Origin: Eledone cirrhosa
Lineage: Eukaryota
DNA: 64,000 bases
Assembly (NCBI GenBank): GCA_964016885.1
Contig: OZ024741.1
Coordinates: 38,130,001-38,194,000 of the forward strand
Reading direction: 5' to 3'
Of the stretch, positions 1 through 64,000 are shown one piece after another. The notes below the pieces were generated by a model, which saw nothing but the letters and a program-made list of their open reading frames with translations, had not been told where the DNA came from and did not search any database. Each line of letters opens with the position of its first letter. The stretch's first letter is position 1. The translations under genes and the position numbers were made by a program.

Positions 1-177
1 GTGTGTGCGTGTGTGTATTGTTTAGGGATTGTAACGTCCAGTTACTGTAGGTTCAGCAAAGTCCGACAAGCTTTTGATTCCAGAGTCGGGCCCGATCGAT
101 GCAGATCGAGCCTTGAACTGATCAATCGCGAAACACGCGTCACACCTCAATAAATATAATGATGATATAACACCTCG

Positions 178-362
178 TTTGGCAGTATTGGTAGAGGGTC
201 GGACGCCATGCTTTGCAGCATAGATTTACGACCCTTTACAGTCTGAGTTCGAATCCTGCCGAGGTTAACTTTGCCTTTCATCCTTACGGGGTCGATAAAA
301 TAAAGTACCAGTAATGCACTGGGGTAATTGCTGGCCTTTTGCCAAAGTAGAAACAATTATTA
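178..362 (+). mobile_element. tRNA-derived SINE, family 1
   Basis: A-box-like TGGCAGTATTGG, B-box GAGTTCGAATCC, central GCCTTTCATCCTTACGGGGTCGATAAAA domain, 3' end GTAGAAACAATTATT; several other copies in the window. Confidence 0.8.
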
Positions 363-399
363 CACACACACACATATATATGTATATATATATATAATG

Positions 400-490
400 G
401 CTTCTGCTTTAGGTACAATGCCAACAATTTTGGGAGAAGGTGAAGTCTATTAAATCGACTCCAGTGCGTTACTGGTACTTTATTTTATCT
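400..490 (-). mobile_element. SINE family 1, 3' fragment
   Basis: CCAGTGCGTTACTGGTACTTTATTTTATC matches the reverse complement of the 178-362 copy. Confidence 0.6.
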
Positions 491-496
491 ATAAAG

Positions 497-714
497 GAAC
501 GATCGACTTTCGTCAAATCGGACCGAGGGAACAATGTTTCCGTTGGTCTTTCCAATTGCTAATACTATCTATCGGTCGCAACTCCAGGTAGAAGGAGCAA
601 CGTGAAATAAAGTGTCTTGCTCAAGGACATAACGCATCGCCTGGTCCAGGAATGGAACTCACAACCTTACTATTGCGAATCCAATTCTCTAACCACTCAG
701 CCACACGCCTTCAC
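497..714 (-). mobile_element. tRNA-derived SINE, family 2
   Basis: Minus strand begins GTGAAGGCGTGTGGCTGAGTGGTTAGAG...GAGTTCCATTCC (A/B boxes), then GTCCTTGAGCAAGACACTTTATTTC; second copy at 6350-6564. Confidence 0.75.
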
Positions 715-740
715 TCATTTTATCTATATCATATATAATT

Positions 741-867
741 GTTTCTACTATTCGCACAAGGCCAGCAATTACCCAGTACATTACTGAACTCAGAATGGCA
801 AGGGCCGTAACTCTATGCGTCAAAGAATGGCGTCCGACCCTCTACCGATACTGCCAATTCACCGCCC
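741..867 (-). mobile_element. SINE family 1, internally deleted, with target-site duplication
   Basis: Homologous to 178-362; TCTATATCATATATAATTGTTTCTA occurs at both 723 and 868. Confidence 0.7.
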
Positions 868-1009
868 TCTATATCATATATAATTGTTTCTATTTTAGAT
901 CATATAAAATGAAATAGAATAACATCTAGAAACAGTCGTATCCAATATAAATGCTTCCATCTTCCAGCGACACACGGCTGTATACATGGCCCCTTATACA
1001 CACACACAT

Positions 1010-1062
<53 letters not shown>

Positions 1063-1068
<6 letters not shown>

Positions 1069-1360
1069 ATATTAATAAATGGAAACTATATTTATAAAAC
1101 CATATTTATTTTATTATATATATTTCAAGGGCAACCAAGGTAAATTATGGTGCGCTTTATAAAACAAATCTGTATTTTATCTGATGAAAGCGCACCATAA
1201 TTTGCCTTGGTTGCCCTTGAAATATGTATAATAAAATAAATATGGTTTTTATAAATTTATTAATATATTGTGTATTTACTCCACTAACATGTTGAGTGCT
1301 TTATATCAGTTATAAAAAATGTTTAAGCTTGTTGAATCCCAACAAATTAAATATAACCTC

Positions 1361-1363
<3 letters not shown>
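1063..1363 (+). mobile_element. Fold-back element with hammerhead motif (Penelope-like pseudo-LTR), family H1
   Basis: Inverted repeat ~1065-1158 / 1188-1270, flanked by (TA)n; homolog at 12832-13228. Confidence 0.65.
1173..1238 (+). ncRNA. Type I hammerhead ribozyme motif
   Basis: TATTTTAT-CTGATGA-stem II-GAAA-TATGTA-TA-ATAAAATA; 8-bp helix I and self-complementary helix III. Confidence 0.7.
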
Positions 1364-1401
<38 letters not shown>

Positions 1402-1470
1402 TATGAAGAGAGAAGAAACATTTAGATATAATTAGTAATAAAATGTATCATACCTAAACTGTTCCTAAAT

Positions 1471-1571
1471 TCCTCGACTACGTAGTTTCGTGGCATAAAC
1501 AAAATCAATATATCAAAGATATAGAGTCCTTGCGAGGTCTGCTTGCGAGGTCTGCCGACTTATCAAGAGGA
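1471..1571 (-). ncRNA. Type I hammerhead ribozyme, U3-A8 variant
   Basis: Minus strand TCCTC-TTGATAA-GTCGGCA...TGCCAC-GAAA-CTACGTAG-TC-GAGGA. Confidence 0.7.
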
Positions 1572-2074
1572 TACCTCATTTTACTAGTCTCAAGAACGCG
1601 TCTACACGACGTGAGAAAGAATCCCAAAAGGCGGAGGGGGAGACAGTCACGCGATATAACGGTCGAGAAACAGAGCTAAGCCTCTTATAACCACGAAGAA
1701 AATACCACGGAGGCGGAGGGGGTATTCATATCGAGGCCGTAGAAGAGGTAGTGAAGAAGGCGAGAAGTATGAGTAATGGAAGCTTTCCAGTTGTCCCCAC
1801 ACTTCAAAGATTGCTCGACCAGAGGGAGTTATTAATATATTTAGAAACACACAGATACATGCGGACACACACATATATACATGAATGCATCCGCACCCAA
1901 CTGTGAGTTAAGGGTGCCAACTTCACCGATGTTGCTCAATGAATGACTGGGACAGACTAATTCAGTTTGAACCAGACTGAACCAGTATCAGAGTTAAAAA
2001 TACATTATGAAGAGAGAAGAAACATTTAGATATAATTAGTAATAAAATGTATCATACCTAAACTGTTCCTAAAT

Positions 2075-2163
2075 TCCTCGACTACGTAGTTTCGTGGCAT
2101 AAACAAAAACAATATATCAAAGATATAGAGTCCTTGCGAAGGCCTGCCGACTTATCAAGAGGA
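2075..2163 (-). ncRNA. Type I hammerhead ribozyme, U3-A8 variant (second unit)
   Basis: Same motif as 1471-1571. Confidence 0.7.
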
Positions 2164-2641
2164 TACCTCATTTTACTAGTCTCAAGAACGCGTCTACACG
2201 ACGTGAGAAAGAATCCCAAAAGGCGGAGGGGAGACAGTCACGCGATATAACGGTCGAGAAACAGAGCTAAGCCTCTTATAACCACGAAGAAAATACCACG
2301 GAGGCGGAGGGGGTATTCATATCGAGGCCGTAGAAGAGGTAGTGAAGAAGGCGAGAAGTATGAGTAATGGAAGCTTTCCAGTTGTCCCCACACTTCAAAG
2401 ATTGCTCGACCAGAGGGAGTTATTAATATATTTAGAAACACACAGATACATGCGGACACACACATATATACATGAATGCATCCGCACCCAACTGTGAGTT
2501 AAGGGTGCCAACTTCACCGATGTTGCTCAATGAATGACTGGGACAGACTAATTCAGTTTGAACCAGACTGAACCAGTATCAGAGTTAAAAATACATTATG
2601 AAGAGAGAAGAAACATTTAGATATAATTAGTAATAAAATGT

Positions 2642-2686
<45 letters not shown>

Positions 2687-2759
2687 CGACTCACTCCGAG
2701 ATGTATAGAGAGAGTCTTAAATAATCGCATATAGGCATCCATACAAATTAACATAAATA

Positions 2760-3215
2760 TACACACACATACAGACACACACACAGAGATATAGAAACAA
2801 GGCAACCACATACAGGCACACTGAAACAGACAGGCACACACATACACACACGCATGCACACACACAGACACACACACACATACACACACATACACAGACA
2901 CACACACATACACACACATACACACAGACACGCACACTCACATACACATGCACACACACACACGCACACACACGCACACACACACATACACACACACACA
3001 TACACACACACACGCACACACACACATACACATATATATATATTTGAAACACAGATATAGAAACAAAGGCTACCTCATACAAGCACAGTGAAACACACAC
3101 TCACACGCACACACACTCACACACAGACACACACACAGACACACTCACACGCATATATATTTCAACCACACACAGATACAGAATTACTTATACAAGCACA
3201 CACATATATACACGC
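2760..3215. repeat. Degenerate (CA)n microsatellite field
   Basis: Visible CA/TACA/CAGA runs. Confidence 0.9.
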
Positions 3216-3553
3216 AAGATTGTACACATGGCGACGTGTAAAATAATGGGATATCATTTGTAGAAAATTTGAAAATAATTCAAGGAGAAAATATAAGAAA
3301 TGAAATGTGAGGTGTTGAGTGTGGACTGAGGGGGGGGGGGGATAGGGAAGTGGCATAGTTTGGCAGATAGGGGTATATACATATATACATACACACATAC
3401 ACACACACACATATATAAATATATATATATATAGAAAGAGAGAGAGAGAGGGGGAGAGAGAGAAAGAGAGAGGTGGGAATAGCTAGAGAAAAAGAGAGAA
3501 AAAGAGGAAACAAGAGAGTAAAGAAAATTATATGCCCACAAATACATATAAAG

Positions 3554-3555
<2 letters not shown>

Positions 3556-3620
<65 letters not shown>
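3556..3620. repeat. (CT)n microsatellite
   Basis: Perfect CT run. Confidence 0.95.
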
Positions 3621-3625
<5 letters not shown>

Positions 3626-3942
3626 AAGTCAAAGATGGCCTATGTTGGCTGAGACAATAATAATATAATTCAAAATCTGAGCACACGCTTCATGGAACAA
3701 CGAAAAAAAAACACATCAGCTAACTACTGGGGATAACGACGATTCAGTACTTTAAAGTGATTATCATTCCTCCAGCAAACACGGAATTGCAATGTGACAA
3801 AACAAGACGACGATATGCAGTAAAATATATCACTCAGAGTCTTTTCGATCAAATTCACATACAAATGGTAAACACGTATGTATGACCCAGGTGTGAGTAC
3901 GTATAATATAATATAATATGATATGATATATTATGATAAAAT

Positions 3943-4507
3943 ATTTCTACTTTTGGCACAAGGCAAGCAATTACCCTAGTGCATTACTGGTGCTCTATTT
4001 TATCGACCCCGTAAGGATGAAGGCAAAGTTAACCTCAGCGGATTTAAAGGGCCATAACTCTATGCTGCAAAGCATGGTGTCTGATGCTCTACTGGTGGCA
4101 CAAGGTTAGCAATTTGAAGATGGGGGGGGGGGGGATCGATTAAATCGACCCCAGTGCATTACTGGTGCTTTATTTTATTCGACCCCGTATGGATGAAAGG
4201 CAAAGATAACCTTGGCGATGATTTGAACTCAGACTGTAATAGGCCGTAACTCTATGGCGATAAGCCTGTTGTCCGACGCTCTACTGATTCTGCCAATCCA
4301 CCGCCCTTATGATAATAATAATAATAAGGATTTCTACTATCGGCACAAGGCCAGCAATTTCAATAATAATAATAATGCTTTCATGATTTTGATAATAATA
4401 ATTGTTTCTATTTTGGGCACAAGTCCAGCAATTACCCCAGTGCATTACTGGTACTTTATTTTATCGACCCCGGAAGGATGAAAGGCAAAGTTAACTTCGG
4501 CGAGATT
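3943..4507 (-). mobile_element. Cluster of about 4 SINE family 1 copies or fragments separated by (TAA)n
   Basis: Repeated GGCACAAGG..CAGCAATT / ATCGACCCCG.AGGATGAAAGGCAAAG blocks, mostly preceded on + by TAATAA runs. Confidence 0.75.
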
Positions 4508-4517
4508 AACTTTTGCT

Positions 4518-5095
4518 TTTATAATAATATATTTTATAATAATATATTTTATAATAATATATTTTATAATAATATATTTTATAATAATATATTTTATAAT
4601 AATATATTTTATAATAATATATTTTATAATAATATATTTTATAATAATATATTTTATAATAATATATTTTATAATAATATATTATTATAAAATATATTAT
4701 TATAAAATATATTTTATAATAATATATTTTATGATAATATATTTTATAATAATATATTTTATAATAATATATTTTATAATAATATATTTTATAATAATAT
4801 ATTTTATAATAATATATTTTATGATAATATATTTTATAATAATATATTTTATAATAATATATTTTATAATAATATATTTTATAATAATATATTTTATAAT
4901 AATATATTTTATAATAATATATTTTATAATAATATATTTTATAATAATATATTTTATAATAATATATTTTATGATAATATATTTTATAATAATATATTTT
5001 ATAATAATATATTTTATGATAATATATTTTATAATAATATATTTTATAATAATATATTTTATAATATATAATAATATATTTTATAATAATATATT
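4518..5095. repeat. 15-bp AT-rich minisatellite (ATAATAATATATTTT)n
   Basis: About 38 near-perfect units, with a short inverted patch at ~4676-4710. Confidence 0.95.
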
Positions 5096-5318
5096 AATGA
5101 AGGAACTGACGAAACTTAGAGAAGTTACAAGCTGAACCACCCGAGCTTAGGGTCAAACTTCTACCTCATTAGTATACAACTCTGTAGCTTATCATCCATC
5201 GAAGACGACCCTGAGTTGTGCTATTCTAGGTCTATATATAGAAGGTGAGTAATATTGTAAAACAATAAAACTATGCATATATCAGATATGTAGCACTCGA
5301 CAGTTGGTAGAACTGGAG

Positions 5319-5639
5319 TATATATAATAAAGATGAAATATAGTTATAATAGTTCCATACATTTTATTATACGTATTTCAAATACAAAATCATCCTGCGA
5401 CAGACGTTGTGTTCTCTTCAGATAAAAAATAAGGTACAATGATATGAGATATAATAGCACTTGTTTGTAGGATATATGTAGACTTAGCACTATCCTATAA
5501 ACAAGTGCTATTATGACTCATATCATTGTACCTTATTTTTTATCTGAAGAGAACACAACATCTGTCGCAGGATGATTTTGTATTCGAAATATGTATAATA
5601 AAATATATGGAACTATTATAACCATCTATATTTCATCTT

Positions 5640-5648
<9 letters not shown>
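5319..5648. mobile_element. Fold-back element with a hammerhead motif in each arm
   Basis: ~155-bp inverted arms; + arm TTTTAT-CTGAAGA...GAAA-TATGTA-TA-ATAAAA (5538-5603); - arm has the same motif with TACGTA. Confidence 0.7.
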
Positions 5649-5705
<57 letters not shown>

Positions 5706-5709
<4 letters not shown>

Positions 5710-5810
5710 CAATATAAAAAAAGAAGAACCATTAGACATAAATACAAAAATATAAATACCCAATATTCCTCTACGTTCTCGACTGCGCAGTTTCCTGGCT
5801 ACTTTGCAAA
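5706..5810 (-). mobile_element. Diverged relative of the 1397-2646 repeat unit (HHR 3' half)
   Basis: TACAATATAAAAAAAGAAGAACCATTAGAC... and CTCGACTGCGCAGTTTC parallel TACATTATGAAGAGAGAAGAAACATTTAGAT and CTCGACTACGTAGTTTC. Confidence 0.55.
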
Positions 5811-5934
5811 AGCACTACATCATAGAGATGCAGTATTTCTGTGAGGTTTACCAGCTTGGCAGCACACAGATTCAGGGATATATGTGCGTATATGCCTGTA
5901 TATGTATGTATTCGCATGTATCTGTGTATTTCTT

Positions 5935-5998
<64 letters not shown>

Positions 5999-6147
5999 CA
6001 GTAATAAACGAAGCTAAATTTTAAACATTTGACTTATTTATTTTACTTTATTTTACATTACTCCGGAGTAACCAAACCAACCTGCGCACTTCGTCGAGTG
6101 TTCCAGCCTGCATACTGAGGTGTTGGTATACAACCAACATATACTCA

Positions 6148-6232
<85 letters not shown>

Positions 6233-6349
6233 AATAGAATGAAACGAAATTTCATTTCTCACTCTTAGTACGGCACTTACTACATACATACTTACATTTA
6301 TATATATATATATATATACACATATATATGCATATGTATTTTTTTAAAG

Positions 6350-6980
<631 letters not shown>

Positions 6981-6988
6981 CATATATT

Positions 6989-7046
<58 letters not shown>

Positions 7047-7229
7047 CACACAAGTGTGTTATGGTGTTATTAAGTGAAATATGTCCTTGATCAATAATAA
7101 CCAAAACCTATGAAAACTACACAAGGTATATATTTATATATATAGATGTGTGTGTGTGTGCGTGCGTGTGTGTGCGTGGGTGTGTGCATGCGTGTGTGCA
7201 TGAATCAGGATAGAACCAGTTTGGAACTA

Positions 7230-7386
7230 GTTAGACCATTAATCAACAGAGTACTCGATATTTGGGGTAGTGAAGTATGGGTACATCATAAAGAATCGGG
7301 ACCCGACGACTGAGTTCTTGCTGCTCCAAGTCAGGAACTCGCTGTTAAAACGGTAAGAGCTCGACAGTCGGGTCCCGACTCTTTAT
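7230..7386. mobile_element. Short fold-back element related to 13495-13681
   Basis: AGAGTACTCGATATTTGGGGTAGT shared with ~13536; inverted repeat ATAAAGAATCGGGACCCGAC / GTCGGGTCCCGACTCTTTAT. Confidence 0.5.
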
Positions 7387-7451
7387 AAATATATATTTAT
7401 ATCGGAGGTTGGGGTTTCTGTCAATATATTTCCTCAACTTTGCCCAAATTA

Positions 7452-7641
7452 TAATTGTTTCTACTTTTGGCATAAGGCCAGCAATTAACCAGTGTATTAC
7501 TGGTACTTTATTTTATCGACCCCGTAAGGATGAAAGGCAAAGTTAACCCCGGCGGGATTTTAACTCAGGCCATAATGGGCCGTAACTCTTTGCTGCAAAG
7601 CATGGCGTCCGACCCTCTGCCGATACTGCCAATCCACCGCC
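7452..7641 (-). mobile_element. Full-length SINE family 1 with ~21-bp target-site duplication
   Basis: CAACTTTGCCCAAATTATAAT at 7435-7455 and 7642-7662. Confidence 0.85.
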
Positions 7642-9218
7642 CAACTTTGCCCAAATTATAATGGCATCAAGTTTGAAAATCCGTCATGGATTTATTTCTG
7701 TCATTCATTCTCTGTGTGTCAGAGACCACCCCCACCGCAAATGTTTACATTTTACTGGATTTTTGATTAGAACATTCCACCACTACTCTTTCATATTATG
7801 TATGTATATGTCCTCACATCACAGTAGCTTTTTATATTTTTTATTCTCGGGATTATTCTGTCTATAGATTGCATTGTATAGTGTTTTGGTTACTACATCA
7901 TACCTTACAGGTAAATAGTATCGTGATGACATCTTTGGAGAGCTGTTTGCGGTGTGGTTGACATCTTTACTGTTTATTCCACTGAGTCAGTTTCTGTCGT
8001 CACATTTAGGTGTTTTGTCTGCATTCCTATCTCTTTTGTGCATCAGGTGTTTCGTTTTTATTTCTCAAATAACCTCTTCTCAACTCTTATGATGTTATCT
8101 GTCACAGAGTGACTTGTTCTATGGACAAGCTTCTACGCTTGACCGTTCCTAGATGTCAGATGCTGCACTCAAATACTGTTCACGTTTTACGTAGAGATGA
8201 TAGTTGTTTTACATGATATCAAATTTGTCGCCAACATGGCTGTTTCAAGAGACTGTCTGTTTATTGCTGTTTTTTGTTGTTGATAGGACCGACTGCAAGA
8301 AAACGTAGTAAGGCAGCAGTCTATTGTGATACGTGTAGGATCTAGGGGAATGCTCATTTATTATTTGTAGAAGTTTTACACTTCCATTATTGTTTTGAAT
8401 AATGTTTATGTTATTTTCTACGTCCGACAAACGTTGCTTGTTGGCGTAATTGTTTAGCTGTAAAATAATTTAGCTCTGGGTGAAGTTCCACCCTGTGTAG
8501 CTACATTTTGTTCATTTAGGTAAGAGGGATTTTTCTTTGCTATTTCATAACAATTAAATAGGTCCTTATTGAGTTCGTACCTCGAAGAAAAATGAGATTT
8601 ATAGTTTCGTTTCCTTCTGCAACTACAACTACAAAGACTCTTTTTTCATTTCTCGTTGTTTTTCTTTGATTCTTCGTTAGTGTTGTTGATAGTGATATTG
8701 TCGATAGTGATATGATTTCCATCATCAGAGGAATAACCAGTTATATAACAAGGCTGGTAGTTGTGGCATTACTGTTGGAGATAGTTTGCATCTTAAATTT
8801 AATGAATAGTCTCCTCTGCCGTATGTATGTACGTTCGAATGTTTGTATGCATATATATATATATATATATATAGGAAGAGAGAGAGGAAGAGAGAGAGAG
8901 GAAAGTGAGAGAGAGAGGGGGAAGTGTGTGAGAGAGAAAAAGAAAGAGAGTTAGTTGAGGGGGAGAGAGAAAAAGAGAGCATGTGTGGGAGTGGGGGATG
9001 GATAAAGAGAGGGTATGTGTGTGTGTGTGAGAGAGAGGGAGAGATGGATAGGAATGACAGTGTGGAATAAAGGGAGACAAATGAAATAGCTATTGAGTTA
9101 GAAAAGCAATGAGCCATTGCAGAAGCTGTTCAGTGTTGCGTGTCGGGATACATGGCGTGGCAAACTTAGAATTCGTTTTAACGAAATAAATAAATATATA
9201 AACATAAATGAAATCAAC

Positions 9219-9234
9219 AGTAGTAGTAGTAGTG

Positions 9235-9277
<43 letters not shown>

Positions 9278-9278
9278 C

Positions 9279-9312
<34 letters not shown>

Positions 9313-9403
9313 ACAGCAACAGCAGTAGTAGTAGTGGTAGTAGTAGTTCTAGTGGTTGTAGTAGTAGCAGTAGTAGTAGCAGTAGCAGCAGCAGAGCAGC
9401 AGC

Positions 9404-9453
<50 letters not shown>

Positions 9454-9547
9454 CAGGAGCAGCAGTAGTAGTGGTAGTAGTAGTTCTAGTGGTTGTAGTA
9501 GTAGCAGTAGTAGTAGTAGCAGCAGCAGCAACAGCAGCAACAGCAGC

Positions 9548-9596
<49 letters not shown>

Positions 9597-9650
9597 GTAG
9601 TAGTAGTAGCAGCTGCAGCAGCAGCAGTAGCAGCAGATGCAGCAGCGACA
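9219..9650. repeat. (AGT)n/(AGC)n microsatellite
   Basis: Trinucleotide runs. Confidence 0.95.
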
Positions 9651-9818
9651 AGCAAGAATAACAAAATAAAGAGTAAATAGAGTTTGAGGCAAAAATGCGA
9701 TGTTTTATTTGAACGGCTGAGTAAAGAAGGTAGTCTTGGAGTTATGCTGGAATGAACATGTTGGACGGTGGTAAGGACAACATGGCGGCTATGTATTGGA
9801 GGAGATGGTTAGAGTGAT

Positions 9819-10290
9819 TGGTGGCGGTGGTGGTGGGGGTAGTGGTAGTGGTGGTGGTGGGGGTAGTGGTGGTGGTGGTGGTGATGGTGGTGGTGGTGGT
9901 GGTGGTGGTGTGGGGGGGGGGGGTAGTGGGGGTGCTGCTGCTGGTGGTGGTGGTGGTGGTGATGGTGGTGGTGATGGTGGTGGTGCTGGTGGTGGTGTGG
10001 GGGTGTTGTTGGTGGTGGTGATGGTGGTGGTGATGGCGGTGGTGGTGGTGGTGGTGGTGGTGGTGGTGGTGGTGGTGGTGATGATGGTGGTTGTGATGGT
10101 GGTGGTGATGGTGATGGTGATGGTGGTGGTGGAGTTGGTGGTGGTAGTGATGACAATAGTTGTTGATGGCAGTGTTTGATAGCAGTCATTGTTGAAGTAG
10201 TGTGGATTGGGTAGTGGTGGTTCTGGTGATGATGGCGTTGTCGTCCATGATGGAAATGCATTGGTGGTGGTGGTGGTAGGGGTGGGGGTT
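9819..10290. repeat. (GGT)n-rich simple repeat
   Basis: GGT/GAT runs. Confidence 0.9.
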
Positions 10291-11328
10291 ATTGAAGTGG
10301 TAGCTCAGATAGTTTTGATGGTGTCGTCCATGATGGCGATGTATTGGTAGTGGATTTAAAGTGGTTTGGCTGAGGCGAGGGGTCAGGTAGTGGTGGTGGT
10401 GGTGTTGGTGATAAAGGCAATGTACTGGTCTTGGTTATATAGATGGTTATATAGAAGATGGCTGCTGAAATGGTGTGACTGAGAGAAAGGCTGTGTTGAC
10501 ATTCGTGATCTTGGTTGATATAGAGGTTTATGGAGAAGACTATAAATAGTTGTATTGACGCCAATGCTGGTCGTTGTTTCAATGTTTTTTGTTGTAACAA
10601 TGTATCCGGATGTTGACGTATGGCAGTGTAGTAACTCTGGTGGTGTTGGTAGTTGCGGTTCTACAATTAATGTTGGTGTTGGTTGTTGTTATTTCGGCAG
10701 GTCTTCGCTGGAAGGCCCCTAGTCTTATATCACCTGATGGTAGTTTGGTTGGGGATTTTAAACTTTATCAGTGACCCGGTTGTAGATATTACGACGAAAT
10801 TATTGACCCAAAAATAAATGATGAATATAAAATATGTTAACAGTTTTTGTGTAATTTTAAATGGCTGAAATGACTCATCCACGCTGCAATTTCCTTAGTC
10901 TCAACACACAGTCACAGATCAAATCTATTGCCAGACATTGACAGCACGGAATTTCCCAGAGAATCAGCCAGGCTACCAAAGCACTCAGAGATACTATTAT
11001 TAACAATGTTTTAATTTAAACATTGCACATACCACTGGTAAATGAAATAATTATCTTATGCTGTTTATTAAATAACTATATATATATATATAAAATTGAG
11101 GTAAGCGGAGCAAGCAAGATTCAAACAATTTTTTAAAATAAATTTAAAAATATAATTTAAATATTTACCTATTCCAATTGCTTTTACCGAACGGTTTCAC
11201 TTCACAAAAGATTGGAGATGCCTAGGGATCTCCAATAGAAAAGTTTAGATCAACAGAAAGCATTTTCCTTTCCTAGGACAAAAAGTCCCGGAAACGGCAA
11301 AATATATTGCCATCTGCCAGCTAGCACA

Positions 11329-11362
<34 letters not shown>

Positions 11363-11369
<7 letters not shown>

Positions 11370-11625
11370 TGTAATAAACAGCATAAGATAATTATTTCAT
11401 TTACCAGTGGTTTCTTGAAAGCAAACAAAATTTGCTTTCAGTCATCAGAATGAAAAATTCCTGGTGTTTTTTCATTCTGATGACTGAAAGCAAATTTTTT
11501 TTGCTTTCAAGAAACCACTGGTAAAAATGAAATAATTATCTTATGTTGTTTATTACATAACTAATAAGCTCTGTAACCTACATAGAGCACTCTTTTTTCC
11601 TGGACCTTTCCGACGGAATTACTTC

Positions 11626-11630
<5 letters not shown>
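11363..11630. mobile_element. Fold-back hammerhead element, family H2 (second copy)
   Basis: HHR core on - (11395-11455) and on + (11470-11532); a further fragment at 11031-11080. Confidence 0.75.
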
Positions 11631-11671
<41 letters not shown>

Positions 11672-12470
11672 TTATATATATATATATATATATATATGAA
11701 AACAGGGAGAAAGAGAGGATTATGAGGAAGAAAAATATATTTTTTTCCTTTTTTGTTTCTCTCTCTCTTTTTTCTGGGTTTTATTATTATATATATATAT
11801 ATATAAAATTACAAGAAACGAAGCGTGCTGTGTGGTTACTGTAAACAAAGTTTAAGATGGTAATATGGACGAAACAAGAGAAGAAGCCTTTCATCAGGTG
11901 TTAACTGCAGATCATAGATGTTTCGGCGCTTAAAACGGGACTTCGAAAACGATCAGCAGCGCGCCCAAGGCCTTTTATCGATCAAAAGGGCATGAGGGAA
12001 AGAAAAGAAAAAATAGTGAGGAGAGAGGAAGAGAGAGGAAAAAACGAAGTATATATATATATTATATATATATATAGGGAGTGTAACTTGGCGTTACTGC
12101 AGGTTCACCCGGATGAGCACTCGATGTTTAGGTTCACGTCTGCGTTGAGGTGTAGAGTCATGTAAGAACGATACACCTCGAACCTTGCGCTGATCAGTGG
12201 CGAAACGCGAGTCATCTACCAATAAATGTAATGAAGGAGTAACCAATCGTCCTTGTTATCCTTTCAATATATATATATATACACAATTAAATTAAGGGTG
12301 TCATGTCCGAGGGACATGCGCATTTTAAAAGGTATCTCTATTTAAAGTTCTAGTTAAATTTAATTAATTACCTACCTAGCTGTTTGTGCTTACACACCTT
12401 TACAAATTATTCCCTGTAATTGTTTCATATGTTTATTTTAGATATATATGTATGTCAATCATTTTCTAGT

Positions 12471-12556
<86 letters not shown>

Positions 12557-12611
12557 TAATAAAAACAATGAAATAAAAACAAAGAACAGGTTCCTTATAT
12601 TGAAAAAAATT

Positions 12612-12746
12612 ATCATTTTACGGTCGTTTCTGGGATATATATGTGTGTTGGTATGTATATCATATTAAAGATCTATGTAAAATAATTACAAATTATCAGA
12701 GGAGATATACATACCTTCACCTATACATGCCATCTTCAGAAATGAT
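12612..12746 (-). ncRNA. Type I hammerhead ribozyme motif with long helix II insert
   Basis: Minus strand ATCATTT-CTGAAGA-TGGCATGTATA...TATATATCCCA-GAAA-CGACCG-TA-AAATGAT. Confidence 0.7.
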
Positions 12747-12831
12747 GGCATGTTTTGGATTACATTGAGTTCTTCATATGGATTGGACACTACCGTTTAT
12801 TTTGGTAGATCTATCTACATATATATATATA

Positions 12832-13225
12832 TACAATATATTAACAAATGGAAACTATATTTATAAAACCATATTTATTTCATTATACATACTTCAAGGG
12901 CCACCAACGCAAACTATGGTGCGCTTTCATCAGATAAAATATAATATAGGTTAGTTTTATAAATAAATATTGACATACCCTTAAAAACTCCAACCAGAAT
13001 GGTTGCATTTTTTAAGGGTATGTCAATATTTATTTATAAAACTAACCTATATTATATTTTATCTGATGAAAGCGCACCATAGTTTTCTTTGGTGGCCCTT
13101 GAAATATGTATAATGAAATAAATATTTGTTAATATATTATATTTACTCCAATAATTTGTTGAGTGCTTTATATCAGTTATAAAAATATTTAGCTTGTTGT
13201 ATCCCAACAAATTAAATATAACCTC

Positions 13226-13228
<3 letters not shown>
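12832..13228 (+). mobile_element. Fold-back hammerhead element, family H1 (longer copy)
   Basis: Palindrome centred at ~12997; HHR at 13055-13120 (CTGATGA...GAAATATGTATA); homologous to 1063-1363. Confidence 0.7.
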
Positions 13229-13309
<81 letters not shown>

Positions 13310-13432
13310 ATTTAAAGTATCATAAGATATCCAATATGTAAGACGAATAAGTTTTCGATGAAAAAAAAAGCTGAATGAATTTATGTACAGAGCATCAATA
13401 ATTTAAATTTAAAAAAATGTATGTATGCAACC

Positions 13433-13494
<62 letters not shown>

Positions 13495-13570
13495 CGAAGG
13501 AGGTGTGGTAAGGAACCAAATGGACCATAACACACCAGAGTACTCAATACTTAGGGTAGTAGAGTGGGTA

Positions 13571-13681
13571 ATAGGAAAATGTTTAACCCCGACGGCAGAG
13601 CTCAAGCCGTTTCGACGGCTATTTCAGAGATAGCCGTCGAAACGGCTTGAGCTCTGCCATCGGGGTTAAACATGTTCCTAT
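13571..13681. repeat. ~52-bp-arm hairpin containing an HHR 3' half (GAAA-CGGC...GCCG-TC)
   Basis: ATAGGAAAATGTTTAACCCC...GGCTAT-ttcagag-ATAGCC...GGGGTTAAACATGTTCCTAT. Confidence 0.7.
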
Positions 13682-13692
13682 ATATATATATA

Positions 13693-13889
13693 CGTTGAAC
13701 ATTTTACTCTCAGGCACCCAATTAAGTTAAACCTCTGGTAATCTACGACGAATTTGTTTTATAAGCACAAATTGTAGACACCATCCCGAGGTCAAGGTAT
13801 TAAGTACTTCTCTGTACTATTTCAGAAAGGAGGGATAAACATGCCAATCTATGTTTAGAATCGCGAGCAACGCCGGGCCGTTCTGCTAG
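13693..13889 (+). mobile_element. Probable non-autonomous Helitron 3' terminus
   Basis: GC-rich CGCGAGCAACGCCGGG followed 8 nt later by CTAG|T; 5' limit uncertain. Confidence 0.5.
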
Positions 13890-14136
13890 TTATCATTATT
13901 ATTATTATTATTATTATTATTGAATGCCATGGTTGACGGAGGCTCGGCTCTGTAAGGTATAGTAATTTTTAACCGTTAAAACAATTGTAAATTGTTTAAA
14001 ACTTGAACCAAATTGTTGATAAAGACACCCTCCTCCCCGTGAGAGGGGTCTTTCTGTCCGTTATTTGGCCCTTCGGGGTTAAATAACCAGTTATTGGGGT
14101 TTTGTACCCAAAATTTCATTTTAAACAAAAAACAAC

Positions 14137-16207
14137 ATGGCTACGAAAAAGAAATTTCATACGTCACACCCACTCATTCCGTCTTCTTCTTCCTCAATCA
14201 TCACTACAGCAGAGAGAAGATTGTCTCTCTCCCTCCCTTCTCTTTCGCAAGTGACGAAAGAAAAGAAAAGTCTCGTGCAAAGCGTGCAAGGTTTCTCCAC
14301 GACGACGACGACAGCGACGAAACAGGTGTGCGGGAAATACGAAAACCCAGTTCATTCGTCTAACGTCAGGAATAATAGCAGTAGCAGCCGTAATAACAAC
14401 AGCAACAGTGACAATGAAAACAACAGTAGCAGCCGCAACAGCATCACCAGCAGCATAAACAACAACAGCATTAGCAGCAGCAACGCCAACAACAACCACA
14501 GCAACAGCGGCGGAGGCAGTAGTCGTAGTACCTGCAGCAACAACAAAAGTACCAGCAGCTCTGACGACAACAACAACAGCAGAGAAAAACCAATCTCATT
14601 TGCAGGTATTGCGAAAAACTTGGAAACAATCCTCATAACAAATGAGGAATTAGAGGAAGCGAAGAAGATGGTGACAAAGAACGGACACCGAGCAATCTGC
14701 AAGGCAGCGGAAAAATTTTTCGAAACCCAAGAGCACTGTACGGTCACGTACCGTACAGTAAGTACAAAATCCCGTAGGGTGGAAAGAGCCACAGAGGCCC
14801 AAATACAAAAAGCCTTGGGGTCTGTGTGGCAGCGGAAAACGCACATCACCCGAGGCAAAAAAATATGCCACCGTAGACGTACTTTTTGCCACACCCCAGG
14901 AGGCAAAGGCCCAATCAGTAGTGACCCTAAGGAGCGAGGAAATGGTGTTGGTGCCCTCCTACTGCGGGCAAAAAATTGTGAGGGTCAAACTGACCCACGT
15001 CCCCCCCGGAATGACCCCTTCTTGGCTGGCCGCGTCTGTCCTCGTCGGAATCGAGGACAAAACAACTGTACTGCAAGTACAGAAAAAAGTAAGAGAAGAT
15101 TGGGTCGGCTCCTCCATTGAGATGCTAATCCAAACCAACCAGGAGTGCATCGAAGCTATCCCGGATGTGATAGACTTCGATAACGGCACTCAACTGCCCA
15201 TAAGTGTTGAGGGCAAACGCCCGAAATGCTTTCGCTGTGGATCGAAGACTCACCTCAGGGCCTTCTGCAACGAGAAGACCCTGAGAAAGGAGAAAACCCC
15301 CCTCCTTCCGAATCCGGCTCCACGGCTACCAGCAACAGGACAAGCGCCAACCAGGAACGATAGGTCCGTGGCACCCATACCAACTCCACGGAAATCAAAA
15401 ACAGCAGCAGCAGTGGAAATATTAACAACAACAACAGCAATACCAAATGCAGCTGCAACAGAGACTCCAGTGCAAACATCACCAACAACAACAAGTGAAA
15501 GAGTGGAGCTGGTACCCCTCCCCGACCTTACAGAATCAGACATGGAGTGTGAGGTGGGAGAGGGATGGCAAAAGGTCGCAAGAAGGCACAAACGCAGAAG
15601 CAGCGCATCGTCGCCTTTGAAAAGGGAGGAAAGAAATGAGAAAAGGGTAAAGTCTACTGCAAAGAGACCCACAGCAGCAACACCACCAACACCATCACCA
15701 CCCACACCAGCACCACCATCACCACCGGCGACAACCCCACCGCCAACAACACCTTCAACACCACCACCACAAGCACCAACATCGCAAACACAACAACAAA
15801 ACACACACACCCAGCAACAACGACAAGAAAATAGCAGAACCACACCCCACCCCCAGAAAAACAAATGCACGGCAATAAATACACACAACAAGAAACTAAT
15901 GACTTACATAATTGAACACACAGACATTTCACAACAGGACTACATAATACCAGCACCAATCAAAACGCCAACTAACATAAGACTGCTAAAAATAGCACAG
16001 AAACAATACACAAACATTAAAACGAAATTCCCCAACGCAGTTGGTGATTTCAGGGACCTAGGAGGAACCATCAATCGAAGAGTATATTCAGACATTCTCT
16101 TAGAAGAGCCGACGACCAGCCGAAGGGACGATTCAACGGTCCCTTCACCAGACGATCAAGTGAAAAGGGATGTAAAAACCATCCCTCCTCTACCAAAAGT
16201 ACGGTAA
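14137..16207 (+). pseudogene. A1 ORF1 (gag-like, zinc knuckle), frameshifted
   Basis: ORFs 14137-15120 and 14921-16207; CFRCGSKTHLRAFC CCHC knuckle. Confidence 0.85.
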
Positions 16208-16242
16208 GTGGTCTTTCCCATCTTTTCCACTCTATTTTAAAC

Positions 16243-19200
16243 ATGACCTCACTCAGAATAGGCAGCATAAATGCGCGTGGCTTGGGGTCGTCATGGAAGC
16301 AGGGTCACCTGCTCAACGACCTCAGGTCACTAAACATAGATGTAGTGGCCATCAGCGAGACCAGAATCTCCGAAGCACGGGCCTTCGCACCGATCTTCGG
16401 CGGCTACGATGTGTACGCATCTCCCAGCCGTCCTGGATCGGGTGGAGGAGTTGCTGTGCTTTTTCGGAGAGGTTTGGATCTCGCCATACGGGCCATCTTC
16501 CTGGACCCAGAGGGTAAGCTGGTGGTGCTGGACGTGACCAGCGGAGACGGGCAAGCTTTCAGGCTAGTGGCCGTCTATGCCCCGACAGGAGCAGGGCGGC
16601 CTGATTTCTTCCGGCGTCTGGAGACCTTTCTTGGAACGTCCCGCTCTTTAGTGTTAGTGGGCGACTGGAACGGGATCTTAGATGCACGCTGGGACTGTGT
16701 GGGATTAGCGGATAGGGGTGGAGGGTGCAAGAGCCTCACCAACCTGCTCAGGCGTTTTGAACTGTCTGACAGGTACCGATTGGATTTCCCGAATGTGCCA
16801 ATGTGGACTTGGACAAACCGCATAGGGTCATCCAGATCATATCTAGATAGAGTATTTTGTAGGGAAATAGATAGGTCTAGCATAGGCTGTCCACAATTCA
16901 AGATAGTCAGCTACACGGACCACAAATTCGTGATCTGTGTGCTTGACTTAGATAGGCTTCATAGACGAGGACCCGGCTACTGGAAGCTAAACGCGTCCTT
17001 ACCAGCGCGCAAGGCCTACAGAGACCGGATTAGCGAACTAGTTAAGCGGGCGTTGACGGGGGCCATCGTCAACAACAAGTTGTGGTTTGCTCTGAAAAGA
17101 GCGATTAGAATAGAATCGATTAGATTTAGTAAGGCTTTAGCAATAGAGAAAAATAGAGCAGAGGGAGAACTAGTTAGAAAATTAGACGAGGCGCTTAGCA
17201 AAGGCATTGCGACCGACGTGCTTGCGGCGAAATTGGCCCTTGACCAATTCTTCAATGCAAAGCACGAAGGCTGCGTTGTCAGAGCAAGGGTGCGTGCTCT
17301 CAGACACGAGGGGACGAAAGCCGTTCAATGGGCCCGAGTGGCGGAGGCGCGTCGTGGCAACAAAGCCACGATCCGGTCTTTGGTGGACCACGACGGGCGC
17401 ATGCTACTCGATCCCGGGCAAATGTGTGAAGCTTTTCAGCGACACTTCGCTCAGCTGTTCGGGGGCAGCGGTGAGCCGGGTAGAGGGATGGACTTTAGTG
17501 TCTACCTCGACGGACTGCCGCGGCTCTCGGCCACTGAGGCGAAGTGTTGCGAAAAGCCGATAACAGCCGCTGAAGTAAGGGAGGCAATGACTGGCTGCAC
17601 AAGGGGTAAATCGCCTGGTTTGGATGGTCTGCCCTATGAACTTTACGTACAGATGCCAGACTTGTTCGGAGGCCTATTGGCGGACGTCTACTGCAACTGG
17701 CAACAGAACGGGAGAATTCCCAGTTCTGTGAGCCGAGGAGCGGTGGCACTGCTGAGAAAGGATCCGAACAAGGGGGATAACATAGAAAATTTCCGGCCCA
17801 TAACTCTGCTAAACACAGAGTTTAAGATTTTGGCCAAGGTGCTAGCAAAGAGGTTGGCGCTTGTCGTTGGTGGTCTGGTGGGAGAGGCGCAGACATGCGC
17901 AATTCCCGACAGATCCATCCACGACAACCTCCACCTCATGCGATACATCGTAGAGAGGGTAGCTAGGGAACCTGGCACGGGTGGGTCCTTGATCAATTTA
18001 GATCAGTCGAAAGCTTTCGATAGGGTCGACCATCGTTACCTAGCGGCAGTCCTGAGGGCGGCTGGCTTTGGGCCCGTCTTCAGAGGCTGGATCGCTGCCA
18101 TGCACAGCGACATCTGCTCTGTGGTGAGAGTGAACGGTCACCTGTCGGAACCGTTCAACATCATGCGCTCGGTCCGCCAAGGATGTCCCCTCTCGTCCCT
18201 CTTGTACGTATTGACTCTCGAGCCATTACTGCACAAACTGGAGACGTTGAGGGGGGTCCCGCGCGAACTAGGATGCGGAAGATCCGTATCAGCATATGCG
18301 GACGATGTCACCGTAGTGGTGTCGAACGCCAAACACATCGAGGCGATCGGCACTACACTAAGAGAATACGAAGCGGTGACAGGAGCAATGATCAACCAGG
18401 AAAAGTCAGTGGGCCTGCAGCTCGGCACCTGGAGAGGCAGGTCCATGCCGTCCAACAGCGTCGTCGGACGCTGGACGGACGGACCGGTTAAATTGCTAGG
18501 GGTCTGGTTCGGTCCGGACCTCCAGACGGACAAAAACTGGGACGAGGTGACGAGCAGGGTGGCTTCTCTCACCCAGAAATGGGCCGAGAGGAAGCTATCC
18601 CTGAAAGGTCGAGCGGAGGTGGCTAACGCGTACATCGCGTCCGTCATCTGCTACCGCCTGACCGTCGTACCTTGTCCTAAGCCTCGCCTGACTGTGCTGG
18701 AGCGTTTGCTCTTTCGCTTTTTGTGGAAGGGACGCGCTCCGATGGTCAGGCGGTCCATCTGTTGTCAACACCCGCTACGTGGAGGGCTGGGCATGCCGTG
18801 GCTGATGATGCGCAGGCACGCGCTCAGGCTACGACATCTCCACCTCTTCCTCGACGGTGATCAGGTGTAGTCGCCGTTTGCTAGACGCGTGTTTCCCCAG
18901 CTCGTTTCCTTGACGGAGCTGCAGTCCTGGGTCAAGCGAAGACCGAGAGGGAGCGCCTGGAGACTGGAATGTCTTCAGGCGCTCACAGCCCTCGACCAAT
19001 CGGGCAATGTGATCGGTGGAAACTCCACCTCGGCGTTCTATAGAGGATTAGTGGAGGGGAAGAGCGACGACGTACTTGGGAAAACTCTAGGCGTCGACGA
19101 AAATCAACTAGCCAATCTCTTCGGAAGAACTTTCGGGCCAGGGCCTATGGACAACTTCCAGAAATCTCTGGCCTGGCAGTGCTACCGAGGAGCCTTGCCA

Positions 19201-19662
19201 GTTCGGGATAAACTCTACAGGCATGGAGGTGCCGTCAGCCGGGCATGTCCGAGATGCGCGCAGGGCGACGAAACCGTCCTGCACGCACTCGTCCAGTGTC
19301 CGAAAATTGCTGACTTGTGGGTTTATGTCGAACACCTGCTGTCGCGTTTAGGACGGATCCGGCTATCATCTGAGTCCATCGTGAGGATTGCCCCGCCCTC
19401 CTCCTTTAGCCGGGAAGGGCAGGCAGTTTTTATCTGCCTGGTGGCCATGGCGAAAGAGATAGTATGGTGGACACGTTTGAAAGGGCTGAAGACGAGCACT
19501 TACCTCTTCGGTGATGCTCTGATTGACTTTTTCAAATTTCATTTGAAAAGGAAAATCAGAGTAGAGAGGGAAGTGCTCTCTTCCCAGCATTTTGTTGAAA
19601 GATGGGTGAGAGAAGCAAGAATGGCCCGAGTGAATGGGCCTACTCTGAGCATATATCTGTAA
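16243..19662 (+). pseudogene. A1 ORF2 (APE-RT-zinc finger), one premature stop
   Basis: ORFs 16243-18870 and 18889-19662. Confidence 0.88.
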
Positions 19663-19923
19663 ATTAAAGGTGGAAAACTGGGAGAGGGCACTTGCCTTGG
19701 TGGTCAGGGTCATTGTGGCTTTTTACTGGGCTTTCTCCACAAATGTCCCTCCGAAGTCTCCCCCCTATTGGGGAATTTTTCATTGTTATTTTCATTGTTA
19801 TTTTTGTTACATCCTCTGTTTTTTGTTTTTCTACACGCAGAAATGCCCATTTGTACTGTCCTGCATTGTCCTGCACTGTCCTTAATGTCTACTTTATGTA
19901 AACCCTTGTGGTTAATAAAGAAA

Positions 19924-19958
<35 letters not shown>

Positions 19959-20173
19959 GAATGCCATGGTTGACGGAGGCTCGGCTCTGTAAGGTATAGT
20001 AATTTTTAACCGTTAAAACAATTGTAAATTGTTTAAAACTTGAACCAAATTGTTGATAAAGACACCCTCCTCCTCGTGAGAGGGGTCTTTCTGTCCGTTA
20101 TTTGGCCCTTCGGGGTTAAATAACCAGTTATTGGGGTTTTGTACCCAAAATTTCATTTTAAACAAAAAACAAC

Positions 20174-22270
20174 ATGGCTACGAAAAAGAAATTTCATACG
20201 TCACTCCCACTCATTCCGTCTTCTTCTTCCTCAATCATAACTACAGCAGAGAGAAGATTGTCTCTCTCCCTCCCTTCTTTAAATGTGTCTCTCTCCCTCC
20301 CTTCTATTTCGCAAGTGACGAAAGAAAAGAAAAGTCTCGTGCAAAGCGTGCAAGGTTTCTCCACGACGACGACGACAGCGACGAAACAGGTGTGCGGGAA
20401 ATACGAAAACCCATTTCATTCGTCTGACGTCAGGAATAATAGCAGTAGCAGCCGTAATAACAACAGCAACAGTGACAATGAAAACAACAGTAGCAGCCGC
20501 AACAGCATCAACAGCAGCATAAACAACAACAGCATTAGCAGCAGCAACACCAACAACAACCACAGCAACAGCGGCGGAGGCAGTAGTCGTAGTACCTGCA
20601 GCAACAACAAAAGTACCAGCAGCTCTGACGACAACAACAACAGCAGAGAAAAACCAATCTCATTTGCAGGTATTGCGAAAAACTTGGAAACAATCCTCAT
20701 AACAAATGAGGAATTAGAGGAAGCGAAGAAGATGGTGACAAAGAACGGACACCGAGCAATCTGCAAGGCAGCGGAAAAATTTTTCGAAACCCAAGAGCAC
20801 TGTACGGTCACGTACCGTACAGTAAGTACAAAATCCCGTAGGGTGGAAAGAGCCACAGAGGCCCAAATACAAAAAGCCTTGGGGTCTGTGTGGCAGCGGA
20901 AAACGCACATCACCCGAGGCAAAAAATATGCCACCGTAGACGTACTTTTTGCCACACCCCAGGAGGCAAAGGCCCAATCAGTAGTGACCCTAAGGAGCGA
21001 GGAAATGGTGTTGGTGCCCTCCTACTGTGGGCAAAAAATTGTGAGGGTCAAACTGACCCACGTCCCCCCCGGAATGACCCCTTCTTGGCTGGCCGCGTCT
21101 GTCCTCGTCGGAATCGAGGACAAAACAACTGTACTGCAAGTACAGAAAAAAGTAAGAGAAGATTGGGTCGGCTCCTCCATTGAGATGCTAATCCAAACCA
21201 ACCAGGAGTGCATCGAAGCTATCCCGGATGTGATAGACTTCGATAACGGCACTCAACTGCCCATAAGTGTTGAGGGCAAACGCCCGAAATGCTTTCGCTG
21301 TGGATCGAAGACTCACCTCAGGGCCTTCTGCAACGAGAAGACCCTGAGAAAGGAGAAAACCCCCCTCCTTCCGAATCCGGCTCCACGGCTACCAGCAACA
21401 GGACAAGCGGCAACCAGGAACGATAGGCCCGTGGCACCCATACCCACTCCACGGAAATCAAAAACAGCAGCAGCAGTGGAAATACTAACAACAACAACAG
21501 CAATACCAAATGCAGCTGCAACAGAGACTCCAGTGCAAACATCACCAACAACAAGAAGTGAAAGAGTGTAGTTGGTACCCCTCCCCGACCTCACAGAATC
21601 AGACATGGAGTGTGAGGTGGGAGAGAGATGGCAAAAGGTCGTAAGAAGGCACAAACGCAGAAGCAGCGCATCGTCGCCTTTGAAAAGGGAGGAAAGAAAT
21701 GAGAAAAGGGTAAAGTCTACTGCAAAGAGACCCACAGCAGCAACAACACCAACACCATCACCACCCACACTAGCGCCACCATCACCACCGGCGACAACCC
21801 CACCGCCAACAACACCTTCAACACCACCACCACAAGCACCAACATCGCAAACACAACAACAAAACACACACACCCAGCAACAACGACAAGAAAATAGCAG
21901 AACCACACCCCACCCCCAGAAAAACAAATGCACGGCAATAAATACACACAACAAGAAACTAATGACTTACATAATTGAACACACAGACATTTCACAACAG
22001 GACTACATAATACCAGCACCAATCAAAACGCCAACTAACATAAGACTGCTAAAAATAGCACAGAAACAATACACAAATATTAAAACGAAATTCCCCAACG
22101 CAGTTGGTGATTTCAGGGACCTAGGAGGAACCATCAATCGAAGAGTATACTCAGCCATTCTCTTAGAAGAGCCGACGACCAGCCGAAGGGACGATTCAAC
22201 GGTCCCTTCACCAGACGATCAAGTGAAAAGGGATGTAAAAACCATCCCTCCTCTACCAAAAGTACGGTAA
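20174..22270 (+). pseudogene. A2 ORF1 with one in-frame stop
   Basis: ORFs 20174-21571 and 21572-22270 in the same frame. Confidence 0.85.
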
Positions 22271-22305
22271 GTGGTCTTTCCCATCTTTTCCACTCTATTT
22301 TAAAC

Positions 22306-25300
22306 ATGACCTCACTCAGAATAGGCAGCATAAATGCGCGTGGCTTGGGGTCGTCATGGAAGCAGGGTCACCTGCTCAACGACCTCAGGTCACTAAACAT
22401 TGATGTAGTGGCCATCAGCGAGACCAGAATCTCCGAAGCACGGGCCTTCGCACCGATCTTCGGCGGCTACGATGTGTACGCATCTCCCAGCCGTCCTGGA
22501 TCCGGTGGAGGAGTTGCTGTACTTTTTCGGAGAGGTTTGGATCTCGCCATACGGGCCATCTTCCTGGACCCAGAGGGTAAGCTGGTGGTGCTGGACGTGA
22601 CCAGCGGAGACGGGCAATCTTTCAGGCTAGTGGCCGTCTATGCCCCGACAGGAGCAGGGCGGCCTGATTTCTTCCGGCGTCTGGAGACCTTTCTTGGAAC
22701 GTCCCGCTCTTTAGTGTTAGTGGGCGACTGGAACGGGATCTTAGATGCACGCTGGGACTGTGTGGGATTAGCGGATAGGGGTGGAGGGTGCAAGAGCCTC
22801 ACCAACCTGCTCAGGCGTTTTGAACTGTCTGACAGGTACCGATTGGATTTCCCGAATGTGCCAATGTGGACTTGGACAAACCGCATAGGGTCATCCAGAT
22901 CATATCTAGATAGAGTATTTTGTAGGGAAATAGATAGGTCTAGCATAGGCTGTCCACAATTCAAGATAGTCAGCTACACGGACCACAAATTCGTGACCTG
23001 TGTGCTTGACTTAGATAGGCTTCATAGACGAGGACCCGGCTACTGGAAGCTAAACGCGTCCTTACCAGCGCGCAAGGCCTACAGAGACCGGATTAGCGAA
23101 CTAGTTAAGCGGGCGTTGACGGGGGCCATCGTCAACAACAAGTGGTGGTTTGCTCTGAAAAGAGCGATTAGAATAGAATCGATTAGGTTTAGTAAGGCTT
23201 TAGCAATAGAGAAAAATAGAGCAGAGGGAGAACTAGTTAGAAAATTAGACGAGGCGCTTAGCAAAGGCATTGCGACCGACGTGCTTGCGGCAAAATTGGC
23301 CCTTGACCAATTCTTCAATGCAAAGCACGAAGGCTGCGTTGTCAGAGCTAGGGTGCGTGCTCTCAGACACGAGGGGACGAAAGCCGTTCAATGGGCCCGA
23401 GTGGCGGAGGCGCGTCGTGGCAACAAAGCCACGATCCGGTCTTTGGTGGACCACGACGGGCGCATGCTAGTCGATCCCGGGCAAATGTGTGAAGCTTTTC
23501 AGCGACACTTCGCTCAGCTGTTCGGGGGCAGCGGGGGGCCGGGTAGAGGGATGGACTTTAGTGTCTACCTCGACGGGCTGCCGCGGCTCTCGGCCACTGA
23601 GGCGAGGTGTTGCGAAAAGCCGATAACAGCCGCTGAAGTACGGGAGGCAATGACTGGCTGCACAAGGGGTAAATCGCCTGGTTTGGATGGTCTGCCCTAT
23701 GAACTTTACGTACAGATGCCAGACTTGTTCGGAGGCCTCTTGGCGGACGTCTACTGCAACTGGCAACAGAACGGGAGAATTCCCAGTTCTGTGAGCCGAG
23801 GAGCGGTGGCACTGCTGAGAAAGGATCCGAACAAGGGGGATAACATAGACAATTTCCGGCCCATAACTCTGCTAAACACAGAGTTTAAGATTTTGGCCAA
23901 GGTGCTAGCAAAGAGGTTGGCGCTTGTCGTTGGTGGTCTGGTGGGAGAGGCGCAGACATGCGCCATTCCCGACAGATCCATCCACGACAACCTCCACCTC
24001 ATGCGATACATCGTAGAGAGGGTAGCTAGGGAACCTGGCACGGGTGGGTCCTTGATCAATTTAGATCAGTCGAAAGCTTTCGATAGGGTCGACCATCGTT
24101 ACCTAGCGGCAGTCCTGAGGGCGGCTGGCTTTGGGCCCGTCTTCAGAGGCTGGATCGCTGCCATGCACAGCGACATCTGCTCTGTGGTGAGAGTGAACGG
24201 TCACCTGTCGGAACCGTTCAACATCATGCGCTCGGTCCGCCAAGGATGTCCCCTCTCGTCCCTCTTGTACGTATTGACTCTCGAGCCATTACTGCACAAA
24301 CTGGAGACGTTGAGGGGAGTCCCGCGCGAACTAGGATGCGGAAGATCCGTGTCAGCATATGCGGACGATGTCACCGTAGTGGTGTCGAACGCCAAACACA
24401 TCGAGGCGATCGGCACTACACTAAGAGAATACGAAGCGGTGACAGGAGCAATGATCAACCAGGAAAAGTCAGTGGGCCTGCAGCTCGGCACCTGGAGAGG
24501 CAGGTCCATGCCGTCCAACAGCGTCGTCGGGCGCTGGACGGACGGACCGGTTAAATTGCTAGGGGTCTGGTTCGGTCCGGACCTCCAGACGGACAAAAAC
24601 TGGGACGAGGTGACGAGCAGGGTGGCTTCTCTCACCCAGAAATGGGCGGAGAGGAAGCTATCCCTGAAAGGTCGAGCGGAGGTGGCTAACGCGTACATCG
24701 CGTCTGTCATCTGCTACCGCCTAACCGTCGTACCTTGTCCTAAGCCTCGCCTGACTGCGCTGGAGCGTTTGCTCTTTCGCTTTTTGTGGAAGGGACGTGC
24801 TCCGATGGTCAGGCGGTCCATCTGTTGTCAACACCCGCTACGTGGAGGGCTGGGCATGCCGTGGCTGATGATGCGCAGGCACGCGCTCAGGCTACGACAT
24901 CTCCACCTCTTCCTCGACGGTGATCAGGTGTGGTCGCCGTTTGCTAGACGCGTTTTTCCCCAGCTCGTTTCCTTGACGGAGCTGCAGTCCTGGGTCAAGC
25001 GAAGACCGAGAGGGAGCGCCTGGAGACTGGAATGTCTTCAGGCGCTCACAGCCCTCGACCAATCGGGCAATGTGATCGGTGGAAACTCCACCTCGGCGTT
25101 CTATAGAGGATTAGTGGAGGGGAAGAGCGACGACGTACTTGGGGAAACTCTAGGCGTCGACGAAAATCAACTAGCCAATCTCTTCGGAAGAACTTTCGGG
25201 CCAGGGCCTATGGACAACTTCCAGAAATCTCTGGCCTGGCAGTGCTACCGAGGAGCCTTGCCAGTTCGGGATAAACTCTACAGGCATGGAGGTGCCGTCA

Positions 25301-25725
25301 GCCGGGCATGTCCGAGATGCGCGCAGGGCGACGAAACCGTCCTGCACGCACTCGTCCAGTGTCCGAAAATTGCTGACTTGTGGGTTTATGTCGAACACCT
25401 GCTGTCGCGTTTAGGACGGATCCAGCTATCATCTGAGTCCATCGTGAGGATTGCCCCGCCCTCCTCCTTTAGCCGGGAAGGGCAGGCAGTTTTTATCTGT
25501 CTGGTGGCCATGGCGAAAGAGATAGTATGGTGGACACGTTTGAAAGGGCTGAAGACGAGCACTTACCTCTTCGGTGATGCTCTGATTGACTTTTTCAAAT
25601 TTCATTTGAAAAGGAAAATCAGAGTAGAGAGGGAAGTGCTCTCTTCCCAGCATTTTGTTGAAAGATGGGTGAGAGAAGCAAGAATGGCCCGAGTGAATGG
25701 GCCGACTCTGAGTATATATCTGTAA
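22306..25725 (+). CDS. ORF2, intact 1139 aa: APE endonuclease, reverse transcriptase, C-terminal zinc finger
   Basis: GSINARG, ISETR, GDWN, YLDRVF and TDH (APE); QGCPLS and YADD (RT); CPRC...HALVQC; GPGYWKLN typical of L1/Tx1. Confidence 0.95.
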   Translation: MTSLRIGSINARGLGSSWKQGHLLNDLRSLNIDVVAISETRISEARAFAPIFGGYDVYASPSRPGSGGGVAVLFRRGLDLAIRAIFLDPEGKLVVLDVTSGDGQSFRLVAVYAPTGAGRPDFFRRLETFLGTSRSLVLVGDWNGILDARWDCVGLADRGGGCKSLTNLLRRFELSDRYRLDFPNVPMWTWTNRIGSSRSYLDRVFCREIDRSSIGCPQFKIVSYTDHKFVTCVLDLDRLHRRGPGYWKLNASLPARKAYRDRISELVKRALTGAIVNNKWWFALKRAIRIESIRFSKALAIEKNRAEGELVRKLDEALSKGIATDVLAAKLALDQFFNAKHEGCVVRARVRALRHEGTKAVQWARVAEARRGNKATIRSLVDHDGRMLVDPGQMCEAFQRHFAQLFGGSGGPGRGMDFSVYLDGLPRLSATEARCCEKPITAAEVREAMTGCTRGKSPGLDGLPYELYVQMPDLFGGLLADVYCNWQQNGRIPSSVSRGAVALLRKDPNKGDNIDNFRPITLLNTEFKILAKVLAKRLALVVGGLVGEAQTCAIPDRSIHDNLHLMRYIVERVAREPGTGGSLINLDQSKAFDRVDHRYLAAVLRAAGFGPVFRGWIAAMHSDICSVVRVNGHLSEPFNIMRSVRQGCPLSSLLYVLTLEPLLHKLETLRGVPRELGCGRSVSAYADDVTVVVSNAKHIEAIGTTLREYEAVTGAMINQEKSVGLQLGTWRGRSMPSNSVVGRWTDGPVKLLGVWFGPDLQTDKNWDEVTSRVASLTQKWAERKLSLKGRAEVANAYIASVICYRLTVVPCPKPRLTALERLLFRFLWKGRAPMVRRSICCQHPLRGGLGMPWLMMRRHALRLRHLHLFLDGDQVWSPFARRVFPQLVSLTELQSWVKRRPRGSAWRLECLQALTALDQSGNVIGGNSTSAFYRGLVEGKSDDVLGETLGVDENQLANLFGRTFGPGPMDNFQKSLAWQCYRGALPVRDKLYRHGGAVSRACPRCAQGDETVLHALVQCPKIADLWVYVEHLLSRLGRIQLSSESIVRIAPPSSFSREGQAVFICLVAMAKEIVWWTRLKGLKTSTYLFGDALIDFFKFHLKRKIRVEREVLSSQHFVERWVREARMARVNGPTLSIYL

Positions 25726-26224
25726 ACTAAAGGTGGAAAACTGGGAGAGCGCACTTGCCTTGGTGGTCAGGGTCATTGTGGCTTTTTACTGGGCTTTCTC
25801 CACAAATGTCCCTCCGAAGTCTCCCCCCTATTGGGGAATTTTTCATTGTTATTTTCATTGTTATTTTTGTTACATCCTCTGTTTTTGTTTTTTTTACACG
25901 CAGAAATGCCCATTTGTACCGTCCTGCATTGTCCTGCACTGTCCTTAATGTCTACTTTATGTAAACCCTTGTGGTTAATAAAGAAATCATTATTATTATT
26001 ATTATTATTGAATGCCATGGTTGACGGAGGCTCGGCTCTGTAAGGTATAGTAATTTTTAACCGTTAAAACAATTGTAAATTGTTTAAAACTTGAACCAAA
26101 TTGTTGATAAAGACACCCTCCTCCTCGTGAGAGGGGTCTTTCTGTCCGTTATTTGGCCCTTCGGGGTTAAATAACCAGTTATTGGGGTTTTGTACCCAAA
26201 ATTTCATTTTAAACAAAAAACAAC

Positions 26225-28321
26225 ATGGCTACGAAAAAGAAATTTCATACGTCATTCCCACTCATTCCGTCTTCTTCTTCCTCAATCATCACTACAGCAG
26301 AGAGAAGATTGTCTCTCTCCCTCCCTTCTTTAAATGTGTCTCTCTCCCTCCCTTCTCTTTCGCAAGTGACGAAAGAAAAGAAAAGTCTCGTGCAAAGCGT
26401 GCAAGGTTTCTCCACGACGACGACGACAGCGACGAAACAGGTGTGCGGGAAATACGAAAACCCAGTTCATTCGTCTGACGTCAGGAATAATAGCAGTAGC
26501 AGCCGTAATAACAACAGCAACAGTGACAATGAAAACAACAGTAGCAGCCGCAACAGCATCACCAGCAGCATAAACAACAACAGCATTAGCAACAGCAACA
26601 CCAACAACAACCACAGCAACAGCGGCGGAGGCAGTAGTCGTAGTACCTGCAGCAACAACAAAAGTACCAGCAGCTCTGACGACAACAACAACAGCAGAGA
26701 AAAACCAATCTCATTTGCAGGTATTGCGAAAAACTTGGAAACAATCCTCATAACAAATGAGGAATTAGAGGAAGCGAAGAAGATGGTGACAAAGAACGGA
26801 CACCGAGCAATCTGCAAGGCAGCGAAAAAATTTTTCGAAACCCAAGAGCACTGTACGGTCACGTACCGTACAGTAAGTACAAAATCCCGTAGGGTGGAAA
26901 GAGCCACAGAGGCCCAAATACAAAAAGCCTTGGGGTCTGTGTGGCAGAGGAAAACGCACATCACCCGAGGCAAAAAATACGCCACCGTAGACGTACTTTT
27001 TGCCACACCCCAGGAGGCAAAGGCCCAATCAGTAGTGACCCTAAGGAGCGAGGAAATGGTGTTGGTGCCCTCCTACTGCGGGCAAAAAATTGTGAGGGTC
27101 AAACTGACCCACGTCCCACCCGGAATGACCCCTTCTTGGCTGGCCGCGTCTGTCCTCGTCGGAATCGAGGACAAAACAACTGTACTGCAAGTACAGAAAA
27201 AAGTAAGAGAAGATTGGGTCGGCTCCTCCATTGAGATGCTAATCCAAACCAACCAGGAGTGCATCGAAGCTATCCCGGATGTGATAGACTTCGATAACGG
27301 CACTCAACTGCCCATAAGTGTTGAGGGCAAACGCCCGAAATGCTTTCGCTGTGGATCGAAGACTCACCTCAGGGCCTTCTGCAACGAGAAGACCCTGAGA
27401 AAGGAGAAAACCCCCCTCCTTCCGAATCCGGCTCCACGGCTACCAGCAACAGGACAAGCGGCAACCAGGAACGATAGGTCCGTGGCACCCATACCCACTC
27501 CACGGAAATCAAAGACAGCAGCAGCAGTGGAAATATTAACAACAACAACAGCAATACCAAATGCAGCTGCAACAGAGACTCCAGTGCAAACATCACCAAC
27601 AACAACAAGTGAAAGAGTGGAGCTGGTACCCCTCCCCGACCTTACAGAATCAGACATGGAGTGTGAGGTGGGAGAGGGATGGCAAAAGGTCGCAAGAAGG
27701 CACAAACGCAGAAGCAGCGCATCGTCGCCTTTGAAAAGGGAGGAAAGAAATGAGAAAAGGGTAAAGTCTACTGCAAAGAGACCCACAGCAGCAACACCAC
27801 CAACACCATCACCACCCACACCAGCACCACCATCACCACCGGCGACAACCCCACCGCCAACAACACCTTCAACACCACCACCACAAGCACCAACATCGCA
27901 AACACAACAACAAAACACACACACCCAGCAACAACGACAAGAAAATAGCAGAACCACACCCCACCCCCAGAAAAACAAATGCACGGCAATAAACACACAC
28001 AACAAGAAACTAATGACTTACATAATTGAACACACAGACATTTCACAACAGGACTACATAATACCAGCACCAATCAAAACGCCAACTAACATAAGACTGC
28101 TAAAAATAGCACAGAAACAATACACAAACATTAAAACGAAATTCCCCAACGCAGTTGGTGATTTCAGGGACCTAGGAGGAACCATTAATCGAAGAGTATA
28201 TTCAGACATTCTCTTAGAAGAGCCGACGACCAGCCGAAGGGACGATTCAACGGTCCCTTCACCAGACGATCAAGTGAAAAGGGATGTAAAAACCATCCCT
28301 CCTCTACGAAAAGTACGGTAA
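26225..28321 (+). CDS. ORF1, 698-aa nucleic-acid-binding protein (S/N-rich N-terminus, RRM-like region, CCHC knuckle, P/T-rich linker)
   Basis: Intact ORF; CX2CX4HX4C motif; lies upstream of ORF2. Confidence 0.92.
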   Translation: MATKKKFHTSFPLIPSSSSSIITTAERRLSLSLPSLNVSLSLPSLSQVTKEKKSLVQSVQGFSTTTTTATKQVCGKYENPVHSSDVRNNSSSSRNNNSNSDNENNSSSRNSITSSINNNSISNSNTNNNHSNSGGGSSRSTCSNNKSTSSSDDNNNSREKPISFAGIAKNLETILITNEELEEAKKMVTKNGHRAICKAAKKFFETQEHCTVTYRTVSTKSRRVERATEAQIQKALGSVWQRKTHITRGKKYATVDVLFATPQEAKAQSVVTLRSEEMVLVPSYCGQKIVRVKLTHVPPGMTPSWLAASVLVGIEDKTTVLQVQKKVREDWVGSSIEMLIQTNQECIEAIPDVIDFDNGTQLPISVEGKRPKCFRCGSKTHLRAFCNEKTLRKEKTPLLPNPAPRLPATGQAATRNDRSVAPIPTPRKSKTAAAVEILTTTTAIPNAAATETPVQTSPTTTSERVELVPLPDLTESDMECEVGEGWQKVARRHKRRSSASSPLKREERNEKRVKSTAKRPTAATPPTPSPPTPAPPSPPATTPPPTTPSTPPPQAPTSQTQQQNTHTQQQRQENSRTTPHPQKNKCTAINTHNKKLMTYIIEHTDISQQDYIIPAPIKTPTNIRLLKIAQKQYTNIKTKFPNAVGDFRDLGGTINRRVYSDILLEEPTTSRRDDSTVPSPDDQVKRDVKTIPPLRKVR

Positions 28322-28356
28322 GTGGTCTTTCCCATCTTTTCCACTCTATTTTAAAC

Positions 28357-31300
28357 ATGACCTCACTCAGAATAGGCAGCATAAATGCGCGTGGCTTGGG
28401 GTCGTCATGGAAGCAGGGTCACCTGCTCAACGACCTCAGGTCACTAAACATAGATGTAGTGGCCATCAGCGAGACCAGAATCTCCGAAGCACGGGCCTTC
28501 GCACCGATCTTCGGCGGCTACGATGTGTACGCATCTCCCAGCCGTCCTGGATCGGGTGGAGGAGTTGCTGTGCTTTTTCGGAGAGGTTTGGATCTCGCCA
28601 TACGGGCCATCTTCCTGGACCCAGAGGGTAAGCTGGTGGTGCTGGACGTGACCAGCGGAGACGGGCAAGCTTTCAGGCTAGTGGCCGTCTATGCCCCGAC
28701 AGGAGCAGGGCGGCCTGATTTCTTCCGGCGTCTGGAGACCTTTCTTGGAACGTCCCGCTCTTTAGTGTTAGTGGGCGACTGGAACGGGATCTTAGATGCA
28801 CGCTGGGACTGTGTGGGATTAGCGGATAGGGGTGGAGGGTGCAAGAGCCTCACCAACCTGCTCAGGCGTTTTGAACTGTCTGACAGGTACCGATTGGATT
28901 TCCCGAATGTGCCAATGTGGACTTGGACAAACCGCATAGGGTCATCCAGATCATATCTAGATAGAGTATTTTGTAGGGAAATAGATAGGTCTAGCATAGG
29001 CTGTCCACAATTCAAGATAGTCAGCTACACGGACCACAAATTTGTGACCTGTGTGCTTGACTTAGATAGGCTTCATAGACGAGGACCCGGCTACTGGAAG
29101 CTAAACGCGTCCTTACCAGCGCGCAAGGCCTACAGAGACCGGATTAGCGAACTAGTTAAGCGGGCGTTGACGGGGGCCATCGTCAACAACAAGTGGTGGT
29201 TTGCTCTGAAAAGAGCGATTAGAATAGAATCGATTAGGTTTAGTAAGGCTTTAGCAATAGAGAAAAATAGAGCAGAGGGAGAACTAGTTAGAAAATTAGA
29301 CGAGGCGCTTAGCAAAGGCATTGCGACCGACGTGCTTGCGGCGAAATTAGCCCTTGACCAATTCTTCAATGCAAAGCACGAAGGCTGCGTTGTCAGAGCT
29401 AGGGTGCGTGCTCTCAGACACGAGGGGACGAAAGCCGTTCAATGGGCCCGAGTGGCGGAGGCGCGTCGTGGCAACAAAGCCACGATCCGGTCTTTGGTGG
29501 ACCACGACGGGCGCATGCTACTCGATCCCGGGCAAATGTGTGAAGCTTTTCAGCGACACTTCGCTCAGCTGTTCGGGGGCAGCGGGGGGCCGGGTAGAGG
29601 GATGGACTTTAGTGTCTACCTCGACGGACTGCCGCGGCTCTCGGCCACTGAGGCGAAGTGTTGCGAAAAGCCGATAACAGCCGCTGAAGTACGGGAGGCA
29701 ATGACTGGCTGCACAAGGGGTAAATCGCCTGGTTTGGATGGTCTGCCCTATGAACTTTACGTACAGATGCCAGACTTGTTCGGAGGCCTCTTGGCGGACG
29801 TCTACTGCAACTGGCAACAGAACGGGAGAATTCCCAGTTCTGTGAGCCGAGGAGCGGTGGCACTGCTGAGAAAGGATCCGAACAAGGGGGATAACATAGA
29901 CAATTTCCGGCCCATAACTCTGCTAAACACAGAGTTTAAGATTTTGGCCAAGGTGCTAGCAAAGAGGTTGGCGCTTGTCGTTGGTGGTCTGGTGGGAGAG
30001 GCGCAGACATGCGCCATTCCCGACAGATCCATCCACGACAACCTCCACCTCATGCGATACATCGTAGAGAGGGTAGCTAGGGAACCTGGCACGGGTGGGT
30101 CCTTGATCAATTTAGATCAGTCGAAAGCTTTCGATAGGGTCGACCATCGTTACCTAGCGGCAGTCCTGAGGGCGGCTGGCTTTGGGCCCGTCTTCAGAGG
30201 CTGGATCGCTGCCATGCACAGCGACATCTGCTCTGTAGTGAGAGTGAACGGTCACCTGTCGGAACCGTTCAACATCATGCGCTCGGTCCGCCAAGGATGT
30301 CCCCTCTCGTCCCTCTTGTACGTATTGACTCTCGAGCCATTACTGCACAAACTGGAGACGTTGAGGGGAGTCCCGCGCGAACTAGGATGCGGAAGATCCG
30401 TGTCAGCATATGCGGACGATGTCACCGTAGTGGTGTCGAACGCCAAACACATCGAGGCGATCGGCACTACACTAAGAGAATACGAAGCGGTGACAGGAGC
30501 AATGATCAACCAGGAAAAGTCAGTGGGCCTGCAGCTCGGCACCTGGAGAGGCAGGTCCATGCCGTCCAACAGCGTCGTCGGGCGCTGGACGGACGGACCG
30601 GTTAAATTGCTAGGGGTCTGGTTCGGTCCGGACCTCCAGACGGACAAAAACTGGGACGAGGTGACGAGCAGGGTGGCTTCTCTCACCCAGAAATGGGCGG
30701 AGAGGAAGCTATCCCTGAAAGGTCGAGCGGAGGTGGCTAACGCGTACATCGCGTCTGTCATCTGCTACCGCCTAACCGTCGTACCTTGTCCTAAGCCTCG
30801 CCTGACTGCGCTGGAGCGTTTGCTCTTTCGCTTTTTGTGGAAGGGACGTGCTCCGATGGTCAGGCGGTCCATCTGTTGTCAACACCCGCTACGTGGAGGG
30901 CTGGGCATGCCGTGGCTGATGATGCGCAGGCACGCGCTCAGGCTACGACATCTCCACCTCTTCCTCGACGGTGATCAGGTGTGGTCGCCGTTTGCTAGAC
31001 GCGTTTTTCCCCAGCTCGTTTCCTTGACGGAGCTGCAGTCCTGGGTCAAGCGAAGACCGAGAGGGAGCGCCTGGAGACTGGAATGTCTTCAGGCGCTCAC
31101 AGCCCTCGACCAATCGGGCAATGTGATCGGTGGAAACTCCACCTCGGCGTTCTATAGAGGATTAGTGGAGGGGAAGAGCGACGACGTACTTGGGGAAACT
31201 CTAGGCGTCGACGAAAATCAACTAGCCAATCTCTTCGGAAGAACTTTCGGGCCAGGGCCTATGGACAACTTCCAGAAATCTCTGGCCTGGCAGTGCTACC

Positions 31301-31776
31301 GAGGAGCCTTGCCAGTTCGGGATAAACTCTACAGGCATGGAGGTGCCGTCAGCCGGGCATGTCCGAGATGCGCGCAGGGCGACGAAACCGTCCTGCACGC
31401 ACTCGTCCAGTGTCCGAAAATTGCTGACTTGTGGGTTTATGTCGAACACCTGCTGTCGCGTTTAGGACGGATCCAGCTATCATCTGAGTCTATCGTGAGG
31501 ATTGCCCCGCCCTCCTCCTTTAGCTGGGAAGGGCAGGCAGTTTTTATCTGTCTGGTGGCAATGGCGAAAGAGATAGTATGGTGGACACGTTTGAAAGGGC
31601 TGAAGACGAGCACTTACCTCTTCGGTGATGCTCTGATTGACTTTTTCAAATTTCATTTGAAAAGGAAAATCAGAGTAGAGAGGGAAGTGCTCTCTTCCCA
31701 GCATTTTGTTGAAAGATGGGTGAGAGAAGCAAGAATGGCCCGAGTGAATGGGCCGACTCTGAGTATATATCTGTAA
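28357..31776 (+). CDS. ORF2, intact 1139-aa APE-RT
   Basis: Same motifs as 22306-25725. Confidence 0.95.
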   Translation: MTSLRIGSINARGLGSSWKQGHLLNDLRSLNIDVVAISETRISEARAFAPIFGGYDVYASPSRPGSGGGVAVLFRRGLDLAIRAIFLDPEGKLVVLDVTSGDGQAFRLVAVYAPTGAGRPDFFRRLETFLGTSRSLVLVGDWNGILDARWDCVGLADRGGGCKSLTNLLRRFELSDRYRLDFPNVPMWTWTNRIGSSRSYLDRVFCREIDRSSIGCPQFKIVSYTDHKFVTCVLDLDRLHRRGPGYWKLNASLPARKAYRDRISELVKRALTGAIVNNKWWFALKRAIRIESIRFSKALAIEKNRAEGELVRKLDEALSKGIATDVLAAKLALDQFFNAKHEGCVVRARVRALRHEGTKAVQWARVAEARRGNKATIRSLVDHDGRMLLDPGQMCEAFQRHFAQLFGGSGGPGRGMDFSVYLDGLPRLSATEAKCCEKPITAAEVREAMTGCTRGKSPGLDGLPYELYVQMPDLFGGLLADVYCNWQQNGRIPSSVSRGAVALLRKDPNKGDNIDNFRPITLLNTEFKILAKVLAKRLALVVGGLVGEAQTCAIPDRSIHDNLHLMRYIVERVAREPGTGGSLINLDQSKAFDRVDHRYLAAVLRAAGFGPVFRGWIAAMHSDICSVVRVNGHLSEPFNIMRSVRQGCPLSSLLYVLTLEPLLHKLETLRGVPRELGCGRSVSAYADDVTVVVSNAKHIEAIGTTLREYEAVTGAMINQEKSVGLQLGTWRGRSMPSNSVVGRWTDGPVKLLGVWFGPDLQTDKNWDEVTSRVASLTQKWAERKLSLKGRAEVANAYIASVICYRLTVVPCPKPRLTALERLLFRFLWKGRAPMVRRSICCQHPLRGGLGMPWLMMRRHALRLRHLHLFLDGDQVWSPFARRVFPQLVSLTELQSWVKRRPRGSAWRLECLQALTALDQSGNVIGGNSTSAFYRGLVEGKSDDVLGETLGVDENQLANLFGRTFGPGPMDNFQKSLAWQCYRGALPVRDKLYRHGGAVSRACPRCAQGDETVLHALVQCPKIADLWVYVEHLLSRLGRIQLSSESIVRIAPPSSFSWEGQAVFICLVAMAKEIVWWTRLKGLKTSTYLFGDALIDFFKFHLKRKIRVEREVLSSQHFVERWVREARMARVNGPTLSIYL

Positions 31777-32036
31777 ACTAAAGGTGGAAAACTGGGAGAG
31801 GGCACTTGCCTTGGTGGTCAGGGTCATTGTGGCTTTTTACTGGGCTTTCTCCACAAATGTCCCTCCGAAGTCTCCCCCCTATTGGGGAATTTTTCATTGT
31901 TATTTTCATTGTTATTTTTGTTACATCCTCTCTTTTTGTTTTTTTACACGCAGAAATGCCCATTTGTACCGTCCTGCATTGTCCTGCACTGTCTTTAATG
32001 TCTACTTTATGTAAACCCTTGTGGTTAATAAAGAAA

Positions 32037-32074
<38 letters not shown>

Positions 32075-35000
32075 GGTTGGTGAAGCCACGCTTCTTATCG
32101 CCTCCAGTCTTTTTCAACGTTTTACCTCTTTTACAACCGTTCTAAACCTTTTATTCAAGTTTTAAATTTGATAAAAGTTTAGAAGGAGTGACCCACCTAA
32201 TACAGGGGTTCACTAGTAAATAATACGGCACCCCTTTACGGGGTGTCGTATTCGTATTTGTGCAAAAATATTTTTTGAAAAATTTCAACATGGATAACAC
32301 AAAAGAGAGAGAGAGCGCTGTCAGACAACACAGAGAGAGGGAGACTTTATCAGCATGTCAACAAGACAGCGTTCCAGCGGAGGTAAATATAAACGAAAAT
32401 ATTACAAAGGAAAAATAGATTGTTAAAGATTTAAAATTAACAAATATTTCTAACACAAACAACACCAACAATAACACCAACAACATCACCAACAACAACA
32501 CCAAAAATAACAGCGGTAAAGTCGAGAACGACAATAACAAAAATAACAGCGGTAAGGTCGAGAACGACAATAACAAAAATAACAGCGGTAAGGTCGAGAA
32601 CGACAATAACAATGACAATAACAACAGCCACAACAACAATAATAGTAGGAACAGTATCAACAAAAACAACAATAATAATAACAGCCACAATAACAGTAAC
32701 AGCAGAAACAGTATCAACGAAAACAACACCAACAGCTGTACCAGCGAAAAGAACAACAATGACACCAATACCTGTAATAGCGACCTCTCGGCACCACCAG
32801 TAAGACCAGTAGCGGCAGCAATAGTGGTGCTGCTGAAAAAGGGACCACTTCTTTTGCAGGTGTCGCCCGAAATATCGAGACAGTGTTAGTCACAGAGGAG
32901 GAGATGGCAGTCGCAAGGGCCATGGTGACAAGAAGCGCAAATAGAGTTTCCCTGAAACCTCCACCCGATTTTTTCAAGGACCAGCAGCTACGAACGATGA
33001 CTTACCGCACCGTAAGCAAAATCTCACATCGAGTGGAGAGAGCCACGGAGGCTCAAATCCAAAAGGCCTTGGGGTGCGTCTGGGCACGCAAAACCCACAT
33101 CACCCGAGGCAGAAAGTACGCCACAGTAGACGTACTTTTCGCCACCCCCCAGGAAGCAAAGTCTCACTCTTTGGAAACCCTAAAGAGTGAGGAGTTAGTC
33201 TTGGTGCCCTACTGCGGGCAGAAAATTGTGAGGGTCAAAGTGACCCAGGTCCCACCCGACGTGCCCATACCTTGGCTGGCCATGGATAACTAAAGCAGCA
33301 TCATCAGTAGCGGCAACACCAATAGCTACATTTGAAATAGCTACACCAGCAACAACATTGCCGAAGAGGGCTCCACTACCACCACCAACAGCCGTGGAGC
33401 ACATACCCATGCCAGACGCCACAGAATCCTACATGGAGTTTGAGGCGGGAGTGACGTGGCAAACAGTCTGCCACAAAAAGGAAAAAAGAAAAAACCCTTA
33501 GATTCACCCTCCAAAAGCGAAGGCATACAAAGAGGGGTAAAGGCAGCAAGGAAACTTGCAGCAATACCACCACAAACACCAACAACGCAAGCACAACAAG
33601 ACACACACACCAAACAGCAACAAGAAGAAAACGGCAACAAAATCACCCCTCACCCCCAAAAAGTACACAGCCATAAACAGCAAAAAATGAACTCATAAAA
33701 TATATAAAGCAGCACACAGACATCACGGAAAAAAATTACTACACCCCACCAACACCAAGAACTCTCCCGACAAACATAAGCATCATCGAAATCTGATTAG
33801 AACAATACAAACCTTTAAAACAAAAATTCCCCAACGCAGTTGGAGACTTCAGAGGAACGGTTACCAAGAGGTTATACACTGACATCCTCTTGGAAACACC
33901 CATGACAAGCGAAAGGGACGGTTCTACTGTCCCTTCACCACACGAACAAGGTAGGTGACCCTTTCTCATTTGCCTCGTTTCTCATCCAACATGGCTGTAC
34001 TCAGAATAGGCAGTATAAATGCACGTGGCCTGGGGGTCATCTTGGAAGCAGGGTCACCTGCTCAATGACCTCAGGTCACTAAACATAGATGTGGTGGCCA
34101 TCAGTGAAATCAGAATCTCCGAGGCACGGGCCTTCGCACCGATCTTCGGCGGCTACGATGTATACGCATCTCCCAGCCGTCCAGGATCGGGGGAAGAGGT
34201 TGCCGTCCTTTTTCGGAGAGGCTTGGATCTCGCGATACAGGCCATCTTCCTGGACCCAGAAGGTAAGTCGGTGGTGCTGGACGTGACCGTAGCGAAGGCA
34301 ATGCTTTCAGGCTAGTAGCAGGGGCAGGACGGCCGGATTTCTTCAGACGTCTAGAGACCTTTCTTGGAACGTCCCGCTCTTTAGTGTTAGTGGGCGACTG
34401 GAACGGTATCTTGGATGCACGCTGGGATCGTGTGGGGCTAGTGGATAAGGGAGGAGGGTGCAAGAGCCTCACCAACCTGCTCAGACGTTTTGAACTGTCT
34501 GACAGGTATCGACTGGATCACCAGAATGTGCCAATGTGGACATGGACAAACCGCATCGGGTCACCAGATCGTATCTAGATAGGGTATTCTGCAGGGAACT
34601 AGATAAGGCTAGTATAAGTTGTCCACAATTTAAAATAGTCGACTACACAGACCACAAATTTGTGATCTGTGAGATCGACATAGACAGACTTCATAGACAA
34701 GGGCCTGGTTACTGGAAGCTGAACGCGTCTTTCTCGGCGCGCAAGGCCTACAGAGACCGGATTAGCGTATTAGTTAAGCGGGCGTTGACGGGAGCGGTCG
34801 TCAACAACAGGTGGTGGTTCGCTCTGAAAAGGGCAATTAAAGTAGAGTCGATTAGGTTTAGCAAAGGAGTAGTGATAGAGGAAAATAGAGTAGAGGGAGA
34901 GCTAGTCAGAATTCTAGAAGAGGCGTTTAGGACAGGCATCGCAACCGACGTGCTTGCAGCGAGATTGGCACTCGACCAATTCTTCAACACAAAACACGAA

Positions 35001-37668
35001 AGCTGCGTTGTCAGAGCTAGAGCGCGTGCTCTGAAACACGAGGGGACAAAAGCCGTCCAATGGGCCCCGGTGGCAGAGGCGTGACGTGGCAATAAAGCCA
35101 CAATTCGGTCTTTGTCTGACCAAAACGGGTGCGTGATGCTCGAACCCGAGCGGATGTGTGAAGCTTTTCAACAGCACTTTGTTGAACTGTTCGGGGGCGG
35201 CGGCGGCCCGGATCGGGATATTGACTTCAGTGCATACCTCGACGGACTGCCTCGGCTCTCGACGACCGCAGCACAGTGTTGCGATAAGCCAATAACAGCC
35301 GGTGAAATACGGGAAGCGATGGTTAACTGCACAAGGGTAAATCGCCAGGTTTAGATGGTCTGCCCTACGAGCTTTATGCATTTATGCCAGACTTGTTCGG
35401 TGACCTCTTGGCAGACGTCTACTGCAACTGGCAGCAGAACGGGAGCATTCCCAGTTTTGTGGGCCGGGGAGCAGTGGCGCTGCTGAGAAAAGACCCGAAC
35501 AAGGGGGATGTTATTGATAATTTCAGGCCCATAACTCTGCTAAACGCAGAGTTCAAGATTTTGGCCAAGGTGTTAGCAACGAGGTTGGCGCTTGTCGTCA
35601 AGGGTCTGGTGGGAGTGGCGCAGACATGCGCCATCCCGGACAGATCCATACACGACAACCTCCACCTCATGCGATACATCATAGAGAGGGTGGTTAAGGA
35701 TCCTGGCAAGGGTGGGTCCCGGATCAACTTGGATCAATCCAAAGCATTCGATAGGGTCGACCATCGGTACCTGGCGGCGGTCCTCGAGGCAGCCGGTTTC
35801 GGGCCCGTTTTCAGGCGTTGGATCGCAGCAATGTACAGCGACATCTGCTCAGTTGTGAGGGTGAACGGTCACCTGTCGCAGCCGTTCAGCATCCTGCGCT
35901 CAGTCCGCCAGGGTTGTCCCTTCTCGTCCCTCTTGTACGCATTGGCTCTCGAGCCGTTACTGCACAAACTGTGGGCGATGAGGGGCGTACCACGCGAACT
36001 AGGATACGGGAAATCCGAGTCGGCTTACGCTGACGACGTCACCGTGGTGGTGTCGAGCACCAGACACGTCCAGATGCTCGGCACCGCTCTCAAGGAATAC
36101 GAAACGGTGACAGGAGCAAAGATAAACCAAGAAAAGTCGGTGGGCTTACAGCTAGGCACCTGGAGAGGCAAGTCCATGCCGTCCGACAGCGTCGTGGGGC
36201 GTTGGACGGACGGACCGGTTAAATTGCTCGGGGTCTGGTTCGGACCGGACCTCCAGATGGAGAAAAACTGGAACGAGGTGACGAGCAGGGTGGCCTCCCT
36301 CACCCAGAAATGGGCTGAGAGGAAGCTGTGCCTGAAAGGCCGGGCGCAAGTGGCGAATGCGTACATCGCATCCGTCATCTGCTACCGCCTCACCGTCGTC
36401 CCTTGCTCCAGCCCAACTCTCACCAAAATGGAGCGCCTCCTCTTCCGCTTTTTGTGGAAGGGACGCGCTCCCATGGTCAGACGATCCATCTGCTGTCAAC
36501 ACCCGTTGCATGGAGGACTGGGCATGCCATGGCAGATGATGCGCAAACATGCGCTGAGGCTGCGACATTTCTGGTGTTTCCTTGATGGTGAACGGGTGTG
36601 GTCGCCGTTCGCCAGGCACATTTTCCCACAGCTCCTCTCCTTGACGGAGCTGCAGTCCTGGGTCAGAAAAAGACCGAGGGATAGCGCTTGGAAACCGGAA
36701 TGTCTCCAGGCACTCACTGCCCTCTCCCAGTTGGCCACCAGTATCGGTGGAACATCCAACTCGGCGTTCTATAGAGGACTAGTGGAGGGGAAGAGCGACG
36801 ACGTTCTCGGAGAGATCCTGGGCGTCGAAGAAGATCGGGCTGCTTGCTCTCTTCCGGAGAACTTTCAGCCCGGGGCCTATGGATAACTTCCAAAAATCCC
36901 TGGCCTGGCAGTGCTACCGGGGAGCGCTGCTGGTTCGAGATAAGCTCTACAGGCACGGAAGTGCCGTCAGCCGAGCCTGTCCGAGATGCGCGCATAGCGA
37001 CGAAACCGTTGTGCACGCACTCGTTCAGTGCCCGAGCATTGCTGACTTGTGGAGCTATGTCGAACAGTTGCTGTCACGTGTGGGACTGATCCGATTGTCG
37101 ACTGAGTCCATTGTGCAGATGGTCTCACCATCTACCTTCGAGAAGGAAGGACAGGCGGTTTTCATCTGCCTGGTGGACATGGCGAAAGAGATTGTGTAGT
37201 GGACAAGGTTAAAAGGATTAAAGACAAACACTTTCCTCTTCGGCGAATCCCTGATTAACTTTTTCAAGTTTCACTTGAAGAGGAAAATGAGGGTGGAGAA
37301 GCAAGTGCTGCTTTCTAGCAAGTTTGTTGAAAGGTGGGTGAATGTAGCGAGAATGGTCCGAGTGAATATACGTCTGTAGTTTGAGAGATGGAAAAATTGA
37401 GAGAGAGCGCTTGCCCTGGTAGTCAGGGTGGCCGTGGTCTTTTGTGTGGTTTTCGCCACGAGTAACCCTCGGAGGTTTCCCCCCTATTGGCGAATTTTTC
37501 ATTGTTTCAATTTTCATTTTATTTTTTATATATATATATGTTTTATGTCTTTTGTCTTTTCTTATATAAATAATAAAAATATTTACACGCACAAAACCCA
37601 CATCGTACCGTCCTGTTCCGTCTGTGATGTTTTTCTTGATGTCAGCCCTTGTGGCCAATAAAGAAATC
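32075..37668 (+). mobile_element. Tx1 family B (related family, degenerate, both termini present)
   Basis: Different 5'UTR; ORF1 from ~32290 with stops, a 36-bp x3 repeat (32503-32610) and loss of the knuckle region; ORF2 33991-37378 in several frames; ends CCCTTGTGGCCAATAAAGAAATC(ATT)9. Confidence 0.9.
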
Positions 37669-37695
37669 ATTATTATTATTATTATTATTATTATT

Positions 37696-40600
37696 GAATG
37701 CCATGGTTGACGGAGGCTCGGCTCTGTAAGGTATAGTAATTTTTAACCGTTAAAACAATTGTAAATTGTTTAAAACTTGAACCAAATTGTTGATAAAGAC
37801 ACCCTCCTCCTCGTGAGAGGGGTCTTTCTGTCCGTTATTTGGCCCTTCGGGGTTAAATAACCAGTTATTGGGGTTTTGTACCCAATATTCATTTTAAACA
37901 AAAAACAACATGGCTACGAAAAAGAAATTTCACACGTCACTCCCACTCATTCCGTCTTCTTCTTCATCAATCATCACTACAGCAGAGAGAAGATTGTCTC
38001 TCTCCCTCCCTTCTTTAAATGTGTCTCTCTCCCTCCCTTCTCTTTCGCAAGTGACGAAAGAAAAGAAAAGTTTCGTGCAAAGCGTGCAAGGTTTCTCCAC
38101 GACGACAGCGACGAAACAGGTGTGCGGGAAATACGAAAACCCAGTTCATTCGTCTGACGTCAGGAATAATAGCAGTAGCAGCCGTAATAACAACAGCAAC
38201 AGTGACAATGAAAACAACAGTAGCAGCCGCAACAGCATCACCAGCAGCATAAACAACAACAGCATTAGCAGCAGCAACACCAACAACAACAACCACAGCA
38301 ACAGCGGCGGAGGCAGTAGTCGTAGTACCTGCAGCAACAACAAAAGTACCAGCAGCTCTGACGACAACAACAACAGCAGAGAAAAACCAATCTCATTTGC
38401 AGGTATTGCGAAAAACTTGGAAACAATCCTCATAACAAATGAGGAATTAGAGGAAGCGAAGAAGATGGTGACAAAGAACGGACACCGAGCAATCTGCAAG
38501 GCAGCGGAAAAATTTTTCGAAACCCAAGAGCACTGTACGGTCACGTACCGTACAGTAAGTACAAAATCCCGTAGGGTGGAAAGAGCCACAGAGGCCCAAA
38601 TACAAAAAGCCTTGGGGTCTGTGTGGCAGCGGAAAACGCACATCACCCGAGGCAAAAAATATGCCACCGTAGACGTACTTTTTGCCACACCCCAGGAGGC
38701 AAAGGCCCAATCAGTAGTGACCCTAAGGAGCGAGGAAATGGTGTTGGTGCCCTCCTACTGCGGGCAAAAAATTGTGAGGGTCAAACTGACCCACGTCCCC
38801 CCCCCGGAATGACCCCTTCTTGGCTGGCCGCGTCTGTCCTCGTCGGAATCGAGGAGAAAACAACTGTACTGCAAGTACAGAAAAAAGTAAGAGAAGATTG
38901 GGTCGGCTCCTCCATTGAGATGCTAATCCAAACCAACCAGGAGTGCATCGAAGCTATCCCGGATGTGATAGACTTCGATAACGGCACTCAACTGCCCATA
39001 AGTGTTGAGGGCAAACGCCCGAAATGCTTTCGCTGTGGATCGAAGACTCACCTCAGGGCCTTCTGCAACGAGAAGACCCTGAGAAAGGAGAAAACCCCCC
39101 TCCTTCCGAATCCGGCTCCACGGCTACCAGCAACAGGACAAGCGGCAACCAGGAACGATAGGCCCGTGGCACCCATACCCACTCCACGGAAATCAAAAAC
39201 AGCAGCAGCAGTGGAAATATTAACAACAACAACAGCAATACCAAATGCAGCTGCAACAGAGACTCCAGTGCAAACATCACCAACAACAACAAGTGAAAGA
39301 GTGGAGCTGGTACCCCTCCCCGACCTCACAGAATCAGACATGGAGTGTGAGGTGGGAGAGAGATGGCAAAAGGTCGTAAGAAGGCACAAACGCAGAAGCA
39401 GCGCATCGTCGCCTTTGAAAAGGGAGGAAAGAAATGAGAAAAGGGTAAAGTCTACTGCAAAGAGACCCACAGCAGCAACAACACCAACACCATCACCACC
39501 CACACTAGCACCACCATCACCACCGGCGACAACCCCACCGCCAACAACACCTTCAACACCACCACCACAAGCACCAACATCGCAAACACGACAACAAAAC
39601 ACACACACCCAGCAACAACGACAAGAAAATAGCAGAACCACACCCCCACCCCCAGAAAAACAAATGCACGGCAATAAATACACACAACAAGAAACTAATG
39701 ACTTACATAATTGAACACACAGACATTTCACAACAGGACTACATAATACCAGCACCAATCAAAACGCCAACTAACATAAGACTGCTAAAAATAGCACAGA
39801 AACAATACACAAATATTAAAACGAAATTCCCCAAAGCAGTTGGTGATTTCAGGGACCTAGGAGGAACCATCAATCGAAGAGTATACTCAGACATTCTCTT
39901 AGAAGAGCCGACGACCAGCCGAAGGGACGATTCAACGGTCCCTTCACCAGACGATCAAGTGAAAAGGGATGTAAAAACCATCCCTCCTCTACCAAAAGTA
40001 CGGTAAGTGGTCTTTCCCATCTTTTCCACTCTATTTTAAACATGACCTCACTCAGAATAGGCAGCATAAATGCGCGTGGCTTGGGGTCGTCATGGAAGCA
40101 GGGTCACCTGCTCAACGACCTCAGGTCACTAAACATAGATGTAGTGGCCATCAGCGAGACCAGAATCTCCGAAGCACGGGCCTTCGCACCGATCTTCGGC
40201 GGCTACGATGTGTACGCATCTCCCAGCCGTCCTGGATCGGGTGGAGGAGTTGCTGTGCTTTTTCGGAGAGGTTTGGATCTCGCCATACGGGCCATCTTCC
40301 TGGACCCAGAGGGTAAGCTGGTGGTACTGGACGTGACCAGCGGAGACGGGCAAGCTTTCAGGCTAGTGGCTGTCTATGCCCCGACAGGAGCAGGGCGGCC
40401 TGATTTCTTCCGGCGTCTGGAGACCTTTCTTGGAACGTCCCGCTCTTTAGTGTTAGTGGGCGACTGGAACGGGATCTTAGATGCACGCTGGGACTGTGTG
40501 GGATTAGCGGATAGGGGTGGAGGGTGCAAGAGCCTCACCAACCTGCTCAGGCGTTTTGAACTGTCTGACAGGTACCGATTGGATTTCCCGAATGTGCCAA

Positions 40601-43600
40601 TGTGGACTTGGACAAATCGCATAGGGTCATCCAGATCATATCTAGATAGAGTATTTTGTAGGGAAATAGATAGGTCTAGCATAGGCTGTCCACAATTCAA
40701 GATAGTCAGCTACACGGACCACAAATTCGTGATCTGTGTGCTTGACTTAGATAGGCTTCATAGACGAGGACCCGGCTACTGGAAGCTAAACGCGTCCTTA
40801 CCAGCGCGCAAGGCCTACAGAGACCGGATTAGCGAACTAGTTAAGCGGGCGTTGACGGGGGCCATCGTCAACAACAAGTGGTGGTTTGCTCTGAAAAGAG
40901 CGATTAGAATAGAATCGATTAGGTTTAGTAAGGCTTTAGCAATAGAGAAAAATAGAGCAGAGGGAGAACTAGTTAGAAAATTAGACGAGGCGCTTAGCAA
41001 AGGCATTGCGACCGACGTGCTTGCAGCGAAATTGGCCCTTGACCAATTCTTCAATGCAAAGCACGAAGGCTGCGTTGTCAGAGCAAGGGTGCGTGCTCTC
41101 AGACACGAGGGGACGAAAGCCGTTCAATGGGCCCGAGTGGCGGAGGCGCGTCGTGGCAACAAAGCCACGATCCGGTCTTTGGTGGACCACGACGGGCGCA
41201 TGCTACTCGATCCCGGGCAAATGTGTGAAGCTTTTCAGCGACACTTCGCTCAGCTGTTCGGGGGCAGCGGTGGGACGGGTAGAGGGATGGACTTTAGTGT
41301 CTACCTCGACGGACTGCCGCGGCTCTCGGCCACTGAGGCGAGGTGTTGCGAAAAGCCGATAACAGCCGCTGAAGTAAGGGAGGCAATGACTGGCTGCACA
41401 AGGGGTAAATCGCCTGGTTTGGATGGTCTGCCCTATGAACTTTACGTACAGATGCCAGACTTGTTCGGAGGCCTCTTGGCGGACGTCTACTGCAACTGGC
41501 AACAGAACGGGAGAATTCCCAGTTCTGTGAGCCGAGGAGCGGTGGCACTGCTGAGAAAGGATCCGAACAAGGGGGATAACATAGACAATTTCCGGCCCAT
41601 AACTCTGCTAAACACAGAGTTCAAGATTTTGGCCAAGGTGCTAGCAAAGAGGTTGGCGCTTGTCGTTGGTGGTCTGGTGGGAGAGGCGCAAACATGCGCC
41701 ATTCCCGACAGATCCATCCACGACAACCTCCACCTCATGCGATACATCATAGAGAGGGTAGCTAAGGAACCTGGCACGGGTGGGTCCTTGATCAATTTAG
41801 ATCAGTCGAAAGCTTTCGATAGGGTCGACCATCGTTACCTAGCGGCAGTCATGAGGGCGGCTGGCTTTGGGCCCGTCTTCAGAGGCTGGATCGCTGCCAT
41901 GCACAGCGACATCTGCTCTGTGGTGAGAGTGAACGGTCACCTGTCGGAACCGTTCAACATCATGCGCTCGGTCCGCCAAGGATGTCCCCTCTCGTCCCTC
42001 TTGTACGTATTGACTCTCGAGCCATTACTGCACAAACTGGAGACGTTGAGGGGAGTCCCGCGTGAACTAGGATGCGGAAGATCAGTGTCAGCATATGCGG
42101 ACGATGTCACCGTAGTGGTGTCGAGCGCCAAACACATCGAGGCGATCGGCACTACACGAAGCGGTGACAGGAGCAATGATCAACCAGGAAAAGTCAGTGG
42201 GCCTGCAGCTCGGCACCTGGAGAGGCAGGTCCATGCCGTCCAACAGCGTCGTCGGACGCTGGACGGACGGACCGGTTAAATTGCTAGGGGTCTGGTTCGG
42301 TCCGGACCTCCAGACGGACAAAAACTCGGACGAGGTGACGAGCAGTGTGGCTTCTCTCACCCAGAAATGGGCCGAGAGGAAGCTATCCCTGAAAGGTCGA
42401 GCGGAGGTGGCTAACGCGTACATCGCGTCCGTCATCTACTACCGCCTGACCGTCGTACCTTGTCCTAAGCCTCGCCTGACTGCGCTGGAGCGTTTGCTCT
42501 TTCGCTTTTTGTGGAAGGGACGCGCTCCGATGGTCAGGCGGTCCATCTGTTGTCAACACCCGCTACGTGGAGGGCTGGGCATGCCGTGGCTGATGATGCG
42601 CAGGCACGCGCTCAGGCTACGACATCTCCACCTCTTCCTCGACGGTGATCAGGTGTGGTCGCCGTTTGCTAGGCGCGTGTTTCCCCAGCTCGTTTCCTTG
42701 ACGGAGCTGCAGTCCTGGGTCAAGCGAAGACCGAGAGGGAGCGCCTGGAGACTGGAATGTCTTCAGGCGCTCACAGCCCTCGACCAATCGGGCAATGTGA
42801 TCGGTGGAAACTCCACCTCGGCGTTCTATAGAGGATTAGTGGAGGGGAAGAGCGACGACGTACTTGGGGAAACTCTAGGCGTCGACGAAAATCAACTAGC
42901 CAATCTCTTCGGAAGAACTTTCGGGCCAGGGCCTATGGACAACTTCCAGAAATCTCTGGCCTGGCAGTGCTACCGAGGAGCCTTGCCAGTTCGGGATAAA
43001 CTCTACAGGCATGGAGGTGCCGTCAGCCGGGTATGTCCGAGATGCGCACAGGGCGACGAAACCGTCCTGCACGCACTCGTCCAGTGTCCGAAAATTGCTG
43101 ACTTGTGGGTTTATGTCGAACACCTGCTGTCGCGTTTAGGACGGATCCGGCTATCATCTGAGTCCATCGTGAGGATTGCCCCGCCCTCCTCCTTTAGCCG
43201 GGAAGGGCAGGCAGTTTTTATCTGTCTGGTGGCCATGGCGAAAGAGATAGTATGGTGGACACGTTTGAAAGGGCTGAAGACGAGCACTTACCTCTCCGGT
43301 GATGCTCTGATTGACTTTTTCAAATTTTATTTGAAAAGGAAAATCAGAGTAGAGAGGGAAGTGCTCTCTTCCCAGCATTTTGTTGAAAGATGGGTGAGAG
43401 AAGCAAGAATGGCCCGAGTGAATGGGCCTACTCTGAGTATATATCTGTAAATTAAAGGTGGAAAACTGGGAGAGGGCACTTGCCTTGGAGGTCAGGGTCA
43501 CTGTGGCCTTTTACTGGGCTTTCTCCACAAATGTCCCTCCGAGAGTCTCCCCCCTATTGGGGAATTTTTCATTGTTATTTTTTTGTTACATCCTCTGTTT

Positions 43601-43702
43601 TTGTTTTTTACACGCAGAAATGCCCATTTGTACCGTCCTGTATTGTCCTGCACTGTCCTTAATGTCTACTTTATGTAAACCCTTGTGGTTAATAAAGAAA
43701 TC
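37696..43702 (+). mobile_element. Tx1 family A, copy A4 (frameshifted)
   Basis: ORF1 in 3 pieces (37910-40006); ORF2 40042-43450 broken by an 11-nt deletion at ~42157; followed by (ATT)6. Confidence 0.93.
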
Positions 43703-43720
43703 ATTATTATTATTATTATT

Positions 43721-46700
43721 GAATGCTATGGTTGACGGAGACTCGGTTCTGTAAGGTATTGTAAATTTTGACCGCTATAACAATTGTAAATTGTTTAAAA
43801 CTTTAACCAAATTGTAGACAAAAATACCCTCCTCCTCGCGAGAGGGGTCTTTCTGCCCGTTATTTGGCCCTTCGGGGTTAAATAACAGCTTATTGGGGTT
43901 TTGTGCCCAATATTTATTTTAAACAAAAAATAAAAAACATGGCTACGAAAAAGAATTTTCATAGGTCACTCCCACTCATTCCGTCTTCTTCTTCCTCAAT
44001 CGTCACTCCAGCAGAGAGAAGATTGTCTCTCTCCCTCCCTTCTCTAAATGTGTCTCTCTCTCCCCCCTTCTCTTTCGCAAGCGACGCCAGAAAAGAAAAA
44101 TCACGTGCAAAGCGTGCAAGATTTCTCCCCGACGACGACGACAACGACGAAAGATGTGTGCGGGAAATACGAAAACCCATTTCATTCGTCTGACGTCAGG
44201 AATAATAGCAGTAGCAGCCGTAATAACAGCAGCAGCAGCAACAGTGACAAGGAAAACAACAGTAGCAGCCGCAACAGCATCAGCAGCAGCATAAACAACA
44301 ACAGCATTAGCAGCAACAACAACAGCAGCAGCAGCAGCAACAACAACAACCACAGCAACAGCGGCGGCGGCAGTAGTCGTAGTACCTGCAGCAACAACGA
44401 AAGTAACAGCAGCTCTGACGACAACAACAACAACAACAGCAGCAAAGAAAAACCAATCTCATTTGCAGGTATCGCAAAGAACCTGGAAACCATCCTCATA
44501 ACAAATGAGAAATTAGAGGAAGCGAAGAAGATGGTGACAAAAACAGGACACCGAGCAATCTGCAAGGCCGCCGAAAAATTTTTCAAAACCCAACAGCACT
44601 GTATGGTCACGTACCGTACAGTAAGCACAAAATGCCGTAGGGTTGAAAGAGCCACAGAGGCTCAAATACAAAAAGCCTTAGGGTCTGTGTGGCAGCGGAA
44701 AACGCACATCACCCGAGGCAAGAAATATGCCACCGTAGACGTGCTTTTTGCCACACCCCCAGGAGGCAAAGGCTCAATCCCTAGTGACCCTAAGGAGCGA
44801 GGAAATGGTGTTGGTGCCCTCCTACTGCGGGCAAAAAATTGTGAGGGTCAAACTGACCCCCCCCCCCGGGATGGCCCCTTCTTGGCTGGCCGCGTCTGTC
44901 CTCGTCGGAATCGAGGACAAAACAACTGTACTGCAAGTACAGAAAAAAGTAAGAGAAGATTGGGTCGGCACCTCCATTGAGATGTTAATCCAAACCAACC
45001 AGGAGTGCATCGAAGCTATCCCGGATGTGATAGACTTCGATAACGGCACTCAACTGCCAATAAGGGTTGAGGGCAAACGCCCGAAATGCTTTCGCTGTGG
45101 ATCGAAGACTCACCTCAGGGCATTCTGCAACGAGAAGACCCTGAGAAAGGAGAAAACCCCCCTCCTTCCGAAACCGGCTCCACGGCTACCAGCAACAGGA
45201 CAAGCGGCAACCAGGAACGATAGGTCCGTGGCACCCATACCCAAGCCACGGAAATCAAAAACAGCAGCAGCAGTGGAAGTATTAACAACAACAACAGCAA
45301 TACCAAATGCAGCTGCAACAGAGACTCCAGTGCAAACATCACCAACAACAACAAGTGAAAGAGTGGAGCTGGTACCCCTCCCCGACCTCACAGAATCAGA
45401 CATGGAGTATGAGGTGGGAGAGGGATGGCAAAAGGTCGTAAGAAGACACAAACGCAGAAGCAGCGCATCGTCGCCTTCGAAAAGGGAGGAAAGAAATGAA
45501 AAGAAGGGTAAAGTCTACTGCTAAGAGACTCACAGCAGCAACACCACCAACACCATCACCACCGGCGACAACCCCACCGCCAACAACAACAACACCTTCA
45601 ACACCACAAGCACCAACATCGCAAACACAACAAAACACACACACCCAACAACAACGACAAGAAAATAGCAGAACAACACCCGACCCCCAGAAAAACAAAT
45701 TCACGGCAATAAATACACACAACAAGAAACTAATGACTTACATATATGAACACACAGACATTCCACAGCACGACTACATAATACCAGCAAAAATCAAAAC
45801 GCCAACTAACATAAGACTGCTAAAAATAGCACAGAAACAATACACAAACATTAAAACGAAATTCCCCAACGCAGTTGGTGATTTCAGAGACCTAGGAGGG
45901 ACTCTTAACCGGAGAGTATATTCGGACATACTCATAGAAGAGCCGACGACCAGCCGAAGGGACGATTCAACGGTCTCTTCACCAGACGATCAAGTGAAAA
46001 GGGATGGAAAAAAACCATCCTTCCTCTACGAAAAGTACGGTAAGTGGTCTTTCCCATTTTTTCCACTCTGTTTTAAACATGACCTCACTCAGAATAGGCA
46101 GCATAAATGCGCGTGGCTTTGGGTCGTCATGAAAGCAGGGTCACCTGCTCAACGACATCAGGTCACTAAACATAGATGTAGTGGCCATCAGCGAGACCAG
46201 AATCTCCGAAGCACGGGCCTTCGCACCGATATTCGGCGGCTACGATGTGTACGCATCTCCCAGCCGTCCTGGATCGGGGGAGGAGTTGCTGTGCTTTTTC
46301 GGAGAGGTTTGGATCTCGCCATACGGGCCATCTTCCTGGACCCAGAGGGTAAGTTGGTGGTTCTGGACGTGACCAGCGGAGACGGGCAAGCTTTCAGTCT
46401 AGTGGCCGTCTATGCCCCGACAGGAGCAGGGCGGCCTGATTTCTTCCGGCGTCTGGAGACCTTTCTTGGAACGTCCCACTCTTTCGTGTTAGTGGGCGAC
46501 TGGAACGGGATCTTAGATGGACGCTAGGACTGTGTGGGATTAGCAGATAGGGGTGGACGGTGCAAGAGCCTCACCAACCTGCTCAGGCGTTTTGAACTGT
46601 CTGACAGGTACCGATTGGATTTCCCGAATGTGCCAATGTGGACTTGGACAAATCGCATAGGGTCATCCAGATCATATCTAGATAGAGTATTTTGTAGGGA

Positions 46701-49694
46701 AATAGATAGGTCTAGCATAGGCTGTCCACAATTCAAGATAGTCAGCTACACGGACCACAAATTCGTGATCTGTGTGCTTGACTTAGATAGGCTTCATAGA
46801 CAAGGACCCGGCTACTGGAAGCTAAACGCGTCCTTACCAGCGCGCAAGGCCTACAGAGACCGGATTAGCGAACTAGTTAAGCGGGCGTTGACGGGGGCCA
46901 TCGTCAACAACAAGTGGTGGTTTGCTCTGAAAAGAGCGATTAGAATTCAATCCATTAGGTTTAGTAAGGCTTTAGCAATAGAGAAAAATAGAGCAGAGGA
47001 GAACTAGTTAGAAAATTAGACGAGGCGCTTAGCAAAGGCATCGCGACCGACGTGCTTGCGGCGAAATTGGCCCTTGACCAATTCTTCAATGCAAAGCACG
47101 AAGGCTGCGTTGTCAGAGCTAGGGTGCGTGCTCTCAGACACGAGGGGACGAAAGCCGTTCAATGGGCCCGAGTGGCGGAGGCGCGTCGTGGCAATAAATC
47201 CACGATCCGGTCTTTGGTGGACCACGACGGGTGCATGCTACTCGATCCCGGGCAAATGTGTGAAGCTTTTCAGTGACACTTTGTTCAACTGTTCGGGGGC
47301 AGTGGCGGGCCGGATCGAGGGATGGACTTTAGTGTCTACCTCGACGGACTGCCGCGGCTTTCGGCCACTGAGGCGGAGTGTTGCGAAAAGCCGATAACAA
47401 CCGCTGAAGTACGGGAGGCAATGACTGGCTGCACAAGGGGTAAATCGCCTGGTTTGGATGGTTATGCCCTATGAACCTTACGTACAAATGCCAGATTTGT
47501 TCGGAGGCCTCTTGGCGGACGTCTACTGCAACTGGCAACAGAACGGGAGAATTCCCAGCTCTGTGAGCCGAGGAGCGGTGTCGCTGCTGAGAAAGGATCC
47601 GAACAAGGGGGATAACATAGATAATTTTAGGCCCATAACTCTGCTAAACACAGAGTTCAAGATTTTGGCCAAGGTGCTAGCAAAGAGGTTGGCGCTTGTC
47701 GTTGGTGGGAGAGGCACAAACATGTGCCATTCCCGACAGATCCATCCACAACAACCTCCACCTTATGCGATACATCGCAGAGAGGCTAGCTAGGGAACCT
47801 GGCACGGGTGGGTCTTTGATCAATTTAGATCAGTCGAAAGCCTTCGATAGGGTCGACCATCGTTACCTAGCGGCAGTCCTGAAGGCGGTTGGCTTTGGGC
47901 CCGTCTTCAGAGGCTGGATCGCTGCCATGCACAGCGACATCTGCTCTGTAGTGAGAGTGAACGGTCACCTTTCGGAACCGTTCAACATCATGCGCTCGGT
48001 CCGCCAAGGATGTCCCCTCTCGTCACTATTGTACGTATTGACTCTCGAGCTATTACTACACAGACTGGAGACGTTGAGGGGGGTCCCGCGTGAACTAGGA
48101 TGCGGAAGATCCGTGTCAGCATATGCCGACGATGTCACCGTAGTGGTGTCGAACGCCAAACACATCGAGGCGATCGGCACTACACTAAGAGAATACGAAG
48201 CGGTGACAGGAGAAATGATCAACCAGGAAAAGTCAGTGGGCCTGCAGCTCGGCACCTGGAGAGGCAGGTCCATGCCGTCCAACAGCGTCGTCGGGCGCTG
48301 GACGGACGGACCAGTTAAATTGCTAGGGGTCTGGTTCGGTCCAGACCTCCAGACGGACAAAAACTGGGACGAGGTGACGAGCAGGGTGGCTTCTCTCACC
48401 CAGAAATAGGCCGAGAGGAAGCTATCCCTGAAAGGTCGAGCGGAGGTGGCTAACGCGTACATCGCGTCCGTCATCTACTACCGCCTAACCGTCGTACCTT
48501 GTCCTAAGCCCCGCCTGACTGCGCTGGAGCGTTTGCTCTTTCGCTTCTTGTGGAAGAGACGCGCTCCGTGGAGGGCTGGGCATGCCGTGGCTGATGATGC
48601 GCAGACACGCGCTCAGGCTACGACATCTCCACCTCTTCCTCGACGGTCATCAGGTGTGGTCGCCGTTTGCTAGATGCGTTTTTCCCCAGCTCGTCTCCTT
48701 GACGGAGCTGCAGTCCTGGGTCAAGCGAAGACCGAGAGGGAGCGCTTGGAGACTGAAATGTCTTCAGGCGCTCACAGCCCTCGACCAATCGGGCAATGTG
48801 ATCGGTGGAAACTCCACCTTGGCGTTCTATAGGGGATTAGTGGAGGGGAAGAGCGACGACGTACTTGGAGAAACTCTAGGCGTCGACGAAAATCAACTAG
48901 CCAATCTCTTCGGAAGGACTTTCGGGCCGGGGCCTATGGACAACTTCCAGAAATCCCTGGCCTGGCAGTGCTACCGGGGTGCTTTGCCAGTTCGGGATAA
49001 ACTTTACAGGCATGGAGGTGCCGTCAGCCGGGCATGTCCGAGATGCGCACAAGGCGACGAAACCGTCCTGCACGCACTCGTCCAGTGTCCGAGCATTGCT
49101 GACTTGTGGGTTTATGTCGAACACCTGCTGTCACGTGTAGGACGGATCCAGCTATCAGCTGAGTCCATCGTGAGGATTTCCCCGCCCTCTTCCTTTAGCC
49201 GGGAAGGGCAGGCTGTTTTTATCTGTCTGGTGGCCATGGCGAAAGAGATAGTATGGTGGACACGTTTGAAAGGGCTGAAGACGAGCACTTACCTCTTCGG
49301 TGATGCCCTGATTAACTTTTTCAAATTTCATCTGAAAAGGTAAATCAGGGTAGAGAGGGAAGTGCTCTCTTCCCAGCATTTTGTTGAAAGATGGGTGAGA
49401 GAAGCAAGTATGGCCCGAATGAATGGGCCTTCTCTGAGTATGTGTCTGTAAATTAAAGGTGGAAAACTGGGAGAGGGCACTTGCCCTGGTGGTCAGGGCC
49501 ACTGTGGTCTTTTAATGGGCTTTCTCCACAAATGTCCCTCGGAAGTCTCCCCCCTATTGGGGAATTTTTCTTTGTTATTTTATTTCATCCTCTGTTTTTT
49601 TTACACGCAGAAATGCCCATTTGTACCGTCCTGTATTGTCCTGTACTGTTCTTAATGTCTACTTCATGTAAACCCTTGTGGTTAATAAAGAAAA

Positions 49695-49695
<1 letters not shown>
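43721..49695 (+). mobile_element. Tx1 family A, copy A5 (most decayed)
   Basis: Many stops, frameshifts and deletions; ends AATAAAGAAAAC(ATT)14. Confidence 0.92.
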
Positions 49696-49737
<42 letters not shown>

Positions 49738-49738
<1 letters not shown>

Positions 49739-50413
49739 CTTGAATCTCAGTCATTGATGTTAGTTAACTGGAAAGTCCGTTGGAATGAATATCAAGCCGC
49801 TACATGCAGCCTCAGATATTCAGGACGTATCGGAGGGTTCTTGCTGTTCCAAGCAAGCATGCCTTTTGAAGCGTTCCAAAAAGCGTGAAGGGGCCGATTT
49901 TCTTCAACCATCCCTGGAAACTTTTGGAGATAGTCCCCAGTGCGCCTATGACAATCGGGATCACTTTGACTTCATGGCAGTTCCAAATCCTTTTTACCTC
50001 CCAGTTTAAGTCCTGGTATCGGTTAATTTTCTCCCTCTCCTTCTCTTCCACTCTCGTGTCGAATGGGCAGGCCACATCCACAATCAGACACGATCTTTTT
50101 TCTTTGTCCACAACCACCAGGTCAGGTCTATTGTGTTCCAGTTTCTTGTCCGTCTGTATCCTAAAATCCCACAGCACCTTCACCTGATCGTTCTCCATCA
50201 CCGCCTCTGGCTTATGCTCATACCATTTCTCAGAATGTGGTAAATTGTTTACTTTGCACAGGTGCCAGTGGATCACCCTGCCCATCACATCATGTCTCCA
50301 GCCCTTATAGTGGGTCTGGGCTAGGTGTTTACACTCGGATACAATGTGAGCCACAGTCTCCTCTCTCTCTCCACAGATCCTGCACAGTGGGCTAGCCTCC
50401 TCCTTGTAAATAT
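49738..50413 (-). mobile_element. R4/Dong-type element, family D, copy D1 (5'-truncated)
   Basis: Encodes CRIC...HIVSEC, RHD and RPDLVVVD..DVACP; (TAA)n on both sides. Confidence 0.9.
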
Positions 50414-50433
50414 TATTATTATTATTATTATTA

Positions 50434-53400
50434 CAGTTGCATTTATCTTGCTTTATGTTCATACGAGTTATCACCAAGTCACAACCAGTGACCTCAAGAG
50501 ACAACAAGGTCCGCCATGTTCAAGAAAGAACATACATATTCACACATGCATCTTTAGAGTTTAGACTTGTGATGTACTTATATTGACAGAATCTTCCTTA
50601 GTATATGGACAGTTCCCATTAGTACTATCTTTTGTATTTCTCCTATACGCGGGTTTCCTGGGATTTGCGATAAGTAATCATTAGACCCCTTAGGTATCAT
50701 TCCCAGAGCACCTACAACCACTGGTATTGTTTTAGTTCTCAATTTCCACATTTTTCCAATTTCTATCTCCAGGTCCTTATACTTGCTCAATTTTTCAAAT
50801 GTTTTTATAGATACATTCTTGTCTATTGGAACAGACATATCAATTAGCAGGCATACCCTCTTTTGAAAGTCCTTCAATAATATATCAGGTCTATTTGCAT
50901 CTATTTTTCGGTCTGTTTGGATGCTAAAGTTCCACAAGATTGAGATGTGATCTTTTTCAAGTATGGGAGGTGGTTGATGCTCCCACCAATTCTTTTGATG
51001 GGGCAGGTCAAAATGCTTACACATTATCCAATGTATGTATTGTGCAGCTCTGTCATGCCTGTTTAGGTATTCGGTTGGAGCTATAGGACTGCACATTGAA
51101 ATTATATGGTCAATGGTCTCTGGTTGTTTTTTGCATACACAGCATAATGGGCTGCATCCATTTTTTATAATGTTGGCTTGGTAATTTTTTGTTGGCAGAC
51201 ACTGATCTTGTGCTGATATAATCAGTCCTTCAGTCTCCGATTTCAGTCCAGAGGATGCCAACCACTGATGGATTAAAGTTTTGTCAACATCAGGATTGTT
51301 AGCTCGCTCTGGGTATTTTCCATACAGAGGCTTTTCTTGCCATTTCTTAGCCAGTTTCTGTAGCAGTTCTTTCTTTGCAGTTACTTTTACCTGCTTTGCT
51401 TTTTCTGTGTTTTCCATGTCAGCAGTAAATGGGACTTCTGAAATTTGTAGTCCATTACTGTATCTTTGTGCATCTTTTGTAATGGAATATGATCTTTTGA
51501 TGCTTTCGTGTTTCAAAACGAGTTTGATCATCCAATCATGTGATTCCCTTAGATATGTAGATAATCCAATTGTTGCAGTTTTCAACGCAATGTCTAACTG
51601 GATTAACCCACGTCCTCCTTCTTTCCTAGGGAGATATATTCTATCTCTATCTGCCTTAGGGTGATGCATTCTGTGCATGGTTAAGAATTTTCGAACTTTT
51701 GTATCGAGCCTACGGATCTCTGTGCTTGACCAGTTGATGACATTGTAACTGTAGGTTACTACTGTTATGGCAAGCGTGTTTATGGCATCGATCCTATTCC
51801 TTGCATTCAATTCCGTTCTTAAGATTGCTCTTACTCTGCGGTAACATTCCTTCCTTATCCTTTCCCTCATTGTCGAGTGCTTGATTCCGTCTCCTTCACA
51901 AACACCTAGATATTTGTAAGTTTTTTCTTGATCAAGTTCTCTTATCACGTTCCCCCGATCAAGATTAATGTCTGAACTCTTCAGCAGCTTTCCTCTGGTG
52001 AACGTTGCCTTGGCGCATTTATCTAGTCCAAACTCCATTTTAATGTCATCACTGAACTGCTCCACAGTGGATAATAGCCCTTGCAATTGTTCATCATTTT
52101 TTGCAAATAGTTTCAGGTCATCCATGTAGAACAGGTGATTAATGGTTTTGTCATAGACTTTATATCCATGTTTTGTTTCATTGAGCATTTTACTTAATGG
52201 TATAAGAGCGATGCAGAATAAAAGCGGTGATAAAGAGTCACCCTGAAAAATTCCACAATTAATATTAACTTCTCCAGCTTCCAGTGATTTTGTTTCACTA
52301 TTCAAAAGGAGTGTCGTTTTCCATCTCTTCATACTGAATGACAAAAACCTCCTGACAACGGGGGATATTTTGAAAATCTCTAAACATTTTTCAATCCAAC
52401 TGTGTGGCAAACTATCGAATGCTTTTTTATAATCTATCCAAGCAATCGATAGATTTTTGTGTCTATTATGACAATCTTCCAGTATCATTTTGTTAACCAG
52501 AAGCTGATCCTTACAGCCATATGAGCCTCGTTTACACCCTTTCTGCTCAATGGGAAATAGGTCATTTGTTATCAGGTGGTCATATGTGTATTCAGTTAGG
52601 ACTGATGTTAAAATTTCATACATTGTGGTCAAGCAAGTTATCGGTCTGTAATTTTTGGGATTGTTTGTCTCATCATTCTTCGGAAGCAGGAATGTAATGC
52701 CGTTAACTAGCCATGAAGGCATCTTTTCTGGCTCCTTAACTATTTCATTGTAAAGTTGGGCTAACAGCTCATGAGACTCTGTGAAGGCATTTATCCAAAA
52801 GTTTTGTATTTTGTCTTTTCCTGGGGATTTCCATTTGCTGGTTTTTCTTAGAGCCAACGCAACTGTTCAACTGTTATATTTTCCCATGTTTGTTCCTCAA
52901 GGTGAGCTGTATCTTTCATTTGTCTGTCTATCCATGGGGCATGTATGTTATGAACTTTTTCTTCGGCCCAGATCTTTTCCCAGAATTCTTGCACTTCCTC
53001 CTTGGGTGGTATTGATTTAGCAGTTATTGTTGACTTGCCAATTTTTCTGTAGAAGTTTCTTTGGTTGTTTTTGAACATATTATTGTCCTTATAGAATCTA
53101 GATCGTTTTTCAAAGCGCCTTATACGAGCAGCTTTGGCCGACACTTTTTGCTTGATTATTTCTATCAGCATGTCTATGTCACATGTTGATTTTATACTGT
53201 ACTTTTTTTTCAATTTTCTAAGTTTAGTTTGTTTAACATGTTCACCTACTTTATAGTTTGTTAAAATTTCTATGTCAGATCGGAGAAGGTTTATTTGGCG
53301 ATTGATGTTCTCTTGCCAAGTAGATTTCTTGTGGGAATTCCTTTGTTTTTTCATCTTCACTCCACATAAGTGAGTGGTGACTTTAGCCGATGCATAATAG

Positions 53401-53545
53401 AGATGATTTAAATCAGTAATGTTTAGTTTGTTTGTGATGATAATGTTTTTGAGAATTATGTTAGTCTTGTGTATTATCATTTGGTTCTGTTTGGAGTTCT
53501 GGATCTTAGGGAGGGTGTCTCGTTGCCCCATGTCAGATTCTTTCA

Positions 53546-53547
<2 letters not shown>
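50434..53547 (-). mobile_element. R4/Dong-type element, family E (5'-truncated, one frameshift)
   Basis: ORFs 52848-53546 and 50578-52857: IFQGDSLSP, FYMDDL, CCVC..HIISMC, RHD, RPDILL..IDMSVP; distinct 3'UTR. Confidence 0.9.
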
Positions 53548-53618
<71 letters not shown>

Positions 53619-53630
53619 GTTGTTGTTATT

Positions 53631-56600
53631 CCTTGAATCTCAGTCATTGATGTTGGTTAACTGGAAAGTCCGTTGGAATGAATATCAAGCCACTACCTGC
53701 AGCCTCAGATATTCAGGACGTATCGGAGGGTTCTTGCTGTTCCAAGCAAGCATGCCTTTTGAAGCGTTCCAAAAAGCGTGAAGGGGCCGATTTTCTTTAA
53801 CCATCCCTGGAAACTTTTGGAGATAGTCCCCAGTGCGCCTATGACAATCGGGATCACTTTGACTTCATGGCAGTTCCAAATCCTTTTCACCTCCCACTTT
53901 AGGTCCTGGTATCGGTTAATTTTCTCCTTCTCCTTCTCTTGCACTCTCGTGTCGAACGGGCAGGCCACATCCACAATCAGACACGATCTTTTTTCTTTGT
54001 CCACAACCACCAGGTCAGGTCTATTGTGTTCCAGTTTTTTGTCCGTCTGTATCCTAAAATCCCACAGCACCTTCACCTGATTGTTCTCCATCACCGCCTC
54101 TGGCCTATGCTCATACCATTTCTCAGAATGTGGTAAATTGTTTACTTTGCACAGGTGCCAGTGGATCACCCTGCCCATCACATCGTGTCTCCAGCCCTTA
54201 TAGTGGGTCTGGGCTAGGTGTTTACACTCGGACACAATGTGAGCCACAGTCTCCTCTCTCTCTCCACAGATCCTGCACAGTGGGCTAGCCTCCTCCTTGT
54301 AAATATGGTGCTTCAACCACTTCGTTTTGAGGGCCTGCTCCTGCGCAGCCATTAGCATTCCTTCTGTAGCCTTTTTGAGGTCTCCTCTTCTCAACCAGTT
54401 CCATGTCTGTGGATCTCTAAATTCAGTTTTCTCAAAGAAGGTACTATGAAGGGATTTTCCCTTAAGGCTGCTCTTCCTCCTTGATGTTATTTCCTCCTTG
54501 GACATCCCCTGGCCTACTGTCCCCTCCTTCAGTACAGTTCTGAGCATTGGCTCCTTACTATAGGTCACGTATTTGTATAGGTTGTTTTTCTCCATCTGAA
54601 CACAGTCCTCTATGCTGATAAGACCTCTTCCACCCTCAGATCTCCTTAGGTAGAGTCTATCGACATCACTCCTCTTGTGGAACATGTTGTAGATAGTCAA
54701 TAGCTTCCTAGTCTTCCTATCCATTTCTTTTTGTTCAGCAACATTCCATCTCAGAATTCCCGCACTGTACCTAATAATAGGCACAGCTCGGGAATTTACT
54801 GCGCTTATGGCATTTCTGCTGTTCAGATGTGACTTCAATACGCTCCTTACTCTCCGAATGTATTCAGTTCTTAACAATTCCTTCATTTTTTTGTTCTTTA
54901 TGCCATCAGCCTCCAGAACGCCCAAATACTTGTATCCTTCCTCAGAGTCAATTTCCTTTATCATCTCACCTGTTGGTATCTGGATCCCGTTACTTCTGCT
55001 CAACCTACCCCTCCTCATCACAATGACTCCACATTTACCAATACCAAACTGCATACATATATCACTGCTGAAAATACGGACAGTGTCAACAAGCACATCC
55101 AACTCCTTCTCACTTTTCCCGAAGAGCTTAAGATCGTCCATGAAGAGGAGGTGATTGATGGTAAGCTCTCCCCTTCCCAACTTGTATCCTGCTCTCACTT
55201 TTCGCAGCATAATGGTCAAGGGCATCAGGGCAAGGACAAACAACAGAGGGGACAGGCTATCTCCCTGGAAGATACCTCTCTTGATCTTCACGCTTCCCAA
55301 GGATACTCCAGTTGATGTCAACTCTGTCTCCCAGGACCCCATACTCCTGCCCAGCAACTGTCTGATGTTATCCGCCACCCTGAAGATCTCCAGGCTTTTG
55401 GTGATCCAAGAATGAGGCACCATGTCAAATGCCTTTCTGTAGTCTATCCATCCCATGGCAAGATCAGTGTGTCTCCTCCTGCAATTCCCCATTACCATCT
55501 TATCAATAAGTAACTGGTCCTTTGTACCACGTGACTTCTTTCGGCATCCTTTCTGTTCGTCCGGTAACAAGTTGTTTGTGTGGAGGTGATGGTAGATTTC
55601 CTCAGACACAATGCTCGTCAACAGTTTCCACATTACGGACAGACATGTGATAGGTCTATAGTTGGTAACATCATTACCCTTGATTCGGTCTTTCATTATC
55701 AGAACTGTGGTACCTTTTGTCAACCACTCTGGCACCTCACCCGACACCAAGCAGTCATTGAACATGGCCGTCAGCTTCGGGTGGAGGGATGTTAAATGTT
55801 TAATCCAATACCCCTGCACACCATCTGGGCCTGGTGATTTCCAGTTGGTTAGTTTTTTGGCCTGCCCCTTAAGAGTTTCAGCTGTGATACTCAAATCAGT
55901 TTGTTGTTGTGCCTGCTCACCGATCTCCCTCTGTACTGTCTCAATCCACCCTGCCTGGACATTATGTCTAACATCCTGCTCCCATTCCTCTCCAGAATGT
56001 TTTAGTTTGCTCCGCCCCAGGGATCAAGTCGTTGCCTCTTTCTTTCCCCTCAAGCTGTCCAAACAGCATCTTCTGGTTGTTGTCGAACATGCGGTTCTGT
56101 TTATACTGACTGACTCTGTTCTCGTATCGCCTGATTTTTGCACTCTTTGCTACAATGCGTTGCTTCAGTTCCTCTATGATAATATTTAGCTTTTTCCTCC
56201 TAGTTTTGTATTTTATTTCCAGTCTATTTTTAGTGCCTATGTTTTTTAGTGTCCCATTCATTAGTGACTCAAGCTTTCCTATGTCATTTCTCATTTCCCC
56301 GATTTGCCCACTCAGTCGCTTCTTCCACCACGGCTCTGCTCTTTCTTGTCTGTTGTTTCCTCTCGCTTTTATACCGAGTAGTTTCCTCACCGTATTTGCT
56401 GTTGCTTTGAGGATATTGTTGCACTGGTGAAGGCTCCTCGCCTCAAGGTATGGGATGACTTTGTTTACCTTAGCTGTTGTTTCTTTTAACTTTTTCCTGT
56501 CTACAAATCTTAGGTTCATAGGTCTCCCACTATCATTGTTCAATTCATCTACCACTAAATTTAGGATGTCAACCGAATCTTGTCCTAGCCCGTCAGCATT

Positions 56601-57196
56601 CATCTCCTCAGTGGCCGTATCTCTGTTCCAGGTATTATTTATCTCAGTATTCAGATCATTGTCTGCTTCGGGTGGTTCCTCTGTTCTCTCGACCTCTTCA
56701 CCTTCATTTCCCACTGGCTCGTTTGCCTGGCATACTCCACCCTCCATCTCCAAGCTAATCTCTCTGCTCAGTTCCTCCAGTTCCAGCTCGCTTATCCACC
56801 CATTAGTTCTTATTACCCGAGCCTGCCCGGCCAATTTTTGTTCATCTAATTTAAATAGACCAATCTCGTTCCAGATGTTATGCATCCGTCTCCTATAGCC
56901 CCTCTCCTTGGGGTTACTTTTCAGGTAACATTGCATAACAGTTCTATTCAATTCTTTCGTCCAGTTGGTTCTGGCCCCTTTCCTTCTTCTCCTTCCTCCA
57001 ACATCAGCAGTATTTGGTTGACAGTCAGGTTCCTGCTGCTGAGCCAGGGGGCACCTGTTGGGTGAGAGTCTGTCACATGACGTTCTAGTCTCCATTTCAC
57101 CGTTATTCGAACTGTTTATGTTCGATATTTAAACACTCTTATCGAGGATTGGCGAATGTATGGTTACATAGCCATCTGTGGATCCGCCATTCCACA

Positions 57197-57197
<1 letters not shown>
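53631..57197 (-). mobile_element. Dong family D, copy D2 (near full length, frameshift at ~55985)
   Basis: ORFs 55968-57095 and 53705-55894; 2-nt deletion relative to D3. Confidence 0.92.
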
Positions 57198-57230
<33 letters not shown>

Positions 57231-57242
57231 GTTATTGTTATT

Positions 57243-60200
57243 CCTTGAATCTCAGTCATTGATGTTGGTTAACTGGAAAGTCCGTTGGATTGAATATCAA
57301 GCCACTACCTGCAGCCTCAGATATTCAGGACGTATCGGAGGGTTCTTGCCGTTCCAAGCAAGCATGCCTTTTGAAGCGTTCCAAAAAGCGTGAAGGGGCC
57401 GATTTTCTTTAACCATCCCTGGAAACCTTTGGAGATAGTCCCCAGTGCGCCTATGACAATCGGGATCACTTTGACTTCATGGCAGTTCCAAATCCTTTTC
57501 ACCTCCCACTTTAGGTCCTGGTATCGGTTAATTTTCTCCCTCTCCTTCTCTTGCACTCTCGTGTCGAACGGGCAGGCCACATCCACAATCAGGCACGATC
57601 TTTTTTCTTTGTCCACAACCACCAGGTCAGGTCTATTGTGTTCCAGTTTTTTGTCCGTCTGTATCCTAAAATCCCACAGCACCTTCACCTGATTGTTCTC
57701 CATCACCGCCTCTGGCCTATGCTCATACCATTTCTCAGAATGTGGTAGATTGTTTACTTTGCACAGGTGCCAGTGGATCACCCTGCCCATCACATCGTGT
57801 CTCCAGCCCTTATAGTGGGTCTGGGCTAGGTGTTTACACTCGGACACAATGTGAGCCACAGTCTCCTCTCTCTCTCCACAGATCCTGCACAGTGGGCTAG
57901 CCTCCTCCTTGTAGATATGGTGCTTCAACCACTTCGTTTTGAGGGCCTGCTCCTGCGCAGCCATTAGCATTCCTTCTGTAGCCTTTTTGAGGTCTCCTCT
58001 TCTCAACCAGTTCCATGTCTGTGGATCTCTAAATTCAGTTTTCTCAAAGAAGGTACTATGAAGGGATTTTCCCTTAAGGCTGCTCTTCCTCCTTGATGTT
58101 ATTTCCTCCTTGGGTATCCCCTGGCCTACTGTCCCCTCCTTCAGTACAGCTCTGAGCATTGGCTCCTTACTATAGGTCACGTATTTGTATAGGTTGTTTT
58201 TCTCCATCTGAACACAGTCCTCTATGCTGATAAGACCTCTTCCACCCTCAGATCTCCTTAGGTAGAGTCTATCGACATCACTCCTCTTGTGGAACATGTT
58301 GTAGATAGTCAATAGCTTCCTAGTCTTCCTATCCATTTCTTTTTGTTCAGCAACATTCCATCTCAGAATTCCCGCACTGTACCTAATAATAGACACAGCT
58401 CGGGAATTTACTGCGCTTATGGCATTTCTGCTGTTCAGATGTGACTTCAATACGCTCCTTACTCTCCGAATGTATTCAGTTCTTAACAATTCCTTCATTT
58501 TTTTGTTCTTTATGCCATCAGCCTCCAGAACGCCCAAATACTTGTATCCTTCCTCAGAGTCAATTTCCTTTATCATCTCACCTGTTGGTATCTGGATCCC
58601 GTTACCTCTGCTCAACCTACCCCTCCTCATCACAATGACTCCACATTTACCAATACCAAACTGCATACATATATCACTGCTGAAAATACGGACAGTGTCA
58701 ACAAGCACATCCAACTCCTTCTCACTTTTCCCGAAGAGCTTAAGGTCGTCCATGAAGAGGAGGTGATTGATGGTAAGCTCTCCCCTTCCCAACTTGTATC
58801 CTGCTCTCACTTTTCGCAGCATAATGGTCAAGGGCATCAGGGCAAGGACAAACAACAGAGGGGACAGGCTATCTCCCTGGAAGATACCTCTCTTGATCTT
58901 CACGCTTCCCAAGGATACTCCAGTTGATGTCAACTCTGTCTCCCAGGACCCCATACTCCTGCCCAGCAACTGTCTGATGTTATCTGCCACCCTGAAGATC
59001 TCCAGGCTTTTGGTGATCCAGGAATGAGGCACCATGTCAAATGCCTTTCTGTAGTCTATCCATCCCATGGCAAGATCAGTGTGTCTCCTCCTGCAATTCC
59101 CCATTACCATCTTATCAATAAGCAACTGGTCCTTTGTACCACGTGACTTCTTTCGGCATCCTTTCTGTTCGTCCGGCAACAAGTTGTTTGTGTGGAGGTG
59201 ATGGTAGATTTCCTCAGACACAATGCTCGTCAACAGTTTCCACATTACGGGCAGACATGTGATAGGTCTATAGTTGGTGACATCATTACCCTTGATTTGG
59301 TCTTTCATTATCAGAACTGTGGTACCTTTTGTCAACCACTCTGGCACCTCACCCGACACCAAGCAGTCATTGAACATGGCCGTCAGCTTCGGGTGGAGGG
59401 ATGTTAAATGTTTAATCCAATACCCCTGCACACCATCTGGGCCTGGTGATTTCCAGTTGGTTAGTTTTTTGGCTTGCCCCTTAAGAGTTTCAACTGTGAT
59501 ACTCAAATCAGTCTGTTGCTGTGCCTGCTCACCGATCTCCCTCTGTACTGTCTCAATCCACCCTGCCTGGGCATTGTGTCTAACATCCTGCTCCCATATT
59601 CCTCTCCAGAATGTTTTAGCTTGTTCCGCCCCAGGGATCAAGTCGGTGCCTCTTTCTTTCCCCTCAAGCTGTCCAAACAGCATCTTCTGGTTGTTGTCGA
59701 ACATGCGGTTCTGTTTATACTGACTGACTCTGTTCTCGTATCGCCTGATTTTGGCACTCTTTGCTACAATGCGTTGCTTCAATTCCTCTATGATAATATT
59801 TAGCTTTTTACTCCTAGTTTTGTATTTTATTTCCAGTCTATTTTTAGTGCCTATGTTTTTTAGTGTCCCATTCAGTAGTGACTCAAGCTTTCCTATGTCA
59901 TTTCTCATTTCCCCGATTTGCCCACTCAGTCGCTTCTTCCACCACGGCTCTGCTCTTTCTTGTCTGTTGTTTCCTCTCGCTTTTATACCAAGTAGTTTCC
60001 TCACCGTATTTGCTGTTGCTTTGAGGATATTGTTGCACTGGTGAAGACTCCTCGCCTCAAGGTATGGGATGACTTTGTTTACCTTAGCTGTTGTTTCTTT
60101 TAACTTTTTCCTGTCTACAAATCTTAGGTTCATAGGTCTCCCACTATCATTGTTCAACTCATCTACCACTAAATTTAGGATGTCAACCGAATCTTGTCCT

Positions 60201-60825
60201 AGCCCGTCAGCATTCATCTCCTCAGTGGCCGTATCTCTGTTCCAGGTATTATTTATCTCAGTATTCAGATCATTGTCTGCTTCGGGTGGTTCCTTCGCTC
60301 TCAGGACCTCCTCACCTTCATTTCCCGCCGGCTCGCTTGTCTGGCATACTACACCCGCCATCTCCAAGCCATTCTCTCTGCTCAGTTCCTCCAGTTCCAG
60401 CTCGCTTATCCACCCATTAGTTCTTATTACCCGAGCCTGCCCGGCCAATTTTTGTTCATCTAATTTAAATAAACCAATCTCGTTCCAGATGTTATGCATC
60501 CGTCTCCTGTAGCCCCTCTCCTTGGGGTTACTTTTCAGGTAGCATTGCATAACAGTTCTATTCAATTCTTTCGTCCAGTTGGTTCTGGCCCCTTTCCTTC
60601 TTCTTCTTCCTCCAACATCAGCAGTATTTCGTTGACAGTCAGGTTCCTGCTGCTGAGCCAGGGGGCACCTGTTGGGTGAGAGTCTGTCACATGACGTTCT
60701 AGTCTCCATTTCACCGTTATTCGAACTGTTTATGTTCGATATTTAAACACTCTTATCGAGGATTGGCGAATGTATGTTTACATAGCCATCTGTGGATCCG
60801 CCATCCCACTTGGCCCTTGTGTGGC
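57243..60825 (-). mobile_element. Dong family D, copy D3 (intact)
   Basis: Single uninterrupted ORF, ~115-nt 5' leader, 74-nt 3'UTR, then (AAT)n. Confidence 0.93.
57317..60709 (-). CDS. 1130-aa R4/Dong protein: Myb-like N-terminus, RT, CCHC finger, PD-(D/E)xK restriction-like endonuclease
   Basis: RTNWTKELN..GYRRRMHNIW; IFQGDSLSP; LFMDDLKL; CRICGEREETVAHIVSEC; RHD; RPDLVVVD...IVDVACP...EKINRY. Confidence 0.94.
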   Translation of the reverse strand: METRTSCDRLSPNRCPLAQQQEPDCQRNTADVGGRRRRKGARTNWTKELNRTVMQCYLKSNPKERGYRRRMHNIWNEIGLFKLDEQKLAGQARVIRTNGWISELELEELSRENGLEMAGVVCQTSEPAGNEGEEVLRAKEPPEADNDLNTEINNTWNRDTATEEMNADGLGQDSVDILNLVVDELNNDSGRPMNLRFVDRKKLKETTAKVNKVIPYLEARSLHQCNNILKATANTVRKLLGIKARGNNRQERAEPWWKKRLSGQIGEMRNDIGKLESLLNGTLKNIGTKNRLEIKYKTRSKKLNIIIEELKQRIVAKSAKIRRYENRVSQYKQNRMFDNNQKMLFGQLEGKERGTDLIPGAEQAKTFWRGIWEQDVRHNAQAGWIETVQREIGEQAQQQTDLSITVETLKGQAKKLTNWKSPGPDGVQGYWIKHLTSLHPKLTAMFNDCLVSGEVPEWLTKGTTVLIMKDQIKGNDVTNYRPITCLPVMWKLLTSIVSEEIYHHLHTNNLLPDEQKGCRKKSRGTKDQLLIDKMVMGNCRRRHTDLAMGWIDYRKAFDMVPHSWITKSLEIFRVADNIRQLLGRSMGSWETELTSTGVSLGSVKIKRGIFQGDSLSPLLFVLALMPLTIMLRKVRAGYKLGRGELTINHLLFMDDLKLFGKSEKELDVLVDTVRIFSSDICMQFGIGKCGVIVMRRGRLSRGNGIQIPTGEMIKEIDSEEGYKYLGVLEADGIKNKKMKELLRTEYIRRVRSVLKSHLNSRNAISAVNSRAVSIIRYSAGILRWNVAEQKEMDRKTRKLLTIYNMFHKRSDVDRLYLRRSEGGRGLISIEDCVQMEKNNLYKYVTYSKEPMLRAVLKEGTVGQGIPKEEITSRRKSSLKGKSLHSTFFEKTEFRDPQTWNWLRRGDLKKATEGMLMAAQEQALKTKWLKHHIYKEEASPLCRICGEREETVAHIVSECKHLAQTHYKGWRHDVMGRVIHWHLCKVNNLPHSEKWYEHRPEAVMENNQVKVLWDFRIQTDKKLEHNRPDLVVVDKEKRSCLIVDVACPFDTRVQEKEREKINRYQDLKWEVKRIWNCHEVKVIPIVIGALGTISKGFQGWLKKIGPFTLFGTLQKACLLGTARTLRYVLNI

Positions 60826-61377
60826 ATTATCACCACGCTGTATACGGACACACATAAACAAACAAACACACGGGCAGAAAGGGCCCCAAAAATGAATAAG
60901 CATAAGTTTCATTGTAATGTAGTATTCGAATGTCCGACTTAGTTTTTGTTTTTTAAGTTTTACTTTTCCCCCCCTCTTCTCTGTCCGTCCGCCTGCTTCT
61001 CTCTTCATTCTTATTTTCTTTACGTTTTTGGGGTTTCTTTTTTTGTTTTTGTTTTTCTCTGTTTTTCTCGTTTTTTACTGTTGTTGCTGTGCTGCTTTTG
61101 TTGTTTGTTTTTTCTTTTTTCTTTTGAGTCTATCTATATATTTTGATGCCTTCCTCTTTGTTAGTAGTAGGAATTCTATAATGTGGAAGTGGTAGCCAGC
61201 AGAGACTAGCGGCGTTGGCGATACTGAGACAGTGGTGGCGGTGATGTCGATACCGAGGCAGCGGTGGCGGTGATGCGACCGTATTACTGTAGTGATGGTG
61301 CTGTAGCGGTGGCAGCAGCAGTGAAGGAGTCAGGGGGTGGTGGCGGCGGTGATGGGACAGCGGTGGCAATGATGGCC

Positions 61378-61435
<58 letters not shown>

Positions 61436-61474
61436 GTCCTGGGTCATATTATTATTATTATTATTATTGTTATT

Positions 61475-61953
61475 CCTTGAATCTCAGTCATTGATGTTGG
61501 TTAACTGGAAAGTCCGTTGGATTGAATATCAAGCCACTACCTGCAGCCTCAGATATTCAGGACGTATCGGAGGGTTCTTGCTGTTCCAAGCAAGCATGCC
61601 TTTTGAAGCGTTCCAAAAAGCGTGAAGGGGCCGATTTTCTTTAACCATCCCTGGAAACTTTTGGAGATAGTCCCCAGTGCGCCTATGACAATCGGGATCA
61701 CTTTGACTTCATGGCAGTTCCAAATCCTTTTCACCTCCCACTTTAGGTCCTGGTATCGGTTAATTTTCTCTCTCTCCTTCTCTTGCACTCTCGTGTCGAA
61801 CGGGCAGGCCACATCCACAATCAGACACGTTCTTTTTTCTTTGTCCACAACCACCAGGTCAGGTCTATTGTGTTCCAGTTTTTTGTCCGTCTGTATCCTA
61901 AAATCCCACAGCACCTTCACCTGATTGTTCTCCATCACCGCCTCTGGCCTATG

Positions 61954-61958
<5 letters not shown>
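61475..61958 (-). mobile_element. Dong family D, copy D4 (5'-truncated, RLE region only)
   Basis: 3' end identical to D2/D3; flanked by duplicated (TTA)n-TGTCCTGGGTCA. Confidence 0.9.
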
Positions 61959-62036
<78 letters not shown>

Positions 62037-63053
62037 GTCCTGGGTCAAGAAGAGACCGAGACTGGGTGATTGGCATCTGGAATGTTGCCAGGCACTCACT
62101 TCCCTCTACCAAGCGAGCAATGCCATTAGTGGAACTTCCACTCTCGAGTTCTATAGAGGATTAGTGGTGGGCATGTGCGATGACGCACTCGGAGAAGCTA
62201 TGGGCCTCGACGAAGTCGAACTGACCAATTTGTACCGGAGGACTTTTGAGCCGGGGACGATAGACAATTTCCAGAAATCCCTCGCTTGGCAGTGCTACCG
62301 GGGGGGGGGGCACTGCCGGTTCGAGATAAACTCTACAGGCACGGAAGTGCTGTCAGACGGACCTGCCCAAGATTCACACAGAACGACGAAACCGTTCTGC
62401 ACGCACTTGTCCAATGACCGTGCATTACTGATTTGTGGAGTTATGTCGAACAGCTACTGTCGCGTGTGGAACGAATCCGGCTATCGGTTGAGTCCATAGT
62501 GAAGATCGAGCCGCCACCTTCCTTAGGTCAAGAAGAGCAGGAAATTTTCCTCTGTCTAGTGGCAGTTGAGAAAGAGGTTGTATGGTGGACCAGGTTAAAA
62601 GGACTGAAGACAGACACTTTCTCTTCGGCCAATCCCTCATCAACTTCTTCAAGTTTCACCTGGAAAGGAAGGTGAGGGTGGAGAGAGAAGTGCTGCCCCC
62701 CCAGTACATTTGCTAAAAGGTGGGTGAATGTGGCGAGAATGGCTCGTGTGAATGGGCCTACTCTGACCATGCGCCTATAGGCTAGCTAACTTGAGAGGGG
62801 TGCTCTCCCTGGGTGCCCTAGAAGCGCAGGGTGGTTCAGGATTGGTGGGGTACCCGAGTCACCCCAGAGTCGTCCACCCCTATCGGGGAATTTATTTTGT
62901 TATATTTATGCATAGTTTATTTTATATTTTTATATCTTCATTGTTAAATTAGTCTTGCGATTGTGCACTTTTACTCGACCTTATTGTAAACCCCCACTGT
63001 CCCTGTTTTTGTATTGTCCCCTACATGTCGGCCCTTGTGGCTAATAAATGAAA

Positions 63054-63055
<2 letters not shown>
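62037..63055 (+). mobile_element. Tx1 family C, 5'-truncated and degenerate
   Basis: SWVKKRPR..DNFQKSLAWQCYRG..VWWTRLKGLKT homologous to the ORF2 C-terminus; ends GGCCCTTGTGGCTAATAAATGAAATC(ATT)19. Confidence 0.88.
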
Positions 63056-63112
<57 letters not shown>

Positions 63113-63119
63113 GCCCCTC

Positions 63120-63155
<36 letters not shown>

Positions 63156-63159
63156 AAGT

Positions 63160-63450
63160 ATTTCCGTAGAAAAGGTAAATGAAAAAAGAGTGCTCTATGT
63201 ATTGTACAGAGCTATTTAATTACACGATAAACAACACAATATGATTATTTCATTTCCAAAGGTTTCAAGAAACTAAATGATTCTTGAAAGGAATATCCAG
63301 TTCAATCGCCAGACAAAATAATTATGTTTTAGATATCCAAAACAATTATTTTGTCTGACGACTGAACTGGATGCCGTTTGCAAGAATCATCTAGTTTCTT
63401 GAAACCTTCGGTAGTGAAATAATTATATTGTGTTGTTTATTATGTAAGTA

Positions 63451-63455
<5 letters not shown>
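63160..63455. mobile_element. Fold-back hammerhead element, diverged family H2, reverse orientation
   Basis: AAAAAAGAGTGCTCTATGTA tail is the reverse complement of the ~6927-6946 sequence; HHR TATTTTGT-CTGACGA...GAAA-CCTTCGG-TA-GTGAAATA at 63347-63421. Confidence 0.65.
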
Positions 63456-63542
<87 letters not shown>

Positions 63543-63709
63543 ATATATATGTATATATATATATATATATGGATATATATATGGATATAAATATATATAT
63601 ATATAATAGTAATAATAATAATTTTGAAGACTAAAATCCAAAGAGGGCTCGATAAGGATAAATATATATCAAATATATAAGAACCGTAGAGCAAATATTT
63701 ATTAAAATA

Positions 63710-64000
63710 ACAGATTAAAGTTTAAGCAAAGAATCGCTGCTTTCACCCTTAACGGGATCTTCTGAAACAAACAAAGTCAATCTGTAAACGCAGAAGTGGA
63801 TATTTGATCACGTATTATATTCGTTTTTCCCGTTCTTTGCCAGGGAACGTTTCCACGAATCAAAGTATCGTCTTCCTGTCTTCCTCCGGTTGCAACGTTT
63901 TTTGAAACATCCACTTCTGCGTTTACAGATTGACTTTGTTAGTTTCAGAAGATCCCGTTAAGGGTGAAAGCAGCGATTCTTTGCTTAAACTTTAATCTGT
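63710..64000. repeat. ~90-bp-arm inverted repeat with degenerate hammerhead motif
   Basis: 63710-63801 is the reverse complement of 63909-64000; AGTTT-CAGAAGA-TCCC/GGGT-GAAA-GCA...TGC-TT-AAACT. Confidence 0.6.

What the first reader, a model, noticed from the sequence alone, without database searches (positions are those of the whole stretch)
13922..49737. Tx1-clade families apparently specific for (TTA)n
Seen: all seven Tx1 copies (three families, including the 5'-truncated C copy at 62037) have pure TTA repeats on both sides. Full-length copies start at a fixed phase (ATT|G). None is nested inside another element's body despite tens of kb of available sequence. Known: Tx1 microsatellite specialists include Kibi (TC)n and Koshi (TTC)n; I do not recall a TTA specialist. 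A3 has both ORFs intact and is a candidate site-specific integration tool.
Basis: partly seen in the sequence, partly recalled or inferred. Interest (0 to 1): 0.72.

Follow-up and report, generated by a model that had tools for sequence, protein, structure and literature searches.

The report
Tx1-like LINEs homing to TTA repeats
A young, abundant family of jumping genes, likely of the Tx1 group, has thousands of full-length copies in this animal genome that almost all begin directly after a TTA repeat, likely because its enzyme nicks DNA at ATTA and its RNA ends pair with the repeat; repeat-seeking is a known habit of such elements, and only this target looks undescribed for the group.

Summary
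Observation confirmed and extended genome-wide. Seven APE-RT LINE copies sit between pure (ATT)n tracts; the six full-length ones start ATT|G; copy A3 has both ORFs open. In G000, 2445 of 2536 family-A and 2167 of 2331 family-D 5' ends follow (ATT)3, against 51 of 399,640 background positions. Array neighbours are closer to dispersed copies than to each other, so these are likely separate insertions. Specificity is not absolute: 14 of 34 truncated copies abut a TTA tract, and a few sit at short ATTA sites with 7-17 bp duplications. A SINE with a similar 3' end uses isolated ATTA sites. The nuclease therefore likely reads a short motif, and RNA-DNA pairing likely adds the tract preference, which weakens the 'integration tool' idea. 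Tx1 membership fits the anatomy but could not be tested against named references. Dong-like elements use the same tracts on the other strand. Ten literature searches found no TTA-targeting Tx1; Repbase was not searchable. This scan has already reported the same system on other DNA of this genome. New variant of a known kind.

The parts
13895..13921 (+). (ATT)9 tract, 5' flank of the first copy; non-element DNA upstream
13922..19925 (+). U1/A1, full-length family A copy, both ORFs interrupted
19926..19958 (+). (ATT)11 tract
19959..25988 (+). U2/A2, full-length family A copy; ORF1 stops at 465 aa, ORF2 open (1139 aa)
25989..26009 (+). (ATT)7 tract
26010..32038 (+). U3/A3, full-length family A copy with both ORFs open
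26225..28321 (+). A3 ORF1, 698 aa; CX2CX4HX4C zinc knuckle, predicted RRM-type region before it; low-complexity flanks
   Evidence: no Pfam hit
28357..31776 (+). A3 ORF2, 1139 aa; APE endonuclease, reverse transcriptase (YADD), C-terminal CCHC
32039..32074 (+). (ATT)12 tract
32075..37668 (+). U4, full-length family B copy (about 80% to A over ORF2), frames broken
37669..37695 (+). (ATT)9 tract
37696..43702 (+). U5, full-length family A copy, both ORFs interrupted
43703..43720 (+). (ATT)6 tract
43721..49695 (+). U6, older full-length family A copy (93%), frames broken
49696..49737 (+). (ATT)14 tract, shared with the 3' end of a Dong-like element on the other strand
49738..61956 (-). Five R4/Dong-like elements or fragments (RT, CCHC, PD-(D/E)xK-type motif, no APE), each bounded by (TAA)n: 49738-50410, 50432-53547, 53631-57196, 57243-61378, 61475-61956
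61957..62036 (+). (ATT)26-AT tract, 5' flank of U7
62037..63055 (+). U7, 5'-truncated family C copy (about 75% to A)
63056..63112 (+). (ATT)19 tract, 3' flank of U7

Best explanation
These are full-length and truncated copies of a young, likely Tx1-clade LINE lineage whose full-length copies sit in (TTA)n tracts throughout the genome; its APE endonuclease likely nicks the AAT strand opposite ATTA to prime reverse transcription, and short ATT-repeat ends on the element's RNA likely pair with the target and fix the phase. Shown: the flanks, the 3' junction at ATT, duplications that start with ATT at off-tract sites, and an intact APE-RT-CCHC ORF2. Inferred: (1) first nick at the T-A step of 5'-AAT/AAT-3'; (2) second-strand cut up to about 7-21 bp away and not sequence-specific; (3) the almost invariant ATT|G 5' junction arises because full-length cDNA ends in a few AAT bases, copied from an ATT leader, that anneal to the cut target; (4) each insertion leaves tract on both sides, so later copies stack head to tail.
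For: 5' ends after (ATT)3: A 2445 of 2536; D 2167 of 2331; B 27 of the first 30 of 95, the other 3 with one interruption in the tract. Base before G is not T in 9 of 2536 A and 12 of 2331 D ends; 19 of these 21 are tracts with one changed base, 1 is a phase shift, 1 lacks a tract. 3' ends: 6870 of 9314 followed by NC(ATT)3; 97 of the first 100 on contig C1 continue with ATT, 83 of 100 with (ATT)3. No obligatory repeat tail: off-tract truncated copies show duplications starting at ATT that account for the whole 3' flank (L078 17 bp, L054 11 bp, L070/L071 7 bp). Separate insertions: the best match of U1, U2, U3, U5 and U6 is each a copy on another contig. More abundant AT and AC microsatellites (582 and 78 versus 11 ATT tracts in 200 kb) are rarely the flank. 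A SINE with a similar 3' end has 68 of 74 3' flanks starting ATTA and 20 non-repeat duplications of 10-21 bp, only 2 of which end at a T|A step. APE catalytic motifs are present and the model matches L1 ORF2p best (E 2e-54).
Against: No cleavage or priming was measured. Of 34 truncated A/D copies only 14 abut a TTA tract; 5 have an ATT-starting duplication, 2 abut (TTC)n, 4 abut a Dong-like end and 9 are unexplained (sorted by eye; two pairs look like duplicates of one event). No full-length copy among 15 with a marked 5' flank and a located 3' end showed the mark duplicated at the 3' side, so duplications are not shown for full-length copies except one odd 34-bp case (L056). L098 and L296 have (ATT)n 5' and ATT(CTT)n 3', which needs a blunt or very short duplication. 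That the SINE uses this same ORF2 is inferred only from 3'-end likeness. No raw RNA reads were available to test the leader.
Confidence: 0.6

Rival explanations
1. The endonuclease alone sets specificity: it needs several ATT units and cuts both strands at the T-A step, so the ATT|G phase needs no RNA leader; the SINE is moved by a different, looser relative.
For: Endonuclease specificity is given as the main determinant of target choice (PMC4494074 passage; PMC7265360 Discussion, for TRAS1/SART1). The hairpin-loop region is the same in the A, D and E copies examined. Truncated copies, which lack any leader, still mostly have a 3' tract (24 of 34), and 14 of 15 resolved tract junctions are compatible with ATT|.
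Against: LINE fragments occur at single ATTA sites with clean duplications whose far end is not a T|A step (L078, L054, L072). Most compatible junctions have 1-4 bp microhomology, so compatibility is weak evidence; U7 is out of phase.
Confidence: 0.3
2. No targeting: the element carries its own (ATT)n tail and the arrays grew by tandem duplication, which would place a tail in front of every copy.
For: In the window 5 of 6 full-length 5' tracts are a neighbour's 3' tract. One adjacent pair (L055/L056) are sisters at 99.63% and share an interrupted 34-bp tract.
Against: Many full-length copies have a 5' tract preceded by unique DNA, (TTC)n, a SINE or a Dong-like end. Mixed families alternate in one array, and nearest relatives lie elsewhere. 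Several copies have no repeat tail.
Confidence: 0.04
3. Insertion is loose (any ATTA) and selection or assembly bias leaves full-length copies only in TTA-rich stacks.
For: SINE and a few short LINE fragments do use isolated ATTA sites; an unselected SINE sample has (ATT)3 in only 2 of 15.
Against: Selection cannot set a base-exact ATT|G phase (21 exceptions in 4867 at the last base). Copies 99% or more identical to A3 are already in tracts. Short-read contigs of three DNA-type runs cover both element ends.
Confidence: 0.06

Closest known systems
Kibi (TC)n and Koshi (TTC)n of teleosts; crocodilian Tx1 families on (TTCC)n/(TTTC)n (PMC4494074, passages; PMC3812793, passages)
   Same: APE-type Tx1-clade LINEs that insert into a microsatellite; tandem insertions sandwiching target, and both duplications and truncations of the target, are described for Tx1-driven SINEU insertions in the same paper.
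   Different: Target is (TTA)n, not a C/T repeat; host is likely an octopod; copy number is very high (at least 4,900 full-length 5' ends). Kinship to Kibi/Koshi was not testable.
Dong, DongAg, DongBg (R4 clade), which target TAA microsatellites (PMC3812793 passage)
   Same: Same microsatellite; Dong-like elements share the tracts here.
   Different: Dong-type elements carry a restriction-like nuclease (recalled; the motif is seen in the window copies), not APE, and face the other way: 40 of 100 sampled copies are followed by a Dong-like 3' end on the opposite strand.
TRAS1 and SART1 of Bombyx (PMC7265360, Discussion read)
   Same: Two elements in one repeat in opposite directions; TRAS1 EN nicks a T-A step; RNA-target annealing helps priming in SART1.
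   Different: Both are telomere-specific elements of one APE lineage (R1 clade, recalled); here an APE and an RLE element share a dispersed microsatellite.
Human L1 ORF2p (PDB 9k6i, 8uw3, 1vyb)
   Same: Best solved-structure match over APE and RT; catalytic motifs conserved; hairpin loop of the same length.
   Different: About 18-22% identity; no Transposase_22 hit for ORF1; no poly(A) tail; 182 bits versus 311-785 bits for the best 150 library relatives.
L1-Tx1 and Dong-R4 families annotated in Octopus vulgaris (PMC13282606, parts 1-2 of 3 read; PMC8967140, passages)
   Same: Both groups are listed as recently active or expanded in octopods (13 L1-Tx1 families, 421 recent insertions in O. vulgaris).
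   Different: The parts read say nothing on target sites; their consensus libraries (Zenodo, Repbase, Dfam) were not seen and may hold this family.

Membership tests
Tx1 clade | Two ORFs; ORF2 with APE, RT and C-terminal CCHC (shared with the whole L1 group) | tested here: met
   Pfam Exo_endo_phos, RVT_1, zf-RVT; motifs; fold
Tx1 clade | Type I ORF1 (RRM plus CCHC knuckle), which PMC5203782 calls consistent with Tx1 in non-mammalian animals | tested here: met
   CX2CX4HX4C seen; feature search of aa 170-400 gives CCHC, RRM and ZCCHC3-type clusters at 0.89-0.93 (a lead); paper passage. Pfam itself gave no hit.
Tx1 clade | RT phylogeny groups with named Tx1 families | not testable with these tools
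   No Repbase/Dfam sequences held; none of the 30 relatives looked up carries a clade name. The tree has no named Tx1 reference; it only groups A3 with an Argonauta protein and unnamed 40-79% relatives (support 0.99).
Tx1 clade | Target-sequence preference (common in the clade; criterion of more than 20% of flanks in PMC4494074) | tested here: met
   93-96% of full-length 5' ends; criterion
Kibi/Koshi lineage | Insertion into (TC)n, (TTC)n or related C/T repeats | tested here: not met
   Target is (TTA)n; 2 of 34 truncated and 0 of 62 full-length sampled copies directly abut (TTC)n at the 5' side
Kibi/Koshi lineage | RT clusters with Kibi/Koshi | not testable with these tools
   No reference sequences available
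Vertebrate-type L1 | Transposase_22 ORF1 and poly(A) tail | tested here: not met
   No Pfam hit for ORF1; 97 of 100 3' ends continue with ATT, none with poly(A)
R4/Dong clade | Single ORF with C-terminal restriction-like nuclease, no APE | tested here: not met
   The + strand copies have APE and two ORFs. The - strand neighbours do show RT, CCHC and a PD-(D/E)xK-type motif without APE; their R4 label rests on recalled motifs and the TAA target.

The most novel reading that the evidence does not exclude
One ATTA-reading enzyme serves two targeting regimes: it drops a SINE at any ATTA, but its own LINE RNA carries ATT-repeat ends picked up from the donor site, which pair with the target at both junctions. 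Target choice would then be partly inherited through RNA and could be redirected by changing the RNA ends, and an APE and an RLE lineage would have converged on one microsatellite from opposite strands.
Probability: 0.25. Interest if true: 0.7.

Novelty: new variant of a known kind. Interest (0 to 1): 0.45.

Why it matters
It adds a new target, (TTA)n, to the microsatellite specialists of the likely Tx1 clade, in a lineage with thousands of young full-length copies and several copies with both ORFs open (A3 and 5 of 18 sampled A copies), so the target rule can be tested directly. It explains retrotransposon stacks in this genome and is relevant to repeat annotation and microsatellite markers in octopods. 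As an integration tool it is modest: the target is common, and the nuclease likely reads a short motif. The contrast between the LINE (tracts) and the SINE (any ATTA) is a natural experiment on nuclease versus RNA control of target choice.

Tried and rejected
DNA search of G000 with the 5' 191 bases returned nothing, as common words are skipped; exact patterns were used instead. Naming relatives to anchor the clade failed: only Octopus sinensis, Argonauta hians and Patella caerulea records had informative taxa, none a clade name. The metagenome scan gave only 22-34% relatives; 3 of 80 loci hold an ATT/AAT tract, not informative. No RNA holder listed; laying contigs showed both element ends in three DNA-type runs but skips the repeat, so it says nothing on transcript starts; those runs may include the window's own sample. 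Phase test on truncated junctions was inconclusive because of microhomology. Test for duplicated imperfections around full-length copies: 0 of 15 with a located 3' end, 5 more had no 3' end found. The atlas search of ORF2 gave only generic APE-RT clusters. Supplements of PMC4494074, whose Fig. 3 lists Tx1 targets, could not be read and the figure is not held; the original Dong paper was not held; one passage search of PMC10294476 failed on a too-short term and was not repeated. Search of earlier findings by sequence gave nothing. Rejected: own-tail plus tandem duplication; assembly artefact; Kibi/Koshi target; vertebrate-type L1.
Full report
Observation. The window holds six full-length LINE copies head to tail on the + strand from 13922 to 49695, separated and bounded by pure (ATT)n tracts of 18-42 bp, and a seventh, 5'-truncated copy at 62037-63055, also between tracts. 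U1, U2, U3 and U5 are 97.9-99.2% alike, U6 93%, U4 about 80% and U7 about 75%. All six full-length copies start ATT|G; all seven end with AATAAA, a few bases, C, then ATT. Between U6 and U7 lie five elements or fragments on the - strand with RT, a CCHC motif and a PD-(D/E)xK-type motif but no APE, each bounded by (TAA)n; I label them R4/Dong-like from recalled motifs and the known TAA target.

What it is. ORF2 matches Pfam APE, RT and zf-RVT, keeps the APE catalytic motifs, YADD and the C-terminal CCHC, and its model (mean pLDDT 71, pTM 0.57, weak in the last 250 residues) matches human L1 ORF2p best. ORF1 has a CX2CX4HX4C knuckle after a region resembling RRM/ZCCHC3-type clusters (a lead only). 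PMC5203782 (passages) ties this type I ORF1 in non-mammalian animals to Tx1. Named relatives are from Argonauta hians (58-60%), a short stretch in an Octopus sinensis record and Patella caerulea (30%), so the host is likely an octopod. No named Tx1 reference could be obtained, so clade membership is likely, not shown.

Genome-wide test. The window alone cannot exclude an element-borne tail plus tandem duplication, because most tracts are shared by neighbours. In G000 (3.0 Gb) the family-A 5' 20-mer occurs 2536 times, 2445 of them after (ATT)3. Only 9 have a base other than T before the G; 8 of these are tracts with a changed last base and 1 has no tract. Ten more with a change four bases up are 9 altered tracts and 1 inverted junction. 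Family B has 95 such ends; the first 30 all follow a TTA tract in the ATT|G phase, 27 with three perfect units. A further family D, absent from the window, shares ORF2 with A at 95% DNA but has a diverged 5' part (ORF1 core 52% identical); 2167 of its 2331 5' ends follow (ATT)3 and 12 lack T before G, 11 by a changed base and 1 by a phase shift. The A/D 3' 23-mer occurs 9314 times, 6870 followed by NC(ATT)3; family C has 1275 3' ends, 23 of the first 30 followed by (ATT)3. Background is 51 of 399,640 positions in 20 evenly spaced 10-kb stretches. These counts use exact words and so favour young copies.

Unselected sample. I fetched 7.1 kb at each of the first 100 3' ends on contig C1. 62 are 5'-complete; 59 have three or more perfect ATT units before the 5' end and the other three have interrupted tracts; 55 have three or more after the 3' end; 5' and 3' tract lengths do not correlate (rho -0.10). 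Four were set aside (one with a deletion just behind an intact 5' end, three of diverged subfamilies with unresolved 5' ends). Of the 34 truncated copies, sorted by eye abut a TTA tract, 5 show a duplication starting with ATT (7, 7, 11, 17 bp and one reaching 8-10 bp into the next element), 2 abut (TTC)n, 4 abut a Dong-like end and 9 are unexplained; two pairs look like duplicates of one event. So specificity is very strong for full-length copies and strong but incomplete for truncated ones, where later deletions and nested insertions may account for part. For family C, 10 of 13 truncation points within 1.5 kb abut a TTA-type tract (by eye).

Independent insertions. Among 23 full-length A copies, the closest match of each of U1, U2, U3, U5 and U6 lies on another contig, though margins are small (for U2, 99.27 versus 99.24%), and family B sits in the middle of the array. 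One adjacent pair elsewhere (L055/L056) are sisters and share an interrupted 34-bp tract, which may be a local duplication.

Mechanism. 97 of 100 3' junctions continue with ATT and 95 with ATTA. In off-tract copies the duplication begins at that ATT and explains the whole 3' flank, so there is no obligatory repeat tail and the target supplied the ATT. This places the primer end at AAT-3' on the opposite strand, a T-A step as reported for TRAS1 EN (PMC7265360 Discussion). A SINE of about 190 bp with a tRNA-like head (recalled pattern) and a 3' end resembling the LINE's shows the same start: 68 of 74 3' flanks begin ATTA, with 20 non-repeat duplications of 10-21 bp (mode 16; a few lengthened by chance matches), only 2 ending at a T|A step. 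In unselected DNA only 2 of 15 SINE copies are followed by (ATT)3, and SINEs sit inside LINE bodies. If this ORF2 moves the SINE, which is inferred, the nuclease needs only ATTA and the second cut is loose. A loose second cut should give three phases in a pure tract, yet full-length LINEs show one. The simplest reading is a short ATT leader on the RNA that anneals at the 5' junction, with similar pairing at the 3' end, as proposed for SART1 priming. The rival is a nuclease that needs several units and cuts both strands in phase, with the SINE served by a looser relative. I put these at 0.6 and 0.3; neither was tested directly.

Comparison with what is known. Tx1 microsatellite specialists in the papers read are Kibi (TC)n, Koshi (TTC)n and crocodilian families on (TTCC)n/(TTTC)n (PMC4494074 passages); TAA repeats are listed for Dong only (PMC3812793 passage). 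PMC4640811 (passages) places most target-specific LINEs in early-branched, Tx1 and R1 groups. Octopus repeat papers list L1-Tx1 and Dong-R4 without target data in what I saw (PMC13282606 parts 1-2 of 3; PMC8967140 passages; PMC9115989 passages, no Tx1 mention). PMC5753468 and PMC4758252 (passages) added nothing on this target. Ten full-text searches showed no TTA-targeting Tx1. Repbase Reports, Kojima and Fujiwara 2004, most subscription papers and the figure and supplements of PMC4494074 were not seen, and any of them may already list this target.

Earlier notes of this scan. Eight listed findings on other DNA of this genome describe the same system. I had reached the reading before opening them; they are not independent support. 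They gave the lead to PMC7265360 and prompted the closer look at the short partner element, which I then tested.

Verdict. A real, genome-wide target preference of a likely Tx1-clade LINE lineage for (TTA)n; a new variant of a known kind, already seen repeatedly in this scan. Interest 0.45.

Noticed in passing
window 49738-61956 (- strand): Two families of R4/Dong-like elements share the same tracts in the opposite orientation; 57243-61378 has one open 1141-aa frame. In the 100-locus sample 40 copies are followed by a Dong-like 3' end on the other strand and 24 by another Tx1-like 5' end.
   Followed up: partly
window 61379-61474 and 61957-62047: The truncated Dong-like fragment at 61475-61956 is flanked by a duplication made of TTA tract plus the first 11 bases of U7, so it inserted after U7, was likely primed outside the repeat and brought its own (TAA)n tail.
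   Followed up: partly
L088, L129, L126 versus window 26010-32038: Families A, D and E share ORF2 and 3' UTR at 92-95% but differ in 5' UTR and ORF1 (A versus D ORF1 core 52% identical), which suggests exchange of 5' modules; all start with G after ATT.
   Followed up: partly
L058:722-902; also window and L150-L169: Abundant SINE whose last 25 bases resemble the LINE's 3' end; inserts at ATTA with 10-21 bp duplications, also inside LINE bodies.
   Followed up: yes
L055 and L056 (G000:C1, about 22.04-22.05 Mb): Adjacent sister copies (99.63%), both with both ORFs open, with the same interrupted 34-bp tract on both sides of L056; local duplication, long target duplication or copied leader not told apart.
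   Followed up: partly
P0150 cluster (Patella caerulea records SNE40_003393-003415): A 30%-identical relative has 11 members with close-set locus tags on one 79.7-Mb record, likely another tandem array of a target-specific LINE.
   Followed up: no
window 4517-5095: AT-only 15-bp minisatellite, 39 copies.
   Followed up: no
window 9219-10149: Long (AGT)n and (TGG)n arrays of 131 and 111 units with strong G skew.
   Followed up: no
L145 (G000:C4, about 16.75 Mb): Two family-A 5' ends head to head around a tract that is half AAT and half ATT, likely an inversion.
   Followed up: no
L057, L059: Truncated copies directly behind a Dong-like 3' end on the same strand, with (AAT)n on the left and (ATT)n on the right; possible inversions.
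   Followed up: no
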